Shown: one piece after another, positions 1 to 64,000 of the stretch | Position numbering within the stretch: the stretch's first letter is position 1 | Layout: every line of letters starts with the position of its first letter | Virus record (IMG/VR): IMGVR_UViG_3300021388_000002 | Direction: 5' to 3' (one strand) | Origin: a virus | Lineage: Duplodnaviria > Heunggongvirae > Uroviricota > Caudoviricetes | Length of the DNA stretch: 64,000 nt | Translations under genes and position numbers: made by a program | Notes under the pieces: model-generated | Told to the model about the DNA's origin: nothing | What the model saw: only the letters and a program-made list of their open reading frames with translations | The model's database searches: none

Positions 1-216
1 CTGATCAGGGTCGAGGAAGACGATAGTGACGTTCGGGTTCGTGAGCGCGGCCAGCTCCAGATCGGGGTCGATGCCAAGATCCTGGTCATCCGCAGCGGCT
101 GCGGCTGCGGCGGCCTCGTCCTCCAGCCACCGCTGCTCGATAGCGTCCCGGACAGGCAGCATGACGCGCTCGGCATCACGCTCATCCGTGCGCTTGCGCC
201 CGCGCAGGCGGGTCAT
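1..216 (-). CDS. hypothetical protein, partial (start at 216, continues past window start)
   Basis: ATG at 216 preceded by CAGGAGAC SD; ATGA overlap with upstream stop; open to window edge (MTRLRGRKRTDE...). Confidence 0.45.
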   Translation of the reverse strand, partial: MTRLRGRKRTDERDAERVMLPVRDAIEQRWLEDEAAAAAAAADDQDLGIDPDLELAALTNPNVTIVFLDPDQ

Positions 217-638
217 CGCGGCGTCTCCTGGTCGGGAGCGAGCACGGTCACCCAGCTGCGGGCGGTCATGAGGACGCTGATGTAACTGGTGAAGCTCTCC
301 ACGCTGGCCCAGAACAGCCGCACGTCCTCATCCGGGACGCCCGCCGCGGCCAGGGCACTGGCGGTCCGGGTGATCAGCAGCTCGCGGGCGAGATCGCCGT
401 CCGGCTCAGCGACTGTGACGGCAGGGTAAAGGGGCCTCGGCATAGGGATCTCCTGTTCACTGGGCCGGGCATAGCTGACCCGGCCCCGGCTGCTCCCGCT
501 GGAAAAAGCGGCAGTGGCGGGCTCGGCGGGCTGGCCCAGGGTGTTACGGAACCCGGCGGCGCGCTCAGCCCGGACGTACTCGTCCCTGGTGACCTCGTGC
601 TCGGGCTCGCTGCCGCTGGCAAGGAAATAACGGTCCAC
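213..638 (-). CDS. hypothetical protein (GTG start; an internal SD+ATG at 443 could mark a second start/gene)
   Basis: ORF track 213..689; CAGGAGAG SD before GTG at 638; C-terminus ...APDQETPR encodes SD of next gene. Confidence 0.45.
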   Translation of the reverse strand: MDRYFLASGSEPEHEVTRDEYVRAERAAGFRNTLGQPAEPATAAFSSGSSRGRVSYARPSEQEIPMPRPLYPAVTVAEPDGDLARELLITRTASALAAAGVPDEDVRLFWASVESFTSYISVLMTARSWVTVLAPDQETPR

Positions 639-715
639 AGGGCTCTCCTGTTCGTTCACTGGGCCTGGCCTGCCCCGGAGCGAGGTCACGGGGCAGGCCA
701 GGAGTCACCGGCCGG

Positions 716-1717
716 TCAGGCGCCCGCGGCCACGACCTCGCGGACGAGGGTCAGGGCCCTGGCCTTCAGCGGCTCGGGCCGGATCAGCGTCCGGTTCAGC
801 CGGGTCTCCCAGGAGCGGGCAGTGCGGACGTGGTCCAGGTACTCCCCGGCCGCCTGGACCAGGCCGTAGGCGGTGTCGGAGACGCCCTCGGTGGTCTGGC
901 TGGCCAGGATGCCGCGGACAGCGGCGCGGGCCTGCTCGATGTTGCGGGCCACCCGGTCGGTGATCATGGTCTCCGGCGGCTCGGGGATGAACTGGCGCAC
1001 GAACAGCTCACGCTGGCCCTCGGTGACGTGGATGCCCAGCAGCTCGGTGGCCAGCTCGGTGTAGGCGGCCATCTCGCGCCGGGCCCCGGTGACGGCCTCG
1101 CGGGCCTCATCGATCCGGTCGCGCCAGTTGCCGCGGTGGGTGAACGAGAAAGTGGCGCCGGTCCGCTCGCCTTCCAGCTCGGCGGCCCGGAAGGTGTTGG
1201 CGCAGACGATCCGCACCGCGGTGGCACGCAGCGCGCAGGCGGCGGTGCCGTCGTGCCGGTTGGTGATGGCCAGGTAGGGGTACAGGATGCTGACCTCACC
1301 GGGCAGCTCGATCGGCTCGTCCAGCAGGGCCAGGCACCACACGGCCTTACCGCCATCCAGGCAGCCGGCGGTCTCCCACTTCACGTTGTCCTGGGCCAGC
1401 ACCGCCTCCACGATCTCGCCCATGGCGGTGTGGTCGATGACGGTATAGGTCGCGGGCCGGATGGACAGCACGGCGCCGTTGTCGCTGCGCTGGATCTTGT
1501 TCCAGTCCTTCAGGTAGGACAGCTCCAGCGCGGGGCTGCCGTCCTCGCCCGTGCCGATGGCGGCGGTGTCGATGACAGGTGTGGCGACCGGCTCCCACTC
1601 CAGCCCGGCGTCCACCCGCGCCTCGGCCCAGCTGCCGGGATACTCCTGAAGGATGGTGCCCTCGCGGTGCCAGGGCATCTCGCGGACACTGAACATCGAG
1701 TCAACATTGGCTGGCAT
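716..1717 (-). CDS. DUF932 / phage-plasmid-like protein (TIGR03299 family)
   Basis: 333 aa from MPANVDSMFSV...; CAGGAGG SD; family resemblance by eye (ILQEYPGSW..., SILYPYLAITNRHDGT...). Confidence 0.7.
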   Translation of the reverse strand: MPANVDSMFSVREMPWHREGTILQEYPGSWAEARVDAGLEWEPVATPVIDTAAIGTGEDGSPALELSYLKDWNKIQRSDNGAVLSIRPATYTVIDHTAMGEIVEAVLAQDNVKWETAGCLDGGKAVWCLALLDEPIELPGEVSILYPYLAITNRHDGTAACALRATAVRIVCANTFRAAELEGERTGATFSFTHRGNWRDRIDEAREAVTGARREMAAYTELATELLGIHVTEGQRELFVRQFIPEPPETMITDRVARNIEQARAAVRGILASQTTEGVSDTAYGLVQAAGEYLDHVRTARSWETRLNRTLIRPEPLKARALTLVREVVAAGA

Positions 1718-1875
1718 GGAGCCTCCTGGTCTGGGGTCTGTCTGTTGCCGTACCATTACAGTCTACAGGGTCAGTTCTGTTTACGTCAAACAGAAATCCG
1801 TAATGCAACTGCCTGCAGAAATGAAAACGAGCCCGGACGGTGAGTCCAGGCTCGCTTCGTGGTGACGTACCGGGG

Positions 1876-2931
1876 CTAGCAGCGGGGGCAGGAGCTGTGC
1901 GCGTGCCAGCGCCGGGCCGGCTCGCAGTGCTCCAGGTGATCAGCGATCCCGGACCGCACGTACTCCATGCCGCAGAACTCGCAGCAGACGCGCGGCGGCC
2001 AGTAGCCGGGGTCGGGCGGGTAAGCGGCCAGCATAGCGTCCCGGGTCTCGAAAATCCGCACGCCAGGGTACAGCTGGGCCAGCCGGTCGCCCATGACGGC
2101 CATCCACGCCTCCGTGTCAGCTTCCAGCACGGCATCAGGCGGGCCGGGTTCCGCGGTCACGTCCCAGTTCCAGACCGTCCCGCGGAACCCGGCACGCTCC
2201 CAGGCGCTGCGGCCCCGGCGGGGCTCGATCACCAGCGGCAGGTGCAGGGCCACGATCCGGGCCTTCGCGCAGCGGAACCCGTGATCCCCGATCTGGGTCT
2301 TGCCCCAGCCCTCGATCACCCCGCACACCGGCAGCTGATGGGCCCGCTTCAGCCCGTAAGCCTGCAGCTGCCAGTAAGCCCAGTACCCGCATGAGCAGCC
2401 ATCCGCGGGGGTCTCATCCTGCGCGTGGGAGCACACCGCGGCCCGGCAGACCGCGGCATTGACGCCTGCTGTCCAGGTGCCCCACTGCCCGGTCAGCAGG
2501 CCGCCCGCCCAGTGCTGGTCAGCGGTCGCGGCGGACCGGTTCAGGTCGGGTGCGTCAAATGACCACCACCGGTAGCCGCGGACGGTGCCGGCCACGAAAT
2601 CCGGCTCAGCGCCAGCCCCGGCCAGCTCACGCTGGTCCCGGCCGTCGAACCCGCTCAGGCCGCCGGGCCAGCGGCGCGGGGCACTCGCCGAGGAGGTATA
2701 GCCCGTTCCGGAGACACTGGCCGGGCCGCCAGGCGGTACCGGCGGCGAGCTGCTGTGCAGGGTCAGCGTCATGCCGGCGGCCGGACCGGAAGTGGCGGCA
2801 CCGGCACAGGCTGCCCAGAGATAACCCAGCAGCTGGCGGGCCTGCGCGGCAGGCGGCTGGGTGCGGGTCATCCAGGCGGTGCCGGCCGGGGCCTGAGCGG
2901 GGAGCGTGACGGTGACCGGCTGGCCCCGCAT
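1876..2931 (-). CDS. hypothetical protein with Cys/His-rich C-terminus (CCEFCGMEY...HLEHCEP...HAHSSCPRC); start uncertain
   Basis: ORF track 1876..3660; 5' part Arg-rich and overlaps XRE gene, so start trimmed to first plausible Met (MRGQPVTV). Confidence 0.4.
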   Translation of the reverse strand: MRGQPVTVTLPAQAPAGTAWMTRTQPPAAQARQLLGYLWAACAGAATSGPAAGMTLTLHSSSPPVPPGGPASVSGTGYTSSASAPRRWPGGLSGFDGRDQRELAGAGAEPDFVAGTVRGYRWWSFDAPDLNRSAATADQHWAGGLLTGQWGTWTAGVNAAVCRAAVCSHAQDETPADGCSCGYWAYWQLQAYGLKRAHQLPVCGVIEGWGKTQIGDHGFRCAKARIVALHLPLVIEPRRGRSAWERAGFRGTVWNWDVTAEPGPPDAVLEADTEAWMAVMGDRLAQLYPGVRIFETRDAMLAAYPPDPGYWPPRVCCEFCGMEYVRSGIADHLEHCEPARRWHAHSSCPRC

Positions 2932-2993
2932 GCCCTGACCGATGACGAAGCCCTGGCCAGCATGTGCAGAGGTATACAGCAGCGCCTGCGCGG

Positions 2994-3134
2994 TCAGGCG
3001 GGCACGGGCTCGGCGGCCGGGACGGGCTCGGCGTATGGCGCGGCGGATGGCGCGGCCGGCTCGTGCACCGGGTCCTCGCCCGGCTGGCTCAGCGGCTCGA
3101 AAATGACAGTGCGGCGCTCGCGGATGTAGCCCAT
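2994..3134 (-). CDS. small hypothetical protein (46 aa), Pro/Ala-rich
   Basis: MGYIRERRTVIFEPLSQPGEDPV...; very high GC3 in this frame; not in ORF track (<60 aa). Confidence 0.3.
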   Translation of the reverse strand: MGYIRERRTVIFEPLSQPGEDPVHEPAAPSAAPYAEPVPAAEPVPA

Positions 3135-3191
3135 GACAGAACTCCCGGAGGACAGTAGGTGCGGATACGGCCAGCCCCAGCCGGATGCGGG

Positions 3192-3761
3192 TCACGAGGC
3201 CATTTTCTCCAGCTGCTCCCGGGCCAGCTCGGCGAACCCGTGCTGGTCCTTCCCGCCGACCGCCTGGTCCAGCACGTACTGGGCGAACGCGTCCTGCAGG
3301 AACCGGGGATAGTACAGCCGGTTGCTGCCCGCACTGCGGACGCCGATACCGTGCGCGGCGGCAAACTTGCGCAGGGCCTCGTAGTAATCCAAGCGCAGCT
3401 GGCGCTGCTGGGCGGCCAGCGGCAGCGGCAGCGGCTCGCCGTCTGGCATGAGTGCGGCCGGGGTGCAGACCTCCCCGTCGCCGGTCAGCGCGGTGCACAG
3501 CGCGCGCAGGGTCAGGGCCTTGGGCTTGCGGTAGCCGTTCTCCAGCTTGGCGATGGCATCCCGGCCCAGCGTCAGCTTGCTGCCGGACGGGTAGCGCCAC
3601 TTCAGGGCAGCAATGGCGTCGGACAGATCCTGGCGGGACATGGCCCGGCGAGCCCGCCACGCCATCAGCTTGTGGCCGTCGATGACGATACCCGAGGCAG
3701 GCCGTGTCCGCTTAGCGGGCGCGCCGCCGGGCTCAGTGCGCTCCTGGGTCATGGTGGTCAT
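3192..3761 (-). CDS. XRE-family helix-turn-helix DNA-binding protein
   Basis: HTH-like segment MSRQDLSDAIAALKW; ACGGAG SD; lower-GC upstream region. Confidence 0.65.
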   Translation of the reverse strand: MTTMTQERTEPGGAPAKRTRPASGIVIDGHKLMAWRARRAMSRQDLSDAIAALKWRYPSGSKLTLGRDAIAKLENGYRKPKALTLRALCTALTGDGEVCTPAALMPDGEPLPLPLAAQQRQLRLDYYEALRKFAAAHGIGVRSAGSNRLYYPRFLQDAFAQYVLDQAVGGKDQHGFAELAREQLEKMAS

Positions 3762-3881
3762 GGTATCGCTCCGTTTTTCTGTCTGTAAGACTGCGTGCTA
3801 CCCGCATGATACTTCTAACGGCGCCCCGGCCCCTGCTTGTTCCCTGGTCACAGCGGGAGCAGGTGCACCAGGGCTTCCCAG

Positions 3882-4205
3882 TCAGCCAGGCTGAGCTGCA
3901 CCGGGGACCCGGATGCCCCGGCAGGACCCGTGCCCGCACGGGCGTTCAGGGACGTAGCGGTACCAGTCCGGAGAGCACAGCGGGCCTATCACAGGATTGT
4001 GGTCGTAGTAGATGCGGCTCGCATACTGCAGGCTGCCGGCCCCAGCGTGCCTGGTCGGGGTCATCGTGCCCTCGGGCCAGCCGCAGCAGTGGCAGTCCTG
4101 TCGGCCCGCCGCGTAGGTGTCAATGCTGGCCCCGTGCCGCTTCCAGCCGCACCGCTGGCACTGCCAGGTCCCGCAGGCCTGGCAGGGCACCCGCCGGTCA
4201 GTCAT
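3882..4205 (-). CDS. Cys-rich small hypothetical protein (putative zinc ribbon)
   Basis: CQACGTWQCQRCGW, CHCCGW motifs; ATGA overlap with upstream gene. Confidence 0.45.
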   Translation of the reverse strand: MTDRRVPCQACGTWQCQRCGWKRHGASIDTYAAGRQDCHCCGWPEGTMTPTRHAGAGSLQYASRIYYDHNPVIGPLCSPDWYRYVPERPCGHGSCRGIRVPGAAQPG

Positions 4206-4636
4206 GACAGCACGGCGCCTTCCACCTGAGCCCGCAGGTACGCGCGGTAGGCCGCCATCAGCGGGCGGGAATGGTAGAAGCCGCCCCTGGGCAGCGCGTG
4301 ATAGCCCTTCGGCGCCGCGAACTCCTCGGTCGTATCAGCCCAGGCCCGCATCCGCTCGTTGTAGCGCCGGGTGTCCGGGTCGTTGGCGACGTCTTTCTTG
4401 CCGGGCACGGTACCGGGGGTCACAACGTCGCCCGGCTCATGGCCAGCGGTGAAGTACCGGGCCAGCACCGCGCGCAGTTCCTTGGCGTGCTCGTGGGTCA
4501 GGTCCAGGGCGGTGGGCTTGAGGTTGCTCAGGTCGGTGCCCAGCGCGAGGTACAGCGTGACCTCAGCGTCCACCCGGCGCCCGTCCTCCTCGTGAAAGCA
4601 GAGGTCGTCGCTGGAGATGAAGCGCAGTTCCTGCAT
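4202..4636 (-). CDS. lsr2: Lsr2-like nucleoid-associated protein
   Basis: N-terminal dimerisation-like segment (VDAEVTLYLALGTDLSNLKPTALDLTHEHAKELRAVL) and C-terminal AT-hook-like region (LPRGGFYHSRPLMAAY); CAGGAGAC SD. Confidence 0.65.
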   Translation of the reverse strand: MQELRFISSDDLCFHEEDGRRVDAEVTLYLALGTDLSNLKPTALDLTHEHAKELRAVLARYFTAGHEPGDVVTPGTVPGKKDVANDPDTRRYNERMRAWADTTEEFAAPKGYHALPRGGFYHSRPLMAAYRAYLRAQVEGAVLS

Positions 4637-4669
4637 GGGTCTGTCTCCTGATCGTGATGATGCGCGGGG

Positions 4670-4885
4670 TCAGGCGCTGGCAGCGTCCGCGTTCAGCGCC
4701 GGCAGCTGCCAGCCGCACCCGGGAACGTAGATCACCCAGCCGCGCTCCAGCGCCGCGGTCAGGAACGCCCGGACGAAGCGCTCATCCTCCCCGGTGGCGT
4801 CCGCGAGCTGGGCGATAGTGGCGGGCTGGTCGCGGTGCGTGTCCAGGTAGCCCTCGATCGGGCTGAGCCGCGGGCCGGCGGTCAT
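4670..4885 (-). CDS. small winged-helix-like hypothetical protein
   Basis: CAGGAGGCC SD; 71 aa. Confidence 0.45.
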   Translation of the reverse strand: MTAGPRLSPIEGYLDTHRDQPATIAQLADATGEDERFVRAFLTAALERGWVIYVPGCGWQLPALNADAASA

Positions 4886-5283
4886 GAGGTGGCCTCCTGC
4901 ACGGTCTGGGCGGGCTGGGCGGCCAGCGTGGTCAGGCCGGCCGCGGCGGCCAGGTCGCCCAGCGGGGAGCCGTCCCCGGGCCGGGCGCCGCCGGCCATGC
5001 CGAACTCGGCCAGCACCTGGACGAACAGGCGCAGGTGCTCACGGGGCACCAGCACCTCATCGTCGTCCCCGCCAGCGACCAGGGCATCGAGCTGGGTCAG
5101 TGCCTGCCGGGCGTGCTCGTACTTCAGGGCGCTGGGCAGGAAGCTGTCCCCGGGCACCCCGCTGTTCTCCAGCGTGGCCAGGTCAGCGGCTGCCGCCTCA
5201 GCGATGAGCTTCAGGGACCGCTTCGCAGCGGCCAGCTGGCGGGTGCGGGCGGCCTTGACCGCCTTCGGGGTGATCTCGGTCAT
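4882..5283 (-). CDS. hypothetical protein
   Basis: CAGGAGAC SD, ATGA coupling. Confidence 0.5.
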   Translation of the reverse strand: MTEITPKAVKAARTRQLAAAKRSLKLIAEAAAADLATLENSGVPGDSFLPSALKYEHARQALTQLDALVAGGDDDEVLVPREHLRLFVQVLAEFGMAGGARPGDGSPLGDLAAAAGLTTLAAQPAQTVQEATS

Positions 5284-5873
5284 GGTGCTGTCTCCTGGTC
5301 ATCGGGATCGGGTTCCTGGAGGTGGTCAGCGCCGTACAGCTCAGCGAACCGGGCGGTTTTGACTGCGCGGCGTCCCTCCGGTGTCTGCTCGTCATAGCTC
5401 CGGGCGCACGGGCCGGTGCAGTCCGGGCCAGGCATGCCGCAGCAGTCCCCGGGACGGGTGATGACAGGCCGCAGCTCCAGCAGCGCGCGGTCCACCGCGT
5501 CCAGGTTCCCGGGCGGCCTGTCCCCGGGTACCGGGCGGCTGCCGCCCGCGGCGATGGCGCGCTGGAGGATGGCGCGCAGCTCCTGGCGGCCCACGACTAC
5601 CTGCGGGCCGGGCGCCTCCAGGGCGGGAACGGGCACAAGACCCCCCAAGCGGGCCAGCAGCACCCGGAGGCTGCCGGTGTCACTGTAATCCTGCAGGGCC
5701 ATGGCGACCTGCCGGCCCAGGCTCTCGTACCCGAACACGAACGCCTCAGCGACGGTCCCCCGCAGCTCGGGGATCTTCGCCAGGCCCCAGTCCTCAAATC
5801 CGTCGTGCAGGCTGAGCGCGCCCCGCAGCAGCTTCTCGGCGCGGTCCTGCAGTTCGCTGATATCCCGGGTCAC
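5280..5873 (-). CDS. hypothetical protein (GTG start)
   Basis: ORF track; CAGGGGGG SD; C-terminus ...DDQETAP encodes next SD. Confidence 0.45.
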   Translation of the reverse strand: MTRDISELQDRAEKLLRGALSLHDGFEDWGLAKIPELRGTVAEAFVFGYESLGRQVAMALQDYSDTGSLRVLLARLGGLVPVPALEAPGPQVVVGRQELRAILQRAIAAGGSRPVPGDRPPGNLDAVDRALLELRPVITRPGDCCGMPGPDCTGPCARSYDEQTPEGRRAVKTARFAELYGADHLQEPDPDDQETAP

Positions 5874-6442
5874 GAGGTGGCCCCCCTGATCTGCGGCGGG
5901 TTCCAGTCGGGATGAGCGCGGTCGCTGTGCTGGCGGTGACGCTCCGGCAGTGCCCGCAGCCGGGCCCAGATGATGCGCCCCGCTTGCGGTGCGGGCACGT
6001 ACGGCTCGGTGTCCAGCAGGTACAGCAGGGAGTTCCGGCAGGCCCCGCAGGACACGATCAGCTCCCGCATCTCTATCGTGCCGGCCACTGCGGACGAGAG
6101 CAGGAGGGCGATGACCTCGGGCAGCGGCGTGATGACGGCCGGGACCTCATCGTCCAGGCTGCCCTGAAGCGGGGCAGCGAATGCAGCCAGGCGCTCCGCG
6201 GCGTCAGCCTGCACCTCGCTGTCATCGTCGGTCAGGCCCGGGATGCCATCACCGGGGCCGGTGAACGGCGCCGCGCACGCACGCAGGTTGCGCTCGGCCT
6301 GCACGGCGGCAGCCAGGCGGGCGCGCTGGCCGGCGCTGAGCTGGCGGATCGCGGTCACGGTGTCGCCGTGGCTGGTCAGATCCAGGATGGCCCGGAACCG
6401 CACGCCGGCCCAGGCCACGTTCGTGCCCCCCGGCGGATTCAT
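5870..6442 (-). CDS. hypothetical protein
   Basis: ORF track; GAAGG SD. Confidence 0.45.
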   Translation of the reverse strand: MNPPGGTNVAWAGVRFRAILDLTSHGDTVTAIRQLSAGQRARLAAAVQAERNLRACAAPFTGPGDGIPGLTDDDSEVQADAAERLAAFAAPLQGSLDDEVPAVITPLPEVIALLLSSAVAGTIEMRELIVSCGACRNSLLYLLDTEPYVPAPQAGRIIWARLRALPERHRQHSDRAHPDWNPPQIRGATS

Positions 6443-6984
6443 GCGATCGCGCCTTCACCTGGCACGGGCTCGGTGAACAGCTCGGCGCCCATCCGGGACA
6501 TGATGTAGTTGATCACGTCCACGCGGGTGATCCGCGAGCCCTCGGGCCGGATCTGCCAGATGTCCTTGTCCCGCTTGTACTGGCGGGTGGCGCCTTTCTC
6601 CATGAAGATGCCGGACCGGCTGGTGTAGCTGGTGCGGACCGTGCCGCAGGTACTGCCGGTGTCATCCCGGACGCAGTCCTCGCTGACCAGGAACACGCCC
6701 TGCCGCTCCACGCGGTGATCCGGGAACGCGGACCAGCCCTGCGGGCGGCCGAGCCCGGGGATCAGCACCGGCCAGATATGCCCGTAAGCCAGGCAGATGA
6801 GCTGGGCCAGGGTAAGCCGGTCCAGGTACGACTGAACTTCGGCCGCGAAGGACGCGTGCACGAACTGCGGGGCTTTCGCCCTGCGGGCACGGGGCCTGCG
6901 GGGAGGTGCGGGCGGGCGGGTTACTGGTGCGCCCTCGCGGGCCGGCACGAATGCCGTGGCCGGGACCTTCGCGGCTGCTGTCAT
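6439..6984 (-). CDS. hypothetical protein (start trimmed to MTAAAKV with GGAGAA SD)
   Basis: ORF track 6439..7047 begins with TTG; internal ATG at 6984 has proper SD. Confidence 0.45.
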   Translation of the reverse strand: MTAAAKVPATAFVPAREGAPVTRPPAPPRRPRARRAKAPQFVHASFAAEVQSYLDRLTLAQLICLAYGHIWPVLIPGLGRPQGWSAFPDHRVERQGVFLVSEDCVRDDTGSTCGTVRTSYTSRSGIFMEKGATRQYKRDKDIWQIRPEGSRITRVDVINYIMSRMGAELFTEPVPGEGAIA

Positions 6985-7080
6985 CAGCGTTCTCCTGATC
7001 GTGGCGAGCTTCTGTATCTTACGCGCCTTCTGCAGTCTACATGACAACCTGGTGCGCGCAGCTATTCCGCTGGCAGGCTA

Positions 7081-7287
7081 CTACCCGCCGGCCAGCACGT
7101 CCTGGATTTCCATGGTGCTGACCGCATCGGCGGGTGCCCCGTCCCGGCAGCGCCACAGGCGGGCCGCGCGGCTGGCGGCGATCACCGGGTGGTGCTGGAG
7201 CCAGGTGCGCAGCTCGCGCTTGACGGTCCAGGTCATCGGCGGCTGATCGGGCATGAGCAGGACGTAGACATAATCCGAGCGGGCCAT
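7081..7287 (-). CDS. small hypothetical protein
   Basis: MARSDYVYVLLMPDQ...; GGGAG SD. Confidence 0.4.
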   Translation of the reverse strand: MARSDYVYVLLMPDQPPMTWTVKRELRTWLQHHPVIAASRAARLWRCRDGAPADAVSTMEIQDVLAGG

Positions 7288-7871
7288 CACGCTCCCGCCG
7301 TGAGCACGCTGGCGTCCTCGAATGCCGGGTCCACCTCAGCCGCCAGCGCCATCAGCTCCCGCATCGGGGCGGACAGCGCGATACTGCGGGCGCCGGACCC
7401 GCTGTGCCGGGCGGTGGCCAGCTGGACGATAACCGACTGCCAGTCCGGACACTCGAACACCTTGATCTGCGGCGCCTCGGTAATCACCTGGGACGGCCGG
7501 GCGGGCGCGGGACGCTGGGCGCCATCGCTGAACGGGTGCAGCACCCGGGCACCGCCCAGCGGCGGGCAGGACGGGCGGCCGGGCTTGGGCGGGATGTCCC
7601 CGCAGTAGATGGCGTTGCCCGGCAGCTCAGCGGAGCGGGCGCGCACCGGGATGCGGACGTGCCCGGCGCCGCCCGGCTCGTGCCAGACGACGGAGTAGTT
7701 GGCCTGGAGCACGACGTACCCGCCGTGATCCCGGGCGTACAGCGAGACCTCCAGCCAGCGCGGTCGCTGCGTGCCCAGGCGGTCGAATGCGGTGCTCACC
7801 GGGCCGGCGATCAGCTCCCCGCTGAAGACGAATGGCGGGCCGCCACCCAGGTCGATCCGGGTTTCTGCCAT
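7287..7871 (-). CDS. hypothetical protein, first gene of leftward operon
   Basis: MAETRIDLGGGPPFVF...; GGAGGGTGGAGA SD; rest of 398-aa track ORF is antisense noise. Confidence 0.5.
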   Translation of the reverse strand: MAETRIDLGGGPPFVFSGELIAGPVSTAFDRLGTQRPRWLEVSLYARDHGGYVVLQANYSVVWHEPGGAGHVRIPVRARSAELPGNAIYCGDIPPKPGRPSCPPLGGARVLHPFSDGAQRPAPARPSQVITEAPQIKVFECPDWQSVIVQLATARHSGSGARSIALSAPMRELMALAAEVDPAFEDASVLTAGA

Positions 7872-7970
7872 GCGTGATCTCCACCCTCCTGTTCCTGCAC
7901 CACTTCCTGGCAGCATATCCCCGGTCGCCGATATCCTTATGGGCAGGACGACAGGAACAGGAGACACAGC
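7872..7970. promoter_or_regulatory. divergent promoter region between leftward and rightward gene blocks
   Basis: 99-bp gap; strand switch; mirrored SDs CTCCTGTTCC / GGAACAGGAG. Confidence 0.4.
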
Positions 7971-8357
7971 ATGACACAGCCCGCTGGCAGCCTGCCCGCA
8001 GCCGCGCAGGCCCGGCCGCCGAGGCCCGCGCCGTGGCGGATCGATCCGCCGCCCGGCAGCCTGCTGGACCAGCTCATGGACGAACGTGAGGCCGCCGTCG
8101 CGCAGGCGAAGGACGCCACCGCCCGCGCCGAGGCCCTGACCCTGCGGATCAAGAACGAGGTCACCGCCGCGACCGGCGGCTACCCGGCCGTCATCATCGG
8201 CGGCACCACGACCCGGCCGCCCTACCAGCTGGGCCTGGTCACCCGCGGGCACTTCAACCGCAAGCAGCTGGCCGCCGACCGCCCGGATATCCACGACTAT
8301 TACTGGGTGCCCGGCGACCCGGCCAGCGGCCACTGGGAACTGCGGAAGGTGAGCTAG
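7971..8357 (+). CDS. hypothetical protein
   Basis: GAACAGGAGACACAGC ATG. Confidence 0.55.
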   Translation: MTQPAGSLPAAAQARPPRPAPWRIDPPPGSLLDQLMDEREAAVAQAKDATARAEALTLRIKNEVTAATGGYPAVIIGGTTTRPPYQLGLVTRGHFNRKQLAADRPDIHDYYWVPGDPASGHWELRKVS

Positions 8358-8564
8358 ATGGCGCGCATCCCGGCCCGGCCGATCTGCGGCCACCCGGTGA
8401 AGTACTACGAGATCGCGTCCCGGCCGCTGCGCGAGGACACCGAGCCGGTCTGCCACCGGCCGCCGCACGAGGGAGACCGGCACATGAGCCAGGCCTCGTA
8501 CGAGAACGAGCTGGAGCGCAGCCGCGCCAACCGCTGGCGCTATGCCCGCGGGGGCCGCTCATGA
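8358..8564 (+). CDS. small hypothetical protein
   Basis: TAGATG coupling. Confidence 0.4.
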   Translation: MARIPARPICGHPVKYYEIASRPLREDTEPVCHRPPHEGDRHMSQASYENELERSRANRWRYARGGRS

Positions 8565-8794
8565 GCGGGGCACTGGCGCGGGAGCAGCGGCGCAGGCTCA
8601 CCACTCATGTCACCCAGGCACTGGCGGTGCTCATGGTAATCGCCACGCTCATCTCCCTGGCCACCGGGAGCAGCCCGTTCCGGGTATTCGCGTGGGTGGG
8701 CGGCGGCGGGGCAGCGGGCTGGGCGGCGGTCTGGGCCGCGGGCAGACGGCAGCGGGCGGAAATGTCAGACCCCGGTGATAGGCCTGAGTCATGA
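8561..8794 (+). CDS. small membrane protein
   Basis: hydrophobic segment LAVLMVIATLISLATG; ATGA coupling. Confidence 0.4.
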   Translation: MSGALAREQRRRLTTHVTQALAVLMVIATLISLATGSSPFRVFAWVGGGGAAGWAAVWAAGRRQRAEMSDPGDRPES

Positions 8795-11652
8795 CCGTAG
8801 ACATGAGCCCCGACCAGTTCATGCAGGCCGTGCCGACCCTGCCAAACGGGAACACGGCCTGGGCCCAGCGTTATGGCACCGAGCTGCGCGAGATCATCGT
8901 GCGCCAGGCCCACCGCCAGCCCCGGTCGGTGCAGCGGCACCTCGGGCCCTCCGAGCTGGGCCACGAATGCCTGAGCGGAGACACCGAAGTAGTAACCCGC
9001 ACCGGGCTCCGGCGGATTGCGGATCTTGCAGCCGAAGGGTCCGCAGAACTCCTGGTCCCGATGCTTTACAGCGGTAGCGACGTCCGGAAACGCTGGGGAA
9101 AATTCCAGCGCGTGCCAGTCACCTGTTTCGGCGAGCGTGAGCTGTTCAAAGTAACCCTGCGCCGGGGCCTGGACGTAAAGATCGTCCATACAACGGCCGG
9201 GCACGCCTGGTTCAGGTCGTACTGGTCGGGGAAACGCAGAAAACAGGAACGCCTGACAACAACAGCCCTGAAGCCAGGTCACAAACTCACCCAGCTCCGG
9301 CGGGCAATGTCTACCACAGCCACGCTGATGCCGGTTGCTGTTGCCCAGGGCTTCACGTTCGGTGACGGCACGAAAGGCAGCGATGACGGTAAGTACCGAG
9401 CGGCGGTACTGAACCTCTACCACAACGGCAAAGACGAGGCGCTGCTGCCGTTCTTTCCCGGTGAGCACGACCAGTACACAGACCCGCGCTGCGCTTACAC
9501 GTGCACATACATCCGGAACTTGCCCCGGTTCTGGAAAGAGCTACCCCCAGCCAGTGAATCGTGTGGGTTCCTCCTGAGCTGGCTGGCTGGTTACTTTGCG
9601 GCTGATGGCTGCGTCACGGAAGACGGGCACTGCACGATTTCCTCTGCAAATCGGGAACATCTGGAGTTCGTCCGGGGTATCGCGGCCATCTGCGGTATCG
9701 GTTACGGGCAGATCCAGTGTCATATGCGCCGGGGCATAACCGGGAAACAGCTTCAGCCGGAAGCGACAGCGCTATACAAGCTCAGCCTCCGGCGGCGGGA
9801 CTTTCCGGCGTGGTTCTTCCTCATCGAGGAGCACCTACGACGCGTGAAAGCAGCAAACCAGACTGCGGAGCACGATCCGCACTGGGTCGTGGTTTCCATA
9901 GAGCCAACAGGGCGAACCGAACCCGTGTACTGCGCCACCGTCGATGGCATCGGGGCCTTTGCCCTGGCGGATGACCTGATGACAGGCAACTGTGACCGGC
10001 TCATTGTCGGCAAGCTGGCGGGTGAGGCGGTTACCAACCATGTGGTAAGCCCGTGGCCCTCCGTGGTCGGCACGGCGGTGCACGCCTGGCTGGCGGACAA
10101 GTTCGCGCTGGAGAACACCCTGACCGGCACGCTGCGCTGGGTGCCGGAGCAGAAGGTCAGCCCGCACCCGTCCTACCCGGGTACCGCCGACCTCTATGAT
10201 GCCGCTGAGCAGGCAGTGTGCGACTGGAAGATCCTGGCTGAATCCTCCATGCGGAAGGTCAAGTCGCCGTCCGGGCCGCCGCGGCACTACCAGGTCCAGC
10301 TGCTGCTGTACGCGCTCGGCTACCGCAAGCTCGGCCTGCCCGTACGCCGGGTCGCCCTGGTCGCGCTGCCCCGCACCGCGGCCACCCTGGACGGCATGTA
10401 CGTCTGGGCACACGACTGCAGCCCGGCCGATGACGAGCTGCTGAACCAGGTGCTGGCCATCACCGAGACCCGCCGCCAGGTCGCGCAGGAGATCCTGGCC
10501 GGGCGGCTGGACATCCGCCAGGTCCCGATTACCCCAGGACCGGACATTTGTTACTTCTGCTTCGCAGGGGAAACAGAGGTCGTCACCCGGGACGGGATCA
10601 GGCCTATCGCGGAGCTGGCCGGGACCACGCCCGAGCTGCTGGTGCCCCGGCAGGGCAAGAACCCGGGTCTGCAGGCTCAGGGCGACTTCGTCCGGGCACC
10701 GGTCCGGATGCTCGGCACCCAGCGGCTGTGGAAGATCGAGCTGGGCAGCCGCCGGGCGGTCAAGACCGTCTACGCCACCGCGGAGCACCGCTGGCTGCTG
10801 ACCGCCCGCGAAAGCCGGGCCAACCCCGGCAACAAGCACGGGCATCTCATCCAGGGCAGGCAGCGGCCCAGCAGCCAGTTCGAGCGCACGACCCAGCAGC
10901 TCCAGCCGGGTGACCGGCTCCGGTCGCTGCGGGCCATGCGCGCGGCGCTGCCCATGATGCCGTGGGCGGTCGCGCAGGGCTTCGTCTTCGGCGACGGCAC
11001 CCGTGGCCAGGGCAGCCGCCCGGCCTCACTGAAGATCTACGACAACGGCAAGGACGAGGCCCTGCTGCCGTTCTTCCCGTTCACCGAGCCGAATCAGCAC
11101 GCGGATGGCAAGCACATCACCGGCCTGCCCCGGTTCTGGAAAGATCTCCCGCCGATCCGGGAGTCCCGGACCTTCCTGCTGAGCTGGCTGGCCGGGTACT
11201 TCGCAGCCGATGGCAACGTCACCGAGGCAGGCCAGTGCGTACTGGACTCGGCGGACGAGCAGGCCATCCGGTTTGCCCGGGATGTCGCAGCTGTCTGCGG
11301 TGTGGGATACAGCCCCATCCGCAGCAAGTGGCGGCTGGGCCGCGGGCAGGAACCCACCGAGCTGTGGTCGATCGGCCTGCGCCGGCGGGATCTCCCTGAC
11401 TGGTTTTTCCTGATCAAGGAACACGCCATCCGGGCCGCGCGGGCCAATGATGACGACGCACGCGGTACCTACTGGACGGTTAAATCTGTGCAGGTCACAG
11501 ACCGGATCGAACCGGTGTACTGCGCCACGGTTGACGGTGCGGAGATGTTCGGCCTGGCCGATGATCTTCTCACCGGCAACTGTCCGTTTTATAGGCCTCA
11601 ATCGGCCACGGACGGCGGGCCAGGCTGCCCCGGGCATAGCCTGCCCGGCTGA
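8791..11652 (+). CDS. Cas4-like PD-(D/E)XK exonuclease (RecB-family, Fe-S Cys cluster) interrupted by two inteins
   Basis: Extein pieces: ...ELGHE|C..DLYD..CDWK..QLLLYALGY..DICYF|CPFYRPQ..GC (Cys1 + CxxxC..C); two insertions starting CLSGDTEVV / CFAGETEVV and ending ...TGN before Cys. Confidence 0.75.
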   Translation: MTVDMSPDQFMQAVPTLPNGNTAWAQRYGTELREIIVRQAHRQPRSVQRHLGPSELGHECLSGDTEVVTRTGLRRIADLAAEGSAELLVPMLYSGSDVRKRWGKFQRVPVTCFGERELFKVTLRRGLDVKIVHTTAGHAWFRSYWSGKRRKQERLTTTALKPGHKLTQLRRAMSTTATLMPVAVAQGFTFGDGTKGSDDGKYRAAVLNLYHNGKDEALLPFFPGEHDQYTDPRCAYTCTYIRNLPRFWKELPPASESCGFLLSWLAGYFAADGCVTEDGHCTISSANREHLEFVRGIAAICGIGYGQIQCHMRRGITGKQLQPEATALYKLSLRRRDFPAWFFLIEEHLRRVKAANQTAEHDPHWVVVSIEPTGRTEPVYCATVDGIGAFALADDLMTGNCDRLIVGKLAGEAVTNHVVSPWPSVVGTAVHAWLADKFALENTLTGTLRWVPEQKVSPHPSYPGTADLYDAAEQAVCDWKILAESSMRKVKSPSGPPRHYQVQLLLYALGYRKLGLPVRRVALVALPRTAATLDGMYVWAHDCSPADDELLNQVLAITETRRQVAQEILAGRLDIRQVPITPGPDICYFCFAGETEVVTRDGIRPIAELAGTTPELLVPRQGKNPGLQAQGDFVRAPVRMLGTQRLWKIELGSRRAVKTVYATAEHRWLLTARESRANPGNKHGHLIQGRQRPSSQFERTTQQLQPGDRLRSLRAMRAALPMMPWAVAQGFVFGDGTRGQGSRPASLKIYDNGKDEALLPFFPFTEPNQHADGKHITGLPRFWKDLPPIRESRTFLLSWLAGYFAADGNVTEAGQCVLDSADEQAIRFARDVAAVCGVGYSPIRSKWRLGRGQEPTELWSIGLRRRDLPDWFFLIKEHAIRAARANDDDARGTYWTVKSVQVTDRIEPVYCATVDGAEMFGLADDLLTGNCPFYRPQSATDGGPGCPGHSLPG
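8968..9990 (+). mobile_element. intein 1 (341 aa) with LAGLIDADG-like homing endonuclease remnant (LLSWLAGYFAADG)
   Basis: Cys1 after extein Glu; block-A-like CLSGDTEVVTRTG; C-terminal ...DDLMTGN followed by +1 Cys; in frame. Confidence 0.7.
10558..11580 (+). mobile_element. intein 2 (341 aa), paralogue of intein 1 (about half the residues identical by eye)
   Basis: CFAGETEVVTRDG...LLSWLAGYFAADG...DDLLTGN|C; identical length to intein 1. Confidence 0.7.
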
Positions 11653-11787
11653 AGCGTTGCACCCGCCGGAGTATTTAGTAGTACAGTTGCAGTCCCAGGC
11701 ACAGTCCCAGGATCAGGAACAGGTCACAGTGCACGACCCGCAGGAACCGCAGGACACTCCGCACAGCCCAGTGAAAGGAACAGGTCG

Positions 11788-12915
11788 ATGACCTACCCAA
11801 ACCAGCCGCAGGGCTACTACCCCCCGGCCCAGCCCCAGCACCCGGCCCAGCCCGGCCCGTACGCCCAGCCGCAGCCCGGACCCGGCTACCCGCCGGCCCC
11901 GCCGCAGCCCGGCCCGTACGGCCAGCCGCAGCCCGGTTACTACCCGGCCCAGCCCCAGCAGCAGTACACCGCACCGCAGCCCCCGCCGCCCGTCCACGCC
12001 ACTGTGGATGACTACTTCAACCAGCCGGCGGGCGGCAGCGGCAAGTCCCTGTCCAGTTTCTTCGTCACCCCGGGCCAGTCCATCGCCGGCATCGTCGCCC
12101 GTCCCATCACAGGCGCCGACATCCAGCAGCAGACGTCCCAGGGCGACAACCGGCCGCTGTTCCACAAGGACAACCGGCCCAAGCTCGTCATGATCGTCCC
12201 GCTGGAGACCCAGCCGTCCCAGATGTTCCCGGACGGCCGGGTCGCCTGGTACGTCAAGGGCCAGGCCCAGCAGGAGCTGGCCCGGGCCATGGCCGAGGCA
12301 GGTGCCCCGGCTGGCGCGCCCGAGGCGGGAGCCCAGATCACCATCACCTTCACCGGGACCCGTGAGGTCGGCGGCGGGCGCAACCCGCAGAAGCTGTACG
12401 CGGTGATCTACCGCCGCCCGGCCCAGGCCGGCCAGTTCGCTGACCAGCAGCAGGCTCCCGCTCCGGCTCAGGCGCAGTACCAGGCCCCGGCCCAGGTGCA
12501 GTACCAGGCGCAGCCGCAGTATCAGGCCCCGCAGCCCGCCATGGCCCAGCCGCAGTACCAGGCACCGGCCCAGCCGCAGAACCAGCAGCTGCCCGGCCAG
12601 CCAGCTCAGCCCGCATTTGAGGGGCAGGGCTACGGCCAGGGATTCGGGGTCCAGCCCCCGGCTCAGCCACCGGCCCAGCCGCAGCAGCCGTACGGCATGG
12701 CCAGCCCCGGGCAGCAGGTCCAGCAGGCCGCGGACGCGGCTACGGCGGCGGCGCAGAACGCCATGGCCCAGCAGGGCCCGGCATCGCAGGCGCCGCAGCA
12801 GGTCCCCCAGGGCCAGCCGCTCGCCGCGCTGCCGAACGTCAGCGCGGGTAACCAGGAACTGCTGAGCAAGCTGCTCGGCCAGGCTGGTGCCCCGGCCCCG
12901 GCGCAGGCCCAGTAA
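11788..12915 (+). CDS. Pro/Gln-rich low-complexity protein with central globular domain
   Basis: N- and C-terminal PQPG/QAPAQ repeats; GGAACAGG SD. Confidence 0.5.
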   Translation: MTYPNQPQGYYPPAQPQHPAQPGPYAQPQPGPGYPPAPPQPGPYGQPQPGYYPAQPQQQYTAPQPPPPVHATVDDYFNQPAGGSGKSLSSFFVTPGQSIAGIVARPITGADIQQQTSQGDNRPLFHKDNRPKLVMIVPLETQPSQMFPDGRVAWYVKGQAQQELARAMAEAGAPAGAPEAGAQITITFTGTREVGGGRNPQKLYAVIYRRPAQAGQFADQQQAPAPAQAQYQAPAQVQYQAQPQYQAPQPAMAQPQYQAPAQPQNQQLPGQPAQPAFEGQGYGQGFGVQPPAQPPAQPQQPYGMASPGQQVQQAADAATAAAQNAMAQQGPASQAPQQVPQGQPLAALPNVSAGNQELLSKLLGQAGAPAPAQAQ

Positions 12916-13000
12916 CCGCAGTACCTCACCAACCGCACTCCGGCCGGGGTTCAGGGACGACCTGGGCTCCGGCCGGCAGTGTCACTGCCAGGAGGTCCCG

Positions 13001-13216
13001 ATGGGTGACTGCGACCACCAGCTGCCGTGCTGGAACCCGGATATGCGCTGCATGGGCTGCAGCCACCGGGTCGCCACCCTGTTCGGTGATGAGCCCACCG
13101 AGACCCGCCAGCTGAACCCGGTGCTGTGGCCGTTCGAGGTCGCGGGACGGGCCGAGGCCATCGTCCGCGGCTGGCTGATCCGCCACCGCCGGCTGTACCG
13201 CAAGGGGGCATGGTGA
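13001..13216 (+). CDS. small Cys-rich hypothetical protein
   Basis: CAGGAGGTCCCG ATG; MGDCDHQLPCWNPDMRCMGCSH. Confidence 0.45.
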   Translation: MGDCDHQLPCWNPDMRCMGCSHRVATLFGDEPTETRQLNPVLWPFEVAGRAEAIVRGWLIRHRRLYRKGAW

Positions 13217-15048
13217 CCGCGCTGGCCAGCTGGCAGCAGCCGGGCTGGATGCCGCCCCCGCCCGTCGTGGAGGCCACCGTGTTCGGTGAGCTGACCGGCG
13301 ACGGGACCCGGATCGTCCTGATCACCGAGGGCAATGACTGGGGCATCGCGCGGGTCGCGAACAAGCTGCGCGCCCTGACCCCGGCGCTGGAATCCGCGCT
13401 GGTCGATGGCCGCAAGACCGGCGCCATGTACTGCCCGGCCACCTGGCCCGCCGTCGTGCAGCTCGGGTTCACCTTCAGCGCGGACCCCACGATGGACTGG
13501 GTGCCGGGCCCGCGGCTGGCGGACTGGATCGCGGACCAGGCCGCGCGGCGGGTGGAGACCCCGCCGGAGCTGAGCGTGGGCTACCCGCCGGGGCTGAGCC
13601 TGCGTCCCTACCAGGTGGACGGCGCCGAGGCCATCGCGGCGGCGGGCAAGTACCTGCTGCTGGACGAGATGGGCCTGGGCAAGACGATCACGGCCATCTG
13701 CGGGGTGGACTCCCGGCGTATCCGCGGGCACGAGGTCTTCCCCCTGGTCATCGTCGTGCCGTCCTGGGAGGTGGGCGACAACTGGGCCCGCGAGATCCGC
13801 ACGTGGGCGCCGTCCTGGGGCGAGCCGGTGATGTATAAGGGCCCAGGCCGCCAGCACCTGCTGCTGGGCGCCCAGGTGCTGATCACCACCTACGCCACCG
13901 CCCGGCTGGATGCCGCGGACATGCGCGGCCCGCTGGTCCTGCTGAGGCCGCACGCACTGATCGCTGATGAGGCGCACTGGCTGAAAAACAAAGACGCCCG
14001 CCAGACCCGGGCGGTGTGCCGGGTCGCGCACCAGGCTGGCACGGTCGTGTTCGCCACCGGCACGCCCGTCACCCGCAACACCGGGGACGTCTGGGCGGCG
14101 CTGTTCGGCATGGACCCGGCCAGCTGGGGCTCCCGGGAGCGGACCATCGCCCGGTTCTGCGAGCGGGTGGACGATGACTACGGCCCGGAGAAGATCCTGG
14201 GCCTCAAGCCGGCCGCGGCACAGGAGTTCTTCGCCTGCCTGGCCGGGCAGATGCGCCGGGTCGCCAAGGCCGACGTGCTGGACCAGCTGCCGCCGAAAAC
14301 CTACTCAGTGCTGCGCCCGGAGATCCCGCCGGAGTGGCGGCGCGCGTATGACACCATGGCGGCCGACATGCTGGCCCTGCTGCCGGACGGCGGCCAGCTG
14401 CCGGTCATGGACACGCTGTCCAGGCTGACCCGGCTGACCCAGCTCGCGTCATCAGCGGCCGACGTGACCGTCACCCAGGAGTGGGACGACCGCCTGGGCC
14501 TGATGGTCCCGAAGTACACCGTGCGGCTGAAGGCGCCGAGCTGGAAGGCCGAGTCGCTGATGGGCGTCATCGCCAAGCGCGAGCACGCCGGTGTGCCCAC
14601 GGTGGCGTTCATGGCCTCCCGCCAGCTCGCGCTGATCACCGGCCGGGAGTACTGCGAGAAGGCCGGGCTGCGGACCGGCTACATCATCGGGACCGGCGAC
14701 GGCATCACCACGAAGACCCGGATCAGGGCCAAGGACGACTTCCAGGCCGGCAAGCTGGACGTGATCATTTGCACCGCGGGCGCGGGCGGCCTGGGCCTGA
14801 CCCTGACCGCCTCGGACTGCTGCGTGATGCTGCAGCGGCCCTGGCCGTTCGATCAGGCCGTCCAGCCCGAGGACCGGGTGCACCGGATCGGCGCCGAGAT
14901 CCACGACCGGGTGGACATCATCGATATCGTCGCGCAGGGAACCGTGGACGAGCGTGCCCGGGTTCTCATGCGCGAGAAGGCAGGCCAGTTCAGCCAGTTC
15001 GTCCGCGACCCGCGGATACTCAGGGAGCTGCTGGGCGGCCTGGACTAG
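13210..15048 (+). CDS. SNF2/RAD54-family DEAD/H-box helicase
   Basis: LRPYQVDGAEAI, LLLDEMGLGKT (Walker A), LIADEAHWLKN (DEAH), C-terminal helicase domain motifs. Confidence 0.85.
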   Translation: MVTALASWQQPGWMPPPPVVEATVFGELTGDGTRIVLITEGNDWGIARVANKLRALTPALESALVDGRKTGAMYCPATWPAVVQLGFTFSADPTMDWVPGPRLADWIADQAARRVETPPELSVGYPPGLSLRPYQVDGAEAIAAAGKYLLLDEMGLGKTITAICGVDSRRIRGHEVFPLVIVVPSWEVGDNWAREIRTWAPSWGEPVMYKGPGRQHLLLGAQVLITTYATARLDAADMRGPLVLLRPHALIADEAHWLKNKDARQTRAVCRVAHQAGTVVFATGTPVTRNTGDVWAALFGMDPASWGSRERTIARFCERVDDDYGPEKILGLKPAAAQEFFACLAGQMRRVAKADVLDQLPPKTYSVLRPEIPPEWRRAYDTMAADMLALLPDGGQLPVMDTLSRLTRLTQLASSAADVTVTQEWDDRLGLMVPKYTVRLKAPSWKAESLMGVIAKREHAGVPTVAFMASRQLALITGREYCEKAGLRTGYIIGTGDGITTKTRIRAKDDFQAGKLDVIICTAGAGGLGLTLTASDCCVMLQRPWPFDQAVQPEDRVHRIGAEIHDRVDIIDIVAQGTVDERARVLMREKAGQFSQFVRDPRILRELLGGLD

Positions 15049-15075
15049 CACACCCCAGAGAACAGGAGACAGATC

Positions 15076-15582
15076 ATGACCGTACTACCGGTGGCTCAGC
15101 AGGAGCTGCTAGCACAGATCCGCGATATCGCGGCTGACCCTCTGGCGGCAGATGCCCAGGCGGGCGCCCGCATCCGCGCGGTGCTGTTCCCGGCACACAG
15201 CCACGACGATGACGGCACAGTGGAAGGCTGCCCTGGCTGCTTCGCCCCAGGTGAGGCGGCCCTGGAGATGGCCATCACCCGGGATGAGCTGCACGCCGCG
15301 CTGGCCCAGGTGGAGCAGCACAGCCCGGCGGAGACAGCCCACGCGCGCACACCCGCCGGGTTCGCTGAGCTGCTGTTCACCCTCGCCGCGGAGATGCGGC
15401 ACGAGGCCGGGAAATGGATGGCCGGCTCGCTGTACGTGCGCGGGCGGGCGGACTGCCCCCAGGTCTACCTGCGGGAACCCCGCGGCTGGTACAGCTACAG
15501 CTCCAGCTCCCACTTCACTGACGGCGCCATCGACACCACCGGGCTCGTGCGCCTGGTACCCGCGGGCGAGGTGCGGTCATGA
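15076..15582 (+). CDS. hypothetical protein
   Basis: CAGGAGACAGATC ATG. Confidence 0.5.
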   Translation: MTVLPVAQQELLAQIRDIAADPLAADAQAGARIRAVLFPAHSHDDDGTVEGCPGCFAPGEAALEMAITRDELHAALAQVEQHSPAETAHARTPAGFAELLFTLAAEMRHEAGKWMAGSLYVRGRADCPQVYLREPRGWYSYSSSSHFTDGAIDTTGLVRLVPAGEVRS

Positions 15583-16220
15583 GCGCGGCAGCTGCCAATG
15601 GCGGCACCCGCAAGGCGGTGAGCACGCAGTACGTCGCGCGGGCCATCCGGGAGCTGACCAATGCGGGTTACCCCCAGGCGGATGCGGCCGGTGCGGTCGC
15701 CGCTGCGCTGCGCACCGGCCGGGCTGGGCTCGGGCGGCACCACATCGCCTACAGTTCCGCGCAGGGGGCCTACACCATCACCGAGCTGGCCCCGCCCCCG
15801 GAGCCGGGCGGCCAGAGCCTGAACGCGCTGAGCGAGGGCAGTGACGCGGTGCTGGCCCGGCTGGCCGTGCTGCTGACCACGATCACCGCCGCGGACGCGT
15901 GGCTGGACAGCGCGGCCAGCCCGGAATACCGCACGAACCCGCTGGCCCAGCGCTGGCACCGGCTGACCAAGGTCTGCGCGGAGGCCGGCGAGGTCTGGGA
16001 GGCCGTGGAGACCGCGACCGGCGGGAACCCGCGCAAGGCCCGGACCCGGGACGAGAAGATCCTGGAGGAGCTGGCGGATACGGCCATGGCGGCGCTGCTG
16101 GGCATCCAGCACGAGACCAAGGACGTCGCTATCACGTGGAGCATCTTCCTGGCGGCAGCGGCCAAAGTGCACGGCCGGATGCTGGCCGCCCAGCCCGTCA
16201 GCGAGGAGGATAGCCAGTGA
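15579..16220 (+). CDS. MazG-like nucleotide pyrophosphohydrolase domain protein
   Basis: C-terminal EAGEVWEAV...EKILEELADTAMAALL resembles MazG EExxE motifs. Confidence 0.55.
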   Translation: MSAAAANGGTRKAVSTQYVARAIRELTNAGYPQADAAGAVAAALRTGRAGLGRHHIAYSSAQGAYTITELAPPPEPGGQSLNALSEGSDAVLARLAVLLTTITAADAWLDSAASPEYRTNPLAQRWHRLTKVCAEAGEVWEAVETATGGNPRKARTRDEKILEELADTAMAALLGIQHETKDVAITWSIFLAAAAKVHGRMLAAQPVSEEDSQ

Positions 16221-16471
16221 GCGCACCAGCTGTCACCGGGGCGCCGGGCGGGCCGGTGCTGGAGGACCCGGCGGCTGAGCACGAGATCCAGCTGGCCGTG
16301 ACGTCACGGGCCGGCATCGGCGGGTTCATCACGGTGTCCTGCACCTGCCTGCCCCGGGGTACCGGGCGCGGGCGCCCGCGGCAGATCATTGAGGCTCGCA
16401 AGGTGTTCCCGGCCGCCGAGGCGGTCGCCACCTGGCGGGCCTGGCACACCGATAGGGGGATCGGGCTATGA
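16217..16471 (+). CDS. small hypothetical protein (GTG start)
   Basis: GTGA coupling. Confidence 0.35.
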   Translation: MSAPAVTGAPGGPVLEDPAAEHEIQLAVTSRAGIGGFITVSCTCLPRGTGRGRPRQIIEARKVFPAAEAVATWRAWHTDRGIGL

Positions 16472-17247
16472 GCTATCAGTGGGACCCGAATGCGGGCCTG
16501 GATCACGACGGCCGGCCGCTGGACGGGGAGCCGTACACGCACCCGTCCTGGGCGCAGGATGAGGGCCACTGCAGCGGCAGCGTGGCTGACCAGGCAGCCC
16601 AGGAGCTGGCCAGGGCCAGCCAGGTGCTGGAGGAGGCCCTGGCCAGCCACGCAGGCGTGCCGCTGGATCAGCTGCCGCTGACGGCAGCGCAGGAACAGGC
16701 CGTCCGCCAGGGCATCCAGCACGGGTACGCCATGGTCCTGCCAGACGGCCAGGCCATTACCCGGAACTGCGACTGCGGCCCGTGCACCGCCACCCACAGC
16801 CAGGCCAGGAAGGCAGCGGCAGCCGCGGCCAGGGCAGCAGAGCATGCGGGCGATCAGGCCGCGCAGCCTGTCCCGCGGATCGGGGACGCCGAGCGGGATG
16901 AGGTGATCGAGGCGCTGCGCGAGCACTTCGCGGCCGGGCGGCTGCGCCAGCACGAGGTGGATGAGCGGCTGGCCGCGGCGCTGGACGCGCTGACCCAGCC
17001 GGAGCTGGACGCGCTGCTGACCGACCTGCCCGCAGGCAGGCTGCCCGCACCTGCCCCGGCGGCGGCACCTGCCCCCGCACACCAGACCCGGGTGACGGTC
17101 ACCCGCTGCCGGCCCGCCACCTGGGACATCGTGGCCGCGGTGCTCCGGACCGCGCGGGTCATGATCATCGCGTACGTCATCCTGGGCTGCCTGTCCACCA
17201 CGCTGCCGCTGGTGAGCGCAGTCCTGCACACGCTGGTGGGCCCGTGA
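16468..17247 (+). CDS. DUF1707-like membrane protein
   Basis: ERDEVIEALREHFAAGRL...ELDALLTDL repeat; C-terminal TM helix. Confidence 0.5.
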   Translation: MSYQWDPNAGLDHDGRPLDGEPYTHPSWAQDEGHCSGSVADQAAQELARASQVLEEALASHAGVPLDQLPLTAAQEQAVRQGIQHGYAMVLPDGQAITRNCDCGPCTATHSQARKAAAAAARAAEHAGDQAAQPVPRIGDAERDEVIEALREHFAAGRLRQHEVDERLAAALDALTQPELDALLTDLPAGRLPAPAPAAAPAPAHQTRVTVTRCRPATWDIVAAVLRTARVMIIAYVILGCLSTTLPLVSAVLHTLVGP

Positions 17248-17783
17248 TGCCCGCCACGGTGACGTCGCTGGCCCCGCGGCGCCAGGCAGCGGTCACGGGC
17301 GTCATCACCGTGCTGGGCATCGACCCGGGCGACACGGTGGGCCTGTGCCTGGTCACCTGGCGCCGCCCGTGCGTGGTCGCTGAGTCGGTGCGGGCGTTCC
17401 AGTGCGACCGCGGCGCCGCGCCGGGCATGTGCGCCATGCTGCTGAACGCCCACCCGCGGCTGATCACCTGCGCGGGCATGGAGGCGTTCCGCTCCGGTAC
17501 CCGCTCGGCCCGGCTGAAAGGCACCCACGCCGACCACACCCGCGACCTGATCATCCTGCTGGCCGGGCTGCTGCGCCAGCACGGCGTGGTCCCCGTCACC
17601 CGGCCGGCCGCCACCGTCAAGACCTGGGCCACCGATGCCCGGCTGGACGCGGCCGGGCTGCTGGCGGCCACCGCCGGGCAGCGGCACGCCCGGGATGCGG
17701 CCCGGCACGCCGCCTACACAGCCTGCAGAGACGCCGGGCTGCCCGATCCGCTGTCCCGCCCCGGCCAGGCGGGACCGCGATGA
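17247..17783 (+). CDS. RuvC-like Holliday junction resolvase
   Basis: VLGIDPGDTVGLCLV; HARDAARHAAYTA C-terminal motif. Confidence 0.65.
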   Translation: MPATVTSLAPRRQAAVTGVITVLGIDPGDTVGLCLVTWRRPCVVAESVRAFQCDRGAAPGMCAMLLNAHPRLITCAGMEAFRSGTRSARLKGTHADHTRDLIILLAGLLRQHGVVPVTRPAATVKTWATDARLDAAGLLAATAGQRHARDAARHAAYTACRDAGLPDPLSRPGQAGPR

Positions 17784-18007
17784 CCACCAGAAGCGACGAG
17801 ATGGAGGAGTACGCCCATGCCCCGTATTCCAGTGCCGGAGCCGGATAGGCGGCAGCCCGGGACCCCCCACTGCCACGTGATCCAGGGTCCCGGACGCCAG
17901 CCTCGCGCTGCATCTTCCCCTTCCCGGCGGCAAGACGCGGGCACTCGCATGGTACCCCGCGGAACTGTGCGTTACCCGTACGCCTGGGCGTTTTACGGGG
18001 GCGTGGC

Positions 18008-21000
18008 GTGACCGGCGCCCCCGCGGTCTACGCCGCTGCCGTCGATGCCTACCTGGCGGCCGGCTGGACGTGCGTCATCCCGGTGCCGCCGGAGGCCAAG
18101 TTCCCGCCGCCCGCCGGGTTCACCGGGGCCTCTGGCCGGGACACCGGCCCGGCCGACGTCGCCCGCTGGGTGATGGCCACGCCCGGGGCCTCGATCGCGC
18201 TGCGCCTGCCGGACGGCGTCATCGGCATCGACGTCGATGAGTACGCCAAGGGCGAGGCCGTCAAGCACGGCGCGGCCACGCTCGCGGCGAAGGTGGCGGA
18301 CTGGGGAGAGCTGCCGCCGACCTACAGCTCCACCGCGCGCGGCCCGGGCCAGCCCAGCCGGATCATGCTCTACCGGGTCCCGGCCGGGGTGCGGTTCGCC
18401 TCGGTGCTCGGCCCGGACGTGGAGATCATCCAGCGGCACCACCGCTACGCCGTGGTCGCGCCGTCGCCGCACCACGGGGCCGGGGCGCCGTATGCCTGGT
18501 ACGGCCCGGACGGGGTGGCGCTGGAGCACAAGATCCCGCGGCCGGAGGATCTGGCCGAGCTGCCGCCCGCCTGGGTGACCGGGCTGGCTGAGGGCGCCTC
18601 AGCGGCCGGGCCGGCCTCAGCGGGCCGGGAGGCGGCCGAGGCCCTGCTGGCCGTGATCGCGGACCAGGCCGGGGAGAGCGCCACCACATGCGTGTCCATG
18701 GACCGGGCCCGGCTGGCCGCCATCGGCGCGTGCACCGGGGCCGAGCGGGGCTCGCGCCACGACGCGATGACCGAGCACACCTACGAGGTCATCATGCTGG
18801 CCGCCGAGGGCCACCCGGGCTGCACCGCGGTGCTGGGCGAGCTGGCCGGGCTGTGGAATTCGCTCACGGCAGGGGAGGGCCGTGAGCACGAGTTCTGGGA
18901 GATGCTGACCACCGCGGCGGGCAAGGCGGTGACCAAGCTGGGCGGCCGGGCCGAGCCAGCCGGGTGGGACCCGTGCCTGATGATGAACGCGGTGCCGTAC
19001 GCCGCGCCGACGCCGGATGCCGGGGACGGCATGGCCCCGGACCCGGTGGAGCCGGCCCGGGTGTGGTCGCCGTTCGAGGTCATCGGCACCGAGGTGTTCG
19101 ACCCGGGCGCGGACATGGACGGGCTGCTGGCCCGCGCCGTGCTGCACCGGACCCGGCCGCTGATCCGCTACGCGGCCGACGCCGGCACCTGGATCGCGCG
19201 CGGGCCCATCCACTGGGAGGCCCGCAGCGGCGACCTGGGCAAGTGGGCGGTGGACCTGCTGAGCTGGCTGATGCGGCCCGGTGACCCGGCTGCGGACAAG
19301 GGCACCCCGGCCGAGACCGACGCCCGGCGGCGGGCCCGGTTCACCACCAACGCCAGCGCGAACGCGATCGCGGGCAAGATCAGTGCCCAGGTCGCGGCCG
19401 GGTACCACCCATCCACGGTGGAGCTGGGCGAGCTGGACGGCGAGCACGAGATCCTGTGGGCGGGCGGGCAGCCGTACGACATCCGGCTGAGCGCCGCGCA
19501 CCCGGAGCTGTCCCGGGTCCTGGACCTGGGCACGCCGCACCTGCACAGCGCCGGCGTGGTGCCCGAGACGCGCGAGACCCCGCTGTGGGACGCGTTCGTG
19601 GCCGCGGTCTGGCCCCAGCCGGGGCTGCGCGCCTGGGCCCTGCGAGTGCTGAGCGTGGCGTTCACCGGGTACTCGGACAAGGCGCTGCCCATCCTGCTGG
19701 GCGAGTCCAACACCGGCAAGACCCAGCTCCTGGTCCTGCTCATGTCCGTGCTCGGCAGCTACGCGCACGTGGCCGACGCCCGGCTGCTGGCGCCCGCCGA
19801 CCGCAGCCACGCCTCCATCGTGTACGCGCTGAAGGGCCGCCGGCTGAGCTTCATCGATGAGGCGCCCCGGACCGGGCAGCTGGCCACCGAGCGGCTGAAG
19901 CAGATCACGGGCGGCGCGGAGCTGACCGGCAACCAGATGGGCAAGAACCCGATCACGTTCATGCCCACGCACACGCTGATCCTGACCGCCAACCCCGAGC
20001 ACGAGCCGGTCCTGACCGATGCGGCCATCCGGTCCCGGGTGCGGCTGATCCCGTGCGACGGGAACCAGGCCGAGGTGGCGGCGGCGCGGGCCGCGATCGG
20101 CGCGCTGAGCGGGCCGGCCTGGCGGCGCGAGGCTCCCGGGGTGCTGGCAAAGATGCTGTCAGAAGCAGCCCAGTGGCTCGAACAGCCGCAGACCGCCAGC
20201 AACGCTGAGGCACCCGCCGAGGCAGCCATGGCAGCCGAGGAGGTCCGGGCCTCACAGGACCACGTGCTGGGCTGGCTCGCAGAGGAATGCGAGTCTTCCG
20301 AGCGGGGCACCAAGGGCCGCGAGCTTTACGTGGCGTTCACGGAGAGTTGCCGGCGGATGAACGTCCACCCGTCTGCGATCCCGAGTGAAACCCGGTGGGG
20401 CAGACGCCTCACCGAGCTTGGCTACCCTTCACGCCACACCAATCAGGGCAACATCCGGCAGCTCCGAATCCGGCCTCCGGTGCCGTTCACACCTGGCAGC
20501 TACAGCCCAGCCGCGCCGCACGGCGCTGCAGTCGTCCTGCAGCCCGGTCCAGGTGAAGGGTTGAGGCCTGAAAGTGAAGGGTTGGTGCATGGTTCTGAGG
20601 CCAGCTCTCAACCCTTCACTGAGGGGGAAACCGCAGGTCAAACTATTCACCCAACTATTCACGGTGAAGGGTTGAATAGTACACAGCCTTATATAACACA
20701 TGCGCGCACGCACACGCGCACGCACATGAACGGAGGTGCAAACGACCCTTCACCCCCTTCAACCGTTCACCTGACCCCCCCGCAGCCGGAAACCCCCCTG
20801 ATGCCGGAAGCCCCGGAGGCCGGCGCAGCGTCACCACCGGAGCGTGACGAGCCCGAGCCGGCGCAGCCCGCGAAGAAGGCCCGCAAGGCGCCCGCGAAGA
20901 AGCCGGAGCGGGTCCGGCCGGCTCCGGAGCTGGAGGGCCCGGTGCACCCGCTGCCGGTGATCGTGGCGCGGAACCCGGCGGGCGGTGCGCCCATCGTGGC

Positions 21001-23863
21001 GCCGTGCACGGTGGCCGAGGCAGCTCAGCTGGCCGGGGGCTACCTGGACGCGCTGTGCGTGGACGTGGAGCACTCGGGCTTCCCCATCGCCCACGCGGAT
21101 TACCGGCTGCGCCTGGTCCAGCTCGGCGGCGAGCACGTGGCCGCCGTGTTCGACCCGTCCGATGCGGCGCAGGCGGCTGCGATCGCGGACCTGCTCGGCC
21201 GGGCCCGCAAGCTGCACGCGCACTCGGCCGCGGCCGACCTGGTGCCGCTGGCCCATGCCGGGCTCGGTGACGCCGATGAGATGTGGGCGAAGATGGAGGA
21301 CTCGGTGCTGGTGACCAAGCTGGGCGATCCCAGCCTGGCCGGGTCGGACGAGAACGAGCTGAAGCGGCTGGCCGCCGGGCTGCTCGGGGACTACGCCGTC
21401 AGTCCCGCCGCGGAGAAGGCCAAGAACGAGCTGTTCAAAGACGGCCGGTGGCTGATCGAGACCAAGGCCATGACCCCGCGGGAGAAGTCCGGGTGGGCCA
21501 TGGTGAAGCCCGGGTGCGAGACGTTCGCCCGGTACGCCGGGTCCGACGTGCTGGACCTGGCCGCCGTGATCCGCACGCTGCCCCGGCCGGATGAGGCCAT
21601 CCTGGAGCGCGAGCGCACCTTCCAGGCCATGTGCGCCCGGGTCGCGCACACCGGGTTCCGGCTGCGCCCTGATCACATCCGGGCCAAGATCGCCGAGTTC
21701 GCCGGGCTCCGGGACGCCGCCCAGCGCCGGGTGCACGAGCTGTGCCCGGACATCATCAACCCGTCCAGCTCCCGGGAGGTCCCGGCCGCGCTGGCCGCCA
21801 TGGGCGTGCCGCTCGGGCTGACCAGGGAAGGCAACCCCTCGGCGTCCAAGGAAAACCTGGAGCTGCTGGCGAAGCAGAAGGATTACCCCCACGCGGAGCT
21901 GCTGGCCCAGATCCTTCAGTACCGGCACTGCGTGACCACGCTCGGGCTGCTGCTGGAGCCACTGAACGTGCTGTGCGAGCGGGGCGACGGACGGATGCGC
22001 CCGGTGGTCTACACGATCAACGCGGACACCGGGCGGACCAGCTGCGTGCGGCCAAACGGTCAGCAGTTCTCCCGGCAGGGCGGCATCCGGGCCTGCGTCG
22101 GCGCCGATCCCGGCATGATCGGCATCAGCGCCGACTTCTCCGGCGTGGAGATCCGGGTCGGGGCCGCGCTGAGCGGCGACATGGACCTGCTCGCCGCCGA
22201 GCTGTCCACCCGGTGCCAGGCGTGCGGGCAGGACCCGTGCGACATGACCGCCTGCGGGAAGAACCAGAAGGGGCTGCACTGGATGGCGGCCCGGATGGCA
22301 TTCGGCCCGGACGCGACCAAGGAAGGCCGCTACAACTCCAAGCGGATCATCTTCTGCGTGCCCGAGGACGGCACCGAGATCCTGACCCGGCGCGGCTGGC
22401 TGGCTCACGATCAGGTCCGGGCAGGCGATGAGACGCTGGGCCGGAATCCCGGAACCGGCTTGCTGGAGTGGACCCCAGTTACGGGTGTCCAGCACTTTGG
22501 TGAGGCTGAGCTGGTGCGGATCGCGAATAAGGATTCCGGCTGGGAGGCCGTGGTCACGCCTGGGCATCGCTGGGCGACTAGCAAGCGCCGTGATGGGGGC
22601 AGCCGCGGCCGGTATTTCGCTGAGGGGATGACTGAGACTCAGGATCTCAGCTGCGAGCACTCGCTGATCCTGGGTGCGCTCGCGGCAACGCCGGAGCAGC
22701 TGCCCATCACCCCGGCTGAGGCTGCGCTGATCGCCTGGGCCTATACGGACGGGCACGTGTTCCAGTCCCCGCTGACCGGGCGCACAAGCCAGGGCCGGGA
22801 TGGACGGCGCCGTAAGCTGCAGGTCAGTATCGCCCAGGCCAAGCCCGCTGGCGTTCACGCGCTGGAGAAGGTCCTGGCGGACTGCGGCGCTGATTTCGCA
22901 CGAGACGACAAGCCGCTGGATGGCAAGGACAAGCGCACGATGCCATCCTCGGTCTGGCGGCTCCGGACTGAATACGCCCGGGAACTGTGGGGCCGGGCTG
23001 GCCTGCTTGCCGTTGCGGGCAAGAACCTGCCCGGATTCGCGCTGGAGCAGTTTGTCCTGCGGCTGGGCACGGAACAGCGCGGCGCGTTCTTTCAGGCCTG
23101 CATGGATGCCGAAGGTTACCGGGATAGCAGGACAGGAGCCCCGCGCATCTCCCAGAATGCGGGGCCAGTCCTGGACGCTATCAAGCTGGCTGCAACCCTG
23201 GAGGGCTACTACGTCCGGGAACACGTGACGCGGTTTGCGCTCGGGACTGCCCCGCATAGCGTGCTCGTGCTGTCGCGCCCGCGGGTGGGCGGGACCAGGC
23301 TGCGTAAGGAACCGGCTGGGTCAGCGCCGGTCTGGTGCGTGACAACAGGGCACGGCACCTGGCTGATGCGCCAGAACGGCCGGATCATGCTTACCGGCAA
23401 CTCCAAGATGTTCGGCGGCGGCCCGAAGTCCGGTGCCGCCCAGGTCGGCCTGCCGCTGGCGGCGGGCATCGCGGTGCACAACGCGTTCGAGCAGATTGCC
23501 CCGGGCTTCGCCGAGTGGGACCGGCAGATGCGGGCCTACCTGGAGGCAGGCAACCGCGGGTTCACTGCCTACTCGGGCCGGACCATCTGGCTGCCTCGCG
23601 GCCGGAGCCACGCGGCCGGGAACTACGCCATCCAGGGCACCGCCCGGGAGATCCTGGTGGACGGCGTGCTGAAGTGGGGTCAGACCCGCTGGGGCGCCTA
23701 TCCGCTGCTGCCGATCCACGATGAAGTTCTCACGTTCGTGCCCGTGGCCGAGGCCGCCGAGGCGCTGGAGACGCTGAAGGCCTGCATGGCCAACGAGCTG
23801 TACGGCGTGCCGATCGTGGCCGCCGCCGACGAGCCGTTCGAGTTCTGGCCGGACAGCTCATGA
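18008..23863 (+). CDS. giant replication fusion protein: primase-polymerase + P4/D5-type SF3 helicase + 3'-5' exonuclease + family-A DNA polymerase (intein-interrupted)
   Basis: IGIDVDEY prim-pol; LLGESNTGKTQ Walker A; CVDVEHSGF exo I; ADFSGVEIRV motif A; PIHDEVL motif C; continuous 1951-codon frame. Confidence 0.75.
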   Translation: MTGAPAVYAAAVDAYLAAGWTCVIPVPPEAKFPPPAGFTGASGRDTGPADVARWVMATPGASIALRLPDGVIGIDVDEYAKGEAVKHGAATLAAKVADWGELPPTYSSTARGPGQPSRIMLYRVPAGVRFASVLGPDVEIIQRHHRYAVVAPSPHHGAGAPYAWYGPDGVALEHKIPRPEDLAELPPAWVTGLAEGASAAGPASAGREAAEALLAVIADQAGESATTCVSMDRARLAAIGACTGAERGSRHDAMTEHTYEVIMLAAEGHPGCTAVLGELAGLWNSLTAGEGREHEFWEMLTTAAGKAVTKLGGRAEPAGWDPCLMMNAVPYAAPTPDAGDGMAPDPVEPARVWSPFEVIGTEVFDPGADMDGLLARAVLHRTRPLIRYAADAGTWIARGPIHWEARSGDLGKWAVDLLSWLMRPGDPAADKGTPAETDARRRARFTTNASANAIAGKISAQVAAGYHPSTVELGELDGEHEILWAGGQPYDIRLSAAHPELSRVLDLGTPHLHSAGVVPETRETPLWDAFVAAVWPQPGLRAWALRVLSVAFTGYSDKALPILLGESNTGKTQLLVLLMSVLGSYAHVADARLLAPADRSHASIVYALKGRRLSFIDEAPRTGQLATERLKQITGGAELTGNQMGKNPITFMPTHTLILTANPEHEPVLTDAAIRSRVRLIPCDGNQAEVAAARAAIGALSGPAWRREAPGVLAKMLSEAAQWLEQPQTASNAEAPAEAAMAAEEVRASQDHVLGWLAEECESSERGTKGRELYVAFTESCRRMNVHPSAIPSETRWGRRLTELGYPSRHTNQGNIRQLRIRPPVPFTPGSYSPAAPHGAAVVLQPGPGEGLRPESEGLVHGSEASSQPFTEGETAGQTIHPTIHGEGLNSTQPYITHARTHTRTHMNGGANDPSPPSTVHLTPPQPETPLMPEAPEAGAASPPERDEPEPAQPAKKARKAPAKKPERVRPAPELEGPVHPLPVIVARNPAGGAPIVAPCTVAEAAQLAGGYLDALCVDVEHSGFPIAHADYRLRLVQLGGEHVAAVFDPSDAAQAAAIADLLGRARKLHAHSAAADLVPLAHAGLGDADEMWAKMEDSVLVTKLGDPSLAGSDENELKRLAAGLLGDYAVSPAAEKAKNELFKDGRWLIETKAMTPREKSGWAMVKPGCETFARYAGSDVLDLAAVIRTLPRPDEAILERERTFQAMCARVAHTGFRLRPDHIRAKIAEFAGLRDAAQRRVHELCPDIINPSSSREVPAALAAMGVPLGLTREGNPSASKENLELLAKQKDYPHAELLAQILQYRHCVTTLGLLLEPLNVLCERGDGRMRPVVYTINADTGRTSCVRPNGQQFSRQGGIRACVGADPGMIGISADFSGVEIRVGAALSGDMDLLAAELSTRCQACGQDPCDMTACGKNQKGLHWMAARMAFGPDATKEGRYNSKRIIFCVPEDGTEILTRRGWLAHDQVRAGDETLGRNPGTGLLEWTPVTGVQHFGEAELVRIANKDSGWEAVVTPGHRWATSKRRDGGSRGRYFAEGMTETQDLSCEHSLILGALAATPEQLPITPAEAALIAWAYTDGHVFQSPLTGRTSQGRDGRRRKLQVSIAQAKPAGVHALEKVLADCGADFARDDKPLDGKDKRTMPSSVWRLRTEYARELWGRAGLLAVAGKNLPGFALEQFVLRLGTEQRGAFFQACMDAEGYRDSRTGAPRISQNAGPVLDAIKLAATLEGYYVREHVTRFALGTAPHSVLVLSRPRVGGTRLRKEPAGSAPVWCVTTGHGTWLMRQNGRIMLTGNSKMFGGGPKSGAAQVGLPLAAGIAVHNAFEQIAPGFAEWDRQMRAYLEAGNRGFTAYSGRTIWLPRGRSHAAGNYAIQGTAREILVDGVLKWGQTRWGAYPLLPIHDEVLTFVPVAEAAEALETLKACMANELYGVPIVAAADEPFEFWPDSS
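20540..20780. promoter_or_regulatory. candidate replication origin-like island inside the replication gene linker
   Basis: local GC drop; GTGAAGGGTTG x3 direct, CAACCCTTCAC inverted, CAACTATTCAC x2; 32-nt alternating Pu/Py tract 20697-20728; TTATATAAC. Confidence 0.35.
22355..23401 (+). mobile_element. intein (349 aa) inside polymerase domain, with homing endonuclease-like middle
   Basis: CVPEDGTEILTRRG start after ...KRIIF; ends ...IMLTGN followed by Ser; in frame. Confidence 0.65.
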
Positions 23864-24015
23864 CCGCCCCTGCCTGGCCCGCCGACTGGCACCGTGAGGC
23901 GCTGATCCGCCCGGACCGGTACCTGGCCATGCGCCGGCTGGTGTGCCTGATCTGCCGCAAGGATCACGTCACCACAGACTGCCCGCAACTTCACCGCAGG
24001 AAGGACACCACATGA
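23860..24015 (+). CDS. small hypothetical protein (51 aa)
   Basis: ATGA overlaps on both sides, high GC3. Confidence 0.35.
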   Translation: MTAPAWPADWHREALIRPDRYLAMRRLVCLICRKDHVTTDCPQLHRRKDTT

Positions 24016-24512
24016 CACTGAGCACCACACGGGCGATCACCGCGGGTAGCAGGCACCGCCGCTGGGGATTCCTGTCCGGTATCGATATCGGTGCGGACGG
24101 TGACCCGTACCTGGACCGGCTCCGGCTGGTGGAGACGCCCTGGCTCGCGCTGTACGTTCATCACATCCACCGGCCGGATAAGGACCCCGACCCGCATGAC
24201 CGTCCCTGGGCGTTCGCCTCGCTCGTCCTGTACGGCGGGTATGCCGAGCGTGTCTGGCCGGATAAGCACGACGCAAGCCAGAGCTTCAGCCGGGACAGGG
24301 CCCGGTTTTCTGCCGCCCGCACTCCCCGTGGCGCCGCGCATATCATCACCGCGATCAGCAGGCCCCTGTGGACGCTGGTCCTCACCGGGCCGCGCCGTGG
24401 CGAGTGGGGGTTCTGGCCGGGCGGGCGCTTCGTTCACTGGCAGGACTACACCGGCCCGGATAACGGCGTGACAGCTTGCCAGCGTGGCCGGCACGGCAGG
24501 AAGGGTGCATGA
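24012..24512 (+). CDS. hypothetical protein (His-rich motif HHIHRPDKDPDPHD)
   Basis: ORF track frame, start at MTLSTT. Confidence 0.45.
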   Translation: MTLSTTRAITAGSRHRRWGFLSGIDIGADGDPYLDRLRLVETPWLALYVHHIHRPDKDPDPHDRPWAFASLVLYGGYAERVWPDKHDASQSFSRDRARFSAARTPRGAAHIITAISRPLWTLVLTGPRRGEWGFWPGGRFVHWQDYTGPDNGVTACQRGRHGRKGA

Positions 24513-25192
24513 CGATCACACCCGTCCCGCGCCTGGAGCCTGCCGGGGAAGACGGCAGCCTGGCCCGCACGGCGGCGCTTGCTGATGCGGTCCAGGCCCT
24601 GGCCCGGTATGCGCTGCAGTTCGGCCGGATCGACCGGACCGCCTGCCTGCATCCTGATGGCGGCATGCGCGAGTCAGATACTGACCACACGGTGATGCTG
24701 AGGTGGATCGCCCCGGCGCTCGCCGACCGGTGCTGCCCGGACCTGCCCAGCGGCGATGTTGCCGCGTTCGCGCTGGTTCACGATGCGGTTGAGGTATTCG
24801 CTGGCGACACGCAGCCCCTGCGGATCGATGCAGACGGGCTGGCCGCCAAGAAGGCCCGCGAAGCTGCCGCGGCCGGCCGGTGGCGCGCCGAGTTCGGCGG
24901 CAGCCTGCCGTGGCTCCCGGCGATGATCGGCCGGTACGAGGCACAGCACGAGCCCGCGGCCCGGTTCGTCCGCGCCCTGGACAAGATCATGCCCAAGCTG
25001 GTGCATATCCTGAACGGCTGCGCGGACCTGATCGCATTCGGCGTCACCATGGACGAGCTGGACGGCTTGTTCTGCCGCCAGCGTGCCGACATCGCCACGT
25101 ACGCGAGTGAGTTCCGTGCCCTGATGGACCTGTACGACGAGACCACCGTGCGGGTTCTTGAGGCGCTGCGAGCCCGGGAGGGCGCCGCATGA
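24509..25192 (+). CDS. HD-domain phosphohydrolase
   Basis: ESDTDHTVML ... LVHDAVEVFAGD (H..HD..D). Confidence 0.65.
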   Translation: MTITPVPRLEPAGEDGSLARTAALADAVQALARYALQFGRIDRTACLHPDGGMRESDTDHTVMLRWIAPALADRCCPDLPSGDVAAFALVHDAVEVFAGDTQPLRIDADGLAAKKAREAAAAGRWRAEFGGSLPWLPAMIGRYEAQHEPAARFVRALDKIMPKLVHILNGCADLIAFGVTMDELDGLFCRQRADIATYASEFRALMDLYDETTVRVLEALRAREGAA

Positions 25193-25644
25193 TCACACCC
25201 GTCCCGCGCTGGACCCGGGCCGGCGAGGGCGACCCGCCGTCCGCCTGGACGCGTGCCCGGTTCCGGGAGCGCCGCATCCCGCCCGCCCGCCGCCAGCCGC
25301 GCTCCCAGGTGCCCCGGCCGGGGCTGTCCCCGATCGAGCAGAAGTTCTGGGACGCGCACCTGCGGCTGGCGCTGCCCGTGCTGTCCGGGCTGGTGGCCCA
25401 GCACCCGGCAGGCCGCTACCGGCTGGACTTCGCGCTGCCTGCGCACCGGATCGGCATTGAGCTGGACGGCCACGCCACCCATTCCAGTACCGCGGCGATC
25501 GCCCGGGACCGGCAGCGCCAGCGCGCCCTGGAAGCCCGCGGCTGGCACGTCATCCGGTTCGGCGGCGCCGAGGTGCACCGCGATGCGGACGGCTGCGTCC
25601 GCCAGGCCGCCGCGCTGATCCAGCGCCGGATCACCCGTCACTGA
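25189..25644 (+). CDS. DUF559 / Vsr-like endonuclease domain protein
   Basis: RLDFALP..IGIELDGHATHS...RDRQRQRALEARGWHVIRF. Confidence 0.65.
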   Translation: MITPVPRWTRAGEGDPPSAWTRARFRERRIPPARRQPRSQVPRPGLSPIEQKFWDAHLRLALPVLSGLVAQHPAGRYRLDFALPAHRIGIELDGHATHSSTAAIARDRQRQRALEARGWHVIRFGGAEVHRDADGCVRQAAALIQRRITRH

Positions 25645-25674
25645 CCGCAGACAGCAGCAAGCCCAGGAGGGATC

Positions 25675-25848
25675 ATGACCATGATCAGCCCTGAGACCGC
25701 CCCGCCCACCCTGGTCTACGCCGCCACCTGGGCGCAGGTCCCGGACAAGTGCGCGTGCCGGTACCGCGCCCGGTCCGGGGAGGACGGCTGGGAGCGCATC
25801 TCGGCCCACCCCGGCTGCCCCGCCGATCACGGGGAGGCAGCGCGATGA
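25675..25848 (+). CDS. small hypothetical protein (57 aa)
   Basis: CCCAGGAGGGATC ATG. Confidence 0.35.
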   Translation: MTMISPETAPPTLVYAATWAQVPDKCACRYRARSGEDGWERISAHPGCPADHGEAAR

Positions 25849-26093
25849 TGCCCACGCCCCCGAAGCTCACGAACGAGGAGATCCTGGCGCAGGCAGGCGT
25901 GACCCGGGAGAAGCTGGGCGAGTCGGTGCGCCGGGAATGGGCCGCCTGGGCGCGTGAGCAGCCTGACGTGGCTGAGCACCCGCACTGGCTCATGCCCTGG
26001 GCCGAGCTGGCCGAGCGGGACCGCGAGGTGGACCGCCGGATCGGTGAGCGGCTGTTCTGCGCGGGCTGGCGGATGCGGGTGTGGCTGCCATGA
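25845..26093 (+). CDS. hypothetical protein
   Basis: ATGA coupling. Confidence 0.4.
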   Translation: MMPTPPKLTNEEILAQAGVTREKLGESVRREWAAWAREQPDVAEHPHWLMPWAELAERDREVDRRIGERLFCAGWRMRVWLP

Positions 26094-26425
26094 GCATGCA
26101 CTACCTGGTGCCCGGGACGCCCGTGCTGGACCGCTCCGCGGTCACGCCCCGGGTGATGGCCGCGTGCGCCGACTGCGGGCAGGTCCGTCCGATCATCGCC
26201 CGGCGCCTGTGCCGCACCTGGTGCTACGACCGCAACCGCCGGGCCGGCACGCTGGGACGGTACCCGACCGGGCTGGCCGTCCGGCTGGAGGAGTACGCCG
26301 GGCTGCGCGCGGCTCACTGGGGCGTCCTGGAGATCTGCGCGGCGCTGGGCATCAGCCTGCGCACCGCCCGGCGGTACGACGCCCGGCTCCGGGAATCAGG
26401 TACACTGGCATTATGGCGAACGTAG
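26090..26425 (+). CDS. hypothetical HTH-like protein
   Basis: C-terminal GISLRTARRYDARL. Confidence 0.4.
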   Translation: MSMHYLVPGTPVLDRSAVTPRVMAACADCGQVRPIIARRLCRTWCYDRNRRAGTLGRYPTGLAVRLEEYAGLRAAHWGVLEICAALGISLRTARRYDARLRESGTLALWRT

Positions 26426-26658
26426 CACTTCCCAAGGGAGAGATCGTGGTGGACGCCCGCGGCCGGACATCACTGGCCCGGGTCCGCGACCAGGAGTTCA
26501 CCCGGTACCTGGTGGACGAGCACGCGGACGGCACGCTCGTGCTCACCCCGGCGATCGTTGTGACTCCGGCCGAGCTGGACCGGCTGCGGGCGGGGGAGCC
26601 GCTGGCTGGGGGCATGCTGACCGAGCGCACGCTGGCTGAGCTGAAGGACCCGGAATGA
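26413..26658 (+). CDS. AbrB/SpoVT-like swapped-hairpin domain protein
   Basis: VVDARGRTSLARVRD. Confidence 0.45.
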   Translation: MANVALPKGEIVVDARGRTSLARVRDQEFTRYLVDEHADGTLVLTPAIVVTPAELDRLRAGEPLAGGMLTERTLAELKDPE

Positions 26659-26789
26659 CCTGGCTGCAGTGGCTGGAGGGCATGCCCTGGTGGGTCACCG
26701 CGGTGCCCTGGGTCATCCTGGCGCTGCTCATCGCGTTCTGCTGGGACGGCTGGTCCTGGTGGCATTTCCACGGGGAGGACCCGGGATGA
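26655..26789 (+). CDS. small single-TM protein (44 aa), Trp-rich
   Basis: ATGA coupling, high GC3. Confidence 0.35.
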   Translation: MTWLQWLEGMPWWVTAVPWVILALLIAFCWDGWSWWHFHGEDPG

Positions 26790-27334
26790 GAACCCAGAGC
26801 GCCATCCCCCGCAACTACGATGACTTCCCGGTCAGCGAGGCGGTGCTGAGCGATGACCTCGTGTACCGGTACACGCTGGACCGCCGCTGGGCCTGGGATG
26901 GCCCGGTCATGGTGTGGATCGGGCTGAACCCGAGCACGGCTGATCATCAGGCCGACGACCCGACCATCCGGCGGATGTGCGGGTTTGCCCGCCGGGAGGG
27001 CTGCCGCGGGATCTGCGTGCTCAACCTGTACGCGCTGCGCGCCACCGACCCGCGTGAGCTGGCCCGGCACCCGGACCCGGTGGGGCCGGAGAACGATGAC
27101 TGGCTAGCCGGGGTGGGCATCGCCGCGGACGGCCCGGTGGTCGCCGCGTGGGGCGCGCACCCGTTCGCAGCCCGGCGCGAGCAGGCCGTGACCCAGCTGC
27201 TGGCGCTGGCTGGCGTGACTCAGCTGATGTGCCTGGGCATGACCGGCCAGGGCTACCCGAATCACCCGCTGTATCTGCGCGCCGATGCGCCGCTGGTGCC
27301 CTGGGAGCCAGCCGAAGCGGACCGGTGGCCATGA
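26786..27334 (+). CDS. DUF1643 family protein
   Basis: WIGLNPSTADHQADDPTIRRMCGFAR...CVLNLYALRATDP. Confidence 0.6.
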   Translation: MRTQSAIPRNYDDFPVSEAVLSDDLVYRYTLDRRWAWDGPVMVWIGLNPSTADHQADDPTIRRMCGFARREGCRGICVLNLYALRATDPRELARHPDPVGPENDDWLAGVGIAADGPVVAAWGAHPFAARREQAVTQLLALAGVTQLMCLGMTGQGYPNHPLYLRADAPLVPWEPAEADRWP

Positions 27335-27492
27335 GCGGCGTACTGGCATGGCTGCGGGCCTGGCGGGCGTCCCGGCCAGCTCCGCAGGAACGGTGCATCT
27401 GCTGGTATGACGGGGACGGCGGCCCATACGGCCTGCCGCACTGGGTGATCTCGCCCAGCTGCCCGCAGCACGGGCGGGAGGTGCTGCGATGA
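27331..27492 (+). CDS. small hypothetical protein
   Basis: ATGA coupling. Confidence 0.3.
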   Translation: MSGVLAWLRAWRASRPAPQERCICWYDGDGGPYGLPHWVISPSCPQHGREVLR

Positions 27493-27698
27493 GCAGGCCG
27501 CTGCAGTTCCGGTACCTGACCCCGGCGGAACTAGCCGAGCAGGCTAAACCGCGATGCCCGTCCCGGCCCTCGCCGCGCTCACAGGCCCAGTGCGAGTTCC
27601 CGGAGGGCCACACCGGCACGGTGGCGGACGGGGGCGGGATCTTTCATGCCGGCCGGACCCGGGCCGGCTACTGGAGATTCTGGGAGACCCGGTCGTGA
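27489..27698 (+). CDS. small hypothetical protein
   Basis: ORF track. Confidence 0.3.
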   Translation: MSRPLQFRYLTPAELAEQAKPRCPSRPSPRSQAQCEFPEGHTGTVADGGGIFHAGRTRAGYWRFWETRS

Positions 27699-28195
27699 GC
27701 GGCCTGCTGCCCCCGCCCCCGCCGGGCTGCCCGGAGCTGCGCTGTACCGCCTACTGGTACACCTGGAATGAGATCGGGCCGCCCGTGGACATGGAGTTCC
27801 TGCGTGAGCTGGGCCTGCGCGCTTACCGGATCGCCCGCTGGTACGGCCTGGTGCCCGCCCAGGTGCCCGAAGGACCGTACTGGGTTCACACCTGGCCGGA
27901 GTGGGCCTGGGACGCCGCGCTGGCCGACATGGTGCACATGTACGGTGCGCCGTCCGGTGAGCAGGCCGCGCTTGATCTTGCCCAGGCCGCGTCCGCCCCC
28001 CTGAGCGCGGATTACCCGGTGCGGTGCGCCGTGGCGACCGCCGCCAGCCTGGATGAGCCCGGCCATGGCTACTGGGAGAAGGGCGGCTACGGCCACCTGG
28101 TGCACGGCGCGGGCTGGCCGCTGCGGACCGGGGACCTCGTGCACGATGACGAGCCCACTCCCGGCTGGCCGCCGATGGACAGCGACGATATGTAG
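27695..28195 (+). CDS. hypothetical protein (GTG start)
   Basis: GTGA coupling; start uncertain. Confidence 0.4.
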   Translation: MSGLLPPPPPGCPELRCTAYWYTWNEIGPPVDMEFLRELGLRAYRIARWYGLVPAQVPEGPYWVHTWPEWAWDAALADMVHMYGAPSGEQAALDLAQAASAPLSADYPVRCAVATAASLDEPGHGYWEKGGYGHLVHGAGWPLRTGDLVHDDEPTPGWPPMDSDDM

Positions 28196-28274
28196 CCCTA
28201 CGCTGGGCCGTACGTGCCCGCGGCCGGTTCCGGAGCCGGGTTCCCGATAAGCCACCGCCATTGGGGAGCCGTGC

Positions 28275-29204
28275 ATGACCGGAGCCGACGTCCCGGTGAT
28301 GTTCCGGGCCGGCCGCGGGCCTTCCGGCGCTGAGCCGGGCCAGCCCGATGTGCCCGCTGAGGCCGCGGGTGCCGCCACCTACCTGGCGGACATCAGCGAA
28401 TTCCAGCCTGACCTGGCCGATGCCGCTTACCTGAACTGGTCGAAGGCCATTGTCATCCGGGCCGCCTACGGCGACGCGCACGACGACGGCGCCTGGTACG
28501 GCGGCGCGCGCCGGGCTGACCTGCATGCCGGTGGCGTGAGGTTCCTGGGCATCTACCAGTACATCGTGGCGGGCCAGGACGCTGCCGCGCAGGCCCGTGC
28601 GCTGACCCGGCTGGTCGGCAGGCTGGAGGCCGGCGAGGTCATCATCGGGGACCTGGAGGAGGGCGCGGGGGATCAGGCCGGCCGGCGCGCCGCCTGGGAA
28701 GCCGTGATCACCGATGCGTACGGGGACCGGCCCTGGATCTATTCCGGGCTCGATTTCGCCGCCAGCCATGGCCTGGCCCCGGTGGACTGGGTGGCGGCCT
28801 ACCAGGCCAGCGAGCCGTCCGTGCCGCACCGGCTGTGGCAGTTCACCGATGGCTACGGCGTGCCCGGGGTGGGCCGGGCTGACTGCTCGGTGTTCCGCGG
28901 CAGTATCGCGGAGCTGGCCGCGCTCGCCCACGGCGGCACGCCCGTTCCCGCGCCAGCTCCCGCCCCCGCAACCGGATGGATGGCGACCGTCATGCCGAAC
29001 CCGCCCGTACTCGCCAGTGGCGCCAGCGGCGAGGACGTCCGCTCGGTGCAGGGCCTGCTGACCGCCCGTGGCTACGGGGTGGCCATAGACGGCAGTTACG
29101 GGCCCACGACCCGGGCCGCGGTGACCGCGCTCCAGCATGCCCGGGGCCTGGCCGCAGACGGCGTGGTGGGTCCCGACACCTGGGGCAAGCTGCTGAACCA
29201 GTAG
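28275..29204 (+). CDS. endolysin: GH25 muramidase + peptidoglycan-binding domain
   Basis: YLADISEFQ...GIYQY (GH25-like); C-terminal GEDVRSVQGLLTARGYGVAIDGSYGPTTRAAVTALQ (PG_binding_1). Confidence 0.8.
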   Translation: MTGADVPVMFRAGRGPSGAEPGQPDVPAEAAGAATYLADISEFQPDLADAAYLNWSKAIVIRAAYGDAHDDGAWYGGARRADLHAGGVRFLGIYQYIVAGQDAAAQARALTRLVGRLEAGEVIIGDLEEGAGDQAGRRAAWEAVITDAYGDRPWIYSGLDFAASHGLAPVDWVAAYQASEPSVPHRLWQFTDGYGVPGVGRADCSVFRGSIAELAALAHGGTPVPAPAPAPATGWMATVMPNPPVLASGASGEDVRSVQGLLTARGYGVAIDGSYGPTTRAAVTALQHARGLAADGVVGPDTWGKLLNQ

Positions 29205-29223
29205 CGCGCGCCGCTGCCCCGGG

Positions 29224-29239
29224 TACCGGGCGCCCGGAA
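29224..29239. repeat. degenerate copy of 16-bp palindrome (TACCGGGCGCCCGGAA) after endolysin gene
   Basis: 15/16 match. Confidence 0.4.
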
Positions 29240-29277
29240 CTTCTGGCCGCCGCATACCCCCCACGCGGGAAATACCC

Positions 29278-30048
29278 GTGCTGCGGGCGATTACGCAGCG
29301 CTTATCGACTTTGCGTAGTTATCCGGCTACGGTCGGTGCTATGCAGCGTTCCGCACAGCATGGCAGGGCCTACGGAACCGGGCTGGCCCTGCCGCCGGAC
29401 CTGGTCCTGCTCAGTGCCCTGTGGGGCGTGGTGCTGGACATCGGGGCCGTGCTCGACTCAGCCAGCCCGGACGTGGCCAAGGTCAGCGCCATCCGGTCCT
29501 ATATGCGGGACCAGCTGCCCGCGGCCCGGCCGCAGGTCCGCCGGGGGGACACCGCTCAGGACGTAGCGGCCATGATCGGCTCCCGGCTGATGTCCGGGAT
29601 GCTCGCCACCGACCTGTTCACCGCGCTGACCGGCCAGCCCGTGCATGTCGCGGTCCGCGAGCAGGAGGGCCGGCCGGCCACCGATGACGAGCGCGCCGAG
29701 CTGCGCTGGCCGGCGGGCACAGAGCTGTATGAGCGTTCCGGCCTGCTCATGGCCGGGTCCATCATCTGCGCCCGGGTCACGCTGCGGATCGTGTCCGACC
29801 CGGCCTGGCTGCCCGCGGGCGCGCTCGGCAAGATCCGCTCGGGCCAGCCGTGCGGCGGGGTGCTCGCCCCGTACGGGCTGCACCGGCCGTTCCGTGAGGT
29901 GAAGGTGTCCGCGGGCACCGGGCCGGCCGATCCCGGGCCGGGCGTGCTCGCGCGGGCCGTGCTGGCCCTGAACACTTCCCGGATCGGGATCGCCACCGAG
30001 GACGTGGGCGATGACATCTGCTACCGGCTGGCGGCGTATGGGCGCTAG
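29278..30048 (+). CDS. hypothetical protein (alternative start at 29341)
   Basis: ORF track. Confidence 0.4.
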   Translation: MLRAITQRLSTLRSYPATVGAMQRSAQHGRAYGTGLALPPDLVLLSALWGVVLDIGAVLDSASPDVAKVSAIRSYMRDQLPAARPQVRRGDTAQDVAAMIGSRLMSGMLATDLFTALTGQPVHVAVREQEGRPATDDERAELRWPAGTELYERSGLLMAGSIICARVTLRIVSDPAWLPAGALGKIRSGQPCGGVLAPYGLHRPFREVKVSAGTGPADPGPGVLARAVLALNTSRIGIATEDVGDDICYRLAAYGR

Positions 30049-30096
30049 CGGGGCCGCCGTGCGTATCCTGGGCCATGATGAGAGGGAGGGTGCCTG

Positions 30097-30231
30097 ATGC
30101 GCGCCTGGCACGCCGATGGCAGCGAATGCCACCACCGGGCCCACGCCTGCGGGCACACGATGTCCCTGGCGGGCCGGCTCCGGATGCGGTGGGCCCTGCG
30201 GCTGATGCGGCGCTCGCTCCGCCGTCTGTGA
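30097..30231 (+). CDS. small Cys/His-rich protein (44 aa)
   Basis: GAGGGAGGGTGCCTG ATG; ECHHRAHACGH. Confidence 0.4.
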   Translation: MRAWHADGSECHHRAHACGHTMSLAGRLRMRWALRLMRRSLRRL

Positions 30232-30456
30232 CCGCCCGGCCGGTTATGAGGATCTGCATATTGATCACGATCATGCCTGCTGTGATTATGTGGCTATGGG
30301 CTATCACCGGGCCCGGAGCTGTGCCGGTTGCGTTCGCGGGGCTTTGTGTGACAGGCACAACACCATCGCGGCTGGGCTGGAAAGCCCGGACGCGATGCAG
30401 GTGCTCGACTATCTGCTTTGCACCAGGTCGTCGGCGCCATTGCCGCTATCCTGGTC

Positions 30457-31115
30457 GCGTGGTCTCACCACGGGGGCATAGATGGGAGCAGTACGCACGG
30501 GGGGTAATCGCCTATTACGGCGGTCTCTGCCACCTGTGCGGTTTAGGCCATGGCGGCGCCCGCCAGGTAGACCACCTGGAAGTGGTGGCCGAGCATCCTG
30601 AGCTGGCCTGGAAGCTGTCCAACTGCCGCCCGGCGCACGGTGCGCCTGGCAACCGCTGCCCGCAGTGCTCGGCCGCCGCGGGCCGGTCCATCTTCTGCAA
30701 CCAGATCCGCGGCGCCCTGTCGGCCGGGAGAGCCCGCAAGATCATCGCGGAGCTGACCGCGGGTGGCGCTGCCCGCCCCGCGGCCCGGCCGGGGCCAGAC
30801 CGCGAGGCGGGCCGCCCGTGGTTACGCGCAGCAGCAGAAGTGGCGGCACCGGCCGCTGTCGCATTTGCGGGCGCTGCAGCCAGGCCGGTGATTGCCCATG
30901 ACGCCGCCGCACTTGGTGCAGACCAGGTCGCGGGCGCGGGCATAGATCCTGCGCATGGTGCTGTCTCCTGTTCTCTGGGTGGTGCTGGCCGGGTCAGCCG
31001 TGCCGCTGGCTCCCGGTGTTCACCTTCACGATCCGGGGCATGGCAGCGACTGCCAGTTCCTGCGCCTGGGCTGGGAACAGCCCGCTGTCGCGCAGGGCGT
31101 CCAGCAGGTTTGTGA
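30457..31115 (+). pseudogene. HNH endonuclease (core near 30520-30730); no ATG start, no stop before 31115; 3' part antisense to two minus-strand genes
   Basis: YYGGLCHLCG..VDHLEVV..HPELA..N..PAHGAPGNRCPQC..CN (two CxxC + HNH His/Asn). Confidence 0.35.
30824..30956 (-). CDS. small Cys-rich protein (44 aa)
   Basis: GAACAGGAGACAGCACC ATG; CTKCGG..C..C..CCC. Confidence 0.4.
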
Positions 31116-31158
31116 TGTCGGCGACGATGTCTCCGATCTCAGCCTCGGTCAGGGCCAT
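30994..31158 (-). CDS. small hypothetical protein (54 aa)
   Basis: GAGAGGAGGTGATCCC ATG. Confidence 0.4.
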   Translation of the reverse strand: MALTEAEIGDIVADITNLLDALRDSGLFPAQAQELAVAAMPRIVKVNTGSQRHG

Positions 31159-31217
31159 GGGATCACCTCCTCTCGTGTGCGGGGGCGGGGCGCGGCCTCC
31201 TGGCCGTGTTCCGTGGG

Positions 31218-31475
31218 TCAGCCGCTGCTGTCCTGGCCGTTGCCCGGGACGCCGCCGAGAGGCCGCCGTACGCCGCCGTGCGGGGTGTAATGCGCAGGCA
31301 GCCCCTCGCGGCCATGCCGTGTCCGTGCCACCTCGGCGGCCAGCGCGGGCGGCAGCCCGTCCGGGATTGTGCCAGCCTGCTCCAGCGCCGCCCAGAGCCG
31401 GCCCGCGTAGCTGGGCGGCGCGCCTGGCGTGCACCGGGACACGGCTGCCCGCAGCTGATCGATCGTGATGTCCAT
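31218..31475 (-). CDS. hypothetical protein
   Basis: AGCAGGAAACAGCAC ATG. Confidence 0.45.
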   Translation of the reverse strand: MDITIDQLRAAVSRCTPGAPPSYAGRLWAALEQAGTIPDGLPPALAAEVARTRHGREGLPAHYTPHGGVRRPLGGVPGNGQDSSG

Positions 31476-31501
31476 GTGCTGTTTCCTGCTCTCTGGGCGG
31501 G

Positions 31502-32494
31502 TTATTTGCCGGAGCTGACAATCACCCCGTTGCCTGTGCCGCTGAAGTTGCACATCCCGATGGTCGGGGTCTGGCCGGCCTTGATCATGTCCTGCATCAG
31601 GTCCAGGCAGCGCGAGATCAGGACGTCGGGATTGTTGCTGACCGAGGCCGCGATGGCCCGGTTGGCCGCCGCCTGGGCGTCAGCAGTCTGCTCGGCCAGG
31701 ATTGCCGCCTGGGTGGCGGACTTCTGCTGGAGGATGGAGTTGATCCGCTGCTGCACCGAGTCGGGGTAGACGATGTTCGGGATGTTCACCAGGTCCAGGG
31801 TGACTTCTGACCCGATCATGCGGTTGAGCAGGGTCTGGACCTGCGCGGCCAGCTGGGGCACGGACGGGTTGCCCGTCTGGCCGACCGGGATCTTGCTCGA
31901 CAGCAGTGCTACCGGGTCGTAGTCCCCGAAAACCGTGTTGGCTGCGGTCTGGAGGGCCGGGATCACGACCCCGTTCTCGACTCCGGACGTGGAGCCCTTG
32001 TACCGCTTGAACAGGCTGGTGGCGTCGTGCGGGTTGAGCTGCCAGCGGACCCCGACTTTGGCGCATGCGGTCTGGCCGTCCGCCAGCCGGAGCTGGACAT
32101 CACAGCTGGCTGCGGTGAAGTCAGTTACCTGCACCGAGTAGTCCATCTCGGACAGGTTCTCCCAGGGCGCCGTCCACTGCGGGCCGTTGCTGACCTCGCC
32201 GATTGGCCGGCCGAAGCTGGTGATGATGCCGACGTTGCTGGTGCCGACGACCCAGAAGCTGGAGGCGAGCAGGCATAGTGCCGTCAGGCCCCCGGCGGTC
32301 AGCGTGGCGGCCTTAGCCCAGGGCCGGATGGCGGCTGGGGTGTCTTCCGCCATGGCGTACCGGTCGCGTGCGGCGTTGCGGGACTGGGCCGCTGCCGCCC
32401 GGTGCTGATCGGTTTTGATGGTGATGCGCCAGGTGATTGCTGCCGCGAGGGTGATGATCCCGAGGAAGATCGCGAGGTAGAAGGTCAGTTGCAT
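31502..32494 (-). CDS. SPFH/band-7 (stomatin/prohibitin/HflC-like) membrane protein
   Basis: N-terminal TM then IITSFGRPIGEV...DVQLRLADGQ; long C-terminal coiled-coil-like region. Confidence 0.7.
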   Translation of the reverse strand: MQLTFYLAIFLGIITLAAAITWRITIKTDQHRAAAAQSRNAARDRYAMAEDTPAAIRPWAKAATLTAGGLTALCLLASSFWVVGTSNVGIITSFGRPIGEVSNGPQWTAPWENLSEMDYSVQVTDFTAASCDVQLRLADGQTACAKVGVRWQLNPHDATSLFKRYKGSTSGVENGVVIPALQTAANTVFGDYDPVALLSSKIPVGQTGNPSVPQLAAQVQTLLNRMIGSEVTLDLVNIPNIVYPDSVQQRINSILQQKSATQAAILAEQTADAQAAANRAIAASVSNNPDVLISRCLDLMQDMIKAGQTPTIGMCNFSGTGNGVIVSSGK

Positions 32495-32547
32495 GGGTCA
32501 CTCCGTTTCGTTCCAGGTGCGGATGGGTGCGTGAGGCTGGGAGTTTG

Positions 32548-32826
32548 TTACAGCAGCGCGCCCAGGATCTTGCTGAGCGCGCCCACGATGGCGCCCATCA
32601 GCATCAGGAGCGAGACCAGCAGGAACGCGGTGCCGCCGCCGATGGGAGGCATCGCGCGCCACCAGTCCCGGTGCGCGATCCCCACGACGTTGGTCGCCAG
32701 GATGCTGAGCGTCACGTTGGCCGCGATGATCAGGGCCAGGATTCTGATGGCGCTGCCAGCGCCGCTGGTCCGGCGGTAGCGGCGGCGGGCCAGGGCGATC
32801 CGCTCGCGGCCGGTGATGTTGCTCAT
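32548..32826 (-). CDS. small two-TM membrane protein immediately upstream of SPFH gene (NfeD-like partner position)
   Basis: CAGGAGAG SD; hydrophobic helices ILALIIAANVTLSILATNVV / FLLVSLLMLMGAIVGAL. Confidence 0.5.
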   Translation of the reverse strand: MSNITGRERIALARRRYRRTSGAGSAIRILALIIAANVTLSILATNVVGIAHRDWWRAMPPIGGGTAFLLVSLLMLMGAIVGALSKILGALL

Positions 32827-32846
32827 GATGGGCTCTCCTGTTCTGG

Positions 32847-33164
32847 TCAGGCTCCGGGCAGCAGCTCGTGCGGGCGGCTGCCTTCGGCCAGGTGATTGAG
32901 AAGGATCTTCACAGCCAGGGCGCTGGCCTCGGCCGGGGTGTACTGGGCGCCCTCCGTCTGCTCCAGGCAGGCGCACAGCACCTCCAGCACGGCAGGCGCT
33001 TGCGGGGCCGCGTCCAGCTCAGCTGCGACCCGGGCGAACTCAGCGTGCAGGGGTTTCAGCTGCGGGTTCACGTCCGCCCAGCGTTTCAGCTCGCTGACCA
33101 GGTAGCGCAGCTGGGATTGCGGCGGCTGGCGGGCAGCCAGCTCAGCGGCGTGGCTGTAGCTCAT
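32847..33164 (-). CDS. hypothetical protein
   Basis: CAGGAAAACCAGAC ATG. Confidence 0.45.
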   Translation of the reverse strand: MSYSHAAELAARQPPQSQLRYLVSELKRWADVNPQLKPLHAEFARVAAELDAAPQAPAVLEVLCACLEQTEGAQYTPAEASALAVKILLNHLAEGSRPHELLPGA

Positions 33165-33192
33165 GTCTGGTTTTCCTGTTCTGAAGTAGTGG

Positions 33193-34038
33193 TCAGGCCC
33201 AGAAGTCATCTGCTGCCCGGGCGGGCTGAACCCGGACGTCGATCGTGCCGATGCCGGACTGGTGACTGCGCAGGGTGCGCGTGACCGTATCGACCCGGAT
33301 GCTCCCGATGCCAGAGACGTCCAGGTCAGCGTCAGCGGCTGTACCGCCGAACCTGATCGATCCCGTGCCGGACACGGATGCGCGCAGGTCTTCCACCATG
33401 CCTTTCCGCACGGTGACTGAGCCGGTGCCGGAGATGTCCGCGCGCAGCTGCTCGGCTACCCAGGCAGCCTCCAGGTCAGCCGCGCCGCTGATGTCCACAT
33501 TCAGCGCCGCCAGCGTCCCGGCTGTGACTGAGCCTGCGCCTTTCAGCCGCGCGTTCAGTGTGCCGCCGATGTTGCCCAGCCGGTAGATGCCATCGCTGTG
33601 ATCCGTGATGCCGATGGACGCCCTGGCAGGCACGTGCACGGTCAGGCGTACCGGTTCCGCAGCCTCGCCGCTGGCGCTGCTGGGGCTGACAACCTGGCCG
33701 TCCACGACCACCCGGCGGCGCCCGCCGCCCGTGCTGATATCGCTGCCGGAGATATAAGTCCCGCCGCCGCGCCCGAAGACGTTGATCCCGGACACCATGT
33801 CGCCGATGACGACCTGGCCGCCACCGCCACGGATCATGATGCCGCCGCCGTTGCGCGGGCCCCTGATGTGCAGGACGCCGGCGTCAGTGCTGTGGCTGAT
33901 GTCCTTCAGGGCATCCTCGGGGCCGGTCAGCTCGAAACTGATGCCGGGTTCGTTCCAGGTGTCTACCTGGACTGTGCCCGGGATGCTGGTCAGCAGCAGG
34001 TTCCGGGCTGCCCGGATGGTTTTGCTGCGTTCCGTCAT
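33193..34038 (-). CDS. DUF2807/DUF4097-like beta-helix (GIN-domain, putative adhesin-head-like) protein
   Basis: repeated ..SGxGSV/I.. strands (ISGTGSVTV, VSGTGSIRF, VSGIGSIRV); CAGGAGAC SD. Confidence 0.6.
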   Translation of the reverse strand: MTERSKTIRAARNLLLTSIPGTVQVDTWNEPGISFELTGPEDALKDISHSTDAGVLHIRGPRNGGGIMIRGGGGQVVIGDMVSGINVFGRGGGTYISGSDISTGGGRRRVVVDGQVVSPSSASGEAAEPVRLTVHVPARASIGITDHSDGIYRLGNIGGTLNARLKGAGSVTAGTLAALNVDISGAADLEAAWVAEQLRADISGTGSVTVRKGMVEDLRASVSGTGSIRFGGTAADADLDVSGIGSIRVDTVTRTLRSHQSGIGTIDVRVQPARAADDFWA

Positions 34039-34370
34039 GACGAGGTCTCCTGTTCTGTGCTGGCGGCCGGCGGGATCTCGGTGAACCCGCCCAGCCGCTC
34101 CATGATGCGGATGAAGTTGTTCCGGTAGCCGAAGCTGTCGTAGTACCCGCGGCAGATCGCGCCGCCGGTCTCCGGGTGCGGCCCGTAGCTGAGCGTCTGG
34201 TGGCAGATGATGCCCTGGCAGCCTTCCCGGGTGGCGTCCCGCACTAGGGACCGGAGCGCGCCTGGCCGCAGGTCCATTGGGTTGCCAGGCCGGAAGATGC
34301 AGGTGCTGCACTGCTCAGCCATCAGCTGCGGGCGCCGGGTGACTGGATTGAAGCAGTTTTCCCCGCTCAT
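34035..34370 (-). CDS. Cys-containing hypothetical protein
   Basis: ATGA coupling. Confidence 0.4.
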   Translation of the reverse strand: MSGENCFNPVTRRPQLMAEQCSTCIFRPGNPMDLRPGALRSLVRDATREGCQGIICHQTLSYGPHPETGGAICRGYYDSFGYRNNFIRIMERLGGFTEIPPAASTEQETSS

Positions 34371-34699
34371 GACGGCAGCTCGTTGCTGTCCCGGGTGCGG
34401 CCTTCCGCTGCCCGGCCGTACGTGCGGGAGCCGTCCCGCTCGCGCAGCTCTGTGCAGTCTTCGGGCAGCACGCCGTACCTGGCCCGGTACAGCCGGAACC
34501 AGTCCACGATGGCCTCGCTCTCGCTGGCGCCGAAGCCGTAGAGGGGGCTGATGCCTGATGTGACCTCGGTCCGGCGTACCGCGAAGATCTGGCCGGGGCT
34601 GGGCGGCAGGGTGAACGCCCCGTCACGCTCGTGGGCCTGCCCGGTTAGCACGGTGACCAGGAACGTGGTGCCGCCGTAGCTGACGGTCGTGGTGGTCAT
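34367..34699 (-). CDS. hypothetical protein
   Basis: GAACAGGAGACCCCTTC ATG. Confidence 0.45.
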   Translation of the reverse strand: MTTTTVSYGGTTFLVTVLTGQAHERDGAFTLPPSPGQIFAVRRTEVTSGISPLYGFGASESEAIVDWFRLYRARYGVLPEDCTELRERDGSRTYGRAAEGRTRDSNELPS

Positions 34700-34962
34700 G
34701 AAGGGGTCTCCTGTTCTGTGGTGGTGTTTAGCCAGGCGTTAGCTGGGGGCGTGCCGTCTGGCTCGTGGATGACAACCTGGATGCGCTCTGGCACCTGGCC
34801 GAATTCCGCAACCAGCTCATCGCTGCTCAGGGCAGCCCGGATGGTGATGCCCAGCTCGGTGTGGCCATAGACCGCCTCGCCCCGGGAGTGGCCGAGAGGC
34901 GGCAGGCCGTAGACGTCCCGGGAGTAGCCGATGAGAGGCAGGTTGTAGACGAGGCTGGCCAT
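34696..34962 (-). CDS. hypothetical protein with internal repeat (IGYSRDVYGLPPLGHSRGEAVYG)
   Basis: TGATG coupling. Confidence 0.4.
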   Translation of the reverse strand: MASLVYNLPLIGYSRDVYGLPPLGHSRGEAVYGHTELGITIRAALSSDELVAEFGQVPERIQVVIHEPDGTPPANAWLNTTTEQETPS

Positions 34963-35207
34963 CAGATCGCCAGCTCGATGTACGGTTCGTCCGTCATCAC
35001 GAACTTGCTGCGGTCGCCGCTGCGGTCGTGGGTCCGCCAGGTGACCGTCTTCACGCAGCCCGCGATGTTTGCCGGGTCGCCCGGCCCGTACGGCGGGTGG
35101 AAGATGTAGTCGCCCACGCGCGGGACCGGGTACGGCCATTCCGGCATGTCCACGATCAGCTCGTGGCCCTGGATGATGCGCAGGTGCACGGTGGTGGTCT
35201 CATTCAT
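34962..35207 (-). CDS. hypothetical protein
   Basis: CAGGAGACAGAAGATC ATG. Confidence 0.45.
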   Translation of the reverse strand: MNETTTVHLRIIQGHELIVDMPEWPYPVPRVGDYIFHPPYGPGDPANIAGCVKTVTWRTHDRSGDRSKFVMTDEPYIELAI

Positions 35208-35424
35208 GATCTTCTGTCTCCTGATCGCTGGCCGCAGATTCCTCCCTGGTGCCGATCCGGGCGAGCCGGTCCAGCCGTGCGGTCAGCGCCGCCAGCGCCG
35301 CCGTGCTTTCGCGGTAGTCCAGGTGCAGGATCACCGTGTCGGGTGTGGCAGCCATGGCGCTGGTGATGCCCGCTTCGCGGAACTGGCGGGTCAGCTTCAG
35401 GGCGGGGGTGTCGTTACGGGGCAT
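35200..35424 (-). CDS. hypothetical protein
   Basis: palindrome + GAACAGGAGATC...ATG upstream. Confidence 0.45.
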   Translation of the reverse strand: MPRNDTPALKLTRQFREAGITSAMAATPDTVILHLDYRESTAALAALTARLDRLARIGTREESAASDQETEDHE

Positions 35425-35447
35425 GAGTGATGATCTCCTGTTCTTCC

Positions 35448-35463
35448 GGGCGCCCGGAATTTT
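35448..35463. promoter_or_regulatory. 16-bp palindrome TTCCGGGCGCCCGGAA, copy 1
   Basis: intergenic, directly 5' of SD of gene 35200..35424. Confidence 0.6.
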
Positions 35464-35469
35464 CAGTTC

Positions 35470-35865
35470 TCAGCCTGCGCTGTCGCTGCCACAGGGCGGC
35501 CGGTTGATGCTGGTGACCGGGCGCTGCCGCCAGAACCCGGCCGGCTTGCGGGTGCGCCGGGCCGCGAAGTCCACGTGCGTGACCTGATCGGGAGCCGGCT
35601 CGGGCGGCCCGGCGGCGGGGATGAGCACGACGCCGTTGTCTGTGATGTCCTTGCCGTGCTCGTAGACCCGGATGACCCGGGTGACCCGGCCGCGCGTGAC
35701 CGTGACGACCTGGCGGGCCGCATAGCCCGGGTCGCCCGACAGGTGCAGGGCCTCTGACAGGGCCTCGCCCATCCCGCCGAGGTTGTCGTTGTAGTAGCAG
35801 GGCTTTCCCGGCTCAAGGCCGGGCTCAACCGCGTAGTAGCTGCCCACCCGGGCCGTCGCCGTCAT
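35470..35865 (-). CDS. hypothetical protein
   Basis: GAACAGGAGACACC ATG. Confidence 0.45.
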   Translation of the reverse strand: MTATARVGSYYAVEPGLEPGKPCYYNDNLGGMGEALSEALHLSGDPGYAARQVVTVTRGRVTRVIRVYEHGKDITDNGVVLIPAAGPPEPAPDQVTHVDFAARRTRKPAGFWRQRPVTSINRPPCGSDSAG

Positions 35866-36266
35866 GGTGTCTCCTGTTCGTGAGTATGCGGCTGGAGGTC
35901 GTTGCAGTCGGGGCAGAGCCCGTACAGGGCCCGGATCAGCCGCAGGTCCAGGTTGCCGGGCTCGGCCGGCGGCACGCATGCGGCGGTGTGCTCGCCGTGC
36001 CCGTGCCAGGGGTTCGTGCAGTAGACCCGGCTCCCGGGTCCTGGTGCGCTCACCGGGCTCGCACCTGCGCGGGCTGCGGCCAGGCCGTGAGCGCGGCCAT
36101 CACCATGCAGCCTTCCCGGTGCCCGCGCAGGTACGTGAAGGTGGCGTCCAGGGAGGGCGTCACCATGGGCCGGGGTGGCAGCCCTGCGATGCCCGTGGTG
36201 AACCCGAGCCGGTATTCCGAAGCCGTCTCGCCTGGGCTGCCGTGCCGGCGCGTGCTCATGTGACAT
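35862..36266 (-). CDS. hypothetical protein; two overlapping minus frames (35862..36266 and 36050..36259) suggest frameshift or two genes
   Basis: ORF track; C-terminal part CTNPWHGHGEH...CPDCNDL plausible. Confidence 0.3.
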   Translation of the reverse strand: MSHEHAPARQPRRDGFGIPARVHHGHRRAATPAHGDALPGRHLHVPARAPGRLHGDGRAHGLAAARAGASPVSAPGPGSRVYCTNPWHGHGEHTAACVPPAEPGNLDLRLIRALYGLCPDCNDLQPHTHEQETP

Positions 36267-36504
36267 CCACCCAGTGCATGATGACGCTCAGCGCCTCGTC
36301 GTAGGACTCTGACGCGAAGACCTGGCGGCGCAGGTGGTCCGCGGCCTCGCGGTAGCCCGCGCGGGTCAGCGCCTGGGCCGCCTTGCCCATGACGGCGCCG
36401 ATGCTGGATGAGCAGCCGGTGCTCAGGTGCACCGTGACGTCCGGGTGCAGCGGCTGCTCCGGGTCGGCGTCCTCGTAGCCGGGCGGCAGCGTGAATGCCG
36501 TCAT
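36256..36504 (-). CDS. hypothetical protein
   Basis: GAAGGGAGCCTGACC ATG. Confidence 0.4.
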   Translation of the reverse strand: MTAFTLPPGYEDADPEQPLHPDVTVHLSTGCSSSIGAVMGKAAQALTRAGYREAADHLRRQVFASESYDEALSVIMHWVDVT

Positions 36505-36506
36505 GG

Positions 36507-37088
36507 TCAGGCTCCCTTCATGGTCAGGTACCAGCGGATGGTGCCGGGCGGGTCCCACTCGCTGGTTTCATCGCACGCCAGCCCCGCGGCCTTCATCCGG
36601 TCCAGCTCGGCTTGCACGGTGCCCGGGTGGTGGCGGGCCCGGTTCGCGAGCTGTGTGCTGGTCATCCGCGGGCTGGCTGGCCCGCCCGATGGTCCCATCA
36701 GGTGGGCGGTGATCTGGCGGCGCAGCGTGGCGCTGAAATCTGCCTCGTGCGCCCAGTCCGCGCCGCCGCCCAGGGTGATCACCGGCTCGCCGCAGGTCTC
36801 GCAGGTGCCGCGCAGCGGGTACTCGCCTGGCTGCGCGCCCGCCGTGATCAGCCTGCCGTTCTTCGTGCGCAGGTTGCCGCTCATCGGGTGCGGGCTGTGC
36901 GCCGGGACCTCCGGCGGGGCGATCCGCAGCTGGTAGACGCTCTCGATGTGCGCCGTGTCCTCGCGGTACCGGCGCAGCTCGGATTCGATGTTGCTCAGGT
37001 GATTCCTGGTCGCCTGGGCCAGCAGATCGTGCCGCTCAGCCTCGGCGGCCAGGATGATCTCCTCGCGGGTGGGATTGCTGGTGCTCAT
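36507..37088 (-). CDS. hypothetical protein with C-terminal winged-helix-like segment
   Basis: GAACAGGAGACACAGCG ATG. Confidence 0.5.
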   Translation of the reverse strand: MSTSNPTREEIILAAEAERHDLLAQATRNHLSNIESELRRYREDTAHIESVYQLRIAPPEVPAHSPHPMSGNLRTKNGRLITAGAQPGEYPLRGTCETCGEPVITLGGGADWAHEADFSATLRRQITAHLMGPSGGPASPRMTSTQLANRARHHPGTVQAELDRMKAAGLACDETSEWDPPGTIRWYLTMKGA

Positions 37089-37363
37089 CGCTGTGTCTCC
37101 TGTTCTGGTGTGATGGTGCCCATCTCGGCGGCTGTCCAGCGCTGGAACAGCCGGCCGCCGCTGGGCTCGCCGCGCAGTACCCGGACGCCCGGGATACGGG
37201 CAGCCTGCTCAGCCAGCCGGGCAGGGATCTGGTAGTAGCAGCCGTGCGGCCAGCCGTGCTCCGGCCAGATGCCGTACTCGCGGCCGGGGTCGCGCACGAC
37301 GCGGCGCAGGCGGTCCCGGCTGCGGTGGCTGGTGGTGGATACCCAGACCGCGGGCTCCGTCAT
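37085..37363 (-). CDS. hypothetical protein
   Basis: CAGGAGACCTC ATG. Confidence 0.45.
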   Translation of the reverse strand: MTEPAVWVSTTSHRSRDRLRRVVRDPGREYGIWPEHGWPHGCYYQIPARLAEQAARIPGVRVLRGEPSGGRLFQRWTAAEMGTITPEQETQR

Positions 37364-37536
37364 GAGGTCTCCTGTCCTGGCGGGCGCCGCTCGCCGTAGG
37401 GGCGCTGTGGCTCCCAGCGGTTCTGGCGCTCGGGGTGGCTTTCCTCGTAGCGCTGGTTGCGGGCCTGGCCCTTCCGGCTGGTGTTGTACCGGCGGTGCCG
37501 GGCCAGGTACTTCTCCCGTGCGGGGTCCGCGGTCAC
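37360..37536 (-). CDS. small basic protein (58 aa, GTG start)
   Basis: CAGGAGAGCCC GTG; high GC3; not in ORF track. Confidence 0.35.
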   Translation of the reverse strand: MTADPAREKYLARHRRYNTSRKGQARNQRYEESHPERQNRWEPQRPYGERRPPGQETS

Positions 37537-37847
37537 GGGCTCTCCTGATCCGGGCGGTCAGCGGATGCGCCCAGCCGTGCGGCCTGCGTGCGGGCCCAGG
37601 CTGTGATCGCGCCTGCCTGGCCGTCATAGTCATGTTCCTGCCAGTACGGCCAGGTACCCGTGCCGTGTCGGGCCAGCGTCGTGCGGATCGCGTGCTCCAG
37701 GTACGCGGTGCTGTAATGCCCGCTCAGATCCCAGCTTTCAGAGAAGGCGCAGTAGCTCAGGATCTCGGCCAGATCCGTGGCGCTCAGCCGGTGCTCAGCC
37801 CGGACGGTGACCCGCCGCCTGCCGTCCCGGCTCAGCGTCCACTTCAC
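37533..37847 (-). CDS. hypothetical protein (GTG start)
   Basis: GATCAGGAGACGCA GTG. Confidence 0.45.
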   Translation of the reverse strand: MKWTLSRDGRRRVTVRAEHRLSATDLAEILSYCAFSESWDLSGHYSTAYLEHAIRTTLARHGTGTWPYWQEHDYDGQAGAITAWARTQAARLGASADRPDQESP

Positions 37848-38071
37848 TGCGTCTCCTGATCGTGATCGTCGCGGAACTGCTCCGGTACCAGACTCGTCAG
37901 CGCGATGACGTCAGCCGCGGCGCAGGCCGCTTCGTCCAGGTGCGCGTCCATGTCGGCCTGGCGCCGGATGATCTGCCGCCGGGCGCGCCAGGAGGTGAGG
38001 GGCTCGCCGGGCTTGCGGGCCGGGCCGGGAAAGCGGAATTGCTGCCCGGTGGCGTGATGGATCATGGTCAT
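37844..38071 (-). CDS. hypothetical protein
   Basis: GATCAGGAGAATCCCACC ATG. Confidence 0.45.
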   Translation of the reverse strand: MTMIHHATGQQFRFPGPARKPGEPLTSWRARRQIIRRQADMDAHLDEAACAAADVIALTSLVPEQFRDDHDQETQ

Positions 38072-38123
38072 GGTGGGATTCTCCTGATCGTGGTAGCGCG
38101 GGCGCAGGTGATCGTGTCAGATG

Positions 38124-38139
38124 TTCCCGGCGCCCGGAA
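38124..38139. promoter_or_regulatory. palindrome variant TTCCCGGCGCCCGGAA, copy 2
   Basis: flanks GATG...GATT; 3' of 38146 stop, about 50 nt upstream of the 38071 start. Confidence 0.6.
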
Positions 38140-38145
38140 GATTGC

Positions 38146-38628
38146 TCAGCCGGTGTACGGCGGCTCGCTCGTGCACTCGCCCGCGTGGTGGGTGCCGCAG
38201 CCGCGCGGCGGGATGCTGGCCGGGTCGGTTGTGCGGACGGTGCGCAGTGCCCGCTGGCGGTCATCCTCGTCAGCGAACGCATCTGACAGGGCGACCGCGA
38301 GCACAGCCTGGGCCAGTGCGCGGCGGGTTGGCCCGTACTCGGCTACGGCGGCCAGCACGATGCCCAGCGCGAGGTCATCCGCTGCCTGGAGGTCGGCCGC
38401 GTACTGGGTCACCGCGCGCCAGGCGTCTTCCCGGCTGGGCTCGGTGCCGCCATCCAGGACCGTGCCGTCCTCGCGGCGGCGGATAACCCACTTTGTCTGG
38501 CCGTCCAGCCCGGCGGCGGTGAATGTGCTGGCGTAGCCCTGCGTCCGCAGCCACGCCTGAGCCGCGATGGCCGCCTCGCTGAGCTGGCGGTCCGGGTCTG
38601 GTGGCGCGGCGGTTACCGGGGTGCTCAT
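38146..38628 (-). CDS. hypothetical protein
   Basis: GAGGAGGCGGCCCG ATG. Confidence 0.5.
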   Translation of the reverse strand: MSTPVTAAPPDPDRQLSEAAIAAQAWLRTQGYASTFTAAGLDGQTKWVIRRREDGTVLDGGTEPSREDAWRAVTQYAADLQAADDLALGIVLAAVAEYGPTRRALAQAVLAVALSDAFADEDDRQRALRTVRTTDPASIPPRGCGTHHAGECTSEPPYTG

Positions 38629-38954
38629 CGGGCCGCCTCCTCGCGCAGCTCCCGGGCCAGGTCGCGCAGATTGGCGGTGGTGCGGGTTACCCGGCGCACG
38701 ATCGGGTCGCTGTCGTTCAGGCATTCCTCGATCGCCGTTATCCGGTCCGCCAGGGCCAGCAGGGAGCAGTCCCGGCTGAGTTCTGGCCGGGAGCCGTACC
38801 GCAGCCAGTTCTCCATGTGCTGCTCCAGCGTGACGCCCTCGGGCTTGGGGCCGATGCCTGCCTGGTTCATCCAGCGCAGCCCGAGCGTGCCCTCGCGCAG
38901 CATCGTGCTGAACGCCAGCGCCAGCCGTGTGGTCATGTCCTGCTGTGCGGTCAT
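38625..38954 (-). CDS. hypothetical protein
   Basis: GAACAGGAGGAACCCCG ATG. Confidence 0.5.
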   Translation of the reverse strand: MTAQQDMTTRLALAFSTMLREGTLGLRWMNQAGIGPKPEGVTLEQHMENWLRYGSRPELSRDCSLLALADRITAIEECLNDSDPIVRRVTRTTANLRDLARELREEAAR

Positions 38955-39041
38955 CGGGGTTCCTCCTGTTCGTTAGGACGCGCTGGCCCGCACCGCGTGA
39001 TGCGGGCCAGCGCGAATGTGATCAGACGGTGACGGGCTCGG

Positions 39042-40451
39042 CTAGCGCGGTGCCGTGGCCGCCATCATCGCGACCGTGGGCAGGCTGGACCCGTGCGCCA
39101 GGGGCGCTGCCGGGAGGGTGACCGGCTCGGCCGTGGCCGGTGCCAGGCTGTCCAGCTCGGCCGGCACGGTGCCCGGCTTGAACTGGGCCAGCACGTCCTC
39201 GCCCGTGACCGCGCCGCTGGCGACGGCAGCGCTCATCCGGGCGGCGTGCACCACGACCAGCGGGTGCTTGCCGATCAGGACCGGCGGGCTGGCGTTCTCA
39301 GCCATCGGGTCGCAGCTGCTGCCCGGGGTGGCTGGGCAGTCCGGGCAGGGCGCTGCCAGCAGCGTGCCGGTCAGCTCTGCCCGCTCGGCCGCGTCCTGCT
39401 CCTGCTCCGTCCCGGTGGTGAACTGGCCGTGCCGCGGGCGCTGGCGGATGCCGTTCCGCTTGCGCGGGCGCTGCGGGATGGGCTCCGCGGCCGGCAGCGC
39501 TGGCGGTGCCGCGTCCGTCTCGCCCGGCAGCCGCAGGCCACCCGTGGACGCCTGGTCATCGGCGCGCAGCCGCACCGTAGCCGAGGTCACCCAGATGGGC
39601 GGCGCGTCCGGCAGCGGCTCGCCGGTCTCCGGGTCGGTGTCCGGCTGGTGCCACCCGATCGGCTCGATGGTGTACGCGAACGAGTCCGGCAGCGGCCCGC
39701 ACTTGACCTTCTCCGCGATCACCGTGGCCGACCGGCTGCCGTCCGTGCTCTCCAGGTCTGGCTCGATCCCGAACACGAAGTCCGAGGAAGCGAACAGCCG
39801 GGAGCCGGGCAGGCGCTGCGGCTCGTTGCCGCGCCCGCCGTTCGGGTGCGCGATCGCGATTACCAGGCAGTCCAGCTGGGCCGACAGCCACTTCATCCCG
39901 AGCATGAACCGGTTGGCGCTGGTGTCGTTAGCCAGCGACAGGCCGCCGAAGTCCGCCGCGCTGTCCAGGATGACCAGCTCCAGGTCCGGCAGCTGGCCCA
40001 TCTCGGTCGCCGCCCGGCGCAGCGCCCGCGTCGGCTCCATCTGCGGGCTGACCGGCACCGCGAACGCCTCCGTCATGAACTTCAGCCGCACGTCGGTGTA
40101 GGGCGGCTGGGCCGCCAGCCACGCATCGGCCGCCGCCTGGCCGTCCCGGCGGGCGATCTCGGCCGCCCGCGCCATCCGGTCATGCTGCTCGCGGATCAGC
40201 CGGGCCTGCTTGCGGACTCCCGCGTCGTACAGGCCCTCACCGAGGCAGTACGCGACCATGCCCCGGATGGTCGCCCGGCCGAGGAACGGGGTGCCGTTGG
40301 CGACCGCCAGGCCCAGTTCCTGGCCGATCACCAGGGACTTGCCGTAGTACGACGGCCCGTAGACGAACCCCACGCCCACCCGGGGGAACAGCCCCTCGAC
40401 CAGGAAGTCCGGCGGGGTGATGTCCAGGTCGTCAGCGTTGATCAGAGGCAT
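39042..40451 (-). CDS. AAA_25-type RecA-like ATPase (RepA/DnaB-like fold)
   Basis: GFVYGPSYYGKS Walker A; VILDSAADF Walker B-like. Confidence 0.65.
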   Translation of the reverse strand: MPLINADDLDITPPDFLVEGLFPRVGVGFVYGPSYYGKSLVIGQELGLAVANGTPFLGRATIRGMVAYCLGEGLYDAGVRKQARLIREQHDRMARAAEIARRDGQAAADAWLAAQPPYTDVRLKFMTEAFAVPVSPQMEPTRALRRAATEMGQLPDLELVILDSAADFGGLSLANDTSANRFMLGMKWLSAQLDCLVIAIAHPNGGRGNEPQRLPGSRLFASSDFVFGIEPDLESTDGSRSATVIAEKVKCGPLPDSFAYTIEPIGWHQPDTDPETGEPLPDAPPIWVTSATVRLRADDQASTGGLRLPGETDAAPPALPAAEPIPQRPRKRNGIRQRPRHGQFTTGTEQEQDAAERAELTGTLLAAPCPDCPATPGSSCDPMAENASPPVLIGKHPLVVVHAARMSAAVASGAVTGEDVLAQFKPGTVPAELDSLAPATAEPVTLPAAPLAHGSSLPTVAMMAATAPR

Positions 40452-40584
40452 GTCCTGTCTCCTGTTCTGTGAAATCGTGCGGCGGGGTCCGTGCGTACAC
40501 GATGACCGCCGCGAGTGCGGTGCCGAACGCGCCCGCGCCCAGCAGGGCGCAGCCCGCGATGAGCAGGGCGTGGATCACGCGCGC

Positions 40585-40974
40585 CTACCAGTCCACCCAG
40601 TCCGGCAGTACCCAGACCGGGTCGTGGTCGCCGCTCTTGCGGAGCTGGCGCGCTTCCTCCGGGGTGGCCGGGCAGTCCGGCAGCGCGTGCCACACCGTCT
40701 CGCCGCTGGCCGTGACGACCGTGGGGATGGCGTTTTGCTCGCCATAGGGCCGGAACGGGGTGCTCGGTGTGGTGTCGGCGGTGTCATAGTCCAGCGAGAC
40801 GACCAGGATGCCGTCCCGGATGTAGACGTAGACCTGGACCCCGCCGACCTCTACGCACGGCGGGCAGTAGGTGGCGCTGTCCTCGCCGTCCGGGTCCAGC
40901 CGGGACGGGTAGTAGATAGCCGCCTCATTGGCCTGGCGCTCGCTGGCGGGCATGCTGCCCTCGAAGTAGCTCAT
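40585..40974 (-). CDS. hypothetical protein
   Basis: palindrome then GATCAGGAGACACAGGCA ATG. Confidence 0.5.
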   Translation of the reverse strand: MSYFEGSMPASERQANEAAIYYPSRLDPDGEDSATYCPPCVEVGGVQVYVYIRDGILVVSLDYDTADTTPSTPFRPYGEQNAIPTVVTASGETVWHALPDCPATPEEARQLRKSGDHDPVWVLPDWVDW

Positions 40975-41002
40975 TGCCTGTGTCTCCTGATCGTGGTGAA
41001 TG

Positions 41003-41018
41003 TTCCGGACGCCGGGAA
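41003..41018. promoter_or_regulatory. palindrome variant TTCCGGACGCCGGGAA, copy 3
   Basis: flanks AATG...GATC; 28 nt upstream of ATG at 40974. Confidence 0.55.
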
Positions 41019-41020
41019 GA

Positions 41021-41449
41021 TCACGGTTCGCGCAGCTCGCGGAGCGTGTCCGGCGGTTCCGGGTCATCGTCTAGCTCGCCCGCTTCATCGGCGGCCAGGA
41101 CCCGTGCGATGTGCGGTGCGGCGGCGTTCAGCTCCCGGCCGAGCTGGGCCAGTGCTCGCTCACCCGCCGCCCGCCGCTCGGCCGGGGTCATCTCGCTCAG
41201 CGGGCGAGACCTGGCCAGCCGCTGGGCGCGCTCTTGCAGTTCCGCCGCCGTCTTCGGTGCGGGCGCGTGCCCGGTCCTGATGGCCCACAGTCCTGACTGG
41301 CCGATCCGGCTGACGCCGCCTGGGCCGTCTGCGATGCCCGCTTCCGGCAGCGCGGCGCTGAGCACGTCCCGGACCGCCTGGCGGGCGGCTGAGCGGGCAG
41401 GCGCGTCAACCTCGATGAGGACTGTGGTGGATACGTGCCAGATGGTCAT
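41021..41449 (-). CDS. hypothetical protein
   Basis: AATAGGAGACCGC ATG. Confidence 0.5.
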   Translation of the reverse strand: MTIWHVSTTVLIEVDAPARSAARQAVRDVLSAALPEAGIADGPGGVSRIGQSGLWAIRTGHAPAPKTAAELQERAQRLARSRPLSEMTPAERRAAGERALAQLGRELNAAAPHIARVLAADEAGELDDDPEPPDTLRELREP

Positions 41450-41457
41450 GCGGTCTC

Positions 41458-41610
41458 CTATTCGCCGCGCAGCTGCCAGCGCAGCCGCGACATGGTGTTG
41501 CTGTAGGTGATGGCGGTCTGGACTTCGTCCGCGCTCAGCGTGCCGCAGGTCCGGAAGAACGCCAGGTACTCGGATAGCGACCAGGGGTAGGTCGCGTGTG
41601 GCCGGGTCAT
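41458..41610 (-). CDS. small hypothetical protein (50 aa)
   Basis: TGATG coupling; high GC3. Confidence 0.3.
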   Translation of the reverse strand: MTRPHATYPWSLSEYLAFFRTCGTLSADEVQTAITYSNTMSRLRWQLRGE

Positions 41611-42023
41611 CAGGCACGCACCCGCTGGTGGCTGGGCGGCTGGAGCAGGTCCAGGAAGTCCTTTGGCTCCTGGCGGTGCGCGCTGTGCACCCGGGCGATG
41701 AAGTCCGCCCGGCTGCGGTACCAGCCGATGCGCGCGTCCGGGTCCTGGGCGTACAGGATCGCGATGACCCAGCCCCAGGCGTCCCAGGCGGCGGCCCGGT
41801 TCTCGCTGGACGTGTCGTAGCTGCCGATGGGCCGGTGCCCGCTGACGCGCCAGCCGTGCAGGCTGTAGGCGAAAACCCCGGTGCCGTGCCGGTACCCGCT
41901 GCGCTTGCGCGGCTCGAATGACCGGGGGTCCTCGGCCCAGATGTCCGCGCCGTGCTCGCGCCGGGCGGTGGCGAATGCCGCTTCCACGTCGCTGACGGTC
42001 AGCGTGCTGCTGTAGATCCTCAT
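41610..42023 (-). CDS. hypothetical protein
   Basis: GAGGATCGG ATG. Confidence 0.5.
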   Translation of the reverse strand: MRIYSSTLTVSDVEAAFATARREHGADIWAEDPRSFEPRKRSGYRHGTGVFAYSLHGWRVSGHRPIGSYDTSSENRAAAWDAWGWVIAILYAQDPDARIGWYRSRADFIARVHSAHRQEPKDFLDLLQPPSHQRVRA

Positions 42024-42241
42024 CCGATCCTCACATCCAGCTCAGCCAGCACGACGTCGTAGGTGTCGCCGTCGTCTGCCTGGGCGGACGTGTCTTTCCA
42101 CGAGAGCTGCGTGCCGCCACCCTCGTCCTCGTCCTCTATCTCCTGGGCGGCGGCCCTGGCCTTCTCCTTGGTGCTGAACGCGCCGATGACCTGGGAGATG
42201 CCGCGCCCGGCCGGGTCGCAGACTGTGATGTAGACGTTCAT
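42020..42241 (-). CDS. small acidic hypothetical protein
   Basis: CAGGAAGGAAG SD. Confidence 0.45.
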   Translation of the reverse strand: MNVYITVCDPAGRGISQVIGAFSTKEKARAAAQEIEDEDEGGGTQLSWKDTSAQADDGDTYDVVLAELDVRIG

Positions 42242-42693
42242 GCGGCAGCTTCCTTCCTGAGCGTGTAGACCTGGCCGTGCACGGGCTTGCTGCGGTCGCC
42301 GTCGATGACCAGCAGCCCGGCCTGGCCGCGCGCGACCGCTGGGCCGGGGCCATCGGACTTGTGCCGGCGGATTCGCCAGGCTGTGCTGCCGAGGCCGTTA
42401 TCCGCCACGATCCGGGCCAGCCACTCGCGGGTGGCCAGGTGGCCATCATCGGCTTGGCCGAACGAGACCGCATTCGGGGTGAGCCGGGCGATGCGCAGCC
42501 TGTACAGGTACACGTCGTAGACCTCGTGCCCGGGACCGCCTGGCCGCCGCTCGTGGATGGTGACCGTCCGGCCGACCGGGGCGTAGCGCCAGCCTTCTGG
42601 GTGCAGGCGCCAGTGCTTGCGGACGTACGCGGCCAGGCCGTCATAGGTCAGTTCTGGTGTGTCCGCGGGGAAGCGGAAGTAGTACTGAGGCAT
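42238..42693 (-). CDS. hypothetical protein
   Basis: GAACAGGAGAGCTGACCC ATG. Confidence 0.5.
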   Translation of the reverse strand: MPQYYFRFPADTPELTYDGLAAYVRKHWRLHPEGWRYAPVGRTVTIHERRPGGPGHEVYDVYLYRLRIARLTPNAVSFGQADDGHLATREWLARIVADNGLGSTAWRIRRHKSDGPGPAVARGQAGLLVIDGDRSKPVHGQVYTLRKEAAA

Positions 42694-42709
42694 GGGTCAG
42701 CTCTCCTGT

Positions 42710-43102
42710 TCAGCCTGCCGTCAGGCCGCCGCGCTCGGATTCGGTGATGGTGCGGCCGGTGGCATCGATCTCGTTGGGCGTGTGCTCGCCGTCCGGGCTG
42801 CCCTCGCACTCGGTGATCCGCCCGGCCGATTCCCAGCGGGCTTGCGGGTCTGCCGTATTGAGCGTGACCTTGCGCTCGCAGTAGAAGCACTCGCTTTCGA
42901 GGAGCTGGCCCCAGCTGGCCTGCGTTTCCTGCTCCGCGACCAGGTAGCTGGCCGCAGCCCGGTCTAGCAGCTGGCGCTGGCGCTCGCTGAGCACGTCGTA
43001 GGGGTCGTCCCGGCCCGTGCTGGCCCACAGCTCGCCTGCTGCGCGGGCCAGTATCAGCAGATCCTCAGCGGGCCAGCTGCGCAGGTCAGAGGGGTCGTTC
43101 AT
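42710..43102 (-). CDS. hypothetical protein
   Basis: palindrome then GGACAGGAGAGCTGATC ATG. Confidence 0.5.
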   Translation of the reverse strand: MNDPSDLRSWPAEDLLILARAAGELWASTGRDDPYDVLSERQRQLLDRAAASYLVAEQETQASWGQLLESECFYCERKVTLNTADPQARWESAGRITECEGSPDGEHTPNEIDATGRTITESERGGLTAG

Positions 43103-43104
43103 GA

Positions 43105-43482
43105 TCAGCTCTCCTGTCCGTGAAGTTCCGGGCGCCCGGAAGATTGCGCTGTGACGGTGGCCAGCAGGTCGGGCAGGATCTCCCAGGCCCGCCCGGTCCA
43201 TTCGGCAGGGTCGCCCCAGGACAGCGTCCATTCATCCAGCCGCACGTGCCGGGTGGTGACGCGCCGTCGCCCGCGCCCGCGCCGGGCCAGGATCTCAGCG
43301 CGGGTCTGCGGGCCGTCGATGTCCAGGTACCGGCCGTCTGGCATCAGGTTGAAGGCGTGGCCGCCTGGGCCGAAGCCATCCCGGAACGCTGCCACTGGCC
43401 AGCTCGTGGCTTCCTGGACTACGGCAGCCAGCAGGAAGCACGCGCCCCGGGTGAAGCCGTCCCGGTCCTGCTCCGTGATCAT
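43105..43482 (-). CDS. hypothetical protein (C-terminal codons SSGRPEL encode the palindrome)
   Basis: GGAAAAGGACAGCCA ATG. Confidence 0.45.
   Translation of the reverse strand: MITEQDRDGFTRGACFLLAAVVQEATSWPVAAFRDGFGPGGHAFNLMPDGRYLDIDGPQTRAEILARRGRGRRRVTTRHVRLDEWTLSWGDPAEWTGRAWEILPDLLATVTAQSSGRPELHGQES
43126..43141. promoter_or_regulatory. palindrome TTCCGGGCGCCCGGAA, copy 4
   Basis: GAAG...GATT; overlaps C-terminal codons of 43105..43482. Confidence 0.6.
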
Positions 43483-43988
43483 TGGCTGTCCTTTTCCAGG
43501 TGCAGCCTGGCCAGGATCTCTGTGGCGCGTGCTTCCTGCGCCGCCTCGGCTGCCTGTCGCTCGGCCAGCGCCGTTTCTTTCCGCGCCAGCCAGGTGCTGA
43601 TTATCTGCACGCCGACTCCGGCTGAGTCCGATAGCGTCAGCAGGTCGCGCAGCTCAGCGAGGAATTCCTCCCCGCCGCGCTTCTGGCCGTCTTCCAGCCC
43701 GGCCTGATAGCCGTAGCGGTCCCGCCGATTATCAGGCTCCACGTTGATGCGGACAGTCTGGTACCGGCCTTCGCTGGTGCGGTAGTCACCGCGCGCCCAG
43801 TAAGCCGCGTTCTCCGGGCCGTCCACCCACCACATGATGTTGGTGACGTAGTAGGAATTGCCGCTGTTGAGGATGATCACGTCTCCGCGCTTAGGCAGTT
43901 CCTCCAGCTCCAGCTCAATGTGCATCCATCCCATGTTCGGGTCATCAGCGGTGATGCGCGATCGTGGCCCGGCGATGATAGCTCTCAT
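43479..43988 (-). CDS. hypothetical protein with C-terminal coiled coil
   Basis: start trimmed to MRAIIAG; TGATG coupling. Confidence 0.4.
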   Translation of the reverse strand: MRAIIAGPRSRITADDPNMGWMHIELELEELPKRGDVIILNSGNSYYVTNIMWWVDGPENAAYWARGDYRTSEGRYQTVRINVEPDNRRDRYGYQAGLEDGQKRGGEEFLAELRDLLTLSDSAGVGVQIISTWLARKETALAERQAAEAAQEARATEILARLHLEKDSQ

Positions 43989-44260
43989 GATGTGTGCACC
44001 GCCGTAGCCTGGTCCCGGGTCCGCGGACGCCGGGCGGTCACCGCGATCTCGCCGCGCGCGGCCTGGCCGAACAGCACCGGGTCGAAGACGCGGCGGGTTC
44101 CGGTGCCCGCGGCCGGCCGGCTGTCCTCCGCGAACAGCTCCGTGAACGCCGTCACCAGCCGGCTCAGCGCCGGGCTCGCGCCGTGGGCCTCGCGCTCGGC
44201 CGCCAGCAGGCCGGCGACGTCGCGGAAGTGCCGCTGGGTGTACTTGCGTGATGCGGGCAT
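43985..44260 (-). CDS. hypothetical protein
   Basis: CCCAGGAGACTGACC ATG. Confidence 0.45.
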   Translation of the reverse strand: MPASRKYTQRHFRDVAGLLAAEREAHGASPALSRLVTAFTELFAEDSRPAAGTGTRRVFDPVLFGQAARGEIAVTARRPRTRDQATAVHTS

Positions 44261-44262
44261 GG

Positions 44263-44424
44263 TCAGTCTCCTGGGTCTCTGCGCCAGCCGAATGCCATGT
44301 AGCAGCGGATGGCGATGATGTGCTCGGGTGCTTCGGCTTCCATGGCTGTGGCGCTGGCTGCCCGGCCGTCCAGGCCGGCGTTGACCAGGTTCTCGTCCAG
44401 CCGCTCGATTTCCTCAAGCGTCAT
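44263..44424 (-). CDS. small hypothetical protein (53 aa)
   Basis: ATGA coupling. Confidence 0.3.
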   Translation of the reverse strand: MTLEEIERLDENLVNAGLDGRAASATAMEAEAPEHIIAIRCYMAFGWRRDPGD

Positions 44425-44426
44425 GA

Positions 44427-45320
44427 TTAGTGCCTGGTGAGCGTGAACGTGCCCGTTGCGTCGTCGTAGGTGGCGGTGTACGACTCGCCGGCCCGCTCGT
44501 GGGTGTGGGTCGGCCCCATCACGACCGCGCTCAGCAGCAGCTTGAGCGCCGCTTCGCGCGACAGGCCGTGCTGCCGCAGTGCGCTGGCCGTCTCGTCCCG
44601 GCTGGCGCGGAAGGCGGCGCGGCGGCTGTCCTGGTCCTGCTCGTGCCGGGCGGGGGCGATCCCGGCTCGCTCTGCCAGGTTGGCCAGGGCCTGGTGCCGG
44701 TTGCTGGCCGGGCTGTTCATGTCGTAGTAGTGCCCGGCGTTGTAGGCCAGCTTGCCGGCCTGGCTGCCGTCCAGCTCGTATGCTTCCCAGGTGACCCAGC
44801 CGCCGTCTTGCTCGGCCGCGACCCACCAGGAGCGCAGCAGGCCGGGGCTGGCGTCGTGACCGGGCAGCACCGCGCGCACGGTCCAGCCCGCGTTCTGGGT
44901 GATGCCTGGCACGGGCGGGGCCATCGTGCGGGCCTCGCGCGCGGCCTCGGCCGCCAGCTCGCGCGCGGCCTCAATGTTCCCGGCGCCCGGAAGATCCCGC
45001 TGCCACCACGGCGCCACCCGGCGCGGCCCGGCCAGCAGGTCCACTGCCTCAGCCAGCAGCTCGGCGGCGTCCCGCAGGTACGGTTCCCGCCCGGGCGCGC
45101 CGTCCTCATGGTCAGCTAGCCTGGCCAGTGTGGTGCGGGCGTCAGCCAGGAAGCCGTCCAGGCCGCTGGTGCGGGCCGTGGGGCCGGCAGGTGCGTGCGT
45201 GGCCTGGAGCACTTCCAGGATGCTGACGTAGAGCGTGTCACCGGGGGTGAACCGGCGTGCGAGCGCATCTACGATGGCCTGCTCCTGGCGCGCGGTGAAG
45301 GTCGGTGTGATGGTGGTCAT
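44427..45320 (-). CDS. hypothetical protein (palindrome encoded internally as DLPGAGNI)
   Basis: GATCAGGAGACCTC ATG. Confidence 0.5.
   Translation of the reverse strand: MTTITPTFTARQEQAIVDALARRFTPGDTLYVSILEVLQATHAPAGPTARTSGLDGFLADARTTLARLADHEDGAPGREPYLRDAAELLAEAVDLLAGPRRVAPWWQRDLPGAGNIEAARELAAEAAREARTMAPPVPGITQNAGWTVRAVLPGHDASPGLLRSWWVAAEQDGGWVTWEAYELDGSQAGKLAYNAGHYYDMNSPASNRHQALANLAERAGIAPARHEQDQDSRRAAFRASRDETASALRQHGLSREAALKLLLSAVVMGPTHTHERAGESYTATYDDATGTFTLTRH
44977..44992. promoter_or_regulatory. palindrome variant TTCCCGGCGCCCGGAA, copy 5 (intragenic)
   Basis: AATG...GATC; inside 44427..45320 coding region. Confidence 0.5.
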
Positions 45321-45421
45321 GAGGTCTCCTGATCAGGGAAGACGGCCCGGGGTGGCCGCTGGGCGCGGTTCCGGGCCGTATATCTAGAGTATCATAGGGT
45401 ATACACGACAGTCCAGTGCGG

Positions 45422-45766
45422 CTAGGTGCCGGGCTGCCGGCCAGGACGCCCGTCGCGTGTGCTGCGGCGCAGCAGCACGATGGGATCGGTCTGGTGAACC
45501 GAGAACAGCTTCCCGGTCACGCCGTCGCGGAACCGCGGGTGCGGGGTGTTCCACCGGTCCTCGTGGCCCGGGACGCGCTCGTGGACCAGGAACTCATCCG
45601 GCGGGTCGCCTGCTGCGGTGGGCACCAGGACCAGGTCGCCGGGCTCGATGTCCGCCGGGGCCGCACCCAGAACGATGCGGTAGCCCACGTCGTCTTTCCC
45701 GCGCAGCCCACCTGCCTCGTTCTGGGCGGCGATCATGGCGATGGCCGGGCCATATGCAGGGGTCAC
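45422..45766 (-). CDS. hypothetical protein (GTG start)
   Basis: CAGGAGAGCAC GTG. Confidence 0.45.
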   Translation of the reverse strand: MTPAYGPAIAMIAAQNEAGGLRGKDDVGYRIVLGAAPADIEPGDLVLVPTAAGDPPDEFLVHERVPGHEDRWNTPHPRFRDGVTGKLFSVHQTDPIVLLRRSTRDGRPGRQPGT

Positions 45767-46023
45767 GTGCTCTCCTGGCGGCCAGTGGCCGGGCGGGCGT
45801 GGCGCCCAGCCGGGGCGGGTGGCGCGGCCTGGCTGGCTTCGCGCACGCGGAATTCGCTGACTGCCTCGTGCGCGGTCGCCGCCAGCTCGGCCAGCCGGCG
45901 GCGCAGCAGGGTCACGTCCGCGGGCTGGTCATAGACCCGTGCCGCGATGTCCGCGTGATCGGCCAGCGTGGTGAGCATGACGCTCATCCGGCCTGCCTCG
46001 TAGGCGTAGCTGAAAACTGCCAT
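45763..46023 (-). CDS. hypothetical protein
   Basis: GAACAGGAGACACCC ATG. Confidence 0.45.
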   Translation of the reverse strand: MAVFSYAYEAGRMSVMLTTLADHADIAARVYDQPADVTLLRRRLAELAATAHEAVSEFRVREASQAAPPAPAGRHARPATGRQEST

Positions 46024-46103
46024 GGGTGTCTCCTGTTCGCTTGCTGGGGTGGCTGGCCGGGCCGGGGCACCGCGCGGCACTCCGGCCCGGCTGGTGGGAT
46101 GGG

Positions 46104-46742
46104 TCAGGACGTGTAAGCCCGGACCCCGGTGCCGTTCCTGACGTACACCACCGATGTGTCACCCAGGACCAGCACGGCCGGGGCGCTGGCGCTGATGCCG
46201 AGGTCCCGCCGGGTGGCCGTGCTCACCGGCAGGCAGTTGCCGCTGTGCTGGCACCCGGCTAGCACCGACGCCCAGGTCAGCGCCGGCGTGATCCGCCGCC
46301 AGCCGGTTACCGCGAGCTGGCTGCCGTAGACCTGCTCGCTGAACGGGACGAAGAACCCGTCCACGTCCAGCCAGCCGGACTGGACCGCGCCGTACGTGCC
46401 GTCGCTGAACCAGGACAGCTCCGTGCCCGCGCTGCCGTCCGGCGGCAGCAGCACCGCGCTCGCGCGGCCGGTGCGGCTCAGGTGCGTGGGCAGCGGCTCC
46501 TGCCGGTAATTCAGCAGCGTGACCGCCGGCCAGCCGGCCAGTTTGCATTCCGCCCCGGTGTTGCGGACAGTCAGCGCCGCCCGGTACTGCCCGGCAGCCG
46601 GGCGCGGGCCGGCCGACGTGACATGCAGCTGGCCTGGCGTGCAGTCGCGCGGCGTGGTGCTGGCCAGCGCCGGCATGATGCTGGCGGCCAGGGCAGCCGC
46701 AGTGATGATCGTGCCGGCGGTGATAGCGGTGATGGTGCGCAT
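46104..46742 (-). CDS. DUF4232-like secreted protein (signal peptide)
   Basis: N-terminal AITAGTIITAAALAASIMPALA; CTPGQLHV...ALTVRNTGAECKLAGWP. Confidence 0.55.
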   Translation of the reverse strand: MRTITAITAGTIITAAALAASIMPALASTTPRDCTPGQLHVTSAGPRPAAGQYRAALTVRNTGAECKLAGWPAVTLLNYRQEPLPTHLSRTGRASAVLLPPDGSAGTELSWFSDGTYGAVQSGWLDVDGFFVPFSEQVYGSQLAVTGWRRITPALTWASVLAGCQHSGNCLPVSTATRRDLGISASAPAVLVLGDTSVVYVRNGTGVRAYTS

Positions 46743-46777
46743 TGCGTGTGTCCCCCTGCGTGGTCTGGCTGGTGAGT

Positions 46778-46793
46778 TTCCCGGCGGCCGGAA
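46778..46793. promoter_or_regulatory. palindrome variant TTCCCGGCGGCCGGAA, copy 6
   Basis: upstream of DUF4232 gene. Confidence 0.55.
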
Positions 46794-46800
46794 GATCCGG

Positions 46801-47091
46801 CTAGCTGGTGTAGCGGAAGGCGAAAGCCGTGCCCGGCTCGAAAAGCCCGGCGTCCTCGCCCTCGAAGTAGCGCGCTAGCCTGCCGTACTGGCGCAGGCTG
46901 CCGGACAGCGTGTCGCAGTCGCCGCCCGTGGTCGCGTGCCAGGTCTGGGTCTCGCCTGTGCTCCCGTACGGGTTCGCGTAGCTGGTGACTTTGGTGATCT
47001 GGACGACGCGCAGGTTGCTGTCCCAGAATCGCGCGCCTACGGTCACCGGCTGGCTGTCCGCGCTGTAGTGGCTGGATGTGGTGTCAGGCAT
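46801..47091 (-). CDS. hypothetical protein
   Basis: GAACAGGAGGCAGCC ATG. Confidence 0.45.
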   Translation of the reverse strand: MPDTTSSHYSADSQPVTVGARFWDSNLRVVQITKVTSYANPYGSTGETQTWHATTGGDCDTLSGSLRQYGRLARYFEGEDAGLFEPGTAFAFRYTS

Positions 47092-47100
47092 GGCTGCCTC

Positions 47101-47235
47101 CTGTTCTCTCACTGGCCGCGGGCCTGGCTGAGCACTTCCTGGCGTGCGGCCAGGATGAGCAGGACGCCGCCGATGGCCAGCTCCAGCGCGTCCAGCGTGC
47201 GGGTGATGTGGCGGCGCGTGGCCGCGATCGGTGCG
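47101..47235 (-). CDS. small single-TM ORF with no canonical start (possible ATC start)
   Basis: palindrome + CACGATCAGGAGACGC then ATCATC...; very high GC3; stop TGA sits in the SD of the next gene. Confidence 0.25.
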
Positions 47236-47262
47236 ATGATGCGTCTCCTGATCGTGTGAATG

Positions 47263-47278
47263 TTCCGGGCGCCCGGAA
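47263..47278. promoter_or_regulatory. palindrome TTCCGGGCGCCCGGAA, copy 7
   Basis: GAATG...GGTC; upstream of ATC-start small ORF. Confidence 0.6.
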
Positions 47279-47285
47279 GGTCTGG

Positions 47286-47510
47286 TCAGCGTGGGCCAGG
47301 CTGGTAGGTCCCGTTATCGAGGGCGCCGGGCTCGTTGAGGAACATGCCGGGTGTGCAGGGCAGTACCTCGAAAGAGCCGAACCCGGACGCTCGCGCTTTC
47401 TGCTGGAATTCTGCTGCCTCCCGGCTGTCCGGGCCGGGGAACGGGCCGAATGTGAACCGGTCGTGCCAGCCCAGGTTGACGGGCCTGCACCGGATCGCGT
47501 ATCTGGGCAT
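47286..47510 (-). CDS. hypothetical protein
   Basis: palindrome then CAGGAACAGGAAGGCAAGC ATG. Confidence 0.45.
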   Translation of the reverse strand: MPRYAIRCRPVNLGWHDRFTFGPFPGPDSREAAEFQQKARASGFGSFEVLPCTPGMFLNEPGALDNGTYQPGPR

Positions 47511-47537
47511 GCTTGCCTTCCTGTTCCTGTGTGAATG

Positions 47538-47553
47538 TTCCGGGCGCCCGGAA
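47538..47553. promoter_or_regulatory. palindrome TTCCGGGCGCCCGGAA, copy 8
   Basis: GAATG...AGTC; 27 nt upstream of ATG at 47510. Confidence 0.6.
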
Positions 47554-47555
47554 AG

Positions 47556-47876
47556 TCAGGTCGTTTGCGCGCCCTGGGTTGTGATCCGGGCGAACAGCCG
47601 CGCGGCTTGCGCCCAGGCCAGGCCGCTGCTGACCTCGTAATCGGTGTCGATGGACCAGCGGCTGAGCAGCGGTGCCCAGCGAGCCCGGAACACGCTGTAG
47701 CGCGGGGCAGCGTCAGGCAGCCGGGCTGCGCGTCCGGTGCTCTCCGTCCGGGTGATCACGGTGAACGTGAAGTCCACCCGGCCGGAACTGGGCAGGTGCC
47801 GGAACGCTGAGACGACTTCCTCGCCGTGGATAGCGGCAGGCATGGTGTAGGGGCTGGGTGTGGTGCTGTTGCTCAT
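47556..47876 (-). CDS. hypothetical protein
   Basis: GGACAGGAGACATCATC ATG. Confidence 0.45.
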   Translation of the reverse strand: MSNSTTPSPYTMPAAIHGEEVVSAFRHLPSSGRVDFTFTVITRTESTGRAARLPDAAPRYSVFRARWAPLLSRWSIDTDYEVSSGLAWAQAARLFARITTQGAQTT

Positions 47877-48133
47877 GATGATGTCTCCTGTCCGGTGTCT
47901 GGTGTCCGCTCAGCGCCGAGCGCCCAGCGGGTGCTGGTGAAGGGCCGGATTGTGGTGAGGTCTGTTACCCGGATGATCCGGCCGAGGCTGGCCCGGCCTG
48001 CGATCCAGCGCCGGTTTATCTCCGTGTCCGCGTCAGCCTGCGTCATCCGGGGCAGGTTCCTGATCAGCTCATGGGTGGGGTGCCGGCAGCCGTCCAGGAT
48101 CACGTACTCCTGTACGGGCTCGATCCGGTTCAT
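47873..48133 (-). CDS. hypothetical protein
   Basis: GATCAGGAGACATC ATG. Confidence 0.45.
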   Translation of the reverse strand: MNRIEPVQEYVILDGCRHPTHELIRNLPRMTQADADTEINRRWIAGRASLGRIIRVTDLTTIRPFTSTRWALGAERTPDTGQETSS

Positions 48134-48405
48134 GATGTCTCCTGATCTGCTTGCTTGATGGCGTCAACGACTGCGAGATACGCGGCGTAAATGGACTCGG
48201 CCGCAGCCGTGGCTGCTTCCTGGCCGGTGTGCTGGGTGACGTGCGGCTCAAAGCCGGGGATGCGCGCGGTCAGCGTCACGCCGTGCTCGCCGTCCGCGCG
48301 CTCGATCCGGAACCAGCCCATGCGCAGGATCATGACCCGGACGGGCCGGCCTGTCTCCGGGTGCGTGACCCGTGAGTCCAGGACAGCCCGCAGGGTGGCG
48401 GTCAT
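48130..48405 (-). CDS. hypothetical protein
   Basis: ATGA coupling. Confidence 0.45.
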   Translation of the reverse strand: MTATLRAVLDSRVTHPETGRPVRVMILRMGWFRIERADGEHGVTLTARIPGFEPHVTQHTGQEAATAAAESIYAAYLAVVDAIKQADQETS

Positions 48406-48710
48406 GACACCAGCGCGGTCAGCCAGCTCAGCGCATCGCGGTAGCCGAGCCCGTGCCGCCCGCCGCTGGCCGGGCTGGTGACCGCCGCGCTGTCCGGAAC
48501 CTCCTGCCAGGTTCTGCCGTCGTGCATGATCCGGTGCACGGTGAACGTCTGGTGCCCGGCCGGGCTGGTGCGCTTGACCACGATGACGTGCTGCCAGCGG
48601 GGCGAGTCCAGGTGCACCGGGCAGCGTGCGGCGGCGACTACCGGGTTACCCCTGAACTCGTCCGGCGGCGCCAGCGTGGGGATGCTGGCCTGGCTCATGG
48701 TGTCGGGCAT
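48402..48710 (-). CDS. hypothetical protein
   Basis: CAGGAGACAGGAGACATCACT ATG. Confidence 0.45.
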   Translation of the reverse strand: MPDTMSQASIPTLAPPDEFRGNPVVAAARCPVHLDSPRWQHVIVVKRTSPAGHQTFTVHRIMHDGRTWQEVPDSAAVTSPASGGRHGLGYRDALSWLTALVS

Positions 48711-48737
48711 AGTGATGTCTCCTGTCTCCTGGTCAGT

Positions 48738-48897
48738 GGCTGCCCAGCGGCCCGGCCGGGCCGATGTCCTCGCCCTTAGCCAGCCGGATGGCCAGCGGGG
48801 ACCAGCCCAGCGCGACCAGCGTCTGCTCGGCGTCAAAACGCGCGCTCGGCCCGGACAGCGGGCTGTGCAGGGTCTGCGCAGCTTCCAGCTCGGTCAT
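48738..48897 (-). CDS. small hypothetical protein (53 aa)
   Basis: doubled SD GAACAGGAGACAGGAGACAC ATC ATG. Confidence 0.3.
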
Positions 48898-48924
48898 GAT
48901 GTGTCTCCTGTCTCCTGTTCGTTG

Positions 48925-48940
48925 TTCCGGGCGGCCGGAA
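48925..48940. promoter_or_regulatory. palindrome variant TTCCGGGCGGCCGGAA, copy 9
   Basis: upstream of 48738..48897. Confidence 0.55.
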
Positions 48941-48943
48941 AAT

Positions 48944-50458
48944 TCACTCTGCTGTGGTCAGTTCCAGCTGCGGCCATCGCGCTGCGCACCGGGTGCACAC
49001 GCCTGCCCATGCCCGGCTGGCGCGGTGCCGGACAACGGGCGGCGTGCCCGGGATGAGGGAAGCGGCTGGCTCATGCAAGTTCACCGGCTCGCCCTCATAC
49101 GGCTGGCCGTCCTCGCCGCACTGGATGCAGCCCACCACGGGCTCGTCCGCGTAGTGAGCGGTGATGATGTGCTGGCCGAACGTCCATTCACCGCACCGGA
49201 TGCAGCCCTGGCAGCCCTGCTCGGCGTGCCAGTGCTCCGGGTCACCGGGGGCATCGGTTAGCTGTGCGCTTTTCTCGCGGGCCTTCTTCCGGCCGTTTTC
49301 CTTGGCCTGGCCGACATCAAACACGATCTGGCCGGATATCGTGCCCGGCCCGGTGCTGCTGTCCGGGTAGCGCTTTGCGAGGTACTGGCCCCAGCTGACC
49401 TGATCAGGCGTGCCCGGGAACGGTGGCCGGCTGCCATTTTCCCGGCGCCCGGAAGATCCCCCGTCCTCCGCGCGGGCCGCCTCGTCCTCCGCGCGCCGTG
49501 CCAGCCCGGCCGGCGTGTAGCACTGGCAGCTGTCTTCCAGCTCGTAGCAGTCATCGCATGCCCCGCACACACGGCAGTACCGCGTGACGGGGTCCACCGC
49601 GCCCGGCTCGTTGCAGATCCAGCAGTCCTCACCCGGGGCGCCGTCGTAGGCCCAGCTGGCGCTGTACCGGCCATAGCTGGCACTGTAGCGGTCGCTGGCC
49701 TCCCACACATCCGGGTCGTGCGGCATGGGCGTGCCGGCGTTCTGTTCGTGGAACCGCAGGTACTTGCCCACCATCGCGAACGTGTCGTTGAGGTAGGCGT
49801 AGCCGCGCTCGGAGTGATAATCGCCCCGGTACCCGACGCCCCAGTTGAACGCCTTGGCGTTCAGGTGCTCCAGGGAGGCGATGTCGGAGAAACTGCCGCT
49901 GCCCATTGCTGCGCCGCTGGCTTCCACGAGCCCGCGGCTGGCCCGGTCTTCGTACTGGTACATCACGACATCCGTGCCGCCGCGATCGAATTCGATGATC
50001 CAGTCATACTCCTTTTCCGGCTTGAAGAACTCGGCCGTGGACAGCCCGGATTCCTCGCCCACGGTGAGCAGCCAGTCGCAGGTAAGGCCCAGCTTCGGTA
50101 GCAGGTCCAGGATGACGTACGCGCCGAGGCGGTCATCCAGCGCGCCCGAGACGATCAGCGGCCCGTTTTCCGTGGTCCGGAAGCGCGGCACGCGGCGCTT
50201 GCCCGCCACGACCGTGTCCAGGTGCGCGACCGCCAGCACGCGCGCGCCGTTGTCCTTGAAGTGGTAGTAATCTTCCGGGCGCCCGGAATCTCCCGGGTAC
50301 CGCAGGTACGGTGCTGGCTGGCTCACGTGGACGGTCTGCATCCCGAAGGCCCGGCCGAACCGGTCTTCCCGCAGGGTGCAGATACGGGCCAGTGCGTCCT
50401 GGCTGTACGCCTGCCGGATCTTGCGGATATCCCGGCTGCGCGCACGGTTCTTGCGCAT
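48944..50458 (-). CDS. M20/M42-like metallopeptidase domain fused to C-terminal zinc-ribbon modules
   Basis: AVAHLDTV, GALDDRLG, TVGEESG motifs; C-terminal CWICNE..CRVCGACDDC..CQC and CQGCIRCGEW..GCIQCGEDG. Confidence 0.55.
   Translation of the reverse strand: MRKNRARSRDIRKIRQAYSQDALARICTLREDRFGRAFGMQTVHVSQPAPYLRYPGDSGRPEDYYHFKDNGARVLAVAHLDTVVAGKRRVPRFRTTENGPLIVSGALDDRLGAYVILDLLPKLGLTCDWLLTVGEESGLSTAEFFKPEKEYDWIIEFDRGGTDVVMYQYEDRASRGLVEASGAAMGSGSFSDIASLEHLNAKAFNWGVGYRGDYHSERGYAYLNDTFAMVGKYLRFHEQNAGTPMPHDPDVWEASDRYSASYGRYSASWAYDGAPGEDCWICNEPGAVDPVTRYCRVCGACDDCYELEDSCQCYTPAGLARRAEDEAARAEDGGSSGRRENGSRPPFPGTPDQVSWGQYLAKRYPDSSTGPGTISGQIVFDVGQAKENGRKKAREKSAQLTDAPGDPEHWHAEQGCQGCIRCGEWTFGQHIITAHYADEPVVGCIQCGEDGQPYEGEPVNLHEPAASLIPGTPPVVRHRASRAWAGVCTRCAARWPQLELTTAE
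49439..49454. promoter_or_regulatory. palindrome variant TTCCCGGCGCCCGGAA, copy 10 (intragenic in peptidase gene)
   Basis: encodes GGSSGRRENG. Confidence 0.5.
50273..50288. promoter_or_regulatory. palindrome TTCCGGGCGCCCGGAA, copy 11 (intragenic in peptidase gene)
   Basis: encodes DSGRPED. Confidence 0.5.
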
Positions 50459-50649
50459 CGGATCAGTCCTTTCTCAGCCAGCACCTCAGACAGCCGGCGG
50501 TGGATGACAGGCCCCGGATCGGCGGGGCAGTGCCCGCAGCTACAGCCGGGGTAGTGGATGAGGTTCAGCCGGCATGCCTCGCACGGCTCGCCGGGGCGGG
50601 TGTGGAATACCCAGGTGATCTCGCTGCCGGGGCCGTACAGCCTGCGCAT
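50323..50649 (-). CDS. small Cys-rich ORF (MRRLYGPGSEITWVFHTRPGEPCEACR...) with no stop before overlapping the next gene; 3' end uncertain
   Basis: palindrome 13 nt upstream of ATG at 50649; high GC3 for the first ~70 codons. Confidence 0.3.
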   Translation of the reverse strand: MRRLYGPGSEITWVFHTRPGEPCEACRLNLIHYPGCSCGHCPADPGPVIHRRLSEVLAEKGLIRCARTVRAAGISARSGRRTARTHWPVSAPCGKTGSAGPSGCRPST

Positions 50650-50662
50650 GGTGCGCCGGGTC

Positions 50663-50678
50663 TTCCGGGCGCCGGGAA
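50663..50678. promoter_or_regulatory. palindrome variant TTCCGGGCGCCGGGAA, copy 12
   Basis: after stop of 50684..52345; 13 nt upstream of ATG at 50649. Confidence 0.55.
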
Positions 50679-50683
50679 TTTTC

Positions 50684-52345
50684 CTAGGCATAAGCCGGCT
50701 CCCGCCCCTGCTCGGCGGCATACAGGCTGGCGTGCCGGTCGACGTACAGGTTCAGGTCGCGGTCGGCGTACTGCGCCGTGATGTCCTCGGGCGCAATGAG
50801 GTAGCCGCCTGAATTGACGTACATCGGCGAGCAGGAGAAACCGATCTTGCGGTAGGTCCAGCCCGTCATCTGCGCCATGACCCGGGCCGGCGCGTAGCCG
50901 CTCAGGTCGCCGTAGCCGTTGAACACTACGAACGCGTCCGGGGTCCCGGTGCTGAACGTCGGGGTCAGGTTCCCCTGCTCGGTCTTCCGCAGCGGCATGA
51001 CCCAGGCCCGGCCAGTCACGTGGCCGTAGCTGTCGCTGCTGAAGGACCGCAGGCCGAGGCCGCCGTTGGTCTTCAGTGCGCAGCGGCTCTCGCGGTAGTC
51101 GGCCCACCAGCACGAATCCTCGTGATAGAAGTCCGCCGCGCTCATGTTCAGGTCCCGGGTGACCTCGATCGCCACGTCGGCGCCCGTGCTGTGCTCGCGC
51201 GCGAGCTGGCCGACGTGTGACATGGCCTCTGCCGGCAGCTTGAGCTGGAACCGCTGGTAGGCAAGGCGGCTCAGCCGCTTGGCGTAGTTCCCTTCCCTGG
51301 TCTGCCACTGGTCGCCCAGCGCGTCCAGGTAGTAGCTCAGCGCGCGGTACTCGCCGGCGCCGCCGTAATAGCGCAGGTACCGGCTGATTTCCGCCAGGCC
51401 GTCCGTTGAGATGGTGCCCGCGGGCAGCTCGATCGTGACCCGCGTGTCGTTCGCCAGCCAGCCGTCGCCGTTGCGGATCGTGAATTCCTGCTGCGGCGAT
51501 TCACAGCAGCCGTCGTCGCTCTCGTCGTGGTCGTGGTAATCGGCGTCTTCGTCTTCGTAATACCCGTCGCAGTCCTCGCACCATGAGTAGTAGCGGTCGC
51601 GGCAGCGGTCGCAGACGGTGTTCCCGTTCAGCATCCCGTTGACGCCATCGGACGGGAACCGGCCGTCGCAGCTGTCGCAGCTGTACCAGTCATCCCAGCA
51701 CGCCTCGCAGATGTCGCTGCTGCCGTTCTCGGCCGAGCGCAGGCCTGATTCCCATTCCGGATGGGCGCAGTTATCGCACCAGCCGAGGTCATCGATCTCA
51801 TCCGGGTCCCGGACCAGCGTCCGCAGGTGCTCCGCGAAATCATCCTGCGCCGTGGAGTAGCGGGGGGGCTGGAACGCGCCCCATAGCTCGGCCAGGTCCA
51901 GGTCGCTCGCGTCCGGGGTGCGGTTGCGGCCATACCGGTCGTCGCCGTCCTCGTCGTAGCCCTCGCGGTCGTAGCCATCGCGGTCGTAGCCAGCCGCGCT
52001 GTAGCCATCGCGGTTGTAGCCGTCCGCGTCATAGCCGAACGTGTCGTAGCCGTCCGTGCCGTAGCCGGCGTTCAGCGTGAGCTGGCCGTCAATGTTCCCG
52101 GCGCCCGGAACTTCTCCCGGCTGGCTGCGCGGGCAGTCCGCCGGGACGTGGAACGCGGTTGCGGTGACGCCAGTCAGGAACCATGTCTCCAGGTACCCTT
52201 CGGCGTTGCGCCGCTCGATCGGGGCGTAGAACCCGTCCGCGCTGACCGGCAACGTCTCGCCAAGCCGGCGCCAGATGAGGCACGGCAGCCCGTCCTGGTG
52301 CTCATGGAACTCATTGGCCGTCATGGCCTGGTTACGCGTGATCAT
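50684..52345 (-). CDS. large hypothetical protein with GYD(x)DGY repeats and Cys-rich treble-clef-like modules
   Basis: GYGTDGYDTFGYDADGYNRDGYSAAGYDRDGYDREGYDEDGDD; CDNCAHPEW, CEACWDDWYSCDSCDG, CDRCRDRYYSWCEDCDG; GACCAGGAGACATC ATG. Confidence 0.55.
   Translation of the reverse strand: MITRNQAMTANEFHEHQDGLPCLIWRRLGETLPVSADGFYAPIERRNAEGYLETWFLTGVTATAFHVPADCPRSQPGEVPGAGNIDGQLTLNAGYGTDGYDTFGYDADGYNRDGYSAAGYDRDGYDREGYDEDGDDRYGRNRTPDASDLDLAELWGAFQPPRYSTAQDDFAEHLRTLVRDPDEIDDLGWCDNCAHPEWESGLRSAENGSSDICEACWDDWYSCDSCDGRFPSDGVNGMLNGNTVCDRCRDRYYSWCEDCDGYYEDEDADYHDHDESDDGCCESPQQEFTIRNGDGWLANDTRVTIELPAGTISTDGLAEISRYLRYYGGAGEYRALSYYLDALGDQWQTREGNYAKRLSRLAYQRFQLKLPAEAMSHVGQLAREHSTGADVAIEVTRDLNMSAADFYHEDSCWWADYRESRCALKTNGGLGLRSFSSDSYGHVTGRAWVMPLRKTEQGNLTPTFSTGTPDAFVVFNGYGDLSGYAPARVMAQMTGWTYRKIGFSCSPMYVNSGGYLIAPEDITAQYADRDLNLYVDRHASLYAAEQGREPAYA
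52095..52110. promoter_or_regulatory. palindrome variant TTCCCGGCGCCCGGAA, copy 13 (intragenic)
   Basis: encodes VPGAGNI in 50684..52345. Confidence 0.5.
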
Positions 52346-52387
52346 GATGTCTCCTGGTCATCGGGTAGTGCTGGATTGAGTGAATGT

Positions 52388-52403
52388 TCCGGGTGCCCGG
52401 AAG
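52388..52403. promoter_or_regulatory. palindrome variant TTCCGGGTGCCCGGAA, copy 14
   Basis: GAATG...GATC; intergenic. Confidence 0.55.
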
Positions 52404-52408
52404 ATCGG

Positions 52409-52660
52409 TTATGAGGCCATCTGGCGGCCGGGCAGGGGCTGCCACGCGAACCCGTGGCCAGCCGGCTGGCAGATCTGCCAGTGCCCGCGGTATTCCCGCG
52501 TGTTGCCCCAGTCGTCCACCGTGCACCGCATGATCCGGTGATGCGTGGCCGCCGCGTGGTGATGCGGCGCGCGGTGATGCGTGACCGCCGCGTGCGCGAT
52601 GCTGGCGGGAACCAGCGCGGCCAGGGCCAGCGCGAGGATAACGGGCAGCCTGGTCAGCAT
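52409..52660 (-). CDS. small secreted His-rich protein (signal peptide + THHRAPHHHAAATHHR)
   Basis: GAACAGGAGACACAC ATG; N-terminal LPVILALALAALVPASIAHA. Confidence 0.5.
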   Translation of the reverse strand: MLTRLPVILALALAALVPASIAHAAVTHHRAPHHHAAATHHRIMRCTVDDWGNTREYRGHWQICQPAGHGFAWQPLPGRQMAS

Positions 52661-52691
52661 GTGTGTCTCCTGTTCTGCTGTGGCCGGGAAG

Positions 52692-52707
52692 TTCCGGCCG
52701 CCGGGAA
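52692..52707. promoter_or_regulatory. palindrome variant TTCCGGCCGCCGGGAA, copy 15
   Basis: intergenic. Confidence 0.55.
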
Positions 52708-52786
52708 AATTCAGCCTGGCTCATCAGCGCGCGGCGGCAAACCCGCGCGGACGGGCACGTGGCCCGTTTCGCCTGGTCCGGGGACG

Positions 52787-53005
52787 CTAGCCGATGTGGT
52801 GCGTGACCCAATCGGGCGCCGTGCCGCCGACGACCGTGATGCGGTAACCCAGCCTGCGGATTGCTGCCAGGTCGGCATCGGTGAACGTCTTGCGCCCGGT
52901 CAGTGCGAGCAGCGCGTGCGCCGTGTCGCATACCGGGTAGACCGCGTCCTTGCCGTACACGCTGCGTACCGTGACCTTGATTTCGACGTTGGCTTGCGTG
53001 ATCAT
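52787..53005 (-). CDS. small hypothetical protein (72 aa)
   Basis: CTCAGGAGACATCAGC ATG. Confidence 0.4.
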   Translation of the reverse strand: MITQANVEIKVTVRSVYGKDAVYPVCDTAHALLALTGRKTFTDADLAAIRRLGYRITVVGGTAPDWVTHHIG

Positions 53006-53031
53006 GCTGATGTCTCCTGAGTCTGTAAGGT

Positions 53032-53060
53032 GGCCGGCCCTAGTGCCGATCGGGCCGGCC
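53032..53060 (-). terminator. 9-bp stem hairpin GGCCGGCCC-(11 nt)-GGGCCGGCC between genes (no U-tract)
   Basis: inverted repeat read directly from sequence. Confidence 0.3.
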
Positions 53061-53104
53061 GGCTGATGCCACGTCGCTAAGGGCACCGTGGCAGGCGGTC
53101 AATG

Positions 53105-53120
53105 TTCCGGCCGCCGGGAA
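53105..53120. promoter_or_regulatory. palindrome variant TTCCGGCCGCCGGGAA, copy 16
   Basis: CAATG...GATT; intergenic next to hairpin. Confidence 0.55.
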
Positions 53121-53138
53121 GATTGCCGCGTGGGCCGG

Positions 53139-53399
53139 CTAGTGGCTGTCACACAGCCAGTTGCCGCCCCATAGGTACGTCTGCGCTCCGCAGACCGGGC
53201 AGTCCGGCGCGACGGCTGAGAAGATCGCATCGGCCACGTCGCCGGCATGCCCGTGCGGCGGCCGGCCGCCCAGCACGATGTGCTTGCGGAGGGAATCGGC
53301 CAGTTCCCGCGCGGCAGCGCGCTGGTCATCGCGCATCGCGGCGCGCATGTCCGCGTACGCCTGGTCAGGATCGAATGCGGGTGCGAGCGTTGCGGTCAT
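53139..53399 (-). CDS. hypothetical protein with C-terminal CPVCG...C..H
   Basis: GATCAGGAGACACCCATC ATG. Confidence 0.45.
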   Translation of the reverse strand: MTATLAPAFDPDQAYADMRAAMRDDQRAAARELADSLRKHIVLGGRPPHGHAGDVADAIFSAVAPDCPVCGAQTYLWGGNWLCDSH

Positions 53400-53434
53400 G
53401 ATGGGTGTCTCCTGATCACTGAGCGCGGCCAGTG

Positions 53435-53450
53435 TTCCGGCCGCCGGGAA
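53435..53450. promoter_or_regulatory. palindrome variant TTCCGGCCGCCGGGAA, copy 17
   Basis: CAGTG...GATC; intergenic. Confidence 0.55.
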
Positions 53451-53456
53451 GATCGG

Positions 53457-53636
53457 TCAGTATGTGCATCCGGCGCCGCTAGGCGGCAAATGGTCCTCTT
53501 GCCGGAGGTCTTTCGCGAATGTGCACGCGTAGTAGTGGTGAAGGCGTGGCGTATGGTCGGCCTTGGCTAGCAGTGCCGTGGCGCCTATGGCCAGGCCAGC
53601 GATGACCAGGCCGGCCGCAATCCAGAAGATTCGCAT
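53457..53636 (-). CDS. small membrane/secreted protein (59 aa)
   Basis: MRIFWIAAGLVIAGLAIGATALLA...; high GC3. Confidence 0.3.
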   Translation of the reverse strand: MRIFWIAAGLVIAGLAIGATALLAKADHTPRLHHYYACTFAKDLRQEDHLPPSGAGCTY

Positions 53637-53752
53637 GGTGCCGGCCGCCTACGCGGGCAGGGAATGCAGGCTGCGGGTACCGTCCGCGTGCGCGACCACG
53701 AACCAGTGCGTAGTGCCGGCGACCCAGCTCTTGACAATGGTGTAGCGCATGG

Positions 53753-53962
53753 TTACCTCACCACCTTGACCAGCGCACCCGTGTTCAGGCATGCCCACGT
53801 AGTGCCGTCCGTGGTTGTGGCCGTCTGGCCGGCCGTGATCGTCCCGCCACCGTCAAACGTGCACGTGACGGGCGTGCTGTGCGCGACGGCCAGCGCGATA
53901 AGAAGCACAATCAGGCCGCCCCATCCTGATAGCGCCATGCTGGTAAGGGATCGCTTGCTCAT
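53753..53962 (-). CDS. small secreted protein (signal peptide)
   Basis: GATCAGGAGACATCACC ATG; ALSGWGGLIVLLIALAVAHS. Confidence 0.45.
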   Translation of the reverse strand: MSKRSLTSMALSGWGGLIVLLIALAVAHSTPVTCTFDGGGTITAGQTATTTDGTTWACLNTGALVKVVR

Positions 53963-54006
53963 GGTGATGTCTCCTGATCTTTAGGGGTCCGGCGGCCGGG
54001 GCAATG

Positions 54007-54022
54007 TTCCGGCCGCCGGGAA
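54007..54022. promoter_or_regulatory. palindrome variant TTCCGGCCGCCGGGAA, copy 18
   Basis: CAATG...GTTC; intergenic. Confidence 0.55.
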
Positions 54023-54028
54023 GTTCGG

Positions 54029-54361
54029 CTAGTGAAGGTCGATCCAGCGGGCGCGCTCGGCCACGTCGCCGGCGTTGCCGGCCGGCAGGACAGTTGGCGC
54101 GCGGTGCGTCTGCATCGTGGCCGGCTTGACCCATGTCCGCATATCGGCGAACCCGTCGCACGGCGCGTACGCCGTGTCGGACATGGGGGGTAGCGGCGAA
54201 CCGGAGGACAGGCCGGCGTAGTTCACGGGTGCGCCCGTGCGGCGTGCTGGCCGGGCCGGCCGCGCGCGATGTACCGGGCCGGCAGTAACGGGCACAGTTG
54301 CCGTCCGCCATTCACGGGCTACCGGGTCCCACGTGCGGACAGTCTCAGTCTGGCCGGGCAT
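54029..54361 (-). CDS. hypothetical protein
   Basis: GAGAGGCGGCATC ATG. Confidence 0.45.
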   Translation of the reverse strand: MPGQTETVRTWDPVAREWRTATVPVTAGPVHRARPARPARRTGAPVNYAGLSSGSPLPPMSDTAYAPCDGFADMRTWVKPATMQTHRAPTVLPAGNAGDVAERARWIDLH

Positions 54362-54387
54362 GATGCCGCCTCTCACTCTTACAGCGG

Positions 54388-54423
54388 GCCGGCCGCACGG
54401 GTAGCGGGTACCGTGCGGCCGGC
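54388..54423 (-). terminator. 13-bp perfect-stem hairpin downstream of gene 54441..55244 (no U-tract)
   Basis: GCCGGCCGCACGG-(10 nt)-CCGTGCGGCCGGC. Confidence 0.35.
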
Positions 54424-54440
54424 GGGTAGCGGGCAGGTGG

Positions 54441-55244
54441 TTACGCGGGCACCGCGATGCGGGCCGGCTTGCGCGCGTGACGCGGGCCGTTGCTGGGCTT
54501 GGCGGTGCTGGGCTTGGCGGTGCTGGGCTTGACGGCGCGCGCCGGCATCGGCGAAACACCGTTCTTACGGCAGTCGGGGCAGTCGGTGCGCGGCTCACTG
54601 GCCGGGTGCGCAGGCACGCCGCGAACCGCGTGCGTGGTGACCTTGACCGGTTCCGGTGAGGCGGCCGGCGTGGCGGACTCCAGTTTGGCTAGCCGAGCGC
54701 GGGCCGCCTTCAGCTCGCCCTCTAGGCGCAGCACGTCCGCGCGTGCCTGGTCAACTTCGGACAGGGCCGGCGCGCTGGCCTGGCCGTCCGTGTCCGTGTC
54801 CGTGCCGGCGCCGGCAGCGTCGCTCTTGCGCGACTGGACAAGCTTCTGGGCTTCCCGGACCGTCCACACCTGAGAGGTAAGCAGGCTGGCCCGGTCATCC
54901 TGCTTAACGAAAACCTGGTGAATGGTGTAACTGTTGTCCGCCGACCGCTCGTCTTCGGCGTACGCGGCGGCGATCGTGCGGTAGTTGATCAGCGTCTTGT
55001 ATGCGATGCCGATGTCGCCGGCGTAGCGCTGCATTGTCTTGTCCCCGTAGCCGACCGTCACGGCGCCGGCGAGGTCGCCTAGCGTCCACGCGGCTTTTCC
55101 GGCGTTCAGCGCGGCGCGCTTGCCGGCCGTCACTGCCTTGGCGTACTCACGGTCGGTCGCGAGGTCTGGCGTGGCCGGCTTGCTGGGCTTGGCGTTGCTG
55201 GGCTTGGCGTTGCTGGGCTTGGCGTTGCTGGGCTTGCTGGTCAT
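54441..55244 (-). CDS. first gene of leftward small-gene block; KPSNA / KPSTA terminal repeats
   Basis: N-terminal SNAKPSNAKPSNAKPSK and C-terminal KPSTAKPSTAKPSN; followed by strong hairpin. Confidence 0.55.
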   Translation of the reverse strand: MTSKPSNAKPSNAKPSNAKPSKPATPDLATDREYAKAVTAGKRAALNAGKAAWTLGDLAGAVTVGYGDKTMQRYAGDIGIAYKTLINYRTIAAAYAEDERSADNSYTIHQVFVKQDDRASLLTSQVWTVREAQKLVQSRKSDAAGAGTDTDTDGQASAPALSEVDQARADVLRLEGELKAARARLAKLESATPAASPEPVKVTTHAVRGVPAHPASEPRTDCPDCRKNGVSPMPARAVKPSTAKPSTAKPSNGPRHARKPARIAVPA

Positions 55245-56212
55245 GATGACTCCCGGTTGGCTCGGTTCGGTTGCTGTCCCTGTCTGGCCGTACGGCCAAG
55301 GCCGGCCAAGGTGCGTTGTGCGGTGCGTACGTAAGCGAACCGCCGGCAACCCTTACGGGCGCCCGTTCGCGGAAGTAGCGCGGTGCGCGTGGCACCTTGG
55401 CCGACCCAAGGTGTACGGATGCGGATTGAATGGCGGACCAGGTCGGCGGACCGATGATCTAGGCGGCCGGCGCATGACGTGCGCGAGATGTGGCCGTTAC
55501 GCCGATGCCTGGTCTAGGTGGCAGTGATCCGCGCGGATAGTTGCTAGGCATCCCGCGAATCGTGGGGAACCGTGTTCGCTAAGCGTCCCGGTTCCGCTAG
55601 GGCAGACTCACCCCAAAGTTGCCGCGTAGTTCGGTGCGTAGGGTCGCCGGACCGTATCCCCGGTTTACCGGAGCCTGCTGTCCGATTCTGGCGACGTATG
55701 CGCGGCGCGTTGCCTCCCGGCTATGCGCGGCGCGTCCTCTAATCGCTCGCCTACCCGCTTGCGCGGCGTGTCCTCAGCTATGGAGTTCTCAAGGTGCCCG
55801 CCGGCCGTGTCCCGTGCCATTCGGTGGGGGCCGGCGTCCCGTTCGGTATTTGGTTGAGACGCCAGTATGCGCAGAGTCCGTAAGAGTATGCAAGCTCAAT
55901 ATTCCCGACGGCCGGACTATTGCATGATCATCAGGCTCTGACTTGCGACGATAACAAAAAATGTGACGTGCATCACATTGTGGCGCGTCCGTCTGTCACG
56001 GTGCCCCGTGGCCGGGCCGGCCAGTGCTGGCCAGGCATGCCCTGGGGACCGCTCTTGACCAGCCAAAACGCCTAGCGCGGCTAGGGTGGCCTTATTGCCT
56101 AGGGTTGGGGGGTAAACCCGTTAGCGTGGCTCTCAGAGCCGTTTAGGGCCATGTCCGGTTTGCCCGTTTCTCTGGTCTGGGCCTGGGCTGGCCCGACGCG
56201 ATATATCGCGCT
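55245..56212. promoter_or_regulatory. non-coding, lower-GC, CTAG-rich region upstream of leftward gene block; contains 7-bp inverted repeat AATGTGA-(6 nt)-TCACATT at 55960-55979
   Basis: stops in all frames; many CTAG tetramers; A-tract GATAACAAAAAATGTGAC. Confidence 0.4.
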
Positions 56213-56522
56213 ACCTGGTGAGCCGTGCCGTGCCCGTGGCCACCTGGTGAGCCGTGCCCGTGGCCACCTGGTGAGCCGTGCCCGTGGCCACCTGGTGAGC
56301 CGTGCCCGTGGCCACCTGGTGAGCCGTGCCCGTGGTCGCCCGGCTGGCCGTGCCCGTGGTCGCCCGGCTGGCCGTGGCCGTGGTCGCCCGGCTGGCCGTG
56401 GCCGTGGTCGCCCGGCTGGCCGTGGCCGTGCCCGGTATGCGGGAACACACGCGGCGTGCCCGTGGTTGTCACCTGGTGAGCCGCGCTCGGTGGCTACCTG
56501 GTCAGCCGGCCGCCTGGTGAGC
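56213..56522. repeat. tandem 24-bp repeat array (ACCTGGTGAGCCGTGCCCGTGGCC x5 then TCGCCCGGCTGGCCGTGGCCGTGG x4, degenerate copies to 56522)
   Basis: direct tandem copies read from sequence; all six frames open (His/Gly- or Pro-rich translations). Confidence 0.7.
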
Positions 56523-56527
56523 ATGGG

Positions 56528-56730
56528 TCGTTAGCAAGGGCAACTGTTAGCCGTGCTAAGGATTGTCGTTAGCAAGGGCAACTGTTAGCCGCGCTAAGGA
56601 CTGTCGTTAGCAAGGGCAACGGTTAGCCGGGCTAAGGATTGTCGTTAGCAAGGGCAACGGTTAGCCGGGCTAAGGATTGTCGTTAGCAAGGGCAACGGTT
56701 AGCCGGGCTAAGGATTGTCGTTAGCAAGAC
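56528..56730. repeat. tandem 38-bp iteron-like array x5.3 (TCGTTAGCAAGGGCAACGGTTAGCCGGGCTAAGGATTG), each with internal palindrome TTAGCCGGGCTAA
   Basis: unit starts at 56528, 56566, 56604, 56642, 56680, 56718. Confidence 0.75.
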
Positions 56731-57075
56731 TAATGACCTGTTGCAGAAATTCGAATGCCTGTTCGTCGTACAGGTGTTCGATTTTTTTGTGCGCATTAGG
56801 GGGGATGCCTGCCACACGCGATTCTCCCCGCGCGAAAAATACCCGCGCACGTGAAGCTCGAACAAAATCGCGAAATCTGTTCTGGTGTGATGGTGACCGG
56901 ACGTGTGACCCAGATCGCCGCCCGTCCCGCGATCGCAACGCGCTGACCTGCAAGGATCACGCGGGTGGTCATACCGTCGCGCCCCGCGGGTCACACCAGG
57001 ATCACAGCCAGGATCACGCCCGCCGATCACACCGATCACACCCTGGACCCTGTGTCCTAGCCCTACAATGGGTGG
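56731..57075. promoter_or_regulatory. AT-richer region with clustered GGATCAC/GGTCAC repeats and TACAAT -10-like box 6 nt before GTG of PadR gene (leaderless-type promoter)
   Basis: GATCACGC, GGTCACACC, GGATCACAGCC, GGATCACGCCC, GATCACACC x2 between 56940 and 57045; CCCTACAATGGGTGG GTG. Confidence 0.35.
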
Positions 57076-57363
57076 GTGCGGAAAACCCTGAACCTGGCTG
57101 TGCTCCTGGGCGCTTTGCTGGCCGAGCCCGCAGCGCAGTATGGTCTGCAGCTGATGGCGGTAACGGGCCTGTGCTCCGGCACGCTGTACCCGCTCCTGGC
57201 CCGGCTGGAAGCCGCGGGACTGGTGGCCGCCGAGCAGGAGCGGGGAGCCCCGCGGGAACTGGGCCGCCCGCTCCGGCGCTACTACCTGCTCACGCCCGCC
57301 GGGGCGCGGTTTGCCTGCGAGATGCTGGCCGCGCTGCCTGAGCTGCCCGTGCGGCCGGGCTGA
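57076..57363 (+). CDS. PadR-family transcriptional regulator (GTG start)
   Basis: GTLYPLLARLEAAGLV winged-helix signature. Confidence 0.6.
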   Translation: MRKTLNLAVLLGALLAEPAAQYGLQLMAVTGLCSGTLYPLLARLEAAGLVAAEQERGAPRELGRPLRRYYLLTPAGARFACEMLAALPELPVRPG

Positions 57364-57557
57364 GCACCCGGGGAGGGCCAGCGATGGTGCCCATCCCGGG
57401 CTCTGGCGGGCCTGATTTTGTGTGAACGGGGCATGTGCGAAGCGCGAATCCTGGCCGGTTCGGCGCACCTGCCGTCTCAGGCGCCCCGTGAGCCGTATGA
57501 TCTCGGGCTGGGAGCAGCGCTCAGCAAGTCATCACCGAGCAGGGAGACGACGGGGAC

Positions 57558-57929
57558 ATGAAGGTGCTCAGCATGCACAGGTACACCGATATGCAGGTGG
57601 CCGAGACCTGCCACGGCGCGTTTACCGGCCTGCAGTCCGCGACCCAGGATGACTTCCCGTCGCCGCCGTTCCTGTACCTGCACCGGGACCTGAAGGAAGC
57701 CGCGGCCGAGGGGGTGCGCCGGGCGCGGGCGGGTGGCGTGCTGTCCGCCCGTGAGCACCATCAGCAGTGGAAGGGGTTCATGGAGGCCCGCGGGTGGACG
57801 CTGGGCCCGCGCGACCCGGAGGAGCGGACACACCCGGATCTGGTGGACTGGGAGGCGCTGCCGCACGAGGAGCAGGTCAAGGACCGGCTGTTCATCGCCA
57901 TCGTGATCGCGCTGACCGTGGACACGTGA
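57558..57929 (+). CDS. RyR (ryanodine-receptor-like) domain protein
   Basis: EHHQQWKGFMEARGWTLGPRDPEERTHPDLVDWEALPHEEQVKDR. Confidence 0.6.
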   Translation: MKVLSMHRYTDMQVAETCHGAFTGLQSATQDDFPSPPFLYLHRDLKEAAAEGVRRARAGGVLSAREHHQQWKGFMEARGWTLGPRDPEERTHPDLVDWEALPHEEQVKDRLFIAIVIALTVDT

Positions 57930-58279
57930 CCGCGGGCATGCGCCGGTCATCAGTCCGCCAGCATGTCCGCGCTGTGGTCGCGTGCCCGTCGTGCACGGCC
58001 ACTGCCGGGGAGCCCTGCCGGTCCTACCGGGACAGCTGGCATGGCCCGGCGCGGGGCACGACGCTGAGCGAGATGCACGCCGCCCGGTGGGCCGCGTTCC
58101 GGGCCTGGCTGGCTGAGCAGGCCCGGCGCCGGTATCTGGAGTCGCTGCCCGTGGCCGGCCCGGTGTGCGCGGACTGGGCAGATGAGGTCTGGGCGGACTG
58201 CGCGCACGGCTCGTGCCAGATGGCCGCCGCCGGCCTGCTGCAGGGCTGGGAACGCGAGCTGAGGGAGGCGCTGGCATGA
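57926..58279 (+). CDS. Cys-rich hypothetical protein (GTG start; ATG at 57938)
   Basis: GTGA coupling; CPSCTATAGEPC. Confidence 0.4.
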   Translation: MTAGMRRSSVRQHVRAVVACPSCTATAGEPCRSYRDSWHGPARGTTLSEMHAARWAAFRAWLAEQARRRYLESLPVAGPVCADWADEVWADCAHGSCQMAAAGLLQGWERELREALA

Positions 58280-58485
58280 CCGAGAAGGCCCTGCAGCTGC
58301 TGGATGAGGACCCGGACGCCGCCCTGGAGGTCATCATGGGCCGCCACCGCGGCAGCAAGGCCTGGGCGGCGATCTGCCTGGCCGATGCGATCCGGCACGG
58401 CGACTACCCGCAGGGCTGGCGGAAGCTGGACGGGACCCGGCAGGCCGCAGATGTTCCGGGCGCCCGGAAAATGACTCCGGAATGA
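58276..58485 (+). CDS. small hypothetical protein
   Basis: ATGA coupling. Confidence 0.4.
   Translation: MTEKALQLLDEDPDAALEVIMGRHRGSKAWAAICLADAIRHGDYPQGWRKLDGTRQAADVPGARKMTPE
58454..58469. promoter_or_regulatory. palindrome TTCCGGGCGCCCGGAA, copy 19 (in 3' end of plus-strand gene 58276..58485)
   Basis: GATG...AATG; encodes VPGARK. Confidence 0.45.
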
Positions 58486-59012
58486 TCCAGCACTGATGCG
58501 CATCTGATGTTAGGCTCGGGCCGTTACCCCTTCCAGCAGGACGCACAGGAGGCACCGCATGGAGTACGGTTCAAGCGCCGCGTCGGTGGAGAGCCGCGAG
58601 ATCGAGCCGGGCGGCAGCAGCTCGCTCTGGTTCAACCCGCGGCCGGTCATCAGCGTGCACCAGACCGAGTCCATCTAGCCGGCTCGCGCGGGACAGCCCG
58701 CGGCCTCGCGGAACAGGCCGCGGGCTGTCCCGGTAACCGGGACGGCCGGTGGCGGGCCGGGGAATGGGGCTGCTCGCTCGGCCTGTCCCGCTACTGGGAC
58801 CGGCACCGCTGCTCATCACACGACCGGGGAAGGAACCCGTGAACCTCAGCTTCAACCCCAACGGGGCCAGCGACGCCAGCGCCAGCCACCAGGCGGCCGA
58901 CCGGCACTACCCGGGCGCGAACCTGCTGGCCCGGCTGCTGACCGCCAGCGGCGAGGAGACCAGCCCGCTCTGACCCTGGCCGGCTGGCCGTTTAATTAGG
59001 TAGGCTAAGCAG

Positions 59013-59495
59013 ATGGACTCTCACGAGCTGGCCGCCGCGCTGACGCTGGCCATCACCCGGCTGGACCGTGATATCCACATCCGCCAGGCCCCGGGCGTGA
59101 CCGTGGGCGAGCTGGCGATCCTGACCCACCTGGACATGCTCGGCCCGTCCACCCCGGCCGACCTGACCCGGCTGGAGCGGATCGCCAGCCCGTCCATGAC
59201 CCGGTATCTCAAGCGGCTGCTGTACCGCCAGCTGATCGATATCGTGCCCAACCCGGCCGACAGGCGCAGCGCACTGGCCACGATCACCGATGCCGGGCGG
59301 GTGCAGGCCGCGCAGGCGCGGGCCGGGGCGTGGCTTCCTCCTCAGCTCGCTGCGCTGCTGCCGCAGGACCAGGCTGTGCTGGAAGCGGCGCTGCCTATCC
59401 TGCAGCGGCTGTGCGCCGAGCCCGACTGCACCGACGATGGCGCTGGCCCGGCTCCGGGGCCATCACCGGAACCGGGCCAGCCAGAAGCACCGTAA
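59013..59495 (+). CDS. MarR-family transcriptional regulator
   Basis: VTVGELAILTHLDMLGPSTPADLTRLERIASPSMTRYLKRL. Confidence 0.6.
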   Translation: MDSHELAAALTLAITRLDRDIHIRQAPGVTVGELAILTHLDMLGPSTPADLTRLERIASPSMTRYLKRLLYRQLIDIVPNPADRRSALATITDAGRVQAAQARAGAWLPPQLAALLPQDQAVLEAALPILQRLCAEPDCTDDGAGPAPGPSPEPGQPEAP

Positions 59496-59522
59496 CAGCT
59501 CACCAGGCCGCTAACCGCAGGT

Positions 59523-60248
59523 TCAGTCCAGCGCGAGGTCCCATTCCTCAACCGTCGCGGCGTCCACCGCGCGTGTCACCCGGCTCAGCGACCACGGGCC
59601 GGTGTTGATCTCACCGTTCTTGCCGAACCCGACCCACTTGCCGCGGTAACCCGTGCCGGCCTCGTGCTCCAGCATCTGGAACGCCCCGGTGTAGGTGGCG
59701 CTGCGGTAGTAGCCATCGGCCTTGGTCCGCTCGGTCCAGGTCCCGGTGAGCACCTGGCCGTTGAGCGAGGCGTCCATGGAGACCGCGCTGGTGCTGGCGG
59801 GCACCGACCGGATCATCAGCCGGCCGCCGTCGTGCAGGACCAGCACGTAATGCCGGGAGGTGAACTCCGCACCGTCACGGCCCGAGGAGGCGTAGGTGTA
59901 CTGGCTCAGCCAGATCCCGGTCAGCGGGCCGTGCCCGAGATCAGCCGGGACCGGCAGCACCGGGGCATCCAGCCCGGCCTCGGCCGCGGCCTGGGCCCGG
60001 CTCATCCCGTAGTTCAGGTCGGCGTCGAAGCCCAGGTTCCCGATCGGCTGGCCGAGCACGTCTTCCAGCAGGAGCTGGTACCGCGGCTGCGGGCGGCGCA
60101 CCCGGCCGTCTTCCCAGCGCTGGACCATAGCGCGGTTGCACCCGTTCAGGTCGCCTGAGCGCCAGCCGGCCCGCTGGATCTCCCGGGCCAGGCCGTCCTG
60201 GCTCAGCCCGGCGCGGCGGCGGGCCTCTTTCAGCGCGATGTTGGCCAT
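59523..60248 (-). CDS. XRE-family HTH regulator with C-terminal domain (repressor-like)
   Basis: IALKEARRRAGLSQDGLAREI HTH; divergent from 60454 gene. Confidence 0.6.
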   Translation of the reverse strand: MANIALKEARRRAGLSQDGLAREIQRAGWRSGDLNGCNRAMVQRWEDGRVRRPQPRYQLLLEDVLGQPIGNLGFDADLNYGMSRAQAAAEAGLDAPVLPVPADLGHGPLTGIWLSQYTYASSGRDGAEFTSRHYVLVLHDGGRLMIRSVPASTSAVSMDASLNGQVLTGTWTERTKADGYYRSATYTGAFQMLEHEAGTGYRGKWVGFGKNGEINTGPWSLSRVTRAVDAATVEEWDLALD

Positions 60249-60453
60249 GATTCCACGCTAGCACTGGAATGATGCCTAAATGATTCAGCGTTCTAGCTAG
60301 TTGACAGTGCGTCGCGGAGGTTACGCTATCGATCCGGCTATGTCTTTAGCGACGCTAACGGACTGCGGTGGTACTCTAACCGCAGACGGGGGTAGGGCCC
60401 GCTGACACGAGCCGTACCCCCTGACCGACCCCGTTGCGAGGAACGAGGACCGG
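60249..60453. promoter_or_regulatory. divergent low-GC intergenic region with CTAGCTAG and ATTCCA-(9 nt)-TGGAAT inverted repeat
   Basis: read from sequence; candidate operator for adjacent XRE gene. Confidence 0.35.
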
Positions 60454-61602
60454 ATGAACCAGAACTCTAGCCGGGAAGTGCCCTGGCGGGCAGGCCCCGC
60501 CCAGGATGACGGCGAGCGCGCGGTAGCTACCCTGCGGTCGTTCAGCGCGACCGTGCGCGGCGCCCGGGACAGCGCGGCTGCCGTGGCGCACTCGGCTGGG
60601 GAAGCCGCCTCGGCGGGCGTGCGCACGATGCAGCACCGCCGGGCCTGGCTGACCGCCGTGCCGATCGCGGGGGTTAACTCGATCGCGTTCCTGGGCCAGC
60701 TCGGCTGGCTGCGGGACAACCTGCGGTGGTTCCTCGGCGGCCAGATCCTGTTCGCCGCGGTGCTGGAGTCCATCGCGGTCTACCTGGCCTGGCAGGCGCA
60801 CCTGGCGCAGAAGGCCGACGACTCCGCGCTGCGGCTGCGGCTGGCCGCCTACCTGGTGGCCGGCGCAATCGGCGCCATGAATTACAGCCACTACTGCGGC
60901 CGGGCCGGGCGGCCCACGGTGCTGGCGGTCGCGTTCGCGCTGTGCTCGGTCATCTCGCCCTGGCTGTGGTCCATCCACTCGCGCCGGGAGTCCCGGGACG
61001 AGCTGAAGGACCGCGGCCTGATCGAGCCGCATGCCGTCCGCCTCGGCGGCACTCGCTGGGCCCTGCACCCGTACCGGTCGTTCCGGGTCATGTTCCACGC
61101 CACCTGGGCGGGCGAGACCGACCCGGCGCGTGCCATCGCCCTGATCGGCGTGCCGCGCACCTGGCCCGAGCGCCGCGAGACCGCCAGGGCCGTGCGCGCG
61201 TTCACTGACACCGCCCAGGCCATGCACGCGGCGGGCACGTTCCCCGCTGAGCCGGCCGCGGAGAGCGCCGTGCCCGCGGTCACGCCCGTGGTGCCCGCGG
61301 TGCCCGCCCGGGTGCGCGTGCCCGTGCCGCCGCGCCCGCCGAAGCCTGCTGTGACCGCGAGGAACGTGACCCCGCTGCCCGCGCGCACGGAGCCGTTCCC
61401 GCTGCGCGGTGAGCACGAGCACGCGCTGGTGGACGAGCTGGTCGTCAAGGCGAAGGCCGGCGTCCCGCTGCCGGAGCAGTGGGACCTGGCCAAGGGCCGG
61501 CTGAACCGCAACCGGCGCGCCGCGGCCCGGGTGCTCGCGCACGTGGCCGCGCGGCTGGAAGGTGGCGATGGCAATGACGATGACCGAGCCTCCCGCGACT
61601 GA
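60454..61602 (+). CDS. DUF2637-like polytopic membrane protein
   Basis: four N-terminal TM helices then Pro/Ala-rich linker and C-terminal domain. Confidence 0.5.
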   Translation: MNQNSSREVPWRAGPAQDDGERAVATLRSFSATVRGARDSAAAVAHSAGEAASAGVRTMQHRRAWLTAVPIAGVNSIAFLGQLGWLRDNLRWFLGGQILFAAVLESIAVYLAWQAHLAQKADDSALRLRLAAYLVAGAIGAMNYSHYCGRAGRPTVLAVAFALCSVISPWLWSIHSRRESRDELKDRGLIEPHAVRLGGTRWALHPYRSFRVMFHATWAGETDPARAIALIGVPRTWPERRETARAVRAFTDTAQAMHAAGTFPAEPAAESAVPAVTPVVPAVPARVRVPVPPRPPKPAVTARNVTPLPARTEPFPLRGEHEHALVDELVVKAKAGVPLPEQWDLAKGRLNRNRRAAARVLAHVAARLEGGDGNDDDRASRD

Positions 61603-63571
61603 GACCGCTCCCGCGCGCACGGGCCGGGTGGGCTGGCGGCGCCTGCTGCTGCTGATCGCCGTGCCCGTCGTGCTCGCGATCGTGCTGCTGCATGGGCTCG
61701 GCGGCCGGACGATGCTGCTCGTGGGCCTCATCGGGGCCGCCGTGCTCGTCTTCGGGTTCATCATCTGGCGGCTTCCGCACCTGCGCCGGCATTTCGCCCG
61801 GCCCGGCGGCCCGAGGCAGCCCCGGCAGCCGCGGGTGCGCTCGCAGATGTGGCACCGCCGGGTGCGCTCGCAGATGTGGCACCGCCGGGTGCGCTCGCCC
61901 GGCCGCCCGCCTGGCGCTGGCTGGAAGCCCGGTGCGGGCCGCCGTCACTTCGGTGGCGGGTCCCGGCGCGCGGGCGGGTTTGCGCACCGTTCTCCCGGTT
62001 CCCTGCTTCACCGCCGCCGGGCCTCCGGCGGGCAGGGAGCGGGGGCTGGCAGCCGGCGCCGCTCCGGATCGGTCCCCGGGGGCCGGCGCCGGGGCGGTTC
62101 CGGCACATCTGGTTCCTTCCGGCGCGCCTCTGGGCATGGACGGCGCTCTGGCGGGAGCTTGCGCGGTTCCCGGCGGTCTGGGCACAGTTCCGGGTCCTCC
62201 CGCCGCGGTTCCGGGCATTTCGGGGGGACCCGGCGCCACCGCGGTCTGGCCACCGCGGGCCGCCGCCGGCCCTCCACCAGCACGGCGCGGCGACCCGGGG
62301 GCCGTACGTCCGGGTCGCCGCGCCGCCGCAGCCTGTTCCACCCGTTCGGCGGGGGGCACCGCAGCAGGATCGCCTCCGGCCGGCGCACCGGCACGGGCAG
62401 TACCGCTCGCCGGCGCAGCCTGCTGCACCCGTTCGGCGGGGGCCGGCGCAGCGGGTCCGGCGGGCCGGGCCGCCGCAGTGGCACGGGCAGCACGCCGCGC
62501 CGCCGCAGCTTGTTCCACCCGTTCGGCGGCGGGCGCCGTCGCAGTGGCACCGGCACGGGCAGCACGCCGCGCCGCCGCAGCTTGTTTCACCCGTTCGGCG
62601 GGGCCCGCCGCCGTGGCAGTGGCGGTACCTCCACCGGGACCGGTTCTGGCACGGCCCCGCGGCGCTGGCGTCACCCGGTGCGCGCCATCACCGGCCGCCA
62701 TCGGCCGTTCCGGGCCCTGGCCGGGCACCGGGCATTCCGGCCGTGGACGTGGGGCAACCCGGCCGCCCGCAAGAACAGCCGGGCCGCGCGCAAGGCCAGC
62801 CGGATGCGGCGGCGGAACTGGGCCCGGCGGGTAGCTGGCAACCCGTACCGCAAGCGCAGCCACGGCTGGGCCTTCTGGCGGAACTGGACCCGGCCGCTGC
62901 ACCCGGGCCGGGCCGGCCGCCGGGCCGCGGTACGCAGGCTGAGCTTTGCCCAGCAGATGAAGCGGCGCTGGCGGGCCCGGCACGGTGGCCTGCCCGGCCT
63001 GGGCGGGCGGCGCAAGCCGCTGGGCGTCCGGTTCGCCGAGTGGCGCCGCCGTGCGCCCCGCCCGCTGTACGGCCGGTTTGGCCGCCTGAGCCGCAACGGG
63101 CTGGCCCGCAAGCTGGACCGGCAGCGGATGCGGCGGCATCTGCGCCGTGGCGGGGGACCGGCACCGCTGAGCCCCAACCAGCGCCCGTCCCGGACGCAGC
63201 GCCAGCCGGGCCGCAGTACCCCAGTCAGCCCGAACCCCGCCACCACCGGGCCCGTGTCAGGAAGCGGGCCCGGGACGTACCGAACAGGAGATGGGAAGAT
63301 GGATGTAGGCGCGATTTCCGATGAGATCGAGGCCGCCGGCAATCAGGAGTTCCGCGACCCCGATCACGTGCACGAGACGATGCGGGACCTGCACCTGGTC
63401 CTGGAAGCGACTCAGGGCGCGCTGCAGCGTATGAGCGAGCGGGTTCGTGAGACCGGCCTGCGGGAATCTTACGCAGACCAGATCGCCGAGACCTCGGGCA
63501 AGCTCGGCGGCCTGGCCGAGGAGCTGTCCTCGATCATCGGCGGCGGCGTGATGGACAACCACGGCAGCTGA
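61562..63571 (+). CDS. membrane-anchored Arg/Ser/Gly-rich tandem-repeat protein (RRRSLFHPFGGG x5) with globular C-terminus; frame assignment tentative
   Basis: N-terminal TM LLLLIAVPVVLAIVLL; five near-identical ~38-aa repeats; all six frames open in repeat zone. Confidence 0.4.
   Translation: MAMAMTMTEPPATETAPARTGRVGWRRLLLLIAVPVVLAIVLLHGLGGRTMLLVGLIGAAVLVFGFIIWRLPHLRRHFARPGGPRQPRQPRVRSQMWHRRVRSQMWHRRVRSPGRPPGAGWKPGAGRRHFGGGSRRAGGFAHRSPGSLLHRRRASGGQGAGAGSRRRSGSVPGGRRRGGSGTSGSFRRASGHGRRSGGSLRGSRRSGHSSGSSRRGSGHFGGTRRHRGLATAGRRRPSTSTARRPGGRTSGSPRRRSLFHPFGGGHRSRIASGRRTGTGSTARRRSLLHPFGGGRRSGSGGPGRRSGTGSTPRRRSLFHPFGGGRRRSGTGTGSTPRRRSLFHPFGGARRRGSGGTSTGTGSGTAPRRWRHPVRAITGRHRPFRALAGHRAFRPWTWGNPAARKNSRAARKASRMRRRNWARRVAGNPYRKRSHGWAFWRNWTRPLHPGRAGRRAAVRRLSFAQQMKRRWRARHGGLPGLGGRRKPLGVRFAEWRRRAPRPLYGRFGRLSRNGLARKLDRQRMRRHLRRGGGPAPLSPNQRPSRTQRQPGRSTPVSPNPATTGPVSGSGPGTYRTGDGKMDVGAISDEIEAAGNQEFRDPDHVHETMRDLHLVLEATQGALQRMSERVRETGLRESYADQIAETSGKLGGLAEELSSIIGGGVMDNHGS
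62290..62640. repeat. ~114-bp tandem DNA repeats x4 inside the repeat-protein gene
   Basis: GCCGCCGCAGC(C/T)TGTTCCACCCGTTCGGCGG... recurring. Confidence 0.6.
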
Positions 63572-63572
63572 C

Positions 63573-63620
63573 CAGGAGCAGGACCAGGAGCAGGACCAGG
63601 AGCAGGACCAGGAGCAGGAG
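63573..63620. repeat. 12-bp tandem repeat ACCAGGAGCAGG x4 (SD-like) in intergenic region upstream of GTG at 63631
   Basis: read directly from sequence. Confidence 0.7.
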
Positions 63621-63630
63621 AGGTGAGCAG

Positions 63631-63930
63631 GTGAAAGGCCCCGCCGGCTACGGCCGGTACGACGATGACCCCGGGCACGTGGGCTGCCCGTGGGCCCGGT
63701 CGGACATGACCCCGTGCGTGGCCCGGGACGGCAGGACCGCCCTGTCCAGCGGGCTCGCGCAGGTCTGTGCGGGCTGCGGCAACACCGTGCCGTTCCTGAT
63801 CTCAGACCTGGCCGGGGAGTACGCGCCGGCCAGGTCCCTGGTCCCGCTGGAAGACCAGGAAGCCCTGGCGGATGAGTTCGCCGACGTGGTCCGCGAGGCC
63901 ACTGAGCCATCAGGAGGTGGGCAGCGATGA
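63631..63930 (+). CDS. hypothetical protein with CAGCGN zinc-ribbon-like motif (GTG start)
   Basis: GGAGAGGTGAGCAG GTG. Confidence 0.45.
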   Translation: MKGPAGYGRYDDDPGHVGCPWARSDMTPCVARDGRTALSSGLAQVCAGCGNTVPFLISDLAGEYAPARSLVPLEDQEALADEFADVVREATEPSGGGQR

Positions 63931-64000
63931 GCAGGCCCGAGGTATTCGTGTCGGTCGATATCGAGGCAGACGGCCCTGCGCCCGGCCTGAACTCCATGCT
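63927..64000 (+). CDS. partial; N-terminus resembles DEDD 3'-5' exonuclease (VFVSVDIEADGP)
   Basis: ATGA coupling; truncated by window end. Confidence 0.35.
   Translation, partial: MSRPEVFVSVDIEADGPAPGLNSM

Follow-up and report, generated by a model that had tools for sequence, protein, structure and literature searches.

A palindromic site family in the small-gene block

The locus analyzed here raises the question of why one 16-bp palindrome, TTCCGGGCGCCCGGAA, recurs throughout a block of small phage genes and what recognizes it. The window, by which we mean the whole 64-kb stretch analyzed, is a portion of a large, uncultured, soil actinophage-like genome of approximately 165 kb. It contained 20 matches to the palindrome (≤2 mismatches) versus 0.07 expected from 100 dinucleotide-preserving shuffles (shuffle maximum, 2), so the family of about 20 copies described in the sequence-only reading is above chance. 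That reading placed 19 copies in the block, the first starting at 35448; we counted 18 between 35.4 and 54.0 kb, starting at 35444, while both of its outlying copies (58454 and the degenerate 29224) were matched (Table 1). At the same threshold, no copies occurred in 1 to 29 kb or 59 to 64 kb. Its sub-variants were also recovered: the perfect form six times and, in plus-strand spelling, TTCCCGGCGCCCGGAA four times (38124, 44977, 49439, and 52095) and TTCCGGCCGCCGGGAA in four consecutive copies (52692, 53105, 53435, and 54007). The flanks had been called asymmetric, which is true of positions -1/+16 (C and C) but not of positions -4/-3/-2 (R-A-T), which complement +19/+18/+17 (Y-T-A). Since the dyad is interrupted solely at -1/+16, the palindrome is a 24-bp near-dyad in the window genome. 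The sense strand favors C at both of these positions, and the single orientation earlier assigned to all copies in the block rests only on weak flank asymmetry.

The coding strand of the block is the minus strand, on which each unit reads stop codon, 2 to 7 nt, GATC-TTCCSGGCGSCSGGAA-CATY, SD, and ATG. Thirteen of the block's 18 copies are intergenic and lie ahead of the next gene's SD, in agreement with the gene-boundary siting first described; 12 of them begin 2 to 7 nt past the stop codon of the preceding gene, and the other begins at a distance of 18 nt. Copy 43126 is the only one in a gene's last codons. Copies within coding sequence had likewise been reported, and four (52095, 50273, 49439, and 44977) are truly intragenic, being read as SGRPE, SGRRE, or PGAGN. 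A hypervariable segment separates the conserved genes 54029-54361 and 50684-52345. Other gaps hold promoter-like elements, namely TATGATACT in 45320-45422 and an AT-rich stretch in 55244-56100.

Table 1. Palindrome copies and associated features in the window
Feature	Position	Strand	Context
Palindrome, degenerate (TACCGGGCGCCCGGAA)	29224..29239	+	19 nt past stop of plus-strand GH25 lysin gene
Palindrome, perfect	35444..35459	-	Intergenic; 3 nt past upstream stop codon, 2 nt ahead of SD
Palindrome, minus-strand spelling TTCCGGGCGCCGGGAA	38124..38139	-	Intergenic; 6 nt past stop
Palindrome	41003..41018	-	Intergenic; 2 nt past stop
Palindrome, perfect	43126..43141	-	In final ~12 codons of gene 43105-43482
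Palindrome	44977..44992	-	Inside 297-aa gene 44427-45320; reads PGAGN
Palindrome	46778..46793	-	Intergenic; 7 nt past stop
Palindrome, perfect	47263..47278	-	Intergenic; 7 nt past stop
Palindrome, perfect	47538..47553	-	Intergenic; 2 nt past stop
Palindrome	48925..48940	-	Intergenic; 3 nt past stop of peptidase-like gene
Palindrome	49439..49454	-	Inside 504-aa peptidase-like gene, ~aa 335, right behind conserved domain
Palindrome, perfect	50273..50288	-	Inside peptidase-like gene, aa 57 (SGRPE)
Palindrome	50663..50678	-	Intergenic; 5 nt past stop of 553-aa gene
Palindrome	52095..52110	-	Inside 553-aa gene, aa 79
Palindrome	52387..52402	-	Intergenic; 6 nt past stop
Palindrome	52692..52707	-	Intergenic; 2 nt past Rfam hammerhead match, 13 nt past its CUGAUGA core
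Type II hammerhead ribozyme	52710..52774	-	RF02276, 48.8 bits vs gathering score 37
Palindrome	53105..53120	-	Intergenic; 18 nt past stop
Palindrome	53435..53450	-	Intergenic; 6 nt past stop
Palindrome	54007..54022	-	Intergenic; 6 nt past stop of gene 54029-54361
Candidate binder gene FAM11 (working label)	54441..55244	-	267 aa, pI 9.8
Palindrome, perfect	58454..58469		Close to probable genome end

Conservation in related phages

The family proved to be conserved: the same element, TTCCG-N6-CGGAA, is present in five related metagenomic phages at about one copy per kb. Related loci held 19 to 23 relaxed matches (≤1 mismatch in the outer TTCC/GGAA and ≥5 of 6 stem pairs) versus 0.4 to 0.9 expected. 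Across a curated set of 91 copies from six genomes (the window and the five relatives), the outer arms TTCCG/CGGAA are near-invariant, and the proteins of these genomes are only about 50% identical; the palindrome sequence, beyond mere structure, is what is conserved. The center differs by genome, with GGGCGCCC in the window, GATCGATC or GGTCGACC in L131, GACCGGTC or GACCAGTC in L132, and GACCGACC in L133, and this is concerted evolution like that of stoperators and their repressors (PMC6550527). Palindromes occupy orthologous sites across relatives, including the interiors of two large genes. The site of copy 50273 in the peptidase-like gene is filled in L131, L132, and L133, and its peptide (aa 50 to 57) is SGRPE, SDRSE, or SDRPE depending on the genome; the site at aa 79 to 95 of the 553-aa gene is filled in the same three relatives, in a reading frame that differs from that of the window. 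Thus, peptide or frame varies while the intragenic motif stays, which indicates selection on the DNA sequence and not on the peptide.

Strand folding and neighboring ribozymes

A stable sense-strand hairpin was absent in 13 of the 91 copies, and A·C mismatches in the sense strand outnumbered G·U (29 to 11); a sense-RNA hairpin is therefore not required. The antisense strand folded better overall than the sense strand (Wilcoxon p = 0.003). Flank symmetry holds at positions ±11-12 (GA...TC), but ±9-10 lack pairing in 67 to 75 of the 91 copies; an interrupted dyad of this kind is easier to reconcile with protein contacts than with an unbroken stem. Covariation occurs at stem pair 6:11 (GC in 39 copies and AU in 37; Fisher p = 0.001 in L131 alone), a point against a DNA site for a dimer, which needs no such covariation. 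The TCAGAA variant was found 11 times in the right arm and never in the left; together with the preference for C at -1 and +16, this means that the sites are oriented, which also counts against a dimer site. The median distance from the stop codon to the start of the motif is 7.5 nt, with 37 of 60 intergenic copies within 10 nt, and the 3' flank of the motif fits the mycobacterial RNase E preference RR↓CNU (PMC10641625) in 38 of the 91 copies versus about 5% from base composition.

The type II hammerhead ribozyme of the window lies directly 5' of copy 52692, separated by 2 nt. In two relatives, a palindrome with fully complementary flanks itself forms hammerhead helix III (in L001 and twice in L254), and L129 carries about nine hammerhead-like elements, one per intergenic gap, four of them above the Rfam gathering score. 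Phage genes flanked by hammerhead arrays have been documented (PMC3088659). The ties of the palindrome to stop codons and hammerheads would be more natural for an RNA-level element than for a DNA site.

A candidate binding protein

Fold, position, and co-occurrence point to the FAM11 product as the best candidate for a palindrome-binding protein. It consists of a low-complexity N terminus, a ParB/KorB-type DNA-binding domain (aa 30 to 145; pLDDT of >90 in the AF2 model), and a coiled coil (aa 163 to 191), and Foldseek again returned ParB/KorB-type families. FAM11 is the first called gene downstream of an 855-nt noncoding region located at the block's upstream end; homologues were found in L131, L132, and L133, and the gene position is identical in all four genomes with that region available. 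L254 and L255, contigs picked solely by FAM11 homology, also bear the palindrome. A copy lies 23 to 27 nt upstream of the FAM11 gene start in L131 and L255 and within a ribozyme upstream of the gene in L254, which suggests autoregulation. Several points weigh against this assignment: the window has no canonical copy directly upstream of FAM11, the N-terminal domain family is widespread (579 clusters, with the motif checked in L254 and L255), and the protein lacks the ParB N-terminal CTPase domain and so cannot act as a sliding clamp. Other proteins carry homologous N-terminal domains joined to Dam methylase, HNH nuclease, or DnaN. No link to the motif was found for the two XRE regulators put forward earlier as binders. 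The neighboring MarR gene 59013-59495 has bacterial homologues that are only about 41% identical, and no close homologue of it was found in the relatives.

Interpretation of the palindrome

The palindrome is most likely a new version of a familiar type of element. Our preferred reading, which we hold tentatively and at somewhat less than an even chance, is that it serves as the duplex-DNA site of a dimeric, ParB/KorB-like phage protein that controls the small-gene block. It would be a cis-acting recognition site common to a clade of large soil actinophage-like viruses and would be read by a phage-encoded dimer, most plausibly the FAM11 product, with one monomer contacting each TTCCG half-site of the 16-bp dyad in the 8+8 geometry of parS/NBS. 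The sites appear to close almost every short transcription/translation unit of this genome-end-proximal block and to recur at intervals within two long genes. By occupying them, a single early protein could restrict or halt the movement of RNA polymerase across the whole block, a global control that would be KorB/OB-like or stoperator-like. Precedents, and the nearest known analogues, are the 17-bp dyad repeats of Cluster O (PMC4351075), stoperators (PMC9283540), and long-range silencing by KorB-OB (PMC11790492). With the five relatives, the genome-specific variants, and a ParB/KorB-type candidate behind it, the analogy to actinophage stoperators and intergenic palindromes drawn in the sequence-only reading is still the best supported, and its exclusion of canonical intrinsic terminators, a class we also reject for these copies, stands; its XRE binders and RNase III site do not.

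An RNA-level role, the main rival, is unlikely in our estimate, although it stays alive because type II hammerheads associate with the palindrome. A 6-bp hairpin in the polycistronic transcript, right after each stop codon, would mark a processing or stability point, either as a protective 3'-end stem next to an AA↓CAU cut by host RNase E or as a hairpin recognized by a ribonuclease with sequence specificity, and the palindrome would be the protein-dependent counterpart of the hammerheads at the same positions in relatives. The close stop-codon coupling, the 6:11 covariation, the RNase E-like flank, the ribozyme beside copy 52692, the helix III insertions, and the L129 series with its documented parallels all fit such a role. 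However, the missing hairpins, the better-folding antisense strand, and the excess of A·C mismatches do not, and a generic hairpin needs neither an invariant stem sequence nor genome-specific centers. Moreover, the mRNAs of the two large genes with conserved internal copies would be cut or stalled, positions ±9-10 are unpaired clade-wide, and a hairpin-specific RNase was not found. An RNase III site is improbable, given a clade-wide stem of only 6 bp.

We regard it as rather improbable that the palindrome is a promoter for a phage-encoded or modified RNA polymerase, with transcription starting at the conserved C-A-T of the 3' edge and each small early gene or group having its own transcript, as with the dense early-region promoters of T7, SPO1, and T4 or the hairpin promoters of N4. 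Dyad symmetry is atypical of promoters, the approximately 85 ORFs scanned in the window (64 of 165 kb) yielded no match to a phage RNA polymerase or sigma factor, other gaps hold conventional promoter-like elements, and initiation at the copy conserved at aa ~57 of one gene would truncate the message. Neither a conserved downstream block nor a sigma-70-like site was found by the palindromes, which also speaks against promoters. What such promoters would explain is the density of about one copy per kb near the genome end, the invariable presence of an SD and start codon downstream of the copies, the single conserved block with variants by genome (as in T7, T3, and SP6 promoters), and the A kept at +17 in 16 of 19 copies. 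The better-folding template strand recalls N4 hairpin promoters. Less probable still is a role in cassette exchange, in which 16 to 24 bp of short homology or a recombinase target would allow unrelated small ORFans to be swapped, gained, or lost between coinfecting relatives in the manner of T4 PeSL elements or integron attC sites. The hypervariable interval with its per-genome, motif-flanked ORFans would be expected from this, as would the four consecutive copies of one rare core variant with unrelated flanks and intervening genes, and recombination at Cluster O repeats is documented (PMC4351075). However, the window yielded neither an integrase nor a recombinase, and attC is far longer than this element. 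Purifying selection on the arms, along with the conservation of copies inside genes, points to a function beyond mere homology, and any repeated site could yield cassette exchange as a by-product.

Comparison with known systems

The Cluster O mycobacteriophage repeat TGTTCGGNNNCCGAACA of Corndog and its relatives (PMC4351075) is likewise a dyad with invariant arms and a variable center. Tens of copies occur in an actinophage genome, at intergenic, gene-end, and intragenic positions; they are concentrated in the operon of small nonstructural genes, lie mostly away from promoters, and are associated with indels. The authors of that study proposed a dimeric regulator (PMC4351075). In contrast, the sequence here is different, the geometry is 6+4+6 (or 5+6+5) rather than 7+3+7, and the phages belong to an unrelated, uncultured lineage of much larger size; genome-specific centers, tight stop-codon coupling, a candidate binder of ParB/KorB fold, and associated hammerheads are further differences. 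Cluster A mycobacteriophage stoperators, bound by L5 gp71 and its relatives (PMC9283540, PMC6550527), share the many copies in short intergenic regions, the action away from promoters proposed to block transcription elongation, and site variants that coevolve with the phage's own protein. They are, however, asymmetric 13- to 14-bp sites of a monomeric repressor in temperate phages, whereas the palindrome is dyad symmetric, no repressor or integrase was seen in the window, and the fold of the candidate binder is that of another family.

KorB-OB of the IncP plasmid RK2 and ParB-parS/Noc-NBS (PMC11790492, PMC7383237) likewise comprise multicopy 13- to 16-bp palindromes between and within genes and a dimeric protein with a ParB-family HTH domain encoded on the same replicon, its counterpart here being a candidate binder. 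KorB is a global transcriptional silencer (PMC11790492), and parS/NBS share the 16-bp, 8+8 dyad. Unlike these proteins, FAM11 has the DNA-binding domain fold and coiled coil alone, so that sliding or spreading is not expected without the N-terminal CTPase domain; the palindrome sequence is unrelated to parS, NBS, and OB, and no ParA or KorA partner was seen. RK2 carries 12 OB sites. The conserved inverted repeats (CIRs) of phiC31, which reportedly are bound by its repressor, also are said to be about 17 bp long and highly conserved, with many intergenic copies in the early region of a high-GC actinophage, but they differ in sequence and serve as operators for a known immunity repressor, in a temperate phage with a 41-kb genome. 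Hammerhead arrays (PMC3088659) share the punctuating position between small phage genes, with one ribozyme in the window and arrays in relatives; the palindrome, unlike them, has no ribozyme core and either adjoins a type II hammerhead or is inserted in its helix III.

Copy number and anatomy of the palindrome

The excess of palindrome copies reported in the sequence-only reading held up against dinucleotide-preserving shuffles of the 64-kb window, with 20 sites for TTCCGGGCGCCCGGAA found at up to 2 mismatches where 0.07 were expected. Eighteen copies lay between 35444 and 54022 and one more at 58454, and the same scan found none in 1-29 kb or 59-64 kb of the window. Motif search of the window recovered the sub-variants as they had been listed but placed the start of the first copy at 35444, not 35448. 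By context, 13 of the 20 window copies were intergenic, 1 lay within the last codons of a gene, and 4 were truly intragenic; across the clade, 60 of the 85 copies with gene context were intergenic. Gaps in the window without the palindrome contained other, unique hairpins or AT-rich promoter-like sequence.

On the coding strand, the unit runs from a stop codon through 2-7 nt, (G/A)ATC-TTCCSGGCGSCSGGAA-CAT(T/C), a spacer, and the SD (CAGGAGAC) to an ATG, and the A at -3 is invariant (19/19 window copies). The palindrome had been described as a dyad core between asymmetric flanks; the core stands, while the flanks proved largely symmetric. Because positions -4/-3/-2 are complementary to +19/+18/+17 and only -1/+16 (C and C) are unpaired, the palindrome in the window genome is a 24-bp near-dyad.

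Window features and sequences of the palindrome duplex
Feature	Position	Strand	Remarks
Phage exonuclease (phrog_1674), 953-aa ORF	8791-11652	+	Apparently split by an intein/LAGLIDADG homing endonuclease
1951-aa ORF	18008-23863	+	Fusion of PrimPol, DUF5906 helicase-like domain, and family A DNA polymerase (PolA)
Degenerate palindrome copy	29224		19 nt after the stop of the plus-strand lysin gene
Candidate binder gene, 267 aa, pI 9.8	54441-55244	-	First called gene downstream of the 855-nt noncoding region
Palindrome as duplex			GATCTTCCGGGCGCCCGGAACATT; centre-swapped versions GATCGATC and GACCGGTC

The family in related phages

Homologues of the RepA-like protein led to contigs L001-3 and L121 of related metagenomic phages, and those of the peptidase-like protein led to L131, L132, and L133; all of these contigs carry TTCCG-N6-CGGAA at the equivalent position, in the order stop codon, palindrome, C/G-AT-C-ACC, SD. 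L131 to L133 had 19-23 relaxed matches each per ~19 kb, compared with 0.4-0.9 expected, and the curated set came to 91 copies from 6 genomes. The preferred centre differs genome by genome, and the copies within one genome evolve in concert. Within the peptidase-like gene, a copy at aa 50-57 is present in 4/4 genomes with the gene, directly before a conserved EDYYHF, and is translated as SGRPE, SDRSE, or SDRPE. In the 553-aa gene, too, each of the four genomes has a copy at aa 79-95, which the window reads in a different frame (PGAGN versus SDRPE or SGRSE). The sites are orthologous across genomes, and the persistence of intragenic copies while the peptide or reading frame changes clearly indicates that selection targets the nucleotide motif itself. 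The family described in the sequence-only reading is thus kept in related phages, orthologous sites included; the palindrome is real, strongly nonrandom, conserved, and under DNA-level selection.

More distant relatives (L122-L130) lack the family. Other repeats were seen there: a noncoding array of GTAGTCGACTAC in L125 (167-850; 15 copies within 700 bp), CCACCGATGGG repeats in L124, L128, and L129, and CCACCGATGGGCG in clustered noncoding repeat arrays, with L124 4615-4984 and L129 43-423 listed. The GTAGTCGACTAC and CCACCGATGGG repeats were rejected as analogues because, unlike the dispersed palindrome, they are clustered in arrays or belong to the ribosome-binding region. No match to the window emerged from near-identity DNA searches of phage and plasmid collections or from single-protein locus searches of viral and genome collections. 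The RepA-like protein had no match among plasmids and only a weak Gordonia phage match among phages. Pattern searches with TTCCSGGCGSCSGGAACAT (viral and metagenome contigs) and TTCCGNNNNNNCGGAACATC (viral contigs) returned single chance matches only, among the matches listed.

A ParB/KorB-type candidate binder

The explanation that we tentatively favor is that the palindrome forms a duplex site family for a dimeric phage regulator, most likely the ParB/KorB-fold candidate, through which the small-gene block would be globally controlled. The candidate gene sits at the upstream end of the block, and homologues occupy the equivalent place in L131, L132, and L133. Gene and palindrome co-occur in the window, these three contigs, L254, and L255; the last two were picked solely by homology to the candidate protein, and both carry the palindrome. 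The distance from a copy to the candidate homologue downstream of it is 23 nt in L255 and 27 nt in L131, and in L254 a copy is found within a hammerhead just upstream of the homologue.

AF2 reached a pLDDT of 43 for the candidate from its single sequence; the model used was built on a 29-sequence alignment and gives aa 30-145 a pLDDT of >90, with a long helix after them (aa 163-191). Residues 1-29 are of low complexity, and the predicted DNA-binding domain begins at about aa 30. Foldseek matched the model to 1vz0 with a probability of 0.98 but with weak E-values (0.36 or worse), and the modeled fold is consistent with a ParB-type HTH DNA-binding domain. A sequence search against the PDB gave no match, Pfam gave only a weak DUF7310 match, and the N-terminal ParB/Srx CTPase domain (GxxRxxA box) is absent. 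Homologous domains occur elsewhere as fusions to Dam methylase, HNH nuclease, or DnaN. ParB-family domains bind multicopy 13-16 bp palindromes (parS, NBS, OB) (PMC7383237, PMC11790492), and the 8+8 dyad geometry of the palindrome is that of these sites. If the candidate is confirmed as the binder, it would be a phage counterpart to plasmid KorB-style global silencing without the CTP clamp.

Another ~60 ORFs in and beside the block were scanned with Pfam and PHROG. Hardly any could be annotated, and none was a further clear DNA-binding protein, the only hints being a weak MarR_2 match (36507-37088) and an Lsr2-like protein (4202-4636). The MarR protein at 59013-59495 was rejected as a clade-wide partner, with no homologue in the relatives, and it looks host-derived because its best homologues are only ~41%-identical bacterial proteins.

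Hammerhead ribozymes

Intergenic gaps in this phage group contain type II hammerheads, and the one in the window was identified at 52710-52774 on the minus strand (Rfam RF02276, 48.8 bits; gathering score, 37). The copy at 52692 lies 2 nt downstream of the end of this match and 13 nt from its CUGAUGA core. In L001, a hammerhead at 9417-9499 (41.1 bits) has as its helix III the palindrome itself, whose flanks are fully complementary there. L254 repeats this arrangement in two matches (1047-1135 and 2514-2604), both of which are sub-threshold (26.6 and 30.0 bits) and have 23-24 nt inserted in loop III. Between 1065 and 5627, each intergenic gap of L129 has one hammerhead-like element, about nine in all, and 4 of these clear the Rfam gathering score. 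Downstream of their hammerheads, the window and L001 each have an 83-aa gene, and the two genes are unrelated. Phage genes flanked by hammerhead arrays have been described before, with the processing of long transcripts as the presumed role (PMC3088659). The palindrome itself is not a type II hammerhead: that ribozyme consists of a CUGAUGA / GAAA core and three helices, no palindrome copy contains the core, and in L001 and L254 the palindrome is a helix III insertion.

Alternative explanations

It is somewhat unlikely, yet worth weighing, that the palindrome is an RNA hairpin or processing mark. Stem pair 6:11 covaries across the 91 copies (GC, 39; AU, 37; GU, 5; other, 10), an association seen within L131 alone (Fisher p = 0.001), and in 38/91 copies the 3' flank AA|CAU fits the RR|CNU preference of mycobacterial RNase E (PMC10641625). 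The hammerheads beside or fused with the palindrome also keep an RNA-level role alive, which, if right, would show phage replacement of ribozymes by protein-dependent processing marks. However, A.C mismatches outnumber G.U pairs at stem positions 1-6 of the sense strand (29 versus 11), the sense-RNA MFE is -3 kcal/mol or weaker in 13/91 copies (mostly the TCAGAA variant of L132 and L133), and the antisense strand folds better overall than the sense strand (Wilcoxon p = 0.003). In addition, 67-75 of the 91 copies lack pairing at flank positions +/-9-10, although +/-11-12 (GA...TC) are symmetric; this discontinuous flank dyad is a better fit to protein contacts than to a continuous stem. Counting against a purely symmetric duplex site are the TCAGAA change, found 11 times in the right arm and 0 times in the left, and the sense-strand preference for C at both -1 and +16. 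RNase III processing, which the sequence-only reading had put forward as one RNA-level option, was rejected: such a site needs about two turns of dsRNA, and the stem, with those unpaired flanks and only 6 bp conserved clade-wide, is too short. Quite unlikely, too, is that the palindrome and type II hammerheads are interchangeable, sometimes fused, punctuation devices of an early polycistronic RNA. The lone hairpin may then be targeted by a sequence-specific factor setting mRNA ends, and the same factor, or the ParB-like protein on DNA, may gate self-cleavage of the helix-III-type hammerheads; this would amount to a natural protein-regulated ribozyme governing the regulator's own gene.

At the DNA level, a phage-specific promoter seems very unlikely. 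No sigma-70-like promoters were found in the small-gene block, and the palindrome was rejected as one (0 sites, nothing conserved beyond +19). An ECF-type -35 GGAAC with a downstream -10 was rejected since no second block occurs at a fixed distance, and it is further weakened by an SD that is too close in several copies. Rejection of an intrinsic (rho-independent) terminator agrees with what had been concluded from the sequence: there is no U-tract, the coding-strand 3' flank is CAT(T/C)CAC, and the terminator scan flagged no copy on the coding (minus) strand, 50663 being flagged on the plus strand only. A role as a cassette-exchange sequence is highly improbable. Compared with L131, L132, and L133, the minus-strand segment 50684-54361, in the region nearest the genome end, has hypervariable, unrelated small ORFans between two conserved genes, with the palindrome bounding each cassette, and four adjacent window copies have one rare core variant in common, yet their flanks and intervening genes are unrelated. 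This is compatible with cassettes being exchanged at the repeats, but any repeated site could equally give rise to it as a by-product, as reported for Cluster O repeats (PMC4351075). Integron attC sites were rejected, as these would be 55-140 bp imperfect palindromes with R/L boxes and an integrase, compared with 16-24 bp here, and GTAG-type REPs with a RAYT transposase were rejected for want of a transposase; the ~85 window ORFs scanned included no integrase or transposase.

Comparison with known site families

The palindrome is of a known kind, together with Cluster O repeats, stoperators, phiC31 CIRs, and KorB-OB, but by sequence or geometry it belongs to none of the four. The likeness to stoperators proposed earlier extends to the numerous copies, their short intergenic locations, and their distance from promoters but fails for the site itself, since Cluster A stoperators are asymmetric 13-14 bp sequences and the palindrome is a 16-bp dyad. 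Stoperators are bound by the immunity repressor of the phage, with a proposed block to elongation. Cluster O repeats resemble it in their tens of copies, invariant arms, and variable centre and in their mixture of inter- and intragenic positions enriched in a small-gene operon; they differ in being TGTTCGG-N3-CCGAACA, with 7+3+7 geometry (PMC4351075). For a decade, multicopy dyad repeats of actinophages such as those of Cluster O have been known with no function assigned to them. This clade offers a handle on that function, with ~90 sites in six divergent genomes, DNA-level selection, a clonable ParB/KorB-type candidate, and a physical link to self-cleaving ribozymes. Whether the site is read as DNA or as RNA, it would mark early transcription units in large uncultured soil phages, a useful annotation marker given that almost all of their genes are of unknown function.

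Genome setting and neighboring features

The window has a GC content of 67-75%, and its proteins are also carried by a 164.6-kb metagenomic contig; homologues are found in soil metagenomes and in MAGs of Actinomycetota (e.g., Trebonia, Mycobacteriales). A plus-strand block at 8-30 kb encodes an SNF2 helicase, an HD-domain protein, a GH25 plus PG_binding_1 lysin, the exonuclease, and the polymerase fusion. The minus-strand block at 30-58 kb, which, judging from other phages, we infer to be early, is a long array of small genes, nearly all without a Pfam or PHROG match. The start of this block is probably the physical genome end, because two related contigs (L132 and L133; 166 and 140 kb) stop at the equivalent point, ~7.4 kb upstream of the peptidase-like gene and matching ~57.9 kb in the window. 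The contig of the window continues past this point, which may reflect circular permutation or assembly across a terminal repeat. Near the probable end are tandem repeats of 38 bp (56527-56728; 5.3 copies, 96% identical) and 24 bp (56227-56430; 8.5 copies), which may represent iterons, an origin, or a terminal feature; relatives carry tandem arrays of the same sort that differ from these.

Within the block, AT-rich promoter-like sequences are confined to the 855-nt noncoding stretch upstream of the ParB/KorB-like gene (55244-56100), which also contains a 12-bp palindrome, ACGGGCGCCCGT, whose centre is that of the 16-bp motif. In the gap at 45320-45422, promoter-like TATGATACT lies between GTATA/TATAC inverted repeats and is followed by a GC-rich hairpin, likely an internal host-type promoter with an operator. 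ARAGORN called a 93-nt tRNA-Gly at 39163-39255 on the minus strand, within the RepA-like ORF (GC3 0.95), which is probably a false positive. The region 59013-60248, with the MarR gene on the plus strand and an XRE/HTH_31 gene on the minus strand, lies in sequence of higher GC.

Follow-up and report, generated by a model that had tools for sequence, protein, structure and literature searches.

A conserved divergent control region in a large uncultured actinobacterial phage

The non-coding region at 55245-57075 of the 64-kb stretch of DNA analysed here (the window) is genuine: it is a control region, conserved in relatives, of an uncultured actinobacterial phage whose large, high-GC genome measures ~164.5 kb. 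The region, 1.8 kb in length, lies between two divergent gene starts, an ATG at 55244 on the minus strand and a GTG at 57076 on the plus strand, the latter belonging to a gene of the PadR family (Pfam, 2e-09). As the original prediction had stated, it is non-coding; none of its open reading frames shows the GC3 signature of the genome, which has 70% GC. A regulatory switch or control centre had also been proposed for this strand switch; the recurrence of the layout in four relatives, the presence of palindromes at promoters and a neighbouring gene for a protein of ParB/KorB fold argue in favour of it. We hold with roughly even confidence that the region is a divergent early control hub of the phage with a KorB-like operator cluster, and not a single-function site.

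The four relatives are L004, L033 together with L118, L423 and, in part, L003. L004 measures 210 kb. The product of the first leftward gene, p267, is only 33-54% identical across the relatives that keep the architecture. Besides the arrays, a TGTGA-N6-TCACA site, a hairpin in rightward orientation that is followed by a T-run, and a leaderless start with its TACAAT box were conserved. The comparison with related elements, suggested earlier as a check, thus revealed conserved repeats. Only five related genomes are known. DNA similarity searches of phage and plasmid collections, both with this region and with 24 kb from the replication module, yielded no match, nor did a tblastn search of isolated phages with p267. 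Locus searches of viral contigs with p267 and its alignments were unsuccessful, and look-ups of close homologues led to contigs too short for the upstream region. Hairpin-pattern scans of metagenome and genome contigs were dominated by chance matches in AT-rich genomes; the only real ones were L118 and L051, which is the same contig as L033.

The palindrome cluster and the ParB/KorB-type protein p267

The 38-bp array at 56527-56733 holds five perfect TTAGC-N3-GCTAA palindromes (at 56547, 56585, 56623, 56661 and 56699) that alternate with six weaker sites. Tandem Repeats Finder (TRF) reported 5.3 copies at 56527-56728 with 96% matches, and every unit carries one perfect palindrome and one weaker TTAGCAAGGGCAA. 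The five-and-a-bit units with a palindrome described in the original prediction were therefore recovered, except that the central triplet is not always CGG: it reads CGT, CGC and then three times GGG. Perfect or one-mismatch palindromes were restricted to the array and two outlying positions, with none in the other 55 kb of the window. The first, TTAGGTAGGCTAA with one mismatch (58996-59008), overlaps a TAGGCT box located 6 nt before the MarR ATG at 59013. The second, the perfect TTAGCGACGCTAA (60346-60358), is located between the divergent XRE and p382 genes; a promoter-like pair, TTGACA...TACGCT, lies ~20 nt upstream of it. When up to two mismatches were allowed, 18 palindromes were observed versus 6.0 expected, a count reached in 0 of 100 shuffles. 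Extra palindromes near rightward promoters were also present in L004, L118 and L423.

Each cluster contains five palindromes in the window, L004, L033 and L423. In the first three genomes these are 13-bp TTAGC-N3-GCTAA sequences, whereas L423 has five TCGTG-N-CACGA in their place; the window-type form is TTAGCCGGGCTAA and the L423-type form TCGTGGCACGA. The palindromes of L004 are spaced by 21 and 35, and those of L033 are located in non-repeated spacers without tandem duplication. The 38-bp array is read as a putative operator or centromere-like cluster.

The gene of p267 (54441-55244, minus strand) is the first of the leftward operon, and the five perfect palindromes lie 1.3 kb from its start. 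The N-terminus of the protein is a low-complexity KPSNA sequence. Residues 28-146 form a helix-turn-helix domain of ParB/KorB type with fold matches to the ParB/SopB/KorB DNA-binding fold; an acidic linker and a coiled coil come next, then an H..H..C..C motif and finally a basic tail. Residues 1-27 are of low complexity and gave no match to ParBc or any other Pfam family; the N-terminal CTPase domain of ParB/KorB is absent. p267 is a candidate for the palindrome binder on account of its adjacent gene, its fold and a correlation seen in four genomes. Of the set, the p267 of L423 comes closest to that of the window (51% identity over the DNA-binding domain), but the L423 genome carries TCGTG-N-CACGA. 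The DNA-binding domains of the TTAGC genomes are only 35-36% identical to that of the window. The recognition helix reads N..RT in all three TTAGC genomes and D..RK in L423, and it differs at further positions among the three. A specificity swap from N..RT with TTAGC-N3-GCTAA to D..RK with TCGTG-N-CACGA would constitute a directly testable recognition code. The PadR, MarR and XRE proteins are disfavoured as binders because genomes with the palindromes can lack their genes next to the region: PadR is missing there in L118 and L423, MarR and XRE in L004 and L118.

To date, operator control in the style of ParB/KorB has been described chiefly for plasmids, along with a small number of prophage-plasmids. 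The closest parallel to the cluster is the operator OB of KorB from the IncP plasmid RK2, with the consensus TTTAGCGGCTAAA (PMC5577506). Both systems share a 13-bp palindrome with TTAGC half-sites, although the KorB-type palindrome TTTAGCSGCTAAA has a spacer of N1 versus N3 in the phage. In both, copies are found at several promoters and elsewhere, here at 58996 on the -10-like box of MarR and at 60346 between XRE and p382. Unlike KorB operators, five copies are clustered in one array. Moreover, p267 differs from KorB by the lack of the N-terminal ParB/CTPase domain and by its coiled coil and HHCC motif, no IncC/ParA or KorA partner was found, and the element that carries the system is an actinobacterial phage.

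We infer the following mode of action. The five 13-bp palindromes would form a high-density operator cluster for a dimeric p267, encoded immediately to the left, which may also occupy the two outlying copies, one at the MarR promoter and one between XRE and p382. Binding of p267 would set the level of early rightward transcription, as KorB does from OB operators, and the cluster could serve for nucleation or titration. Should p267 indeed bind the palindromes, the range of ParB/KorB-style operator control would come to include large actinobacterial phages, with a protein that has no CTPase clamp domain.

The leader RNA and the promoter-proximal elements

The segment formerly described as a CTAG-rich spacer is a previously undescribed structured leader RNA of the leftward operon, which was absent from the original prediction. 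Three hairpins on the minus strand (55532-55613) were identified by minimum-free-energy folding and covariation: H0 at 55600-55613, H1 at 55566-55595 with the tip CGC-(G/U)UA-GCG, and H2 at 55532-55557 with the loop C(C)UAGCAA(C). The same three hairpins appeared in the minimum-free-energy fold of each relative. In the outer stem of H1 all 34 of 34 cells pair, and compensatory changes affect seven of seven pairs across five genomes. Among the variable cells of the leader hairpins, 76 of 84 pair versus 50.9 +/- 3.5 after shuffling, and the observed value was reached in 0 of 2000 shuffles. Their G.U pairs fit the minus strand only. A search of 55100-57200 with the Rfam covariance models at E-values up to 1 gave no match. 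The hairpins are thus a candidate for a new RNA family with clear covariation ahead of a 60-gene operon.

The CTAG richness itself was only partly borne out. Seven CTAG were counted in 55245-56212 versus 0.62 predicted from the window-wide density, but local base composition alone predicts 3.1, so that the enrichment is largely a property of non-coding DNA. Two of the seven, at 55544 and 55597, belong to conserved motifs of the leader RNA. A long imperfect inverted repeat with 27-nt arms (55288-55418, minus strand) forms part of the leader, immediately ahead of the p267 start; at its position L003 has a different, perfect hairpin of 16 bp.

The three conserved hairpins probably act at the RNA level, whether in antitermination, in processing or by binding a protein. 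Leader RNAs with which phages modify RNA polymerase are exemplified by nut boxB of lambda and put of HK022. The hairpins described here are similar in that stem-loops with conserved loops and freely covarying stems precede the genes of an early operon of great length, within its leader. They differ by the lack of sequence or Rfam similarity, and no N-like protein was identified. A tentative extension of the control-hub reading is that this phage lineage employs a ParB/KorB protein reduced to its DNA-binding domain, together with a five-site cluster, as a KorB-like silencing or anchoring hub. Its specificity would co-evolve with two residues of the recognition helix, and a 24-kb early operon would stand under the new three-hairpin leader RNA, maybe through antitermination or protein binding.

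An AT-rich island (GC 0.50) extends over 55841-55990. It contains the TGTGA-N6-TCACA palindrome of CRP/FNR-type consensus at 55962-55977, the core of the AATGTGA-N6-TCACATT inverted repeat found at 55960-55979 as previously reported. This match is the only one in 64 kb, which is no rarer than chance (0.94 expected). At the same position the site is perfect in L004 and L423 and reads TGTGA-N6-CCACA in L003 and L033. The leftward operon probably has its promoter zone around this site; a consensus scan for promoters in 55245-57075 revealed no promoter-like site. The 24-kb operon would start in the AT-rich island with the CRP-type site, and its leader would measure 350 nt or more. As a terminator, the site and its T-run were rejected, given that L004 has no T-run and the stem consists of only 5-7 AT-rich pairs. 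Further to the right (56056-56159), two sequence blocks are conserved, GCGTTTTGGCTGGTCA on the minus strand at 56056-56071 and ACCGGACATGGCCCTAAACGGCTCTGAG on the minus strand at 56132-56159. L004 agrees at 16 of 16 and 25 of 28 positions, respectively, and L003 has two copies of GCGTTTTGGCTGGTCA.

On the rightward side, a 12-bp hairpin followed by T7 (56751-56788, plus strand) is a conserved predicted intrinsic terminator. The hairpin is kept in L004, L118 and L423, and a run of T6-7 in four genomes; the T.G and G.T pairs of the window and L004 are replaced by C-G and A-T in L118. The arms of the hairpin are two overlapping LexA-box-like sequences, TCGAAT-GCCT-GTTCGT and TCGTAC-AGGT-GTTCGA, which match the Streptomyces LexA motif tCGAAC-N4-GNNCGa (PMC9380542) with one and two mismatches. 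The window holds three such matches versus 1.0 expected, a count reached by 11 of 100 shuffles; the LexA-like box beside the T-run is conserved in four genomes. The terminator, doubling as a LexA-box-like sequence, would insulate the palindrome cluster from the leaderless PadR promoter. A conserved block with GGGATGCCTGCC-CACG-G-TTCT (56775-56840) shares 83% identity with L004 over 66 nt, and is also present in L118 and, in a variant form, in L423.

Upstream of the PadR promoter, a zone of half-sites ~9-13 bp apart (56887-57042, plus strand) contains GTGAYC on the left and GATCACA on the right. In the proposed control hub, these GATCACA-type repeats precede the PadR promoter. The original count of six or more GATCAC was slightly generous: five exact copies occur on one strand, and GGTCAC at 56989 makes a sixth. 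The zone is also found in L118 and L423; L004 has 12-bp CGACAG repeats there instead. A TACAAT box at 57064-57069, 6 nt ahead of the GTG, marks the putative leaderless-type promoter and start (57064-57078, plus strand) of the PadR-family gene (57076-57363), as had been recognized before. The arrangement is identical in L004 (TACAAT-GGGGGT-GTG), and L118 has TACGAT-N6-ATG.

The direct repeats and alternative functions of the region

The 24-bp direct-repeat array spans 56207-56514 (plus strand) and consists of units of two types and of degenerate copies, 11 in all. TRF found 8.5 copies at 56227-56430 with 96% matches, consistent with the nine-plus units of two types noted originally. Type A units have the core GGCCACC. 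Arrays at the same position in the relatives have periods of 13 (L004), 17 and 22 (L033) and 18 (L423). The core RGCCACC is common to all of these arrays with periods from 13 to 24 bp, and the rest of the unit is not conserved. A coding function as a His/Gly-rich or Thr/Ala-rich peptide was rejected, since the repeats of the relatives have periods of 13, 17, 22 and 35, none of which is divisible by three, and neither a ribosome binding site nor a GC3 signal is present. A CRISPR-like array was ruled out by the lack of unique spacers. The array is read as an iteron-like, candidate protein-binding element, and it may be the site for a second protein of the control hub.

Iteron-type origins such as lambda ori, P1 oriR and those of iteron plasmids combine short direct-repeat arrays with an adjacent AT-rich stretch. 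The 13-24-bp arrays likewise adjoin an AT-rich stretch and might have an origin function. RGCCACC repeats could be iterons for a phage initiator, the AT-rich islands unwinding elements, and divergent transcription could aid activation. The 9-11 direct repeats with a core conserved in all relatives, the divergence of genes from the region and a phage-encoded primase-helicase-polymerase agree with this. So does the lowest-GC 150-bp stretch of the whole window (56641-56790, GC 0.487), which adjoins the repeats. The specific signs of an origin were not found: neither flanking gene (ParB-fold helix-turn-helix, PadR) matched a Rep or origin-binding family in Pfam or PHROGs, the region contains no DnaA box TTGTCCACA with up to one mismatch, and cumulative GC skew has no turning point there. 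The replication genes are ~30 kb distant, the repeat periods of 13-24 bp do not fit a single helical phase, and only the 7-nt core is conserved. Palindromes recurring at promoters are also better suited to operators. As an explanation of the region, a replication origin is thus unlikely.

A partition site of a phage-plasmid appears less probable still. The 38-bp array would then be a sopC-like centromere for the ParB-fold protein and stabilize an extrachromosomal prophage. In sopC of the F plasmid, 43-bp tandem direct repeats, each with one short palindrome, lie beside the gene of a ParB-fold protein. The same holds for the 38-bp tandem units and the neighbouring ParB/SopB/KorB-fold gene, and no integrase was detected among the proteins scanned. 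The centromere-like character proposed originally is matched in form by the array. The six-frame translation of the 64-kb window (of a genome of ~164.5 kb) contained no deviant Walker A motif of ParA or SopA type, p267 lacks the ParB N-terminal domain responsible for ParA stimulation and CTP binding, and there are only 3-5 units. Furthermore, the relatives keep the palindromes and not the tandem unit, as in L033, where the sites are not tandem.

The arrays also affect the assemblies. In a second assembly (an ENA contig) of nearly the same genome, with eight substitutions in 23 kb, the contig both starts and finishes inside the 24-bp array, and the copy numbers at three tandem repeats differ from those in the window. 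The repeats are accordingly real, and their counts are not fixed. The ENA contig could not simply be circularized: no terminal overlap yields the unit counts, and the eight substitutions remain. Four assemblies break at or beside the arrays (the ENA contig at both ends, L003, L033 and L118), which would be explained if the repeats marked pac or cos sites or a terminal-repeat boundary. We attribute little probability to such a packaging or genome-end function. The window, L004 and L423 carry the region uninterrupted in their interior, L118 overlaps L033 and continues beyond its start, no terminase gene is nearby, and breaks are expected at tandem repeats exceeding the k-mer of the assembler. 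As a practical consequence, such arrays can determine where the contigs of metagenomic phage genomes end and how many repeats they show.

An assembly artefact or a neutral, functionless variable-number tandem repeat, a refuting outcome considered beforehand, is hardly credible: the three tandem repeats do vary in copy number and one contig does start and finish within an array, but independent assemblies contain the repeats as well, four divergent relatives, which come from different samples, have arrays at the corresponding position, the cores RGCCACC and TTAGC-N3-GCTAA are shared while the surrounding sequence has diverged, and L033 maintains its five palindromes without any tandem duplication.

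The divergent non-coding region and its genome

The region 55245-57075 separates a leftward gene starting at ATG 55244 (-) from a rightward PadR-family gene starting at GTG 57076 (+; Pfam, 2e-09). The strong third-position GC bias that is the hallmark of genes in this genome was not found in any ORF of 55245-57075. Tandem Repeats Finder and a repeat finder detected a 24-bp array at 56227-56430 (8.5 copies, two unit types; 11 copies over 56207-56514 with degenerate copies included) and a 38-bp array at 56527-56728 (5.3 copies, 96% matches), the strongest non-coding tandem repeats of the whole 64 kb. The original prediction of a non-coding stretch with both arrays was thus borne out. The inverted repeat AATGTGA-N6-TCACATT (55960-55979) and the TACAAT box 6 nt upstream of the PadR GTG were also present as described; of the six or more GATCAC repeats expected, five were exact and one read GGTCAC, all on one strand. 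The spacer regarded as CTAG-rich contained seven CTAG tetramers, an 11-fold excess over the window density that shrinks to about 2-fold against the prediction from local base composition, so that the enrichment mostly reflects non-coding DNA. The GC content of the window is 70.4%, and its lowest-GC 150 bp lie at 56641-56790 (GC 0.487). A perfect 12-bp tandem repeat of 4.2 copies, GACCAGGAGCAG, occupies a short gap separating two rightward ORFs (63570-63619).

This architecture had been read as that of an origin, partition site or regulatory switch, of which the control centre stands in part. The best explanation, to which we give about an even chance, is a divergent early control hub in which the 38-bp array would serve as a KorB-like operator cluster of the neighbouring ParB-fold protein. 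Alongside this cluster, the hub would include a second array resembling iterons, a terminator kept in relatives and a novel, structured leader RNA.

The window encodes an endolysin, a 1951-aa primase/helicase/PolA fusion, an SNF2 helicase and an exonuclease. The polymerase part shares at most 29% identity with the polymerases of isolated actinophages, no DNA-level match was found in phage or plasmid collections, and the relatives carry a viral classification in IMG/VR. The element is an uncultured large actinobacterial phage. The fusion joins primase, D5-type helicase and family-A DNA polymerase in a single ORF at 18008-23863 (+). The exonuclease-like ORF 8791-11652 (+) contains a LAGLIDADG domain, and GC drops locally at ~9-10 kb, which suggests an intein or inserted homing endonuclease.

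Exact-protein look-ups located the flanking genes on a single 164,526-bp megahit contig (ENA ERZ27313870 k141_439006), whose start and end both fall inside type-A 24-bp units. This contig holds at least five full type-A units versus three in the window, 3.3 versus 5.3 copies of the 38-bp unit, and one copy fewer of a 15-bp KPSNA coding repeat in p267, the first gene of the leftward operon; the copy-number differences map to window 56213-56730 and 55180-55236, and eight substitutions occur over 23 kb. These differences in unit counts and substitutions indicate that the window assembles a near-identical genome independently; it bridges the contig ends, which shows the genome map to be circular or circularly permuted. 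The concern that the repeats were variable-number assembly artefacts applies to the copy numbers, which are variable or unreliable, yet the repeats themselves are real and the arrays are kept in relatives.

A palindrome array beside a ParB-fold protein

One close homologue of p267 (54% identity) was found, on the 3.1-kb contig L003. Conserved blocks shared by the window and L003 were used as DNA patterns, and these together with later patterns recovered L004 (a 210-kb viral contig), L033 (109 kb), L118, which overlaps the L033 start by 90 identical bases and extends beyond it on the other side, and L423 (45 kb). All relatives maintain the order of a p382 homologue with an RyR-domain gene, about 2 kb of non-coding DNA and a p267 homologue. 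L004 additionally has PadR on the p382/RyR-domain side; beside the region, PadR is absent in L118 and L423, and MarR and XRE are absent in L004 and L118. The rival binders of the palindrome, PadR, MarR and XRE, are thus not conserved neighbours of the region.

The 13-bp palindrome TTAGC-N3-GCTAA occurs five times each in the window, L004 and L033. Its spacings in L004 are 21 and 35 bp and the spacers in L033 are wholly non-repeated, so that the conserved object is the palindrome rather than the 38-bp unit. At the equivalent position L423 carries five copies of TCGTG-N-CACGA. Perfect or one-mismatch copies of TTAGC-N3-GCTAA in the window are confined to the array, 58996 and 60346, with none in the other 55 kb. 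The copy at 58996 (one mismatch) overlaps a TAGGCT -10-like box 6 nt upstream of the MarR ATG, and the one at 60346 follows a TTGACA...TACGCT pair in the region between the divergent XRE and p382 genes. Near the rightward promoters, the relatives carry one to three additional copies.

The p267 family comprises 948 cluster representatives and has no Pfam model. In the AlphaFold model of p267 (54441-55244, -) the mean pLDDT is 83, exceeding 90 across residues 28-146, and the top 26 Foldseek matches were exclusively ParB/Spo0J/Noc/KorB/SopB DNA-binding domains. The protein lacks the ParB N-terminal domain and has a coiled coil, an H..H..C..C motif and a basic tail. The KorB operator is a 13-bp palindrome, TTTAGCGGCTAAA (PMC5577506); its TTAGC half-site is identical to that of the phage palindrome, whereas its spacer is shorter. 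The most telling observation concerns the predicted recognition helix (residues 82-94), which contains N..RT in all three TTAGC genomes and D..RK in L423. The L423 protein is the closest to that of the window in the DNA-binding domain (51% identity) despite its different palindrome, while the two other TTAGC genomes are only 35-36% identical. This putative specificity swap is correlative, seen over four genomes, and falls short of proof; together with the leader RNA it most deserves follow-up. The N-terminal domain of p267 also weakly matches (29-31% identity, E 4e-6) proteins that carry the annotation 'DUF6192 family protein' and are encoded by giant linear Streptomyces plasmids, among the loci compared being NZ_CP109267.1 38576-39331; in one plasmid a MobF relaxase lies two genes from the DUF6192 gene.

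A partition site is favoured by the sopC-like form of the 38-bp array adjoining a ParB-fold gene, but the centromere-like character is supported in form only, as no ParA-type Walker A motif was found in the 64-kb window (about 100 kb of genome lie outside it) and p267 is devoid of the ParB N-domain. A replication origin is not specifically supported: direct repeats, AT-rich flanks and divergent genes would suit one, yet the neighbours include no initiator gene, DnaA boxes were looked for and are absent, the skew has no inflection and the replication genes are 30 kb distant. Packaging sites or genome ends, to which the breaking of four contigs at the region might point, are countered by the internal position of the locus in three assemblies and by L118 reading through the L033 end.

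Candidate leader RNA and other conserved elements

Several further conserved elements lie between PadR and p267. L004 shares the leaderless start TACAAT-N6-GTG exactly, and in L118 it reads TACGAT-N6-ATG; upstream lie short repeats of ~12-bp period, GATCACA/GTGAYC in the window, L118 and L423 and CGACAG in L004. The MarR gene (58996-59015: TAGGCT, 6 nt, ATG) appears leaderless like PadR. A block GGGATGCCTGCC-CACG-G-TTCT is 83% identical to L004 over 66 nt. In a hairpin followed by T6-7, two T.G/G.T pairs of the window and L004 become C-G and A-T in L118; the helix thus holds together only in plus-strand RNA, marking it as a terminator for a rightward transcript. Its arms are unusually conserved in sequence, and their TCGTAC-AGGT-GTTCGA has one mismatch to TCGAAC-N4-GTTCGA. 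Given the Streptomyces LexA motif tCGAAC-N4-GNNCGa (PMC9380542), a LexA-box-like reading may be taken as a lead only.

Direct-repeat arrays have periods of 24 bp in the window, 13 in L004, 17 and 22 in L033 and 18 in L423, and every one contains RGCCACC. Since 13, 17 and 22 are not divisible by three, a coding explanation is excluded. Two additional conserved blocks lie between the direct-repeat array and a CRP-type site, and TGTGA-N6-(T/C)CACA within an AT-rich island is kept in all five genomes. Between these blocks and the CRP-type site, L004 carries a further perfect 35-bp array of 4.8 copies (4447-4614). The unit of that array is similar to the conserved block GACCAGCCAAAACGC, of which the window has one copy and L003 two.

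The leader extends 600-700 nt to the p267 start. A core of ~85 nt (window 55532-55613, -) is common to all five genomes, and each sequence folded singly forms the same three hairpins. Covariation was scored on a hand-made structural alignment of the five genomes. In the outer stem of hairpin H1 all 34 of 34 cells pair, with compensatory double changes in 7/7 pairs giving five different stems, and the tip CGC-(G/U)UA-GCG is invariant. In hairpin H2 the CGCG/CGCG base is invariant, the inner stem covaries and the loop, C(C)UAGCAA(C), is conserved. Overall, 76 of 84 cells at variable pairs do pair, versus 50.9 +/- 3.5 with shuffled partners, and none of 2000 shuffles attained 76. Seven G.U cells versus one A.C cell place the RNA on the strand of the leftward operon. 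The z-score of -1.7, from a single sequence, is modest; no Rfam match was found, and the motif occurs once in the window. Two of the seven CTAGs fall inside the core, and the 'CTAG-rich spacer' is a structured leader RNA. Since it precedes a 24-kb operon of roughly 60 genes, a role in antitermination, processing or protein binding is suggested.

The expanded leader region of L033 (470-2110) has at least four copies of the motif TCTGACCTGCGCAAAC, located between small ORFs and resembling a promoter or operator element that is repeated. An intergenic gap within the leftward operon contains a type II hammerhead ribozyme (Rfam RF02276; 52710-52774, -; 48.8 bits, gathering score 37, E 5.7e-07), which could cleave the polycistronic early transcript. 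The tRNA-Gly(GCC) called by ARAGORN at 39163-39255 (-), within the AAA_25/RepA-like ORF 39042-40451, is probably a false positive.
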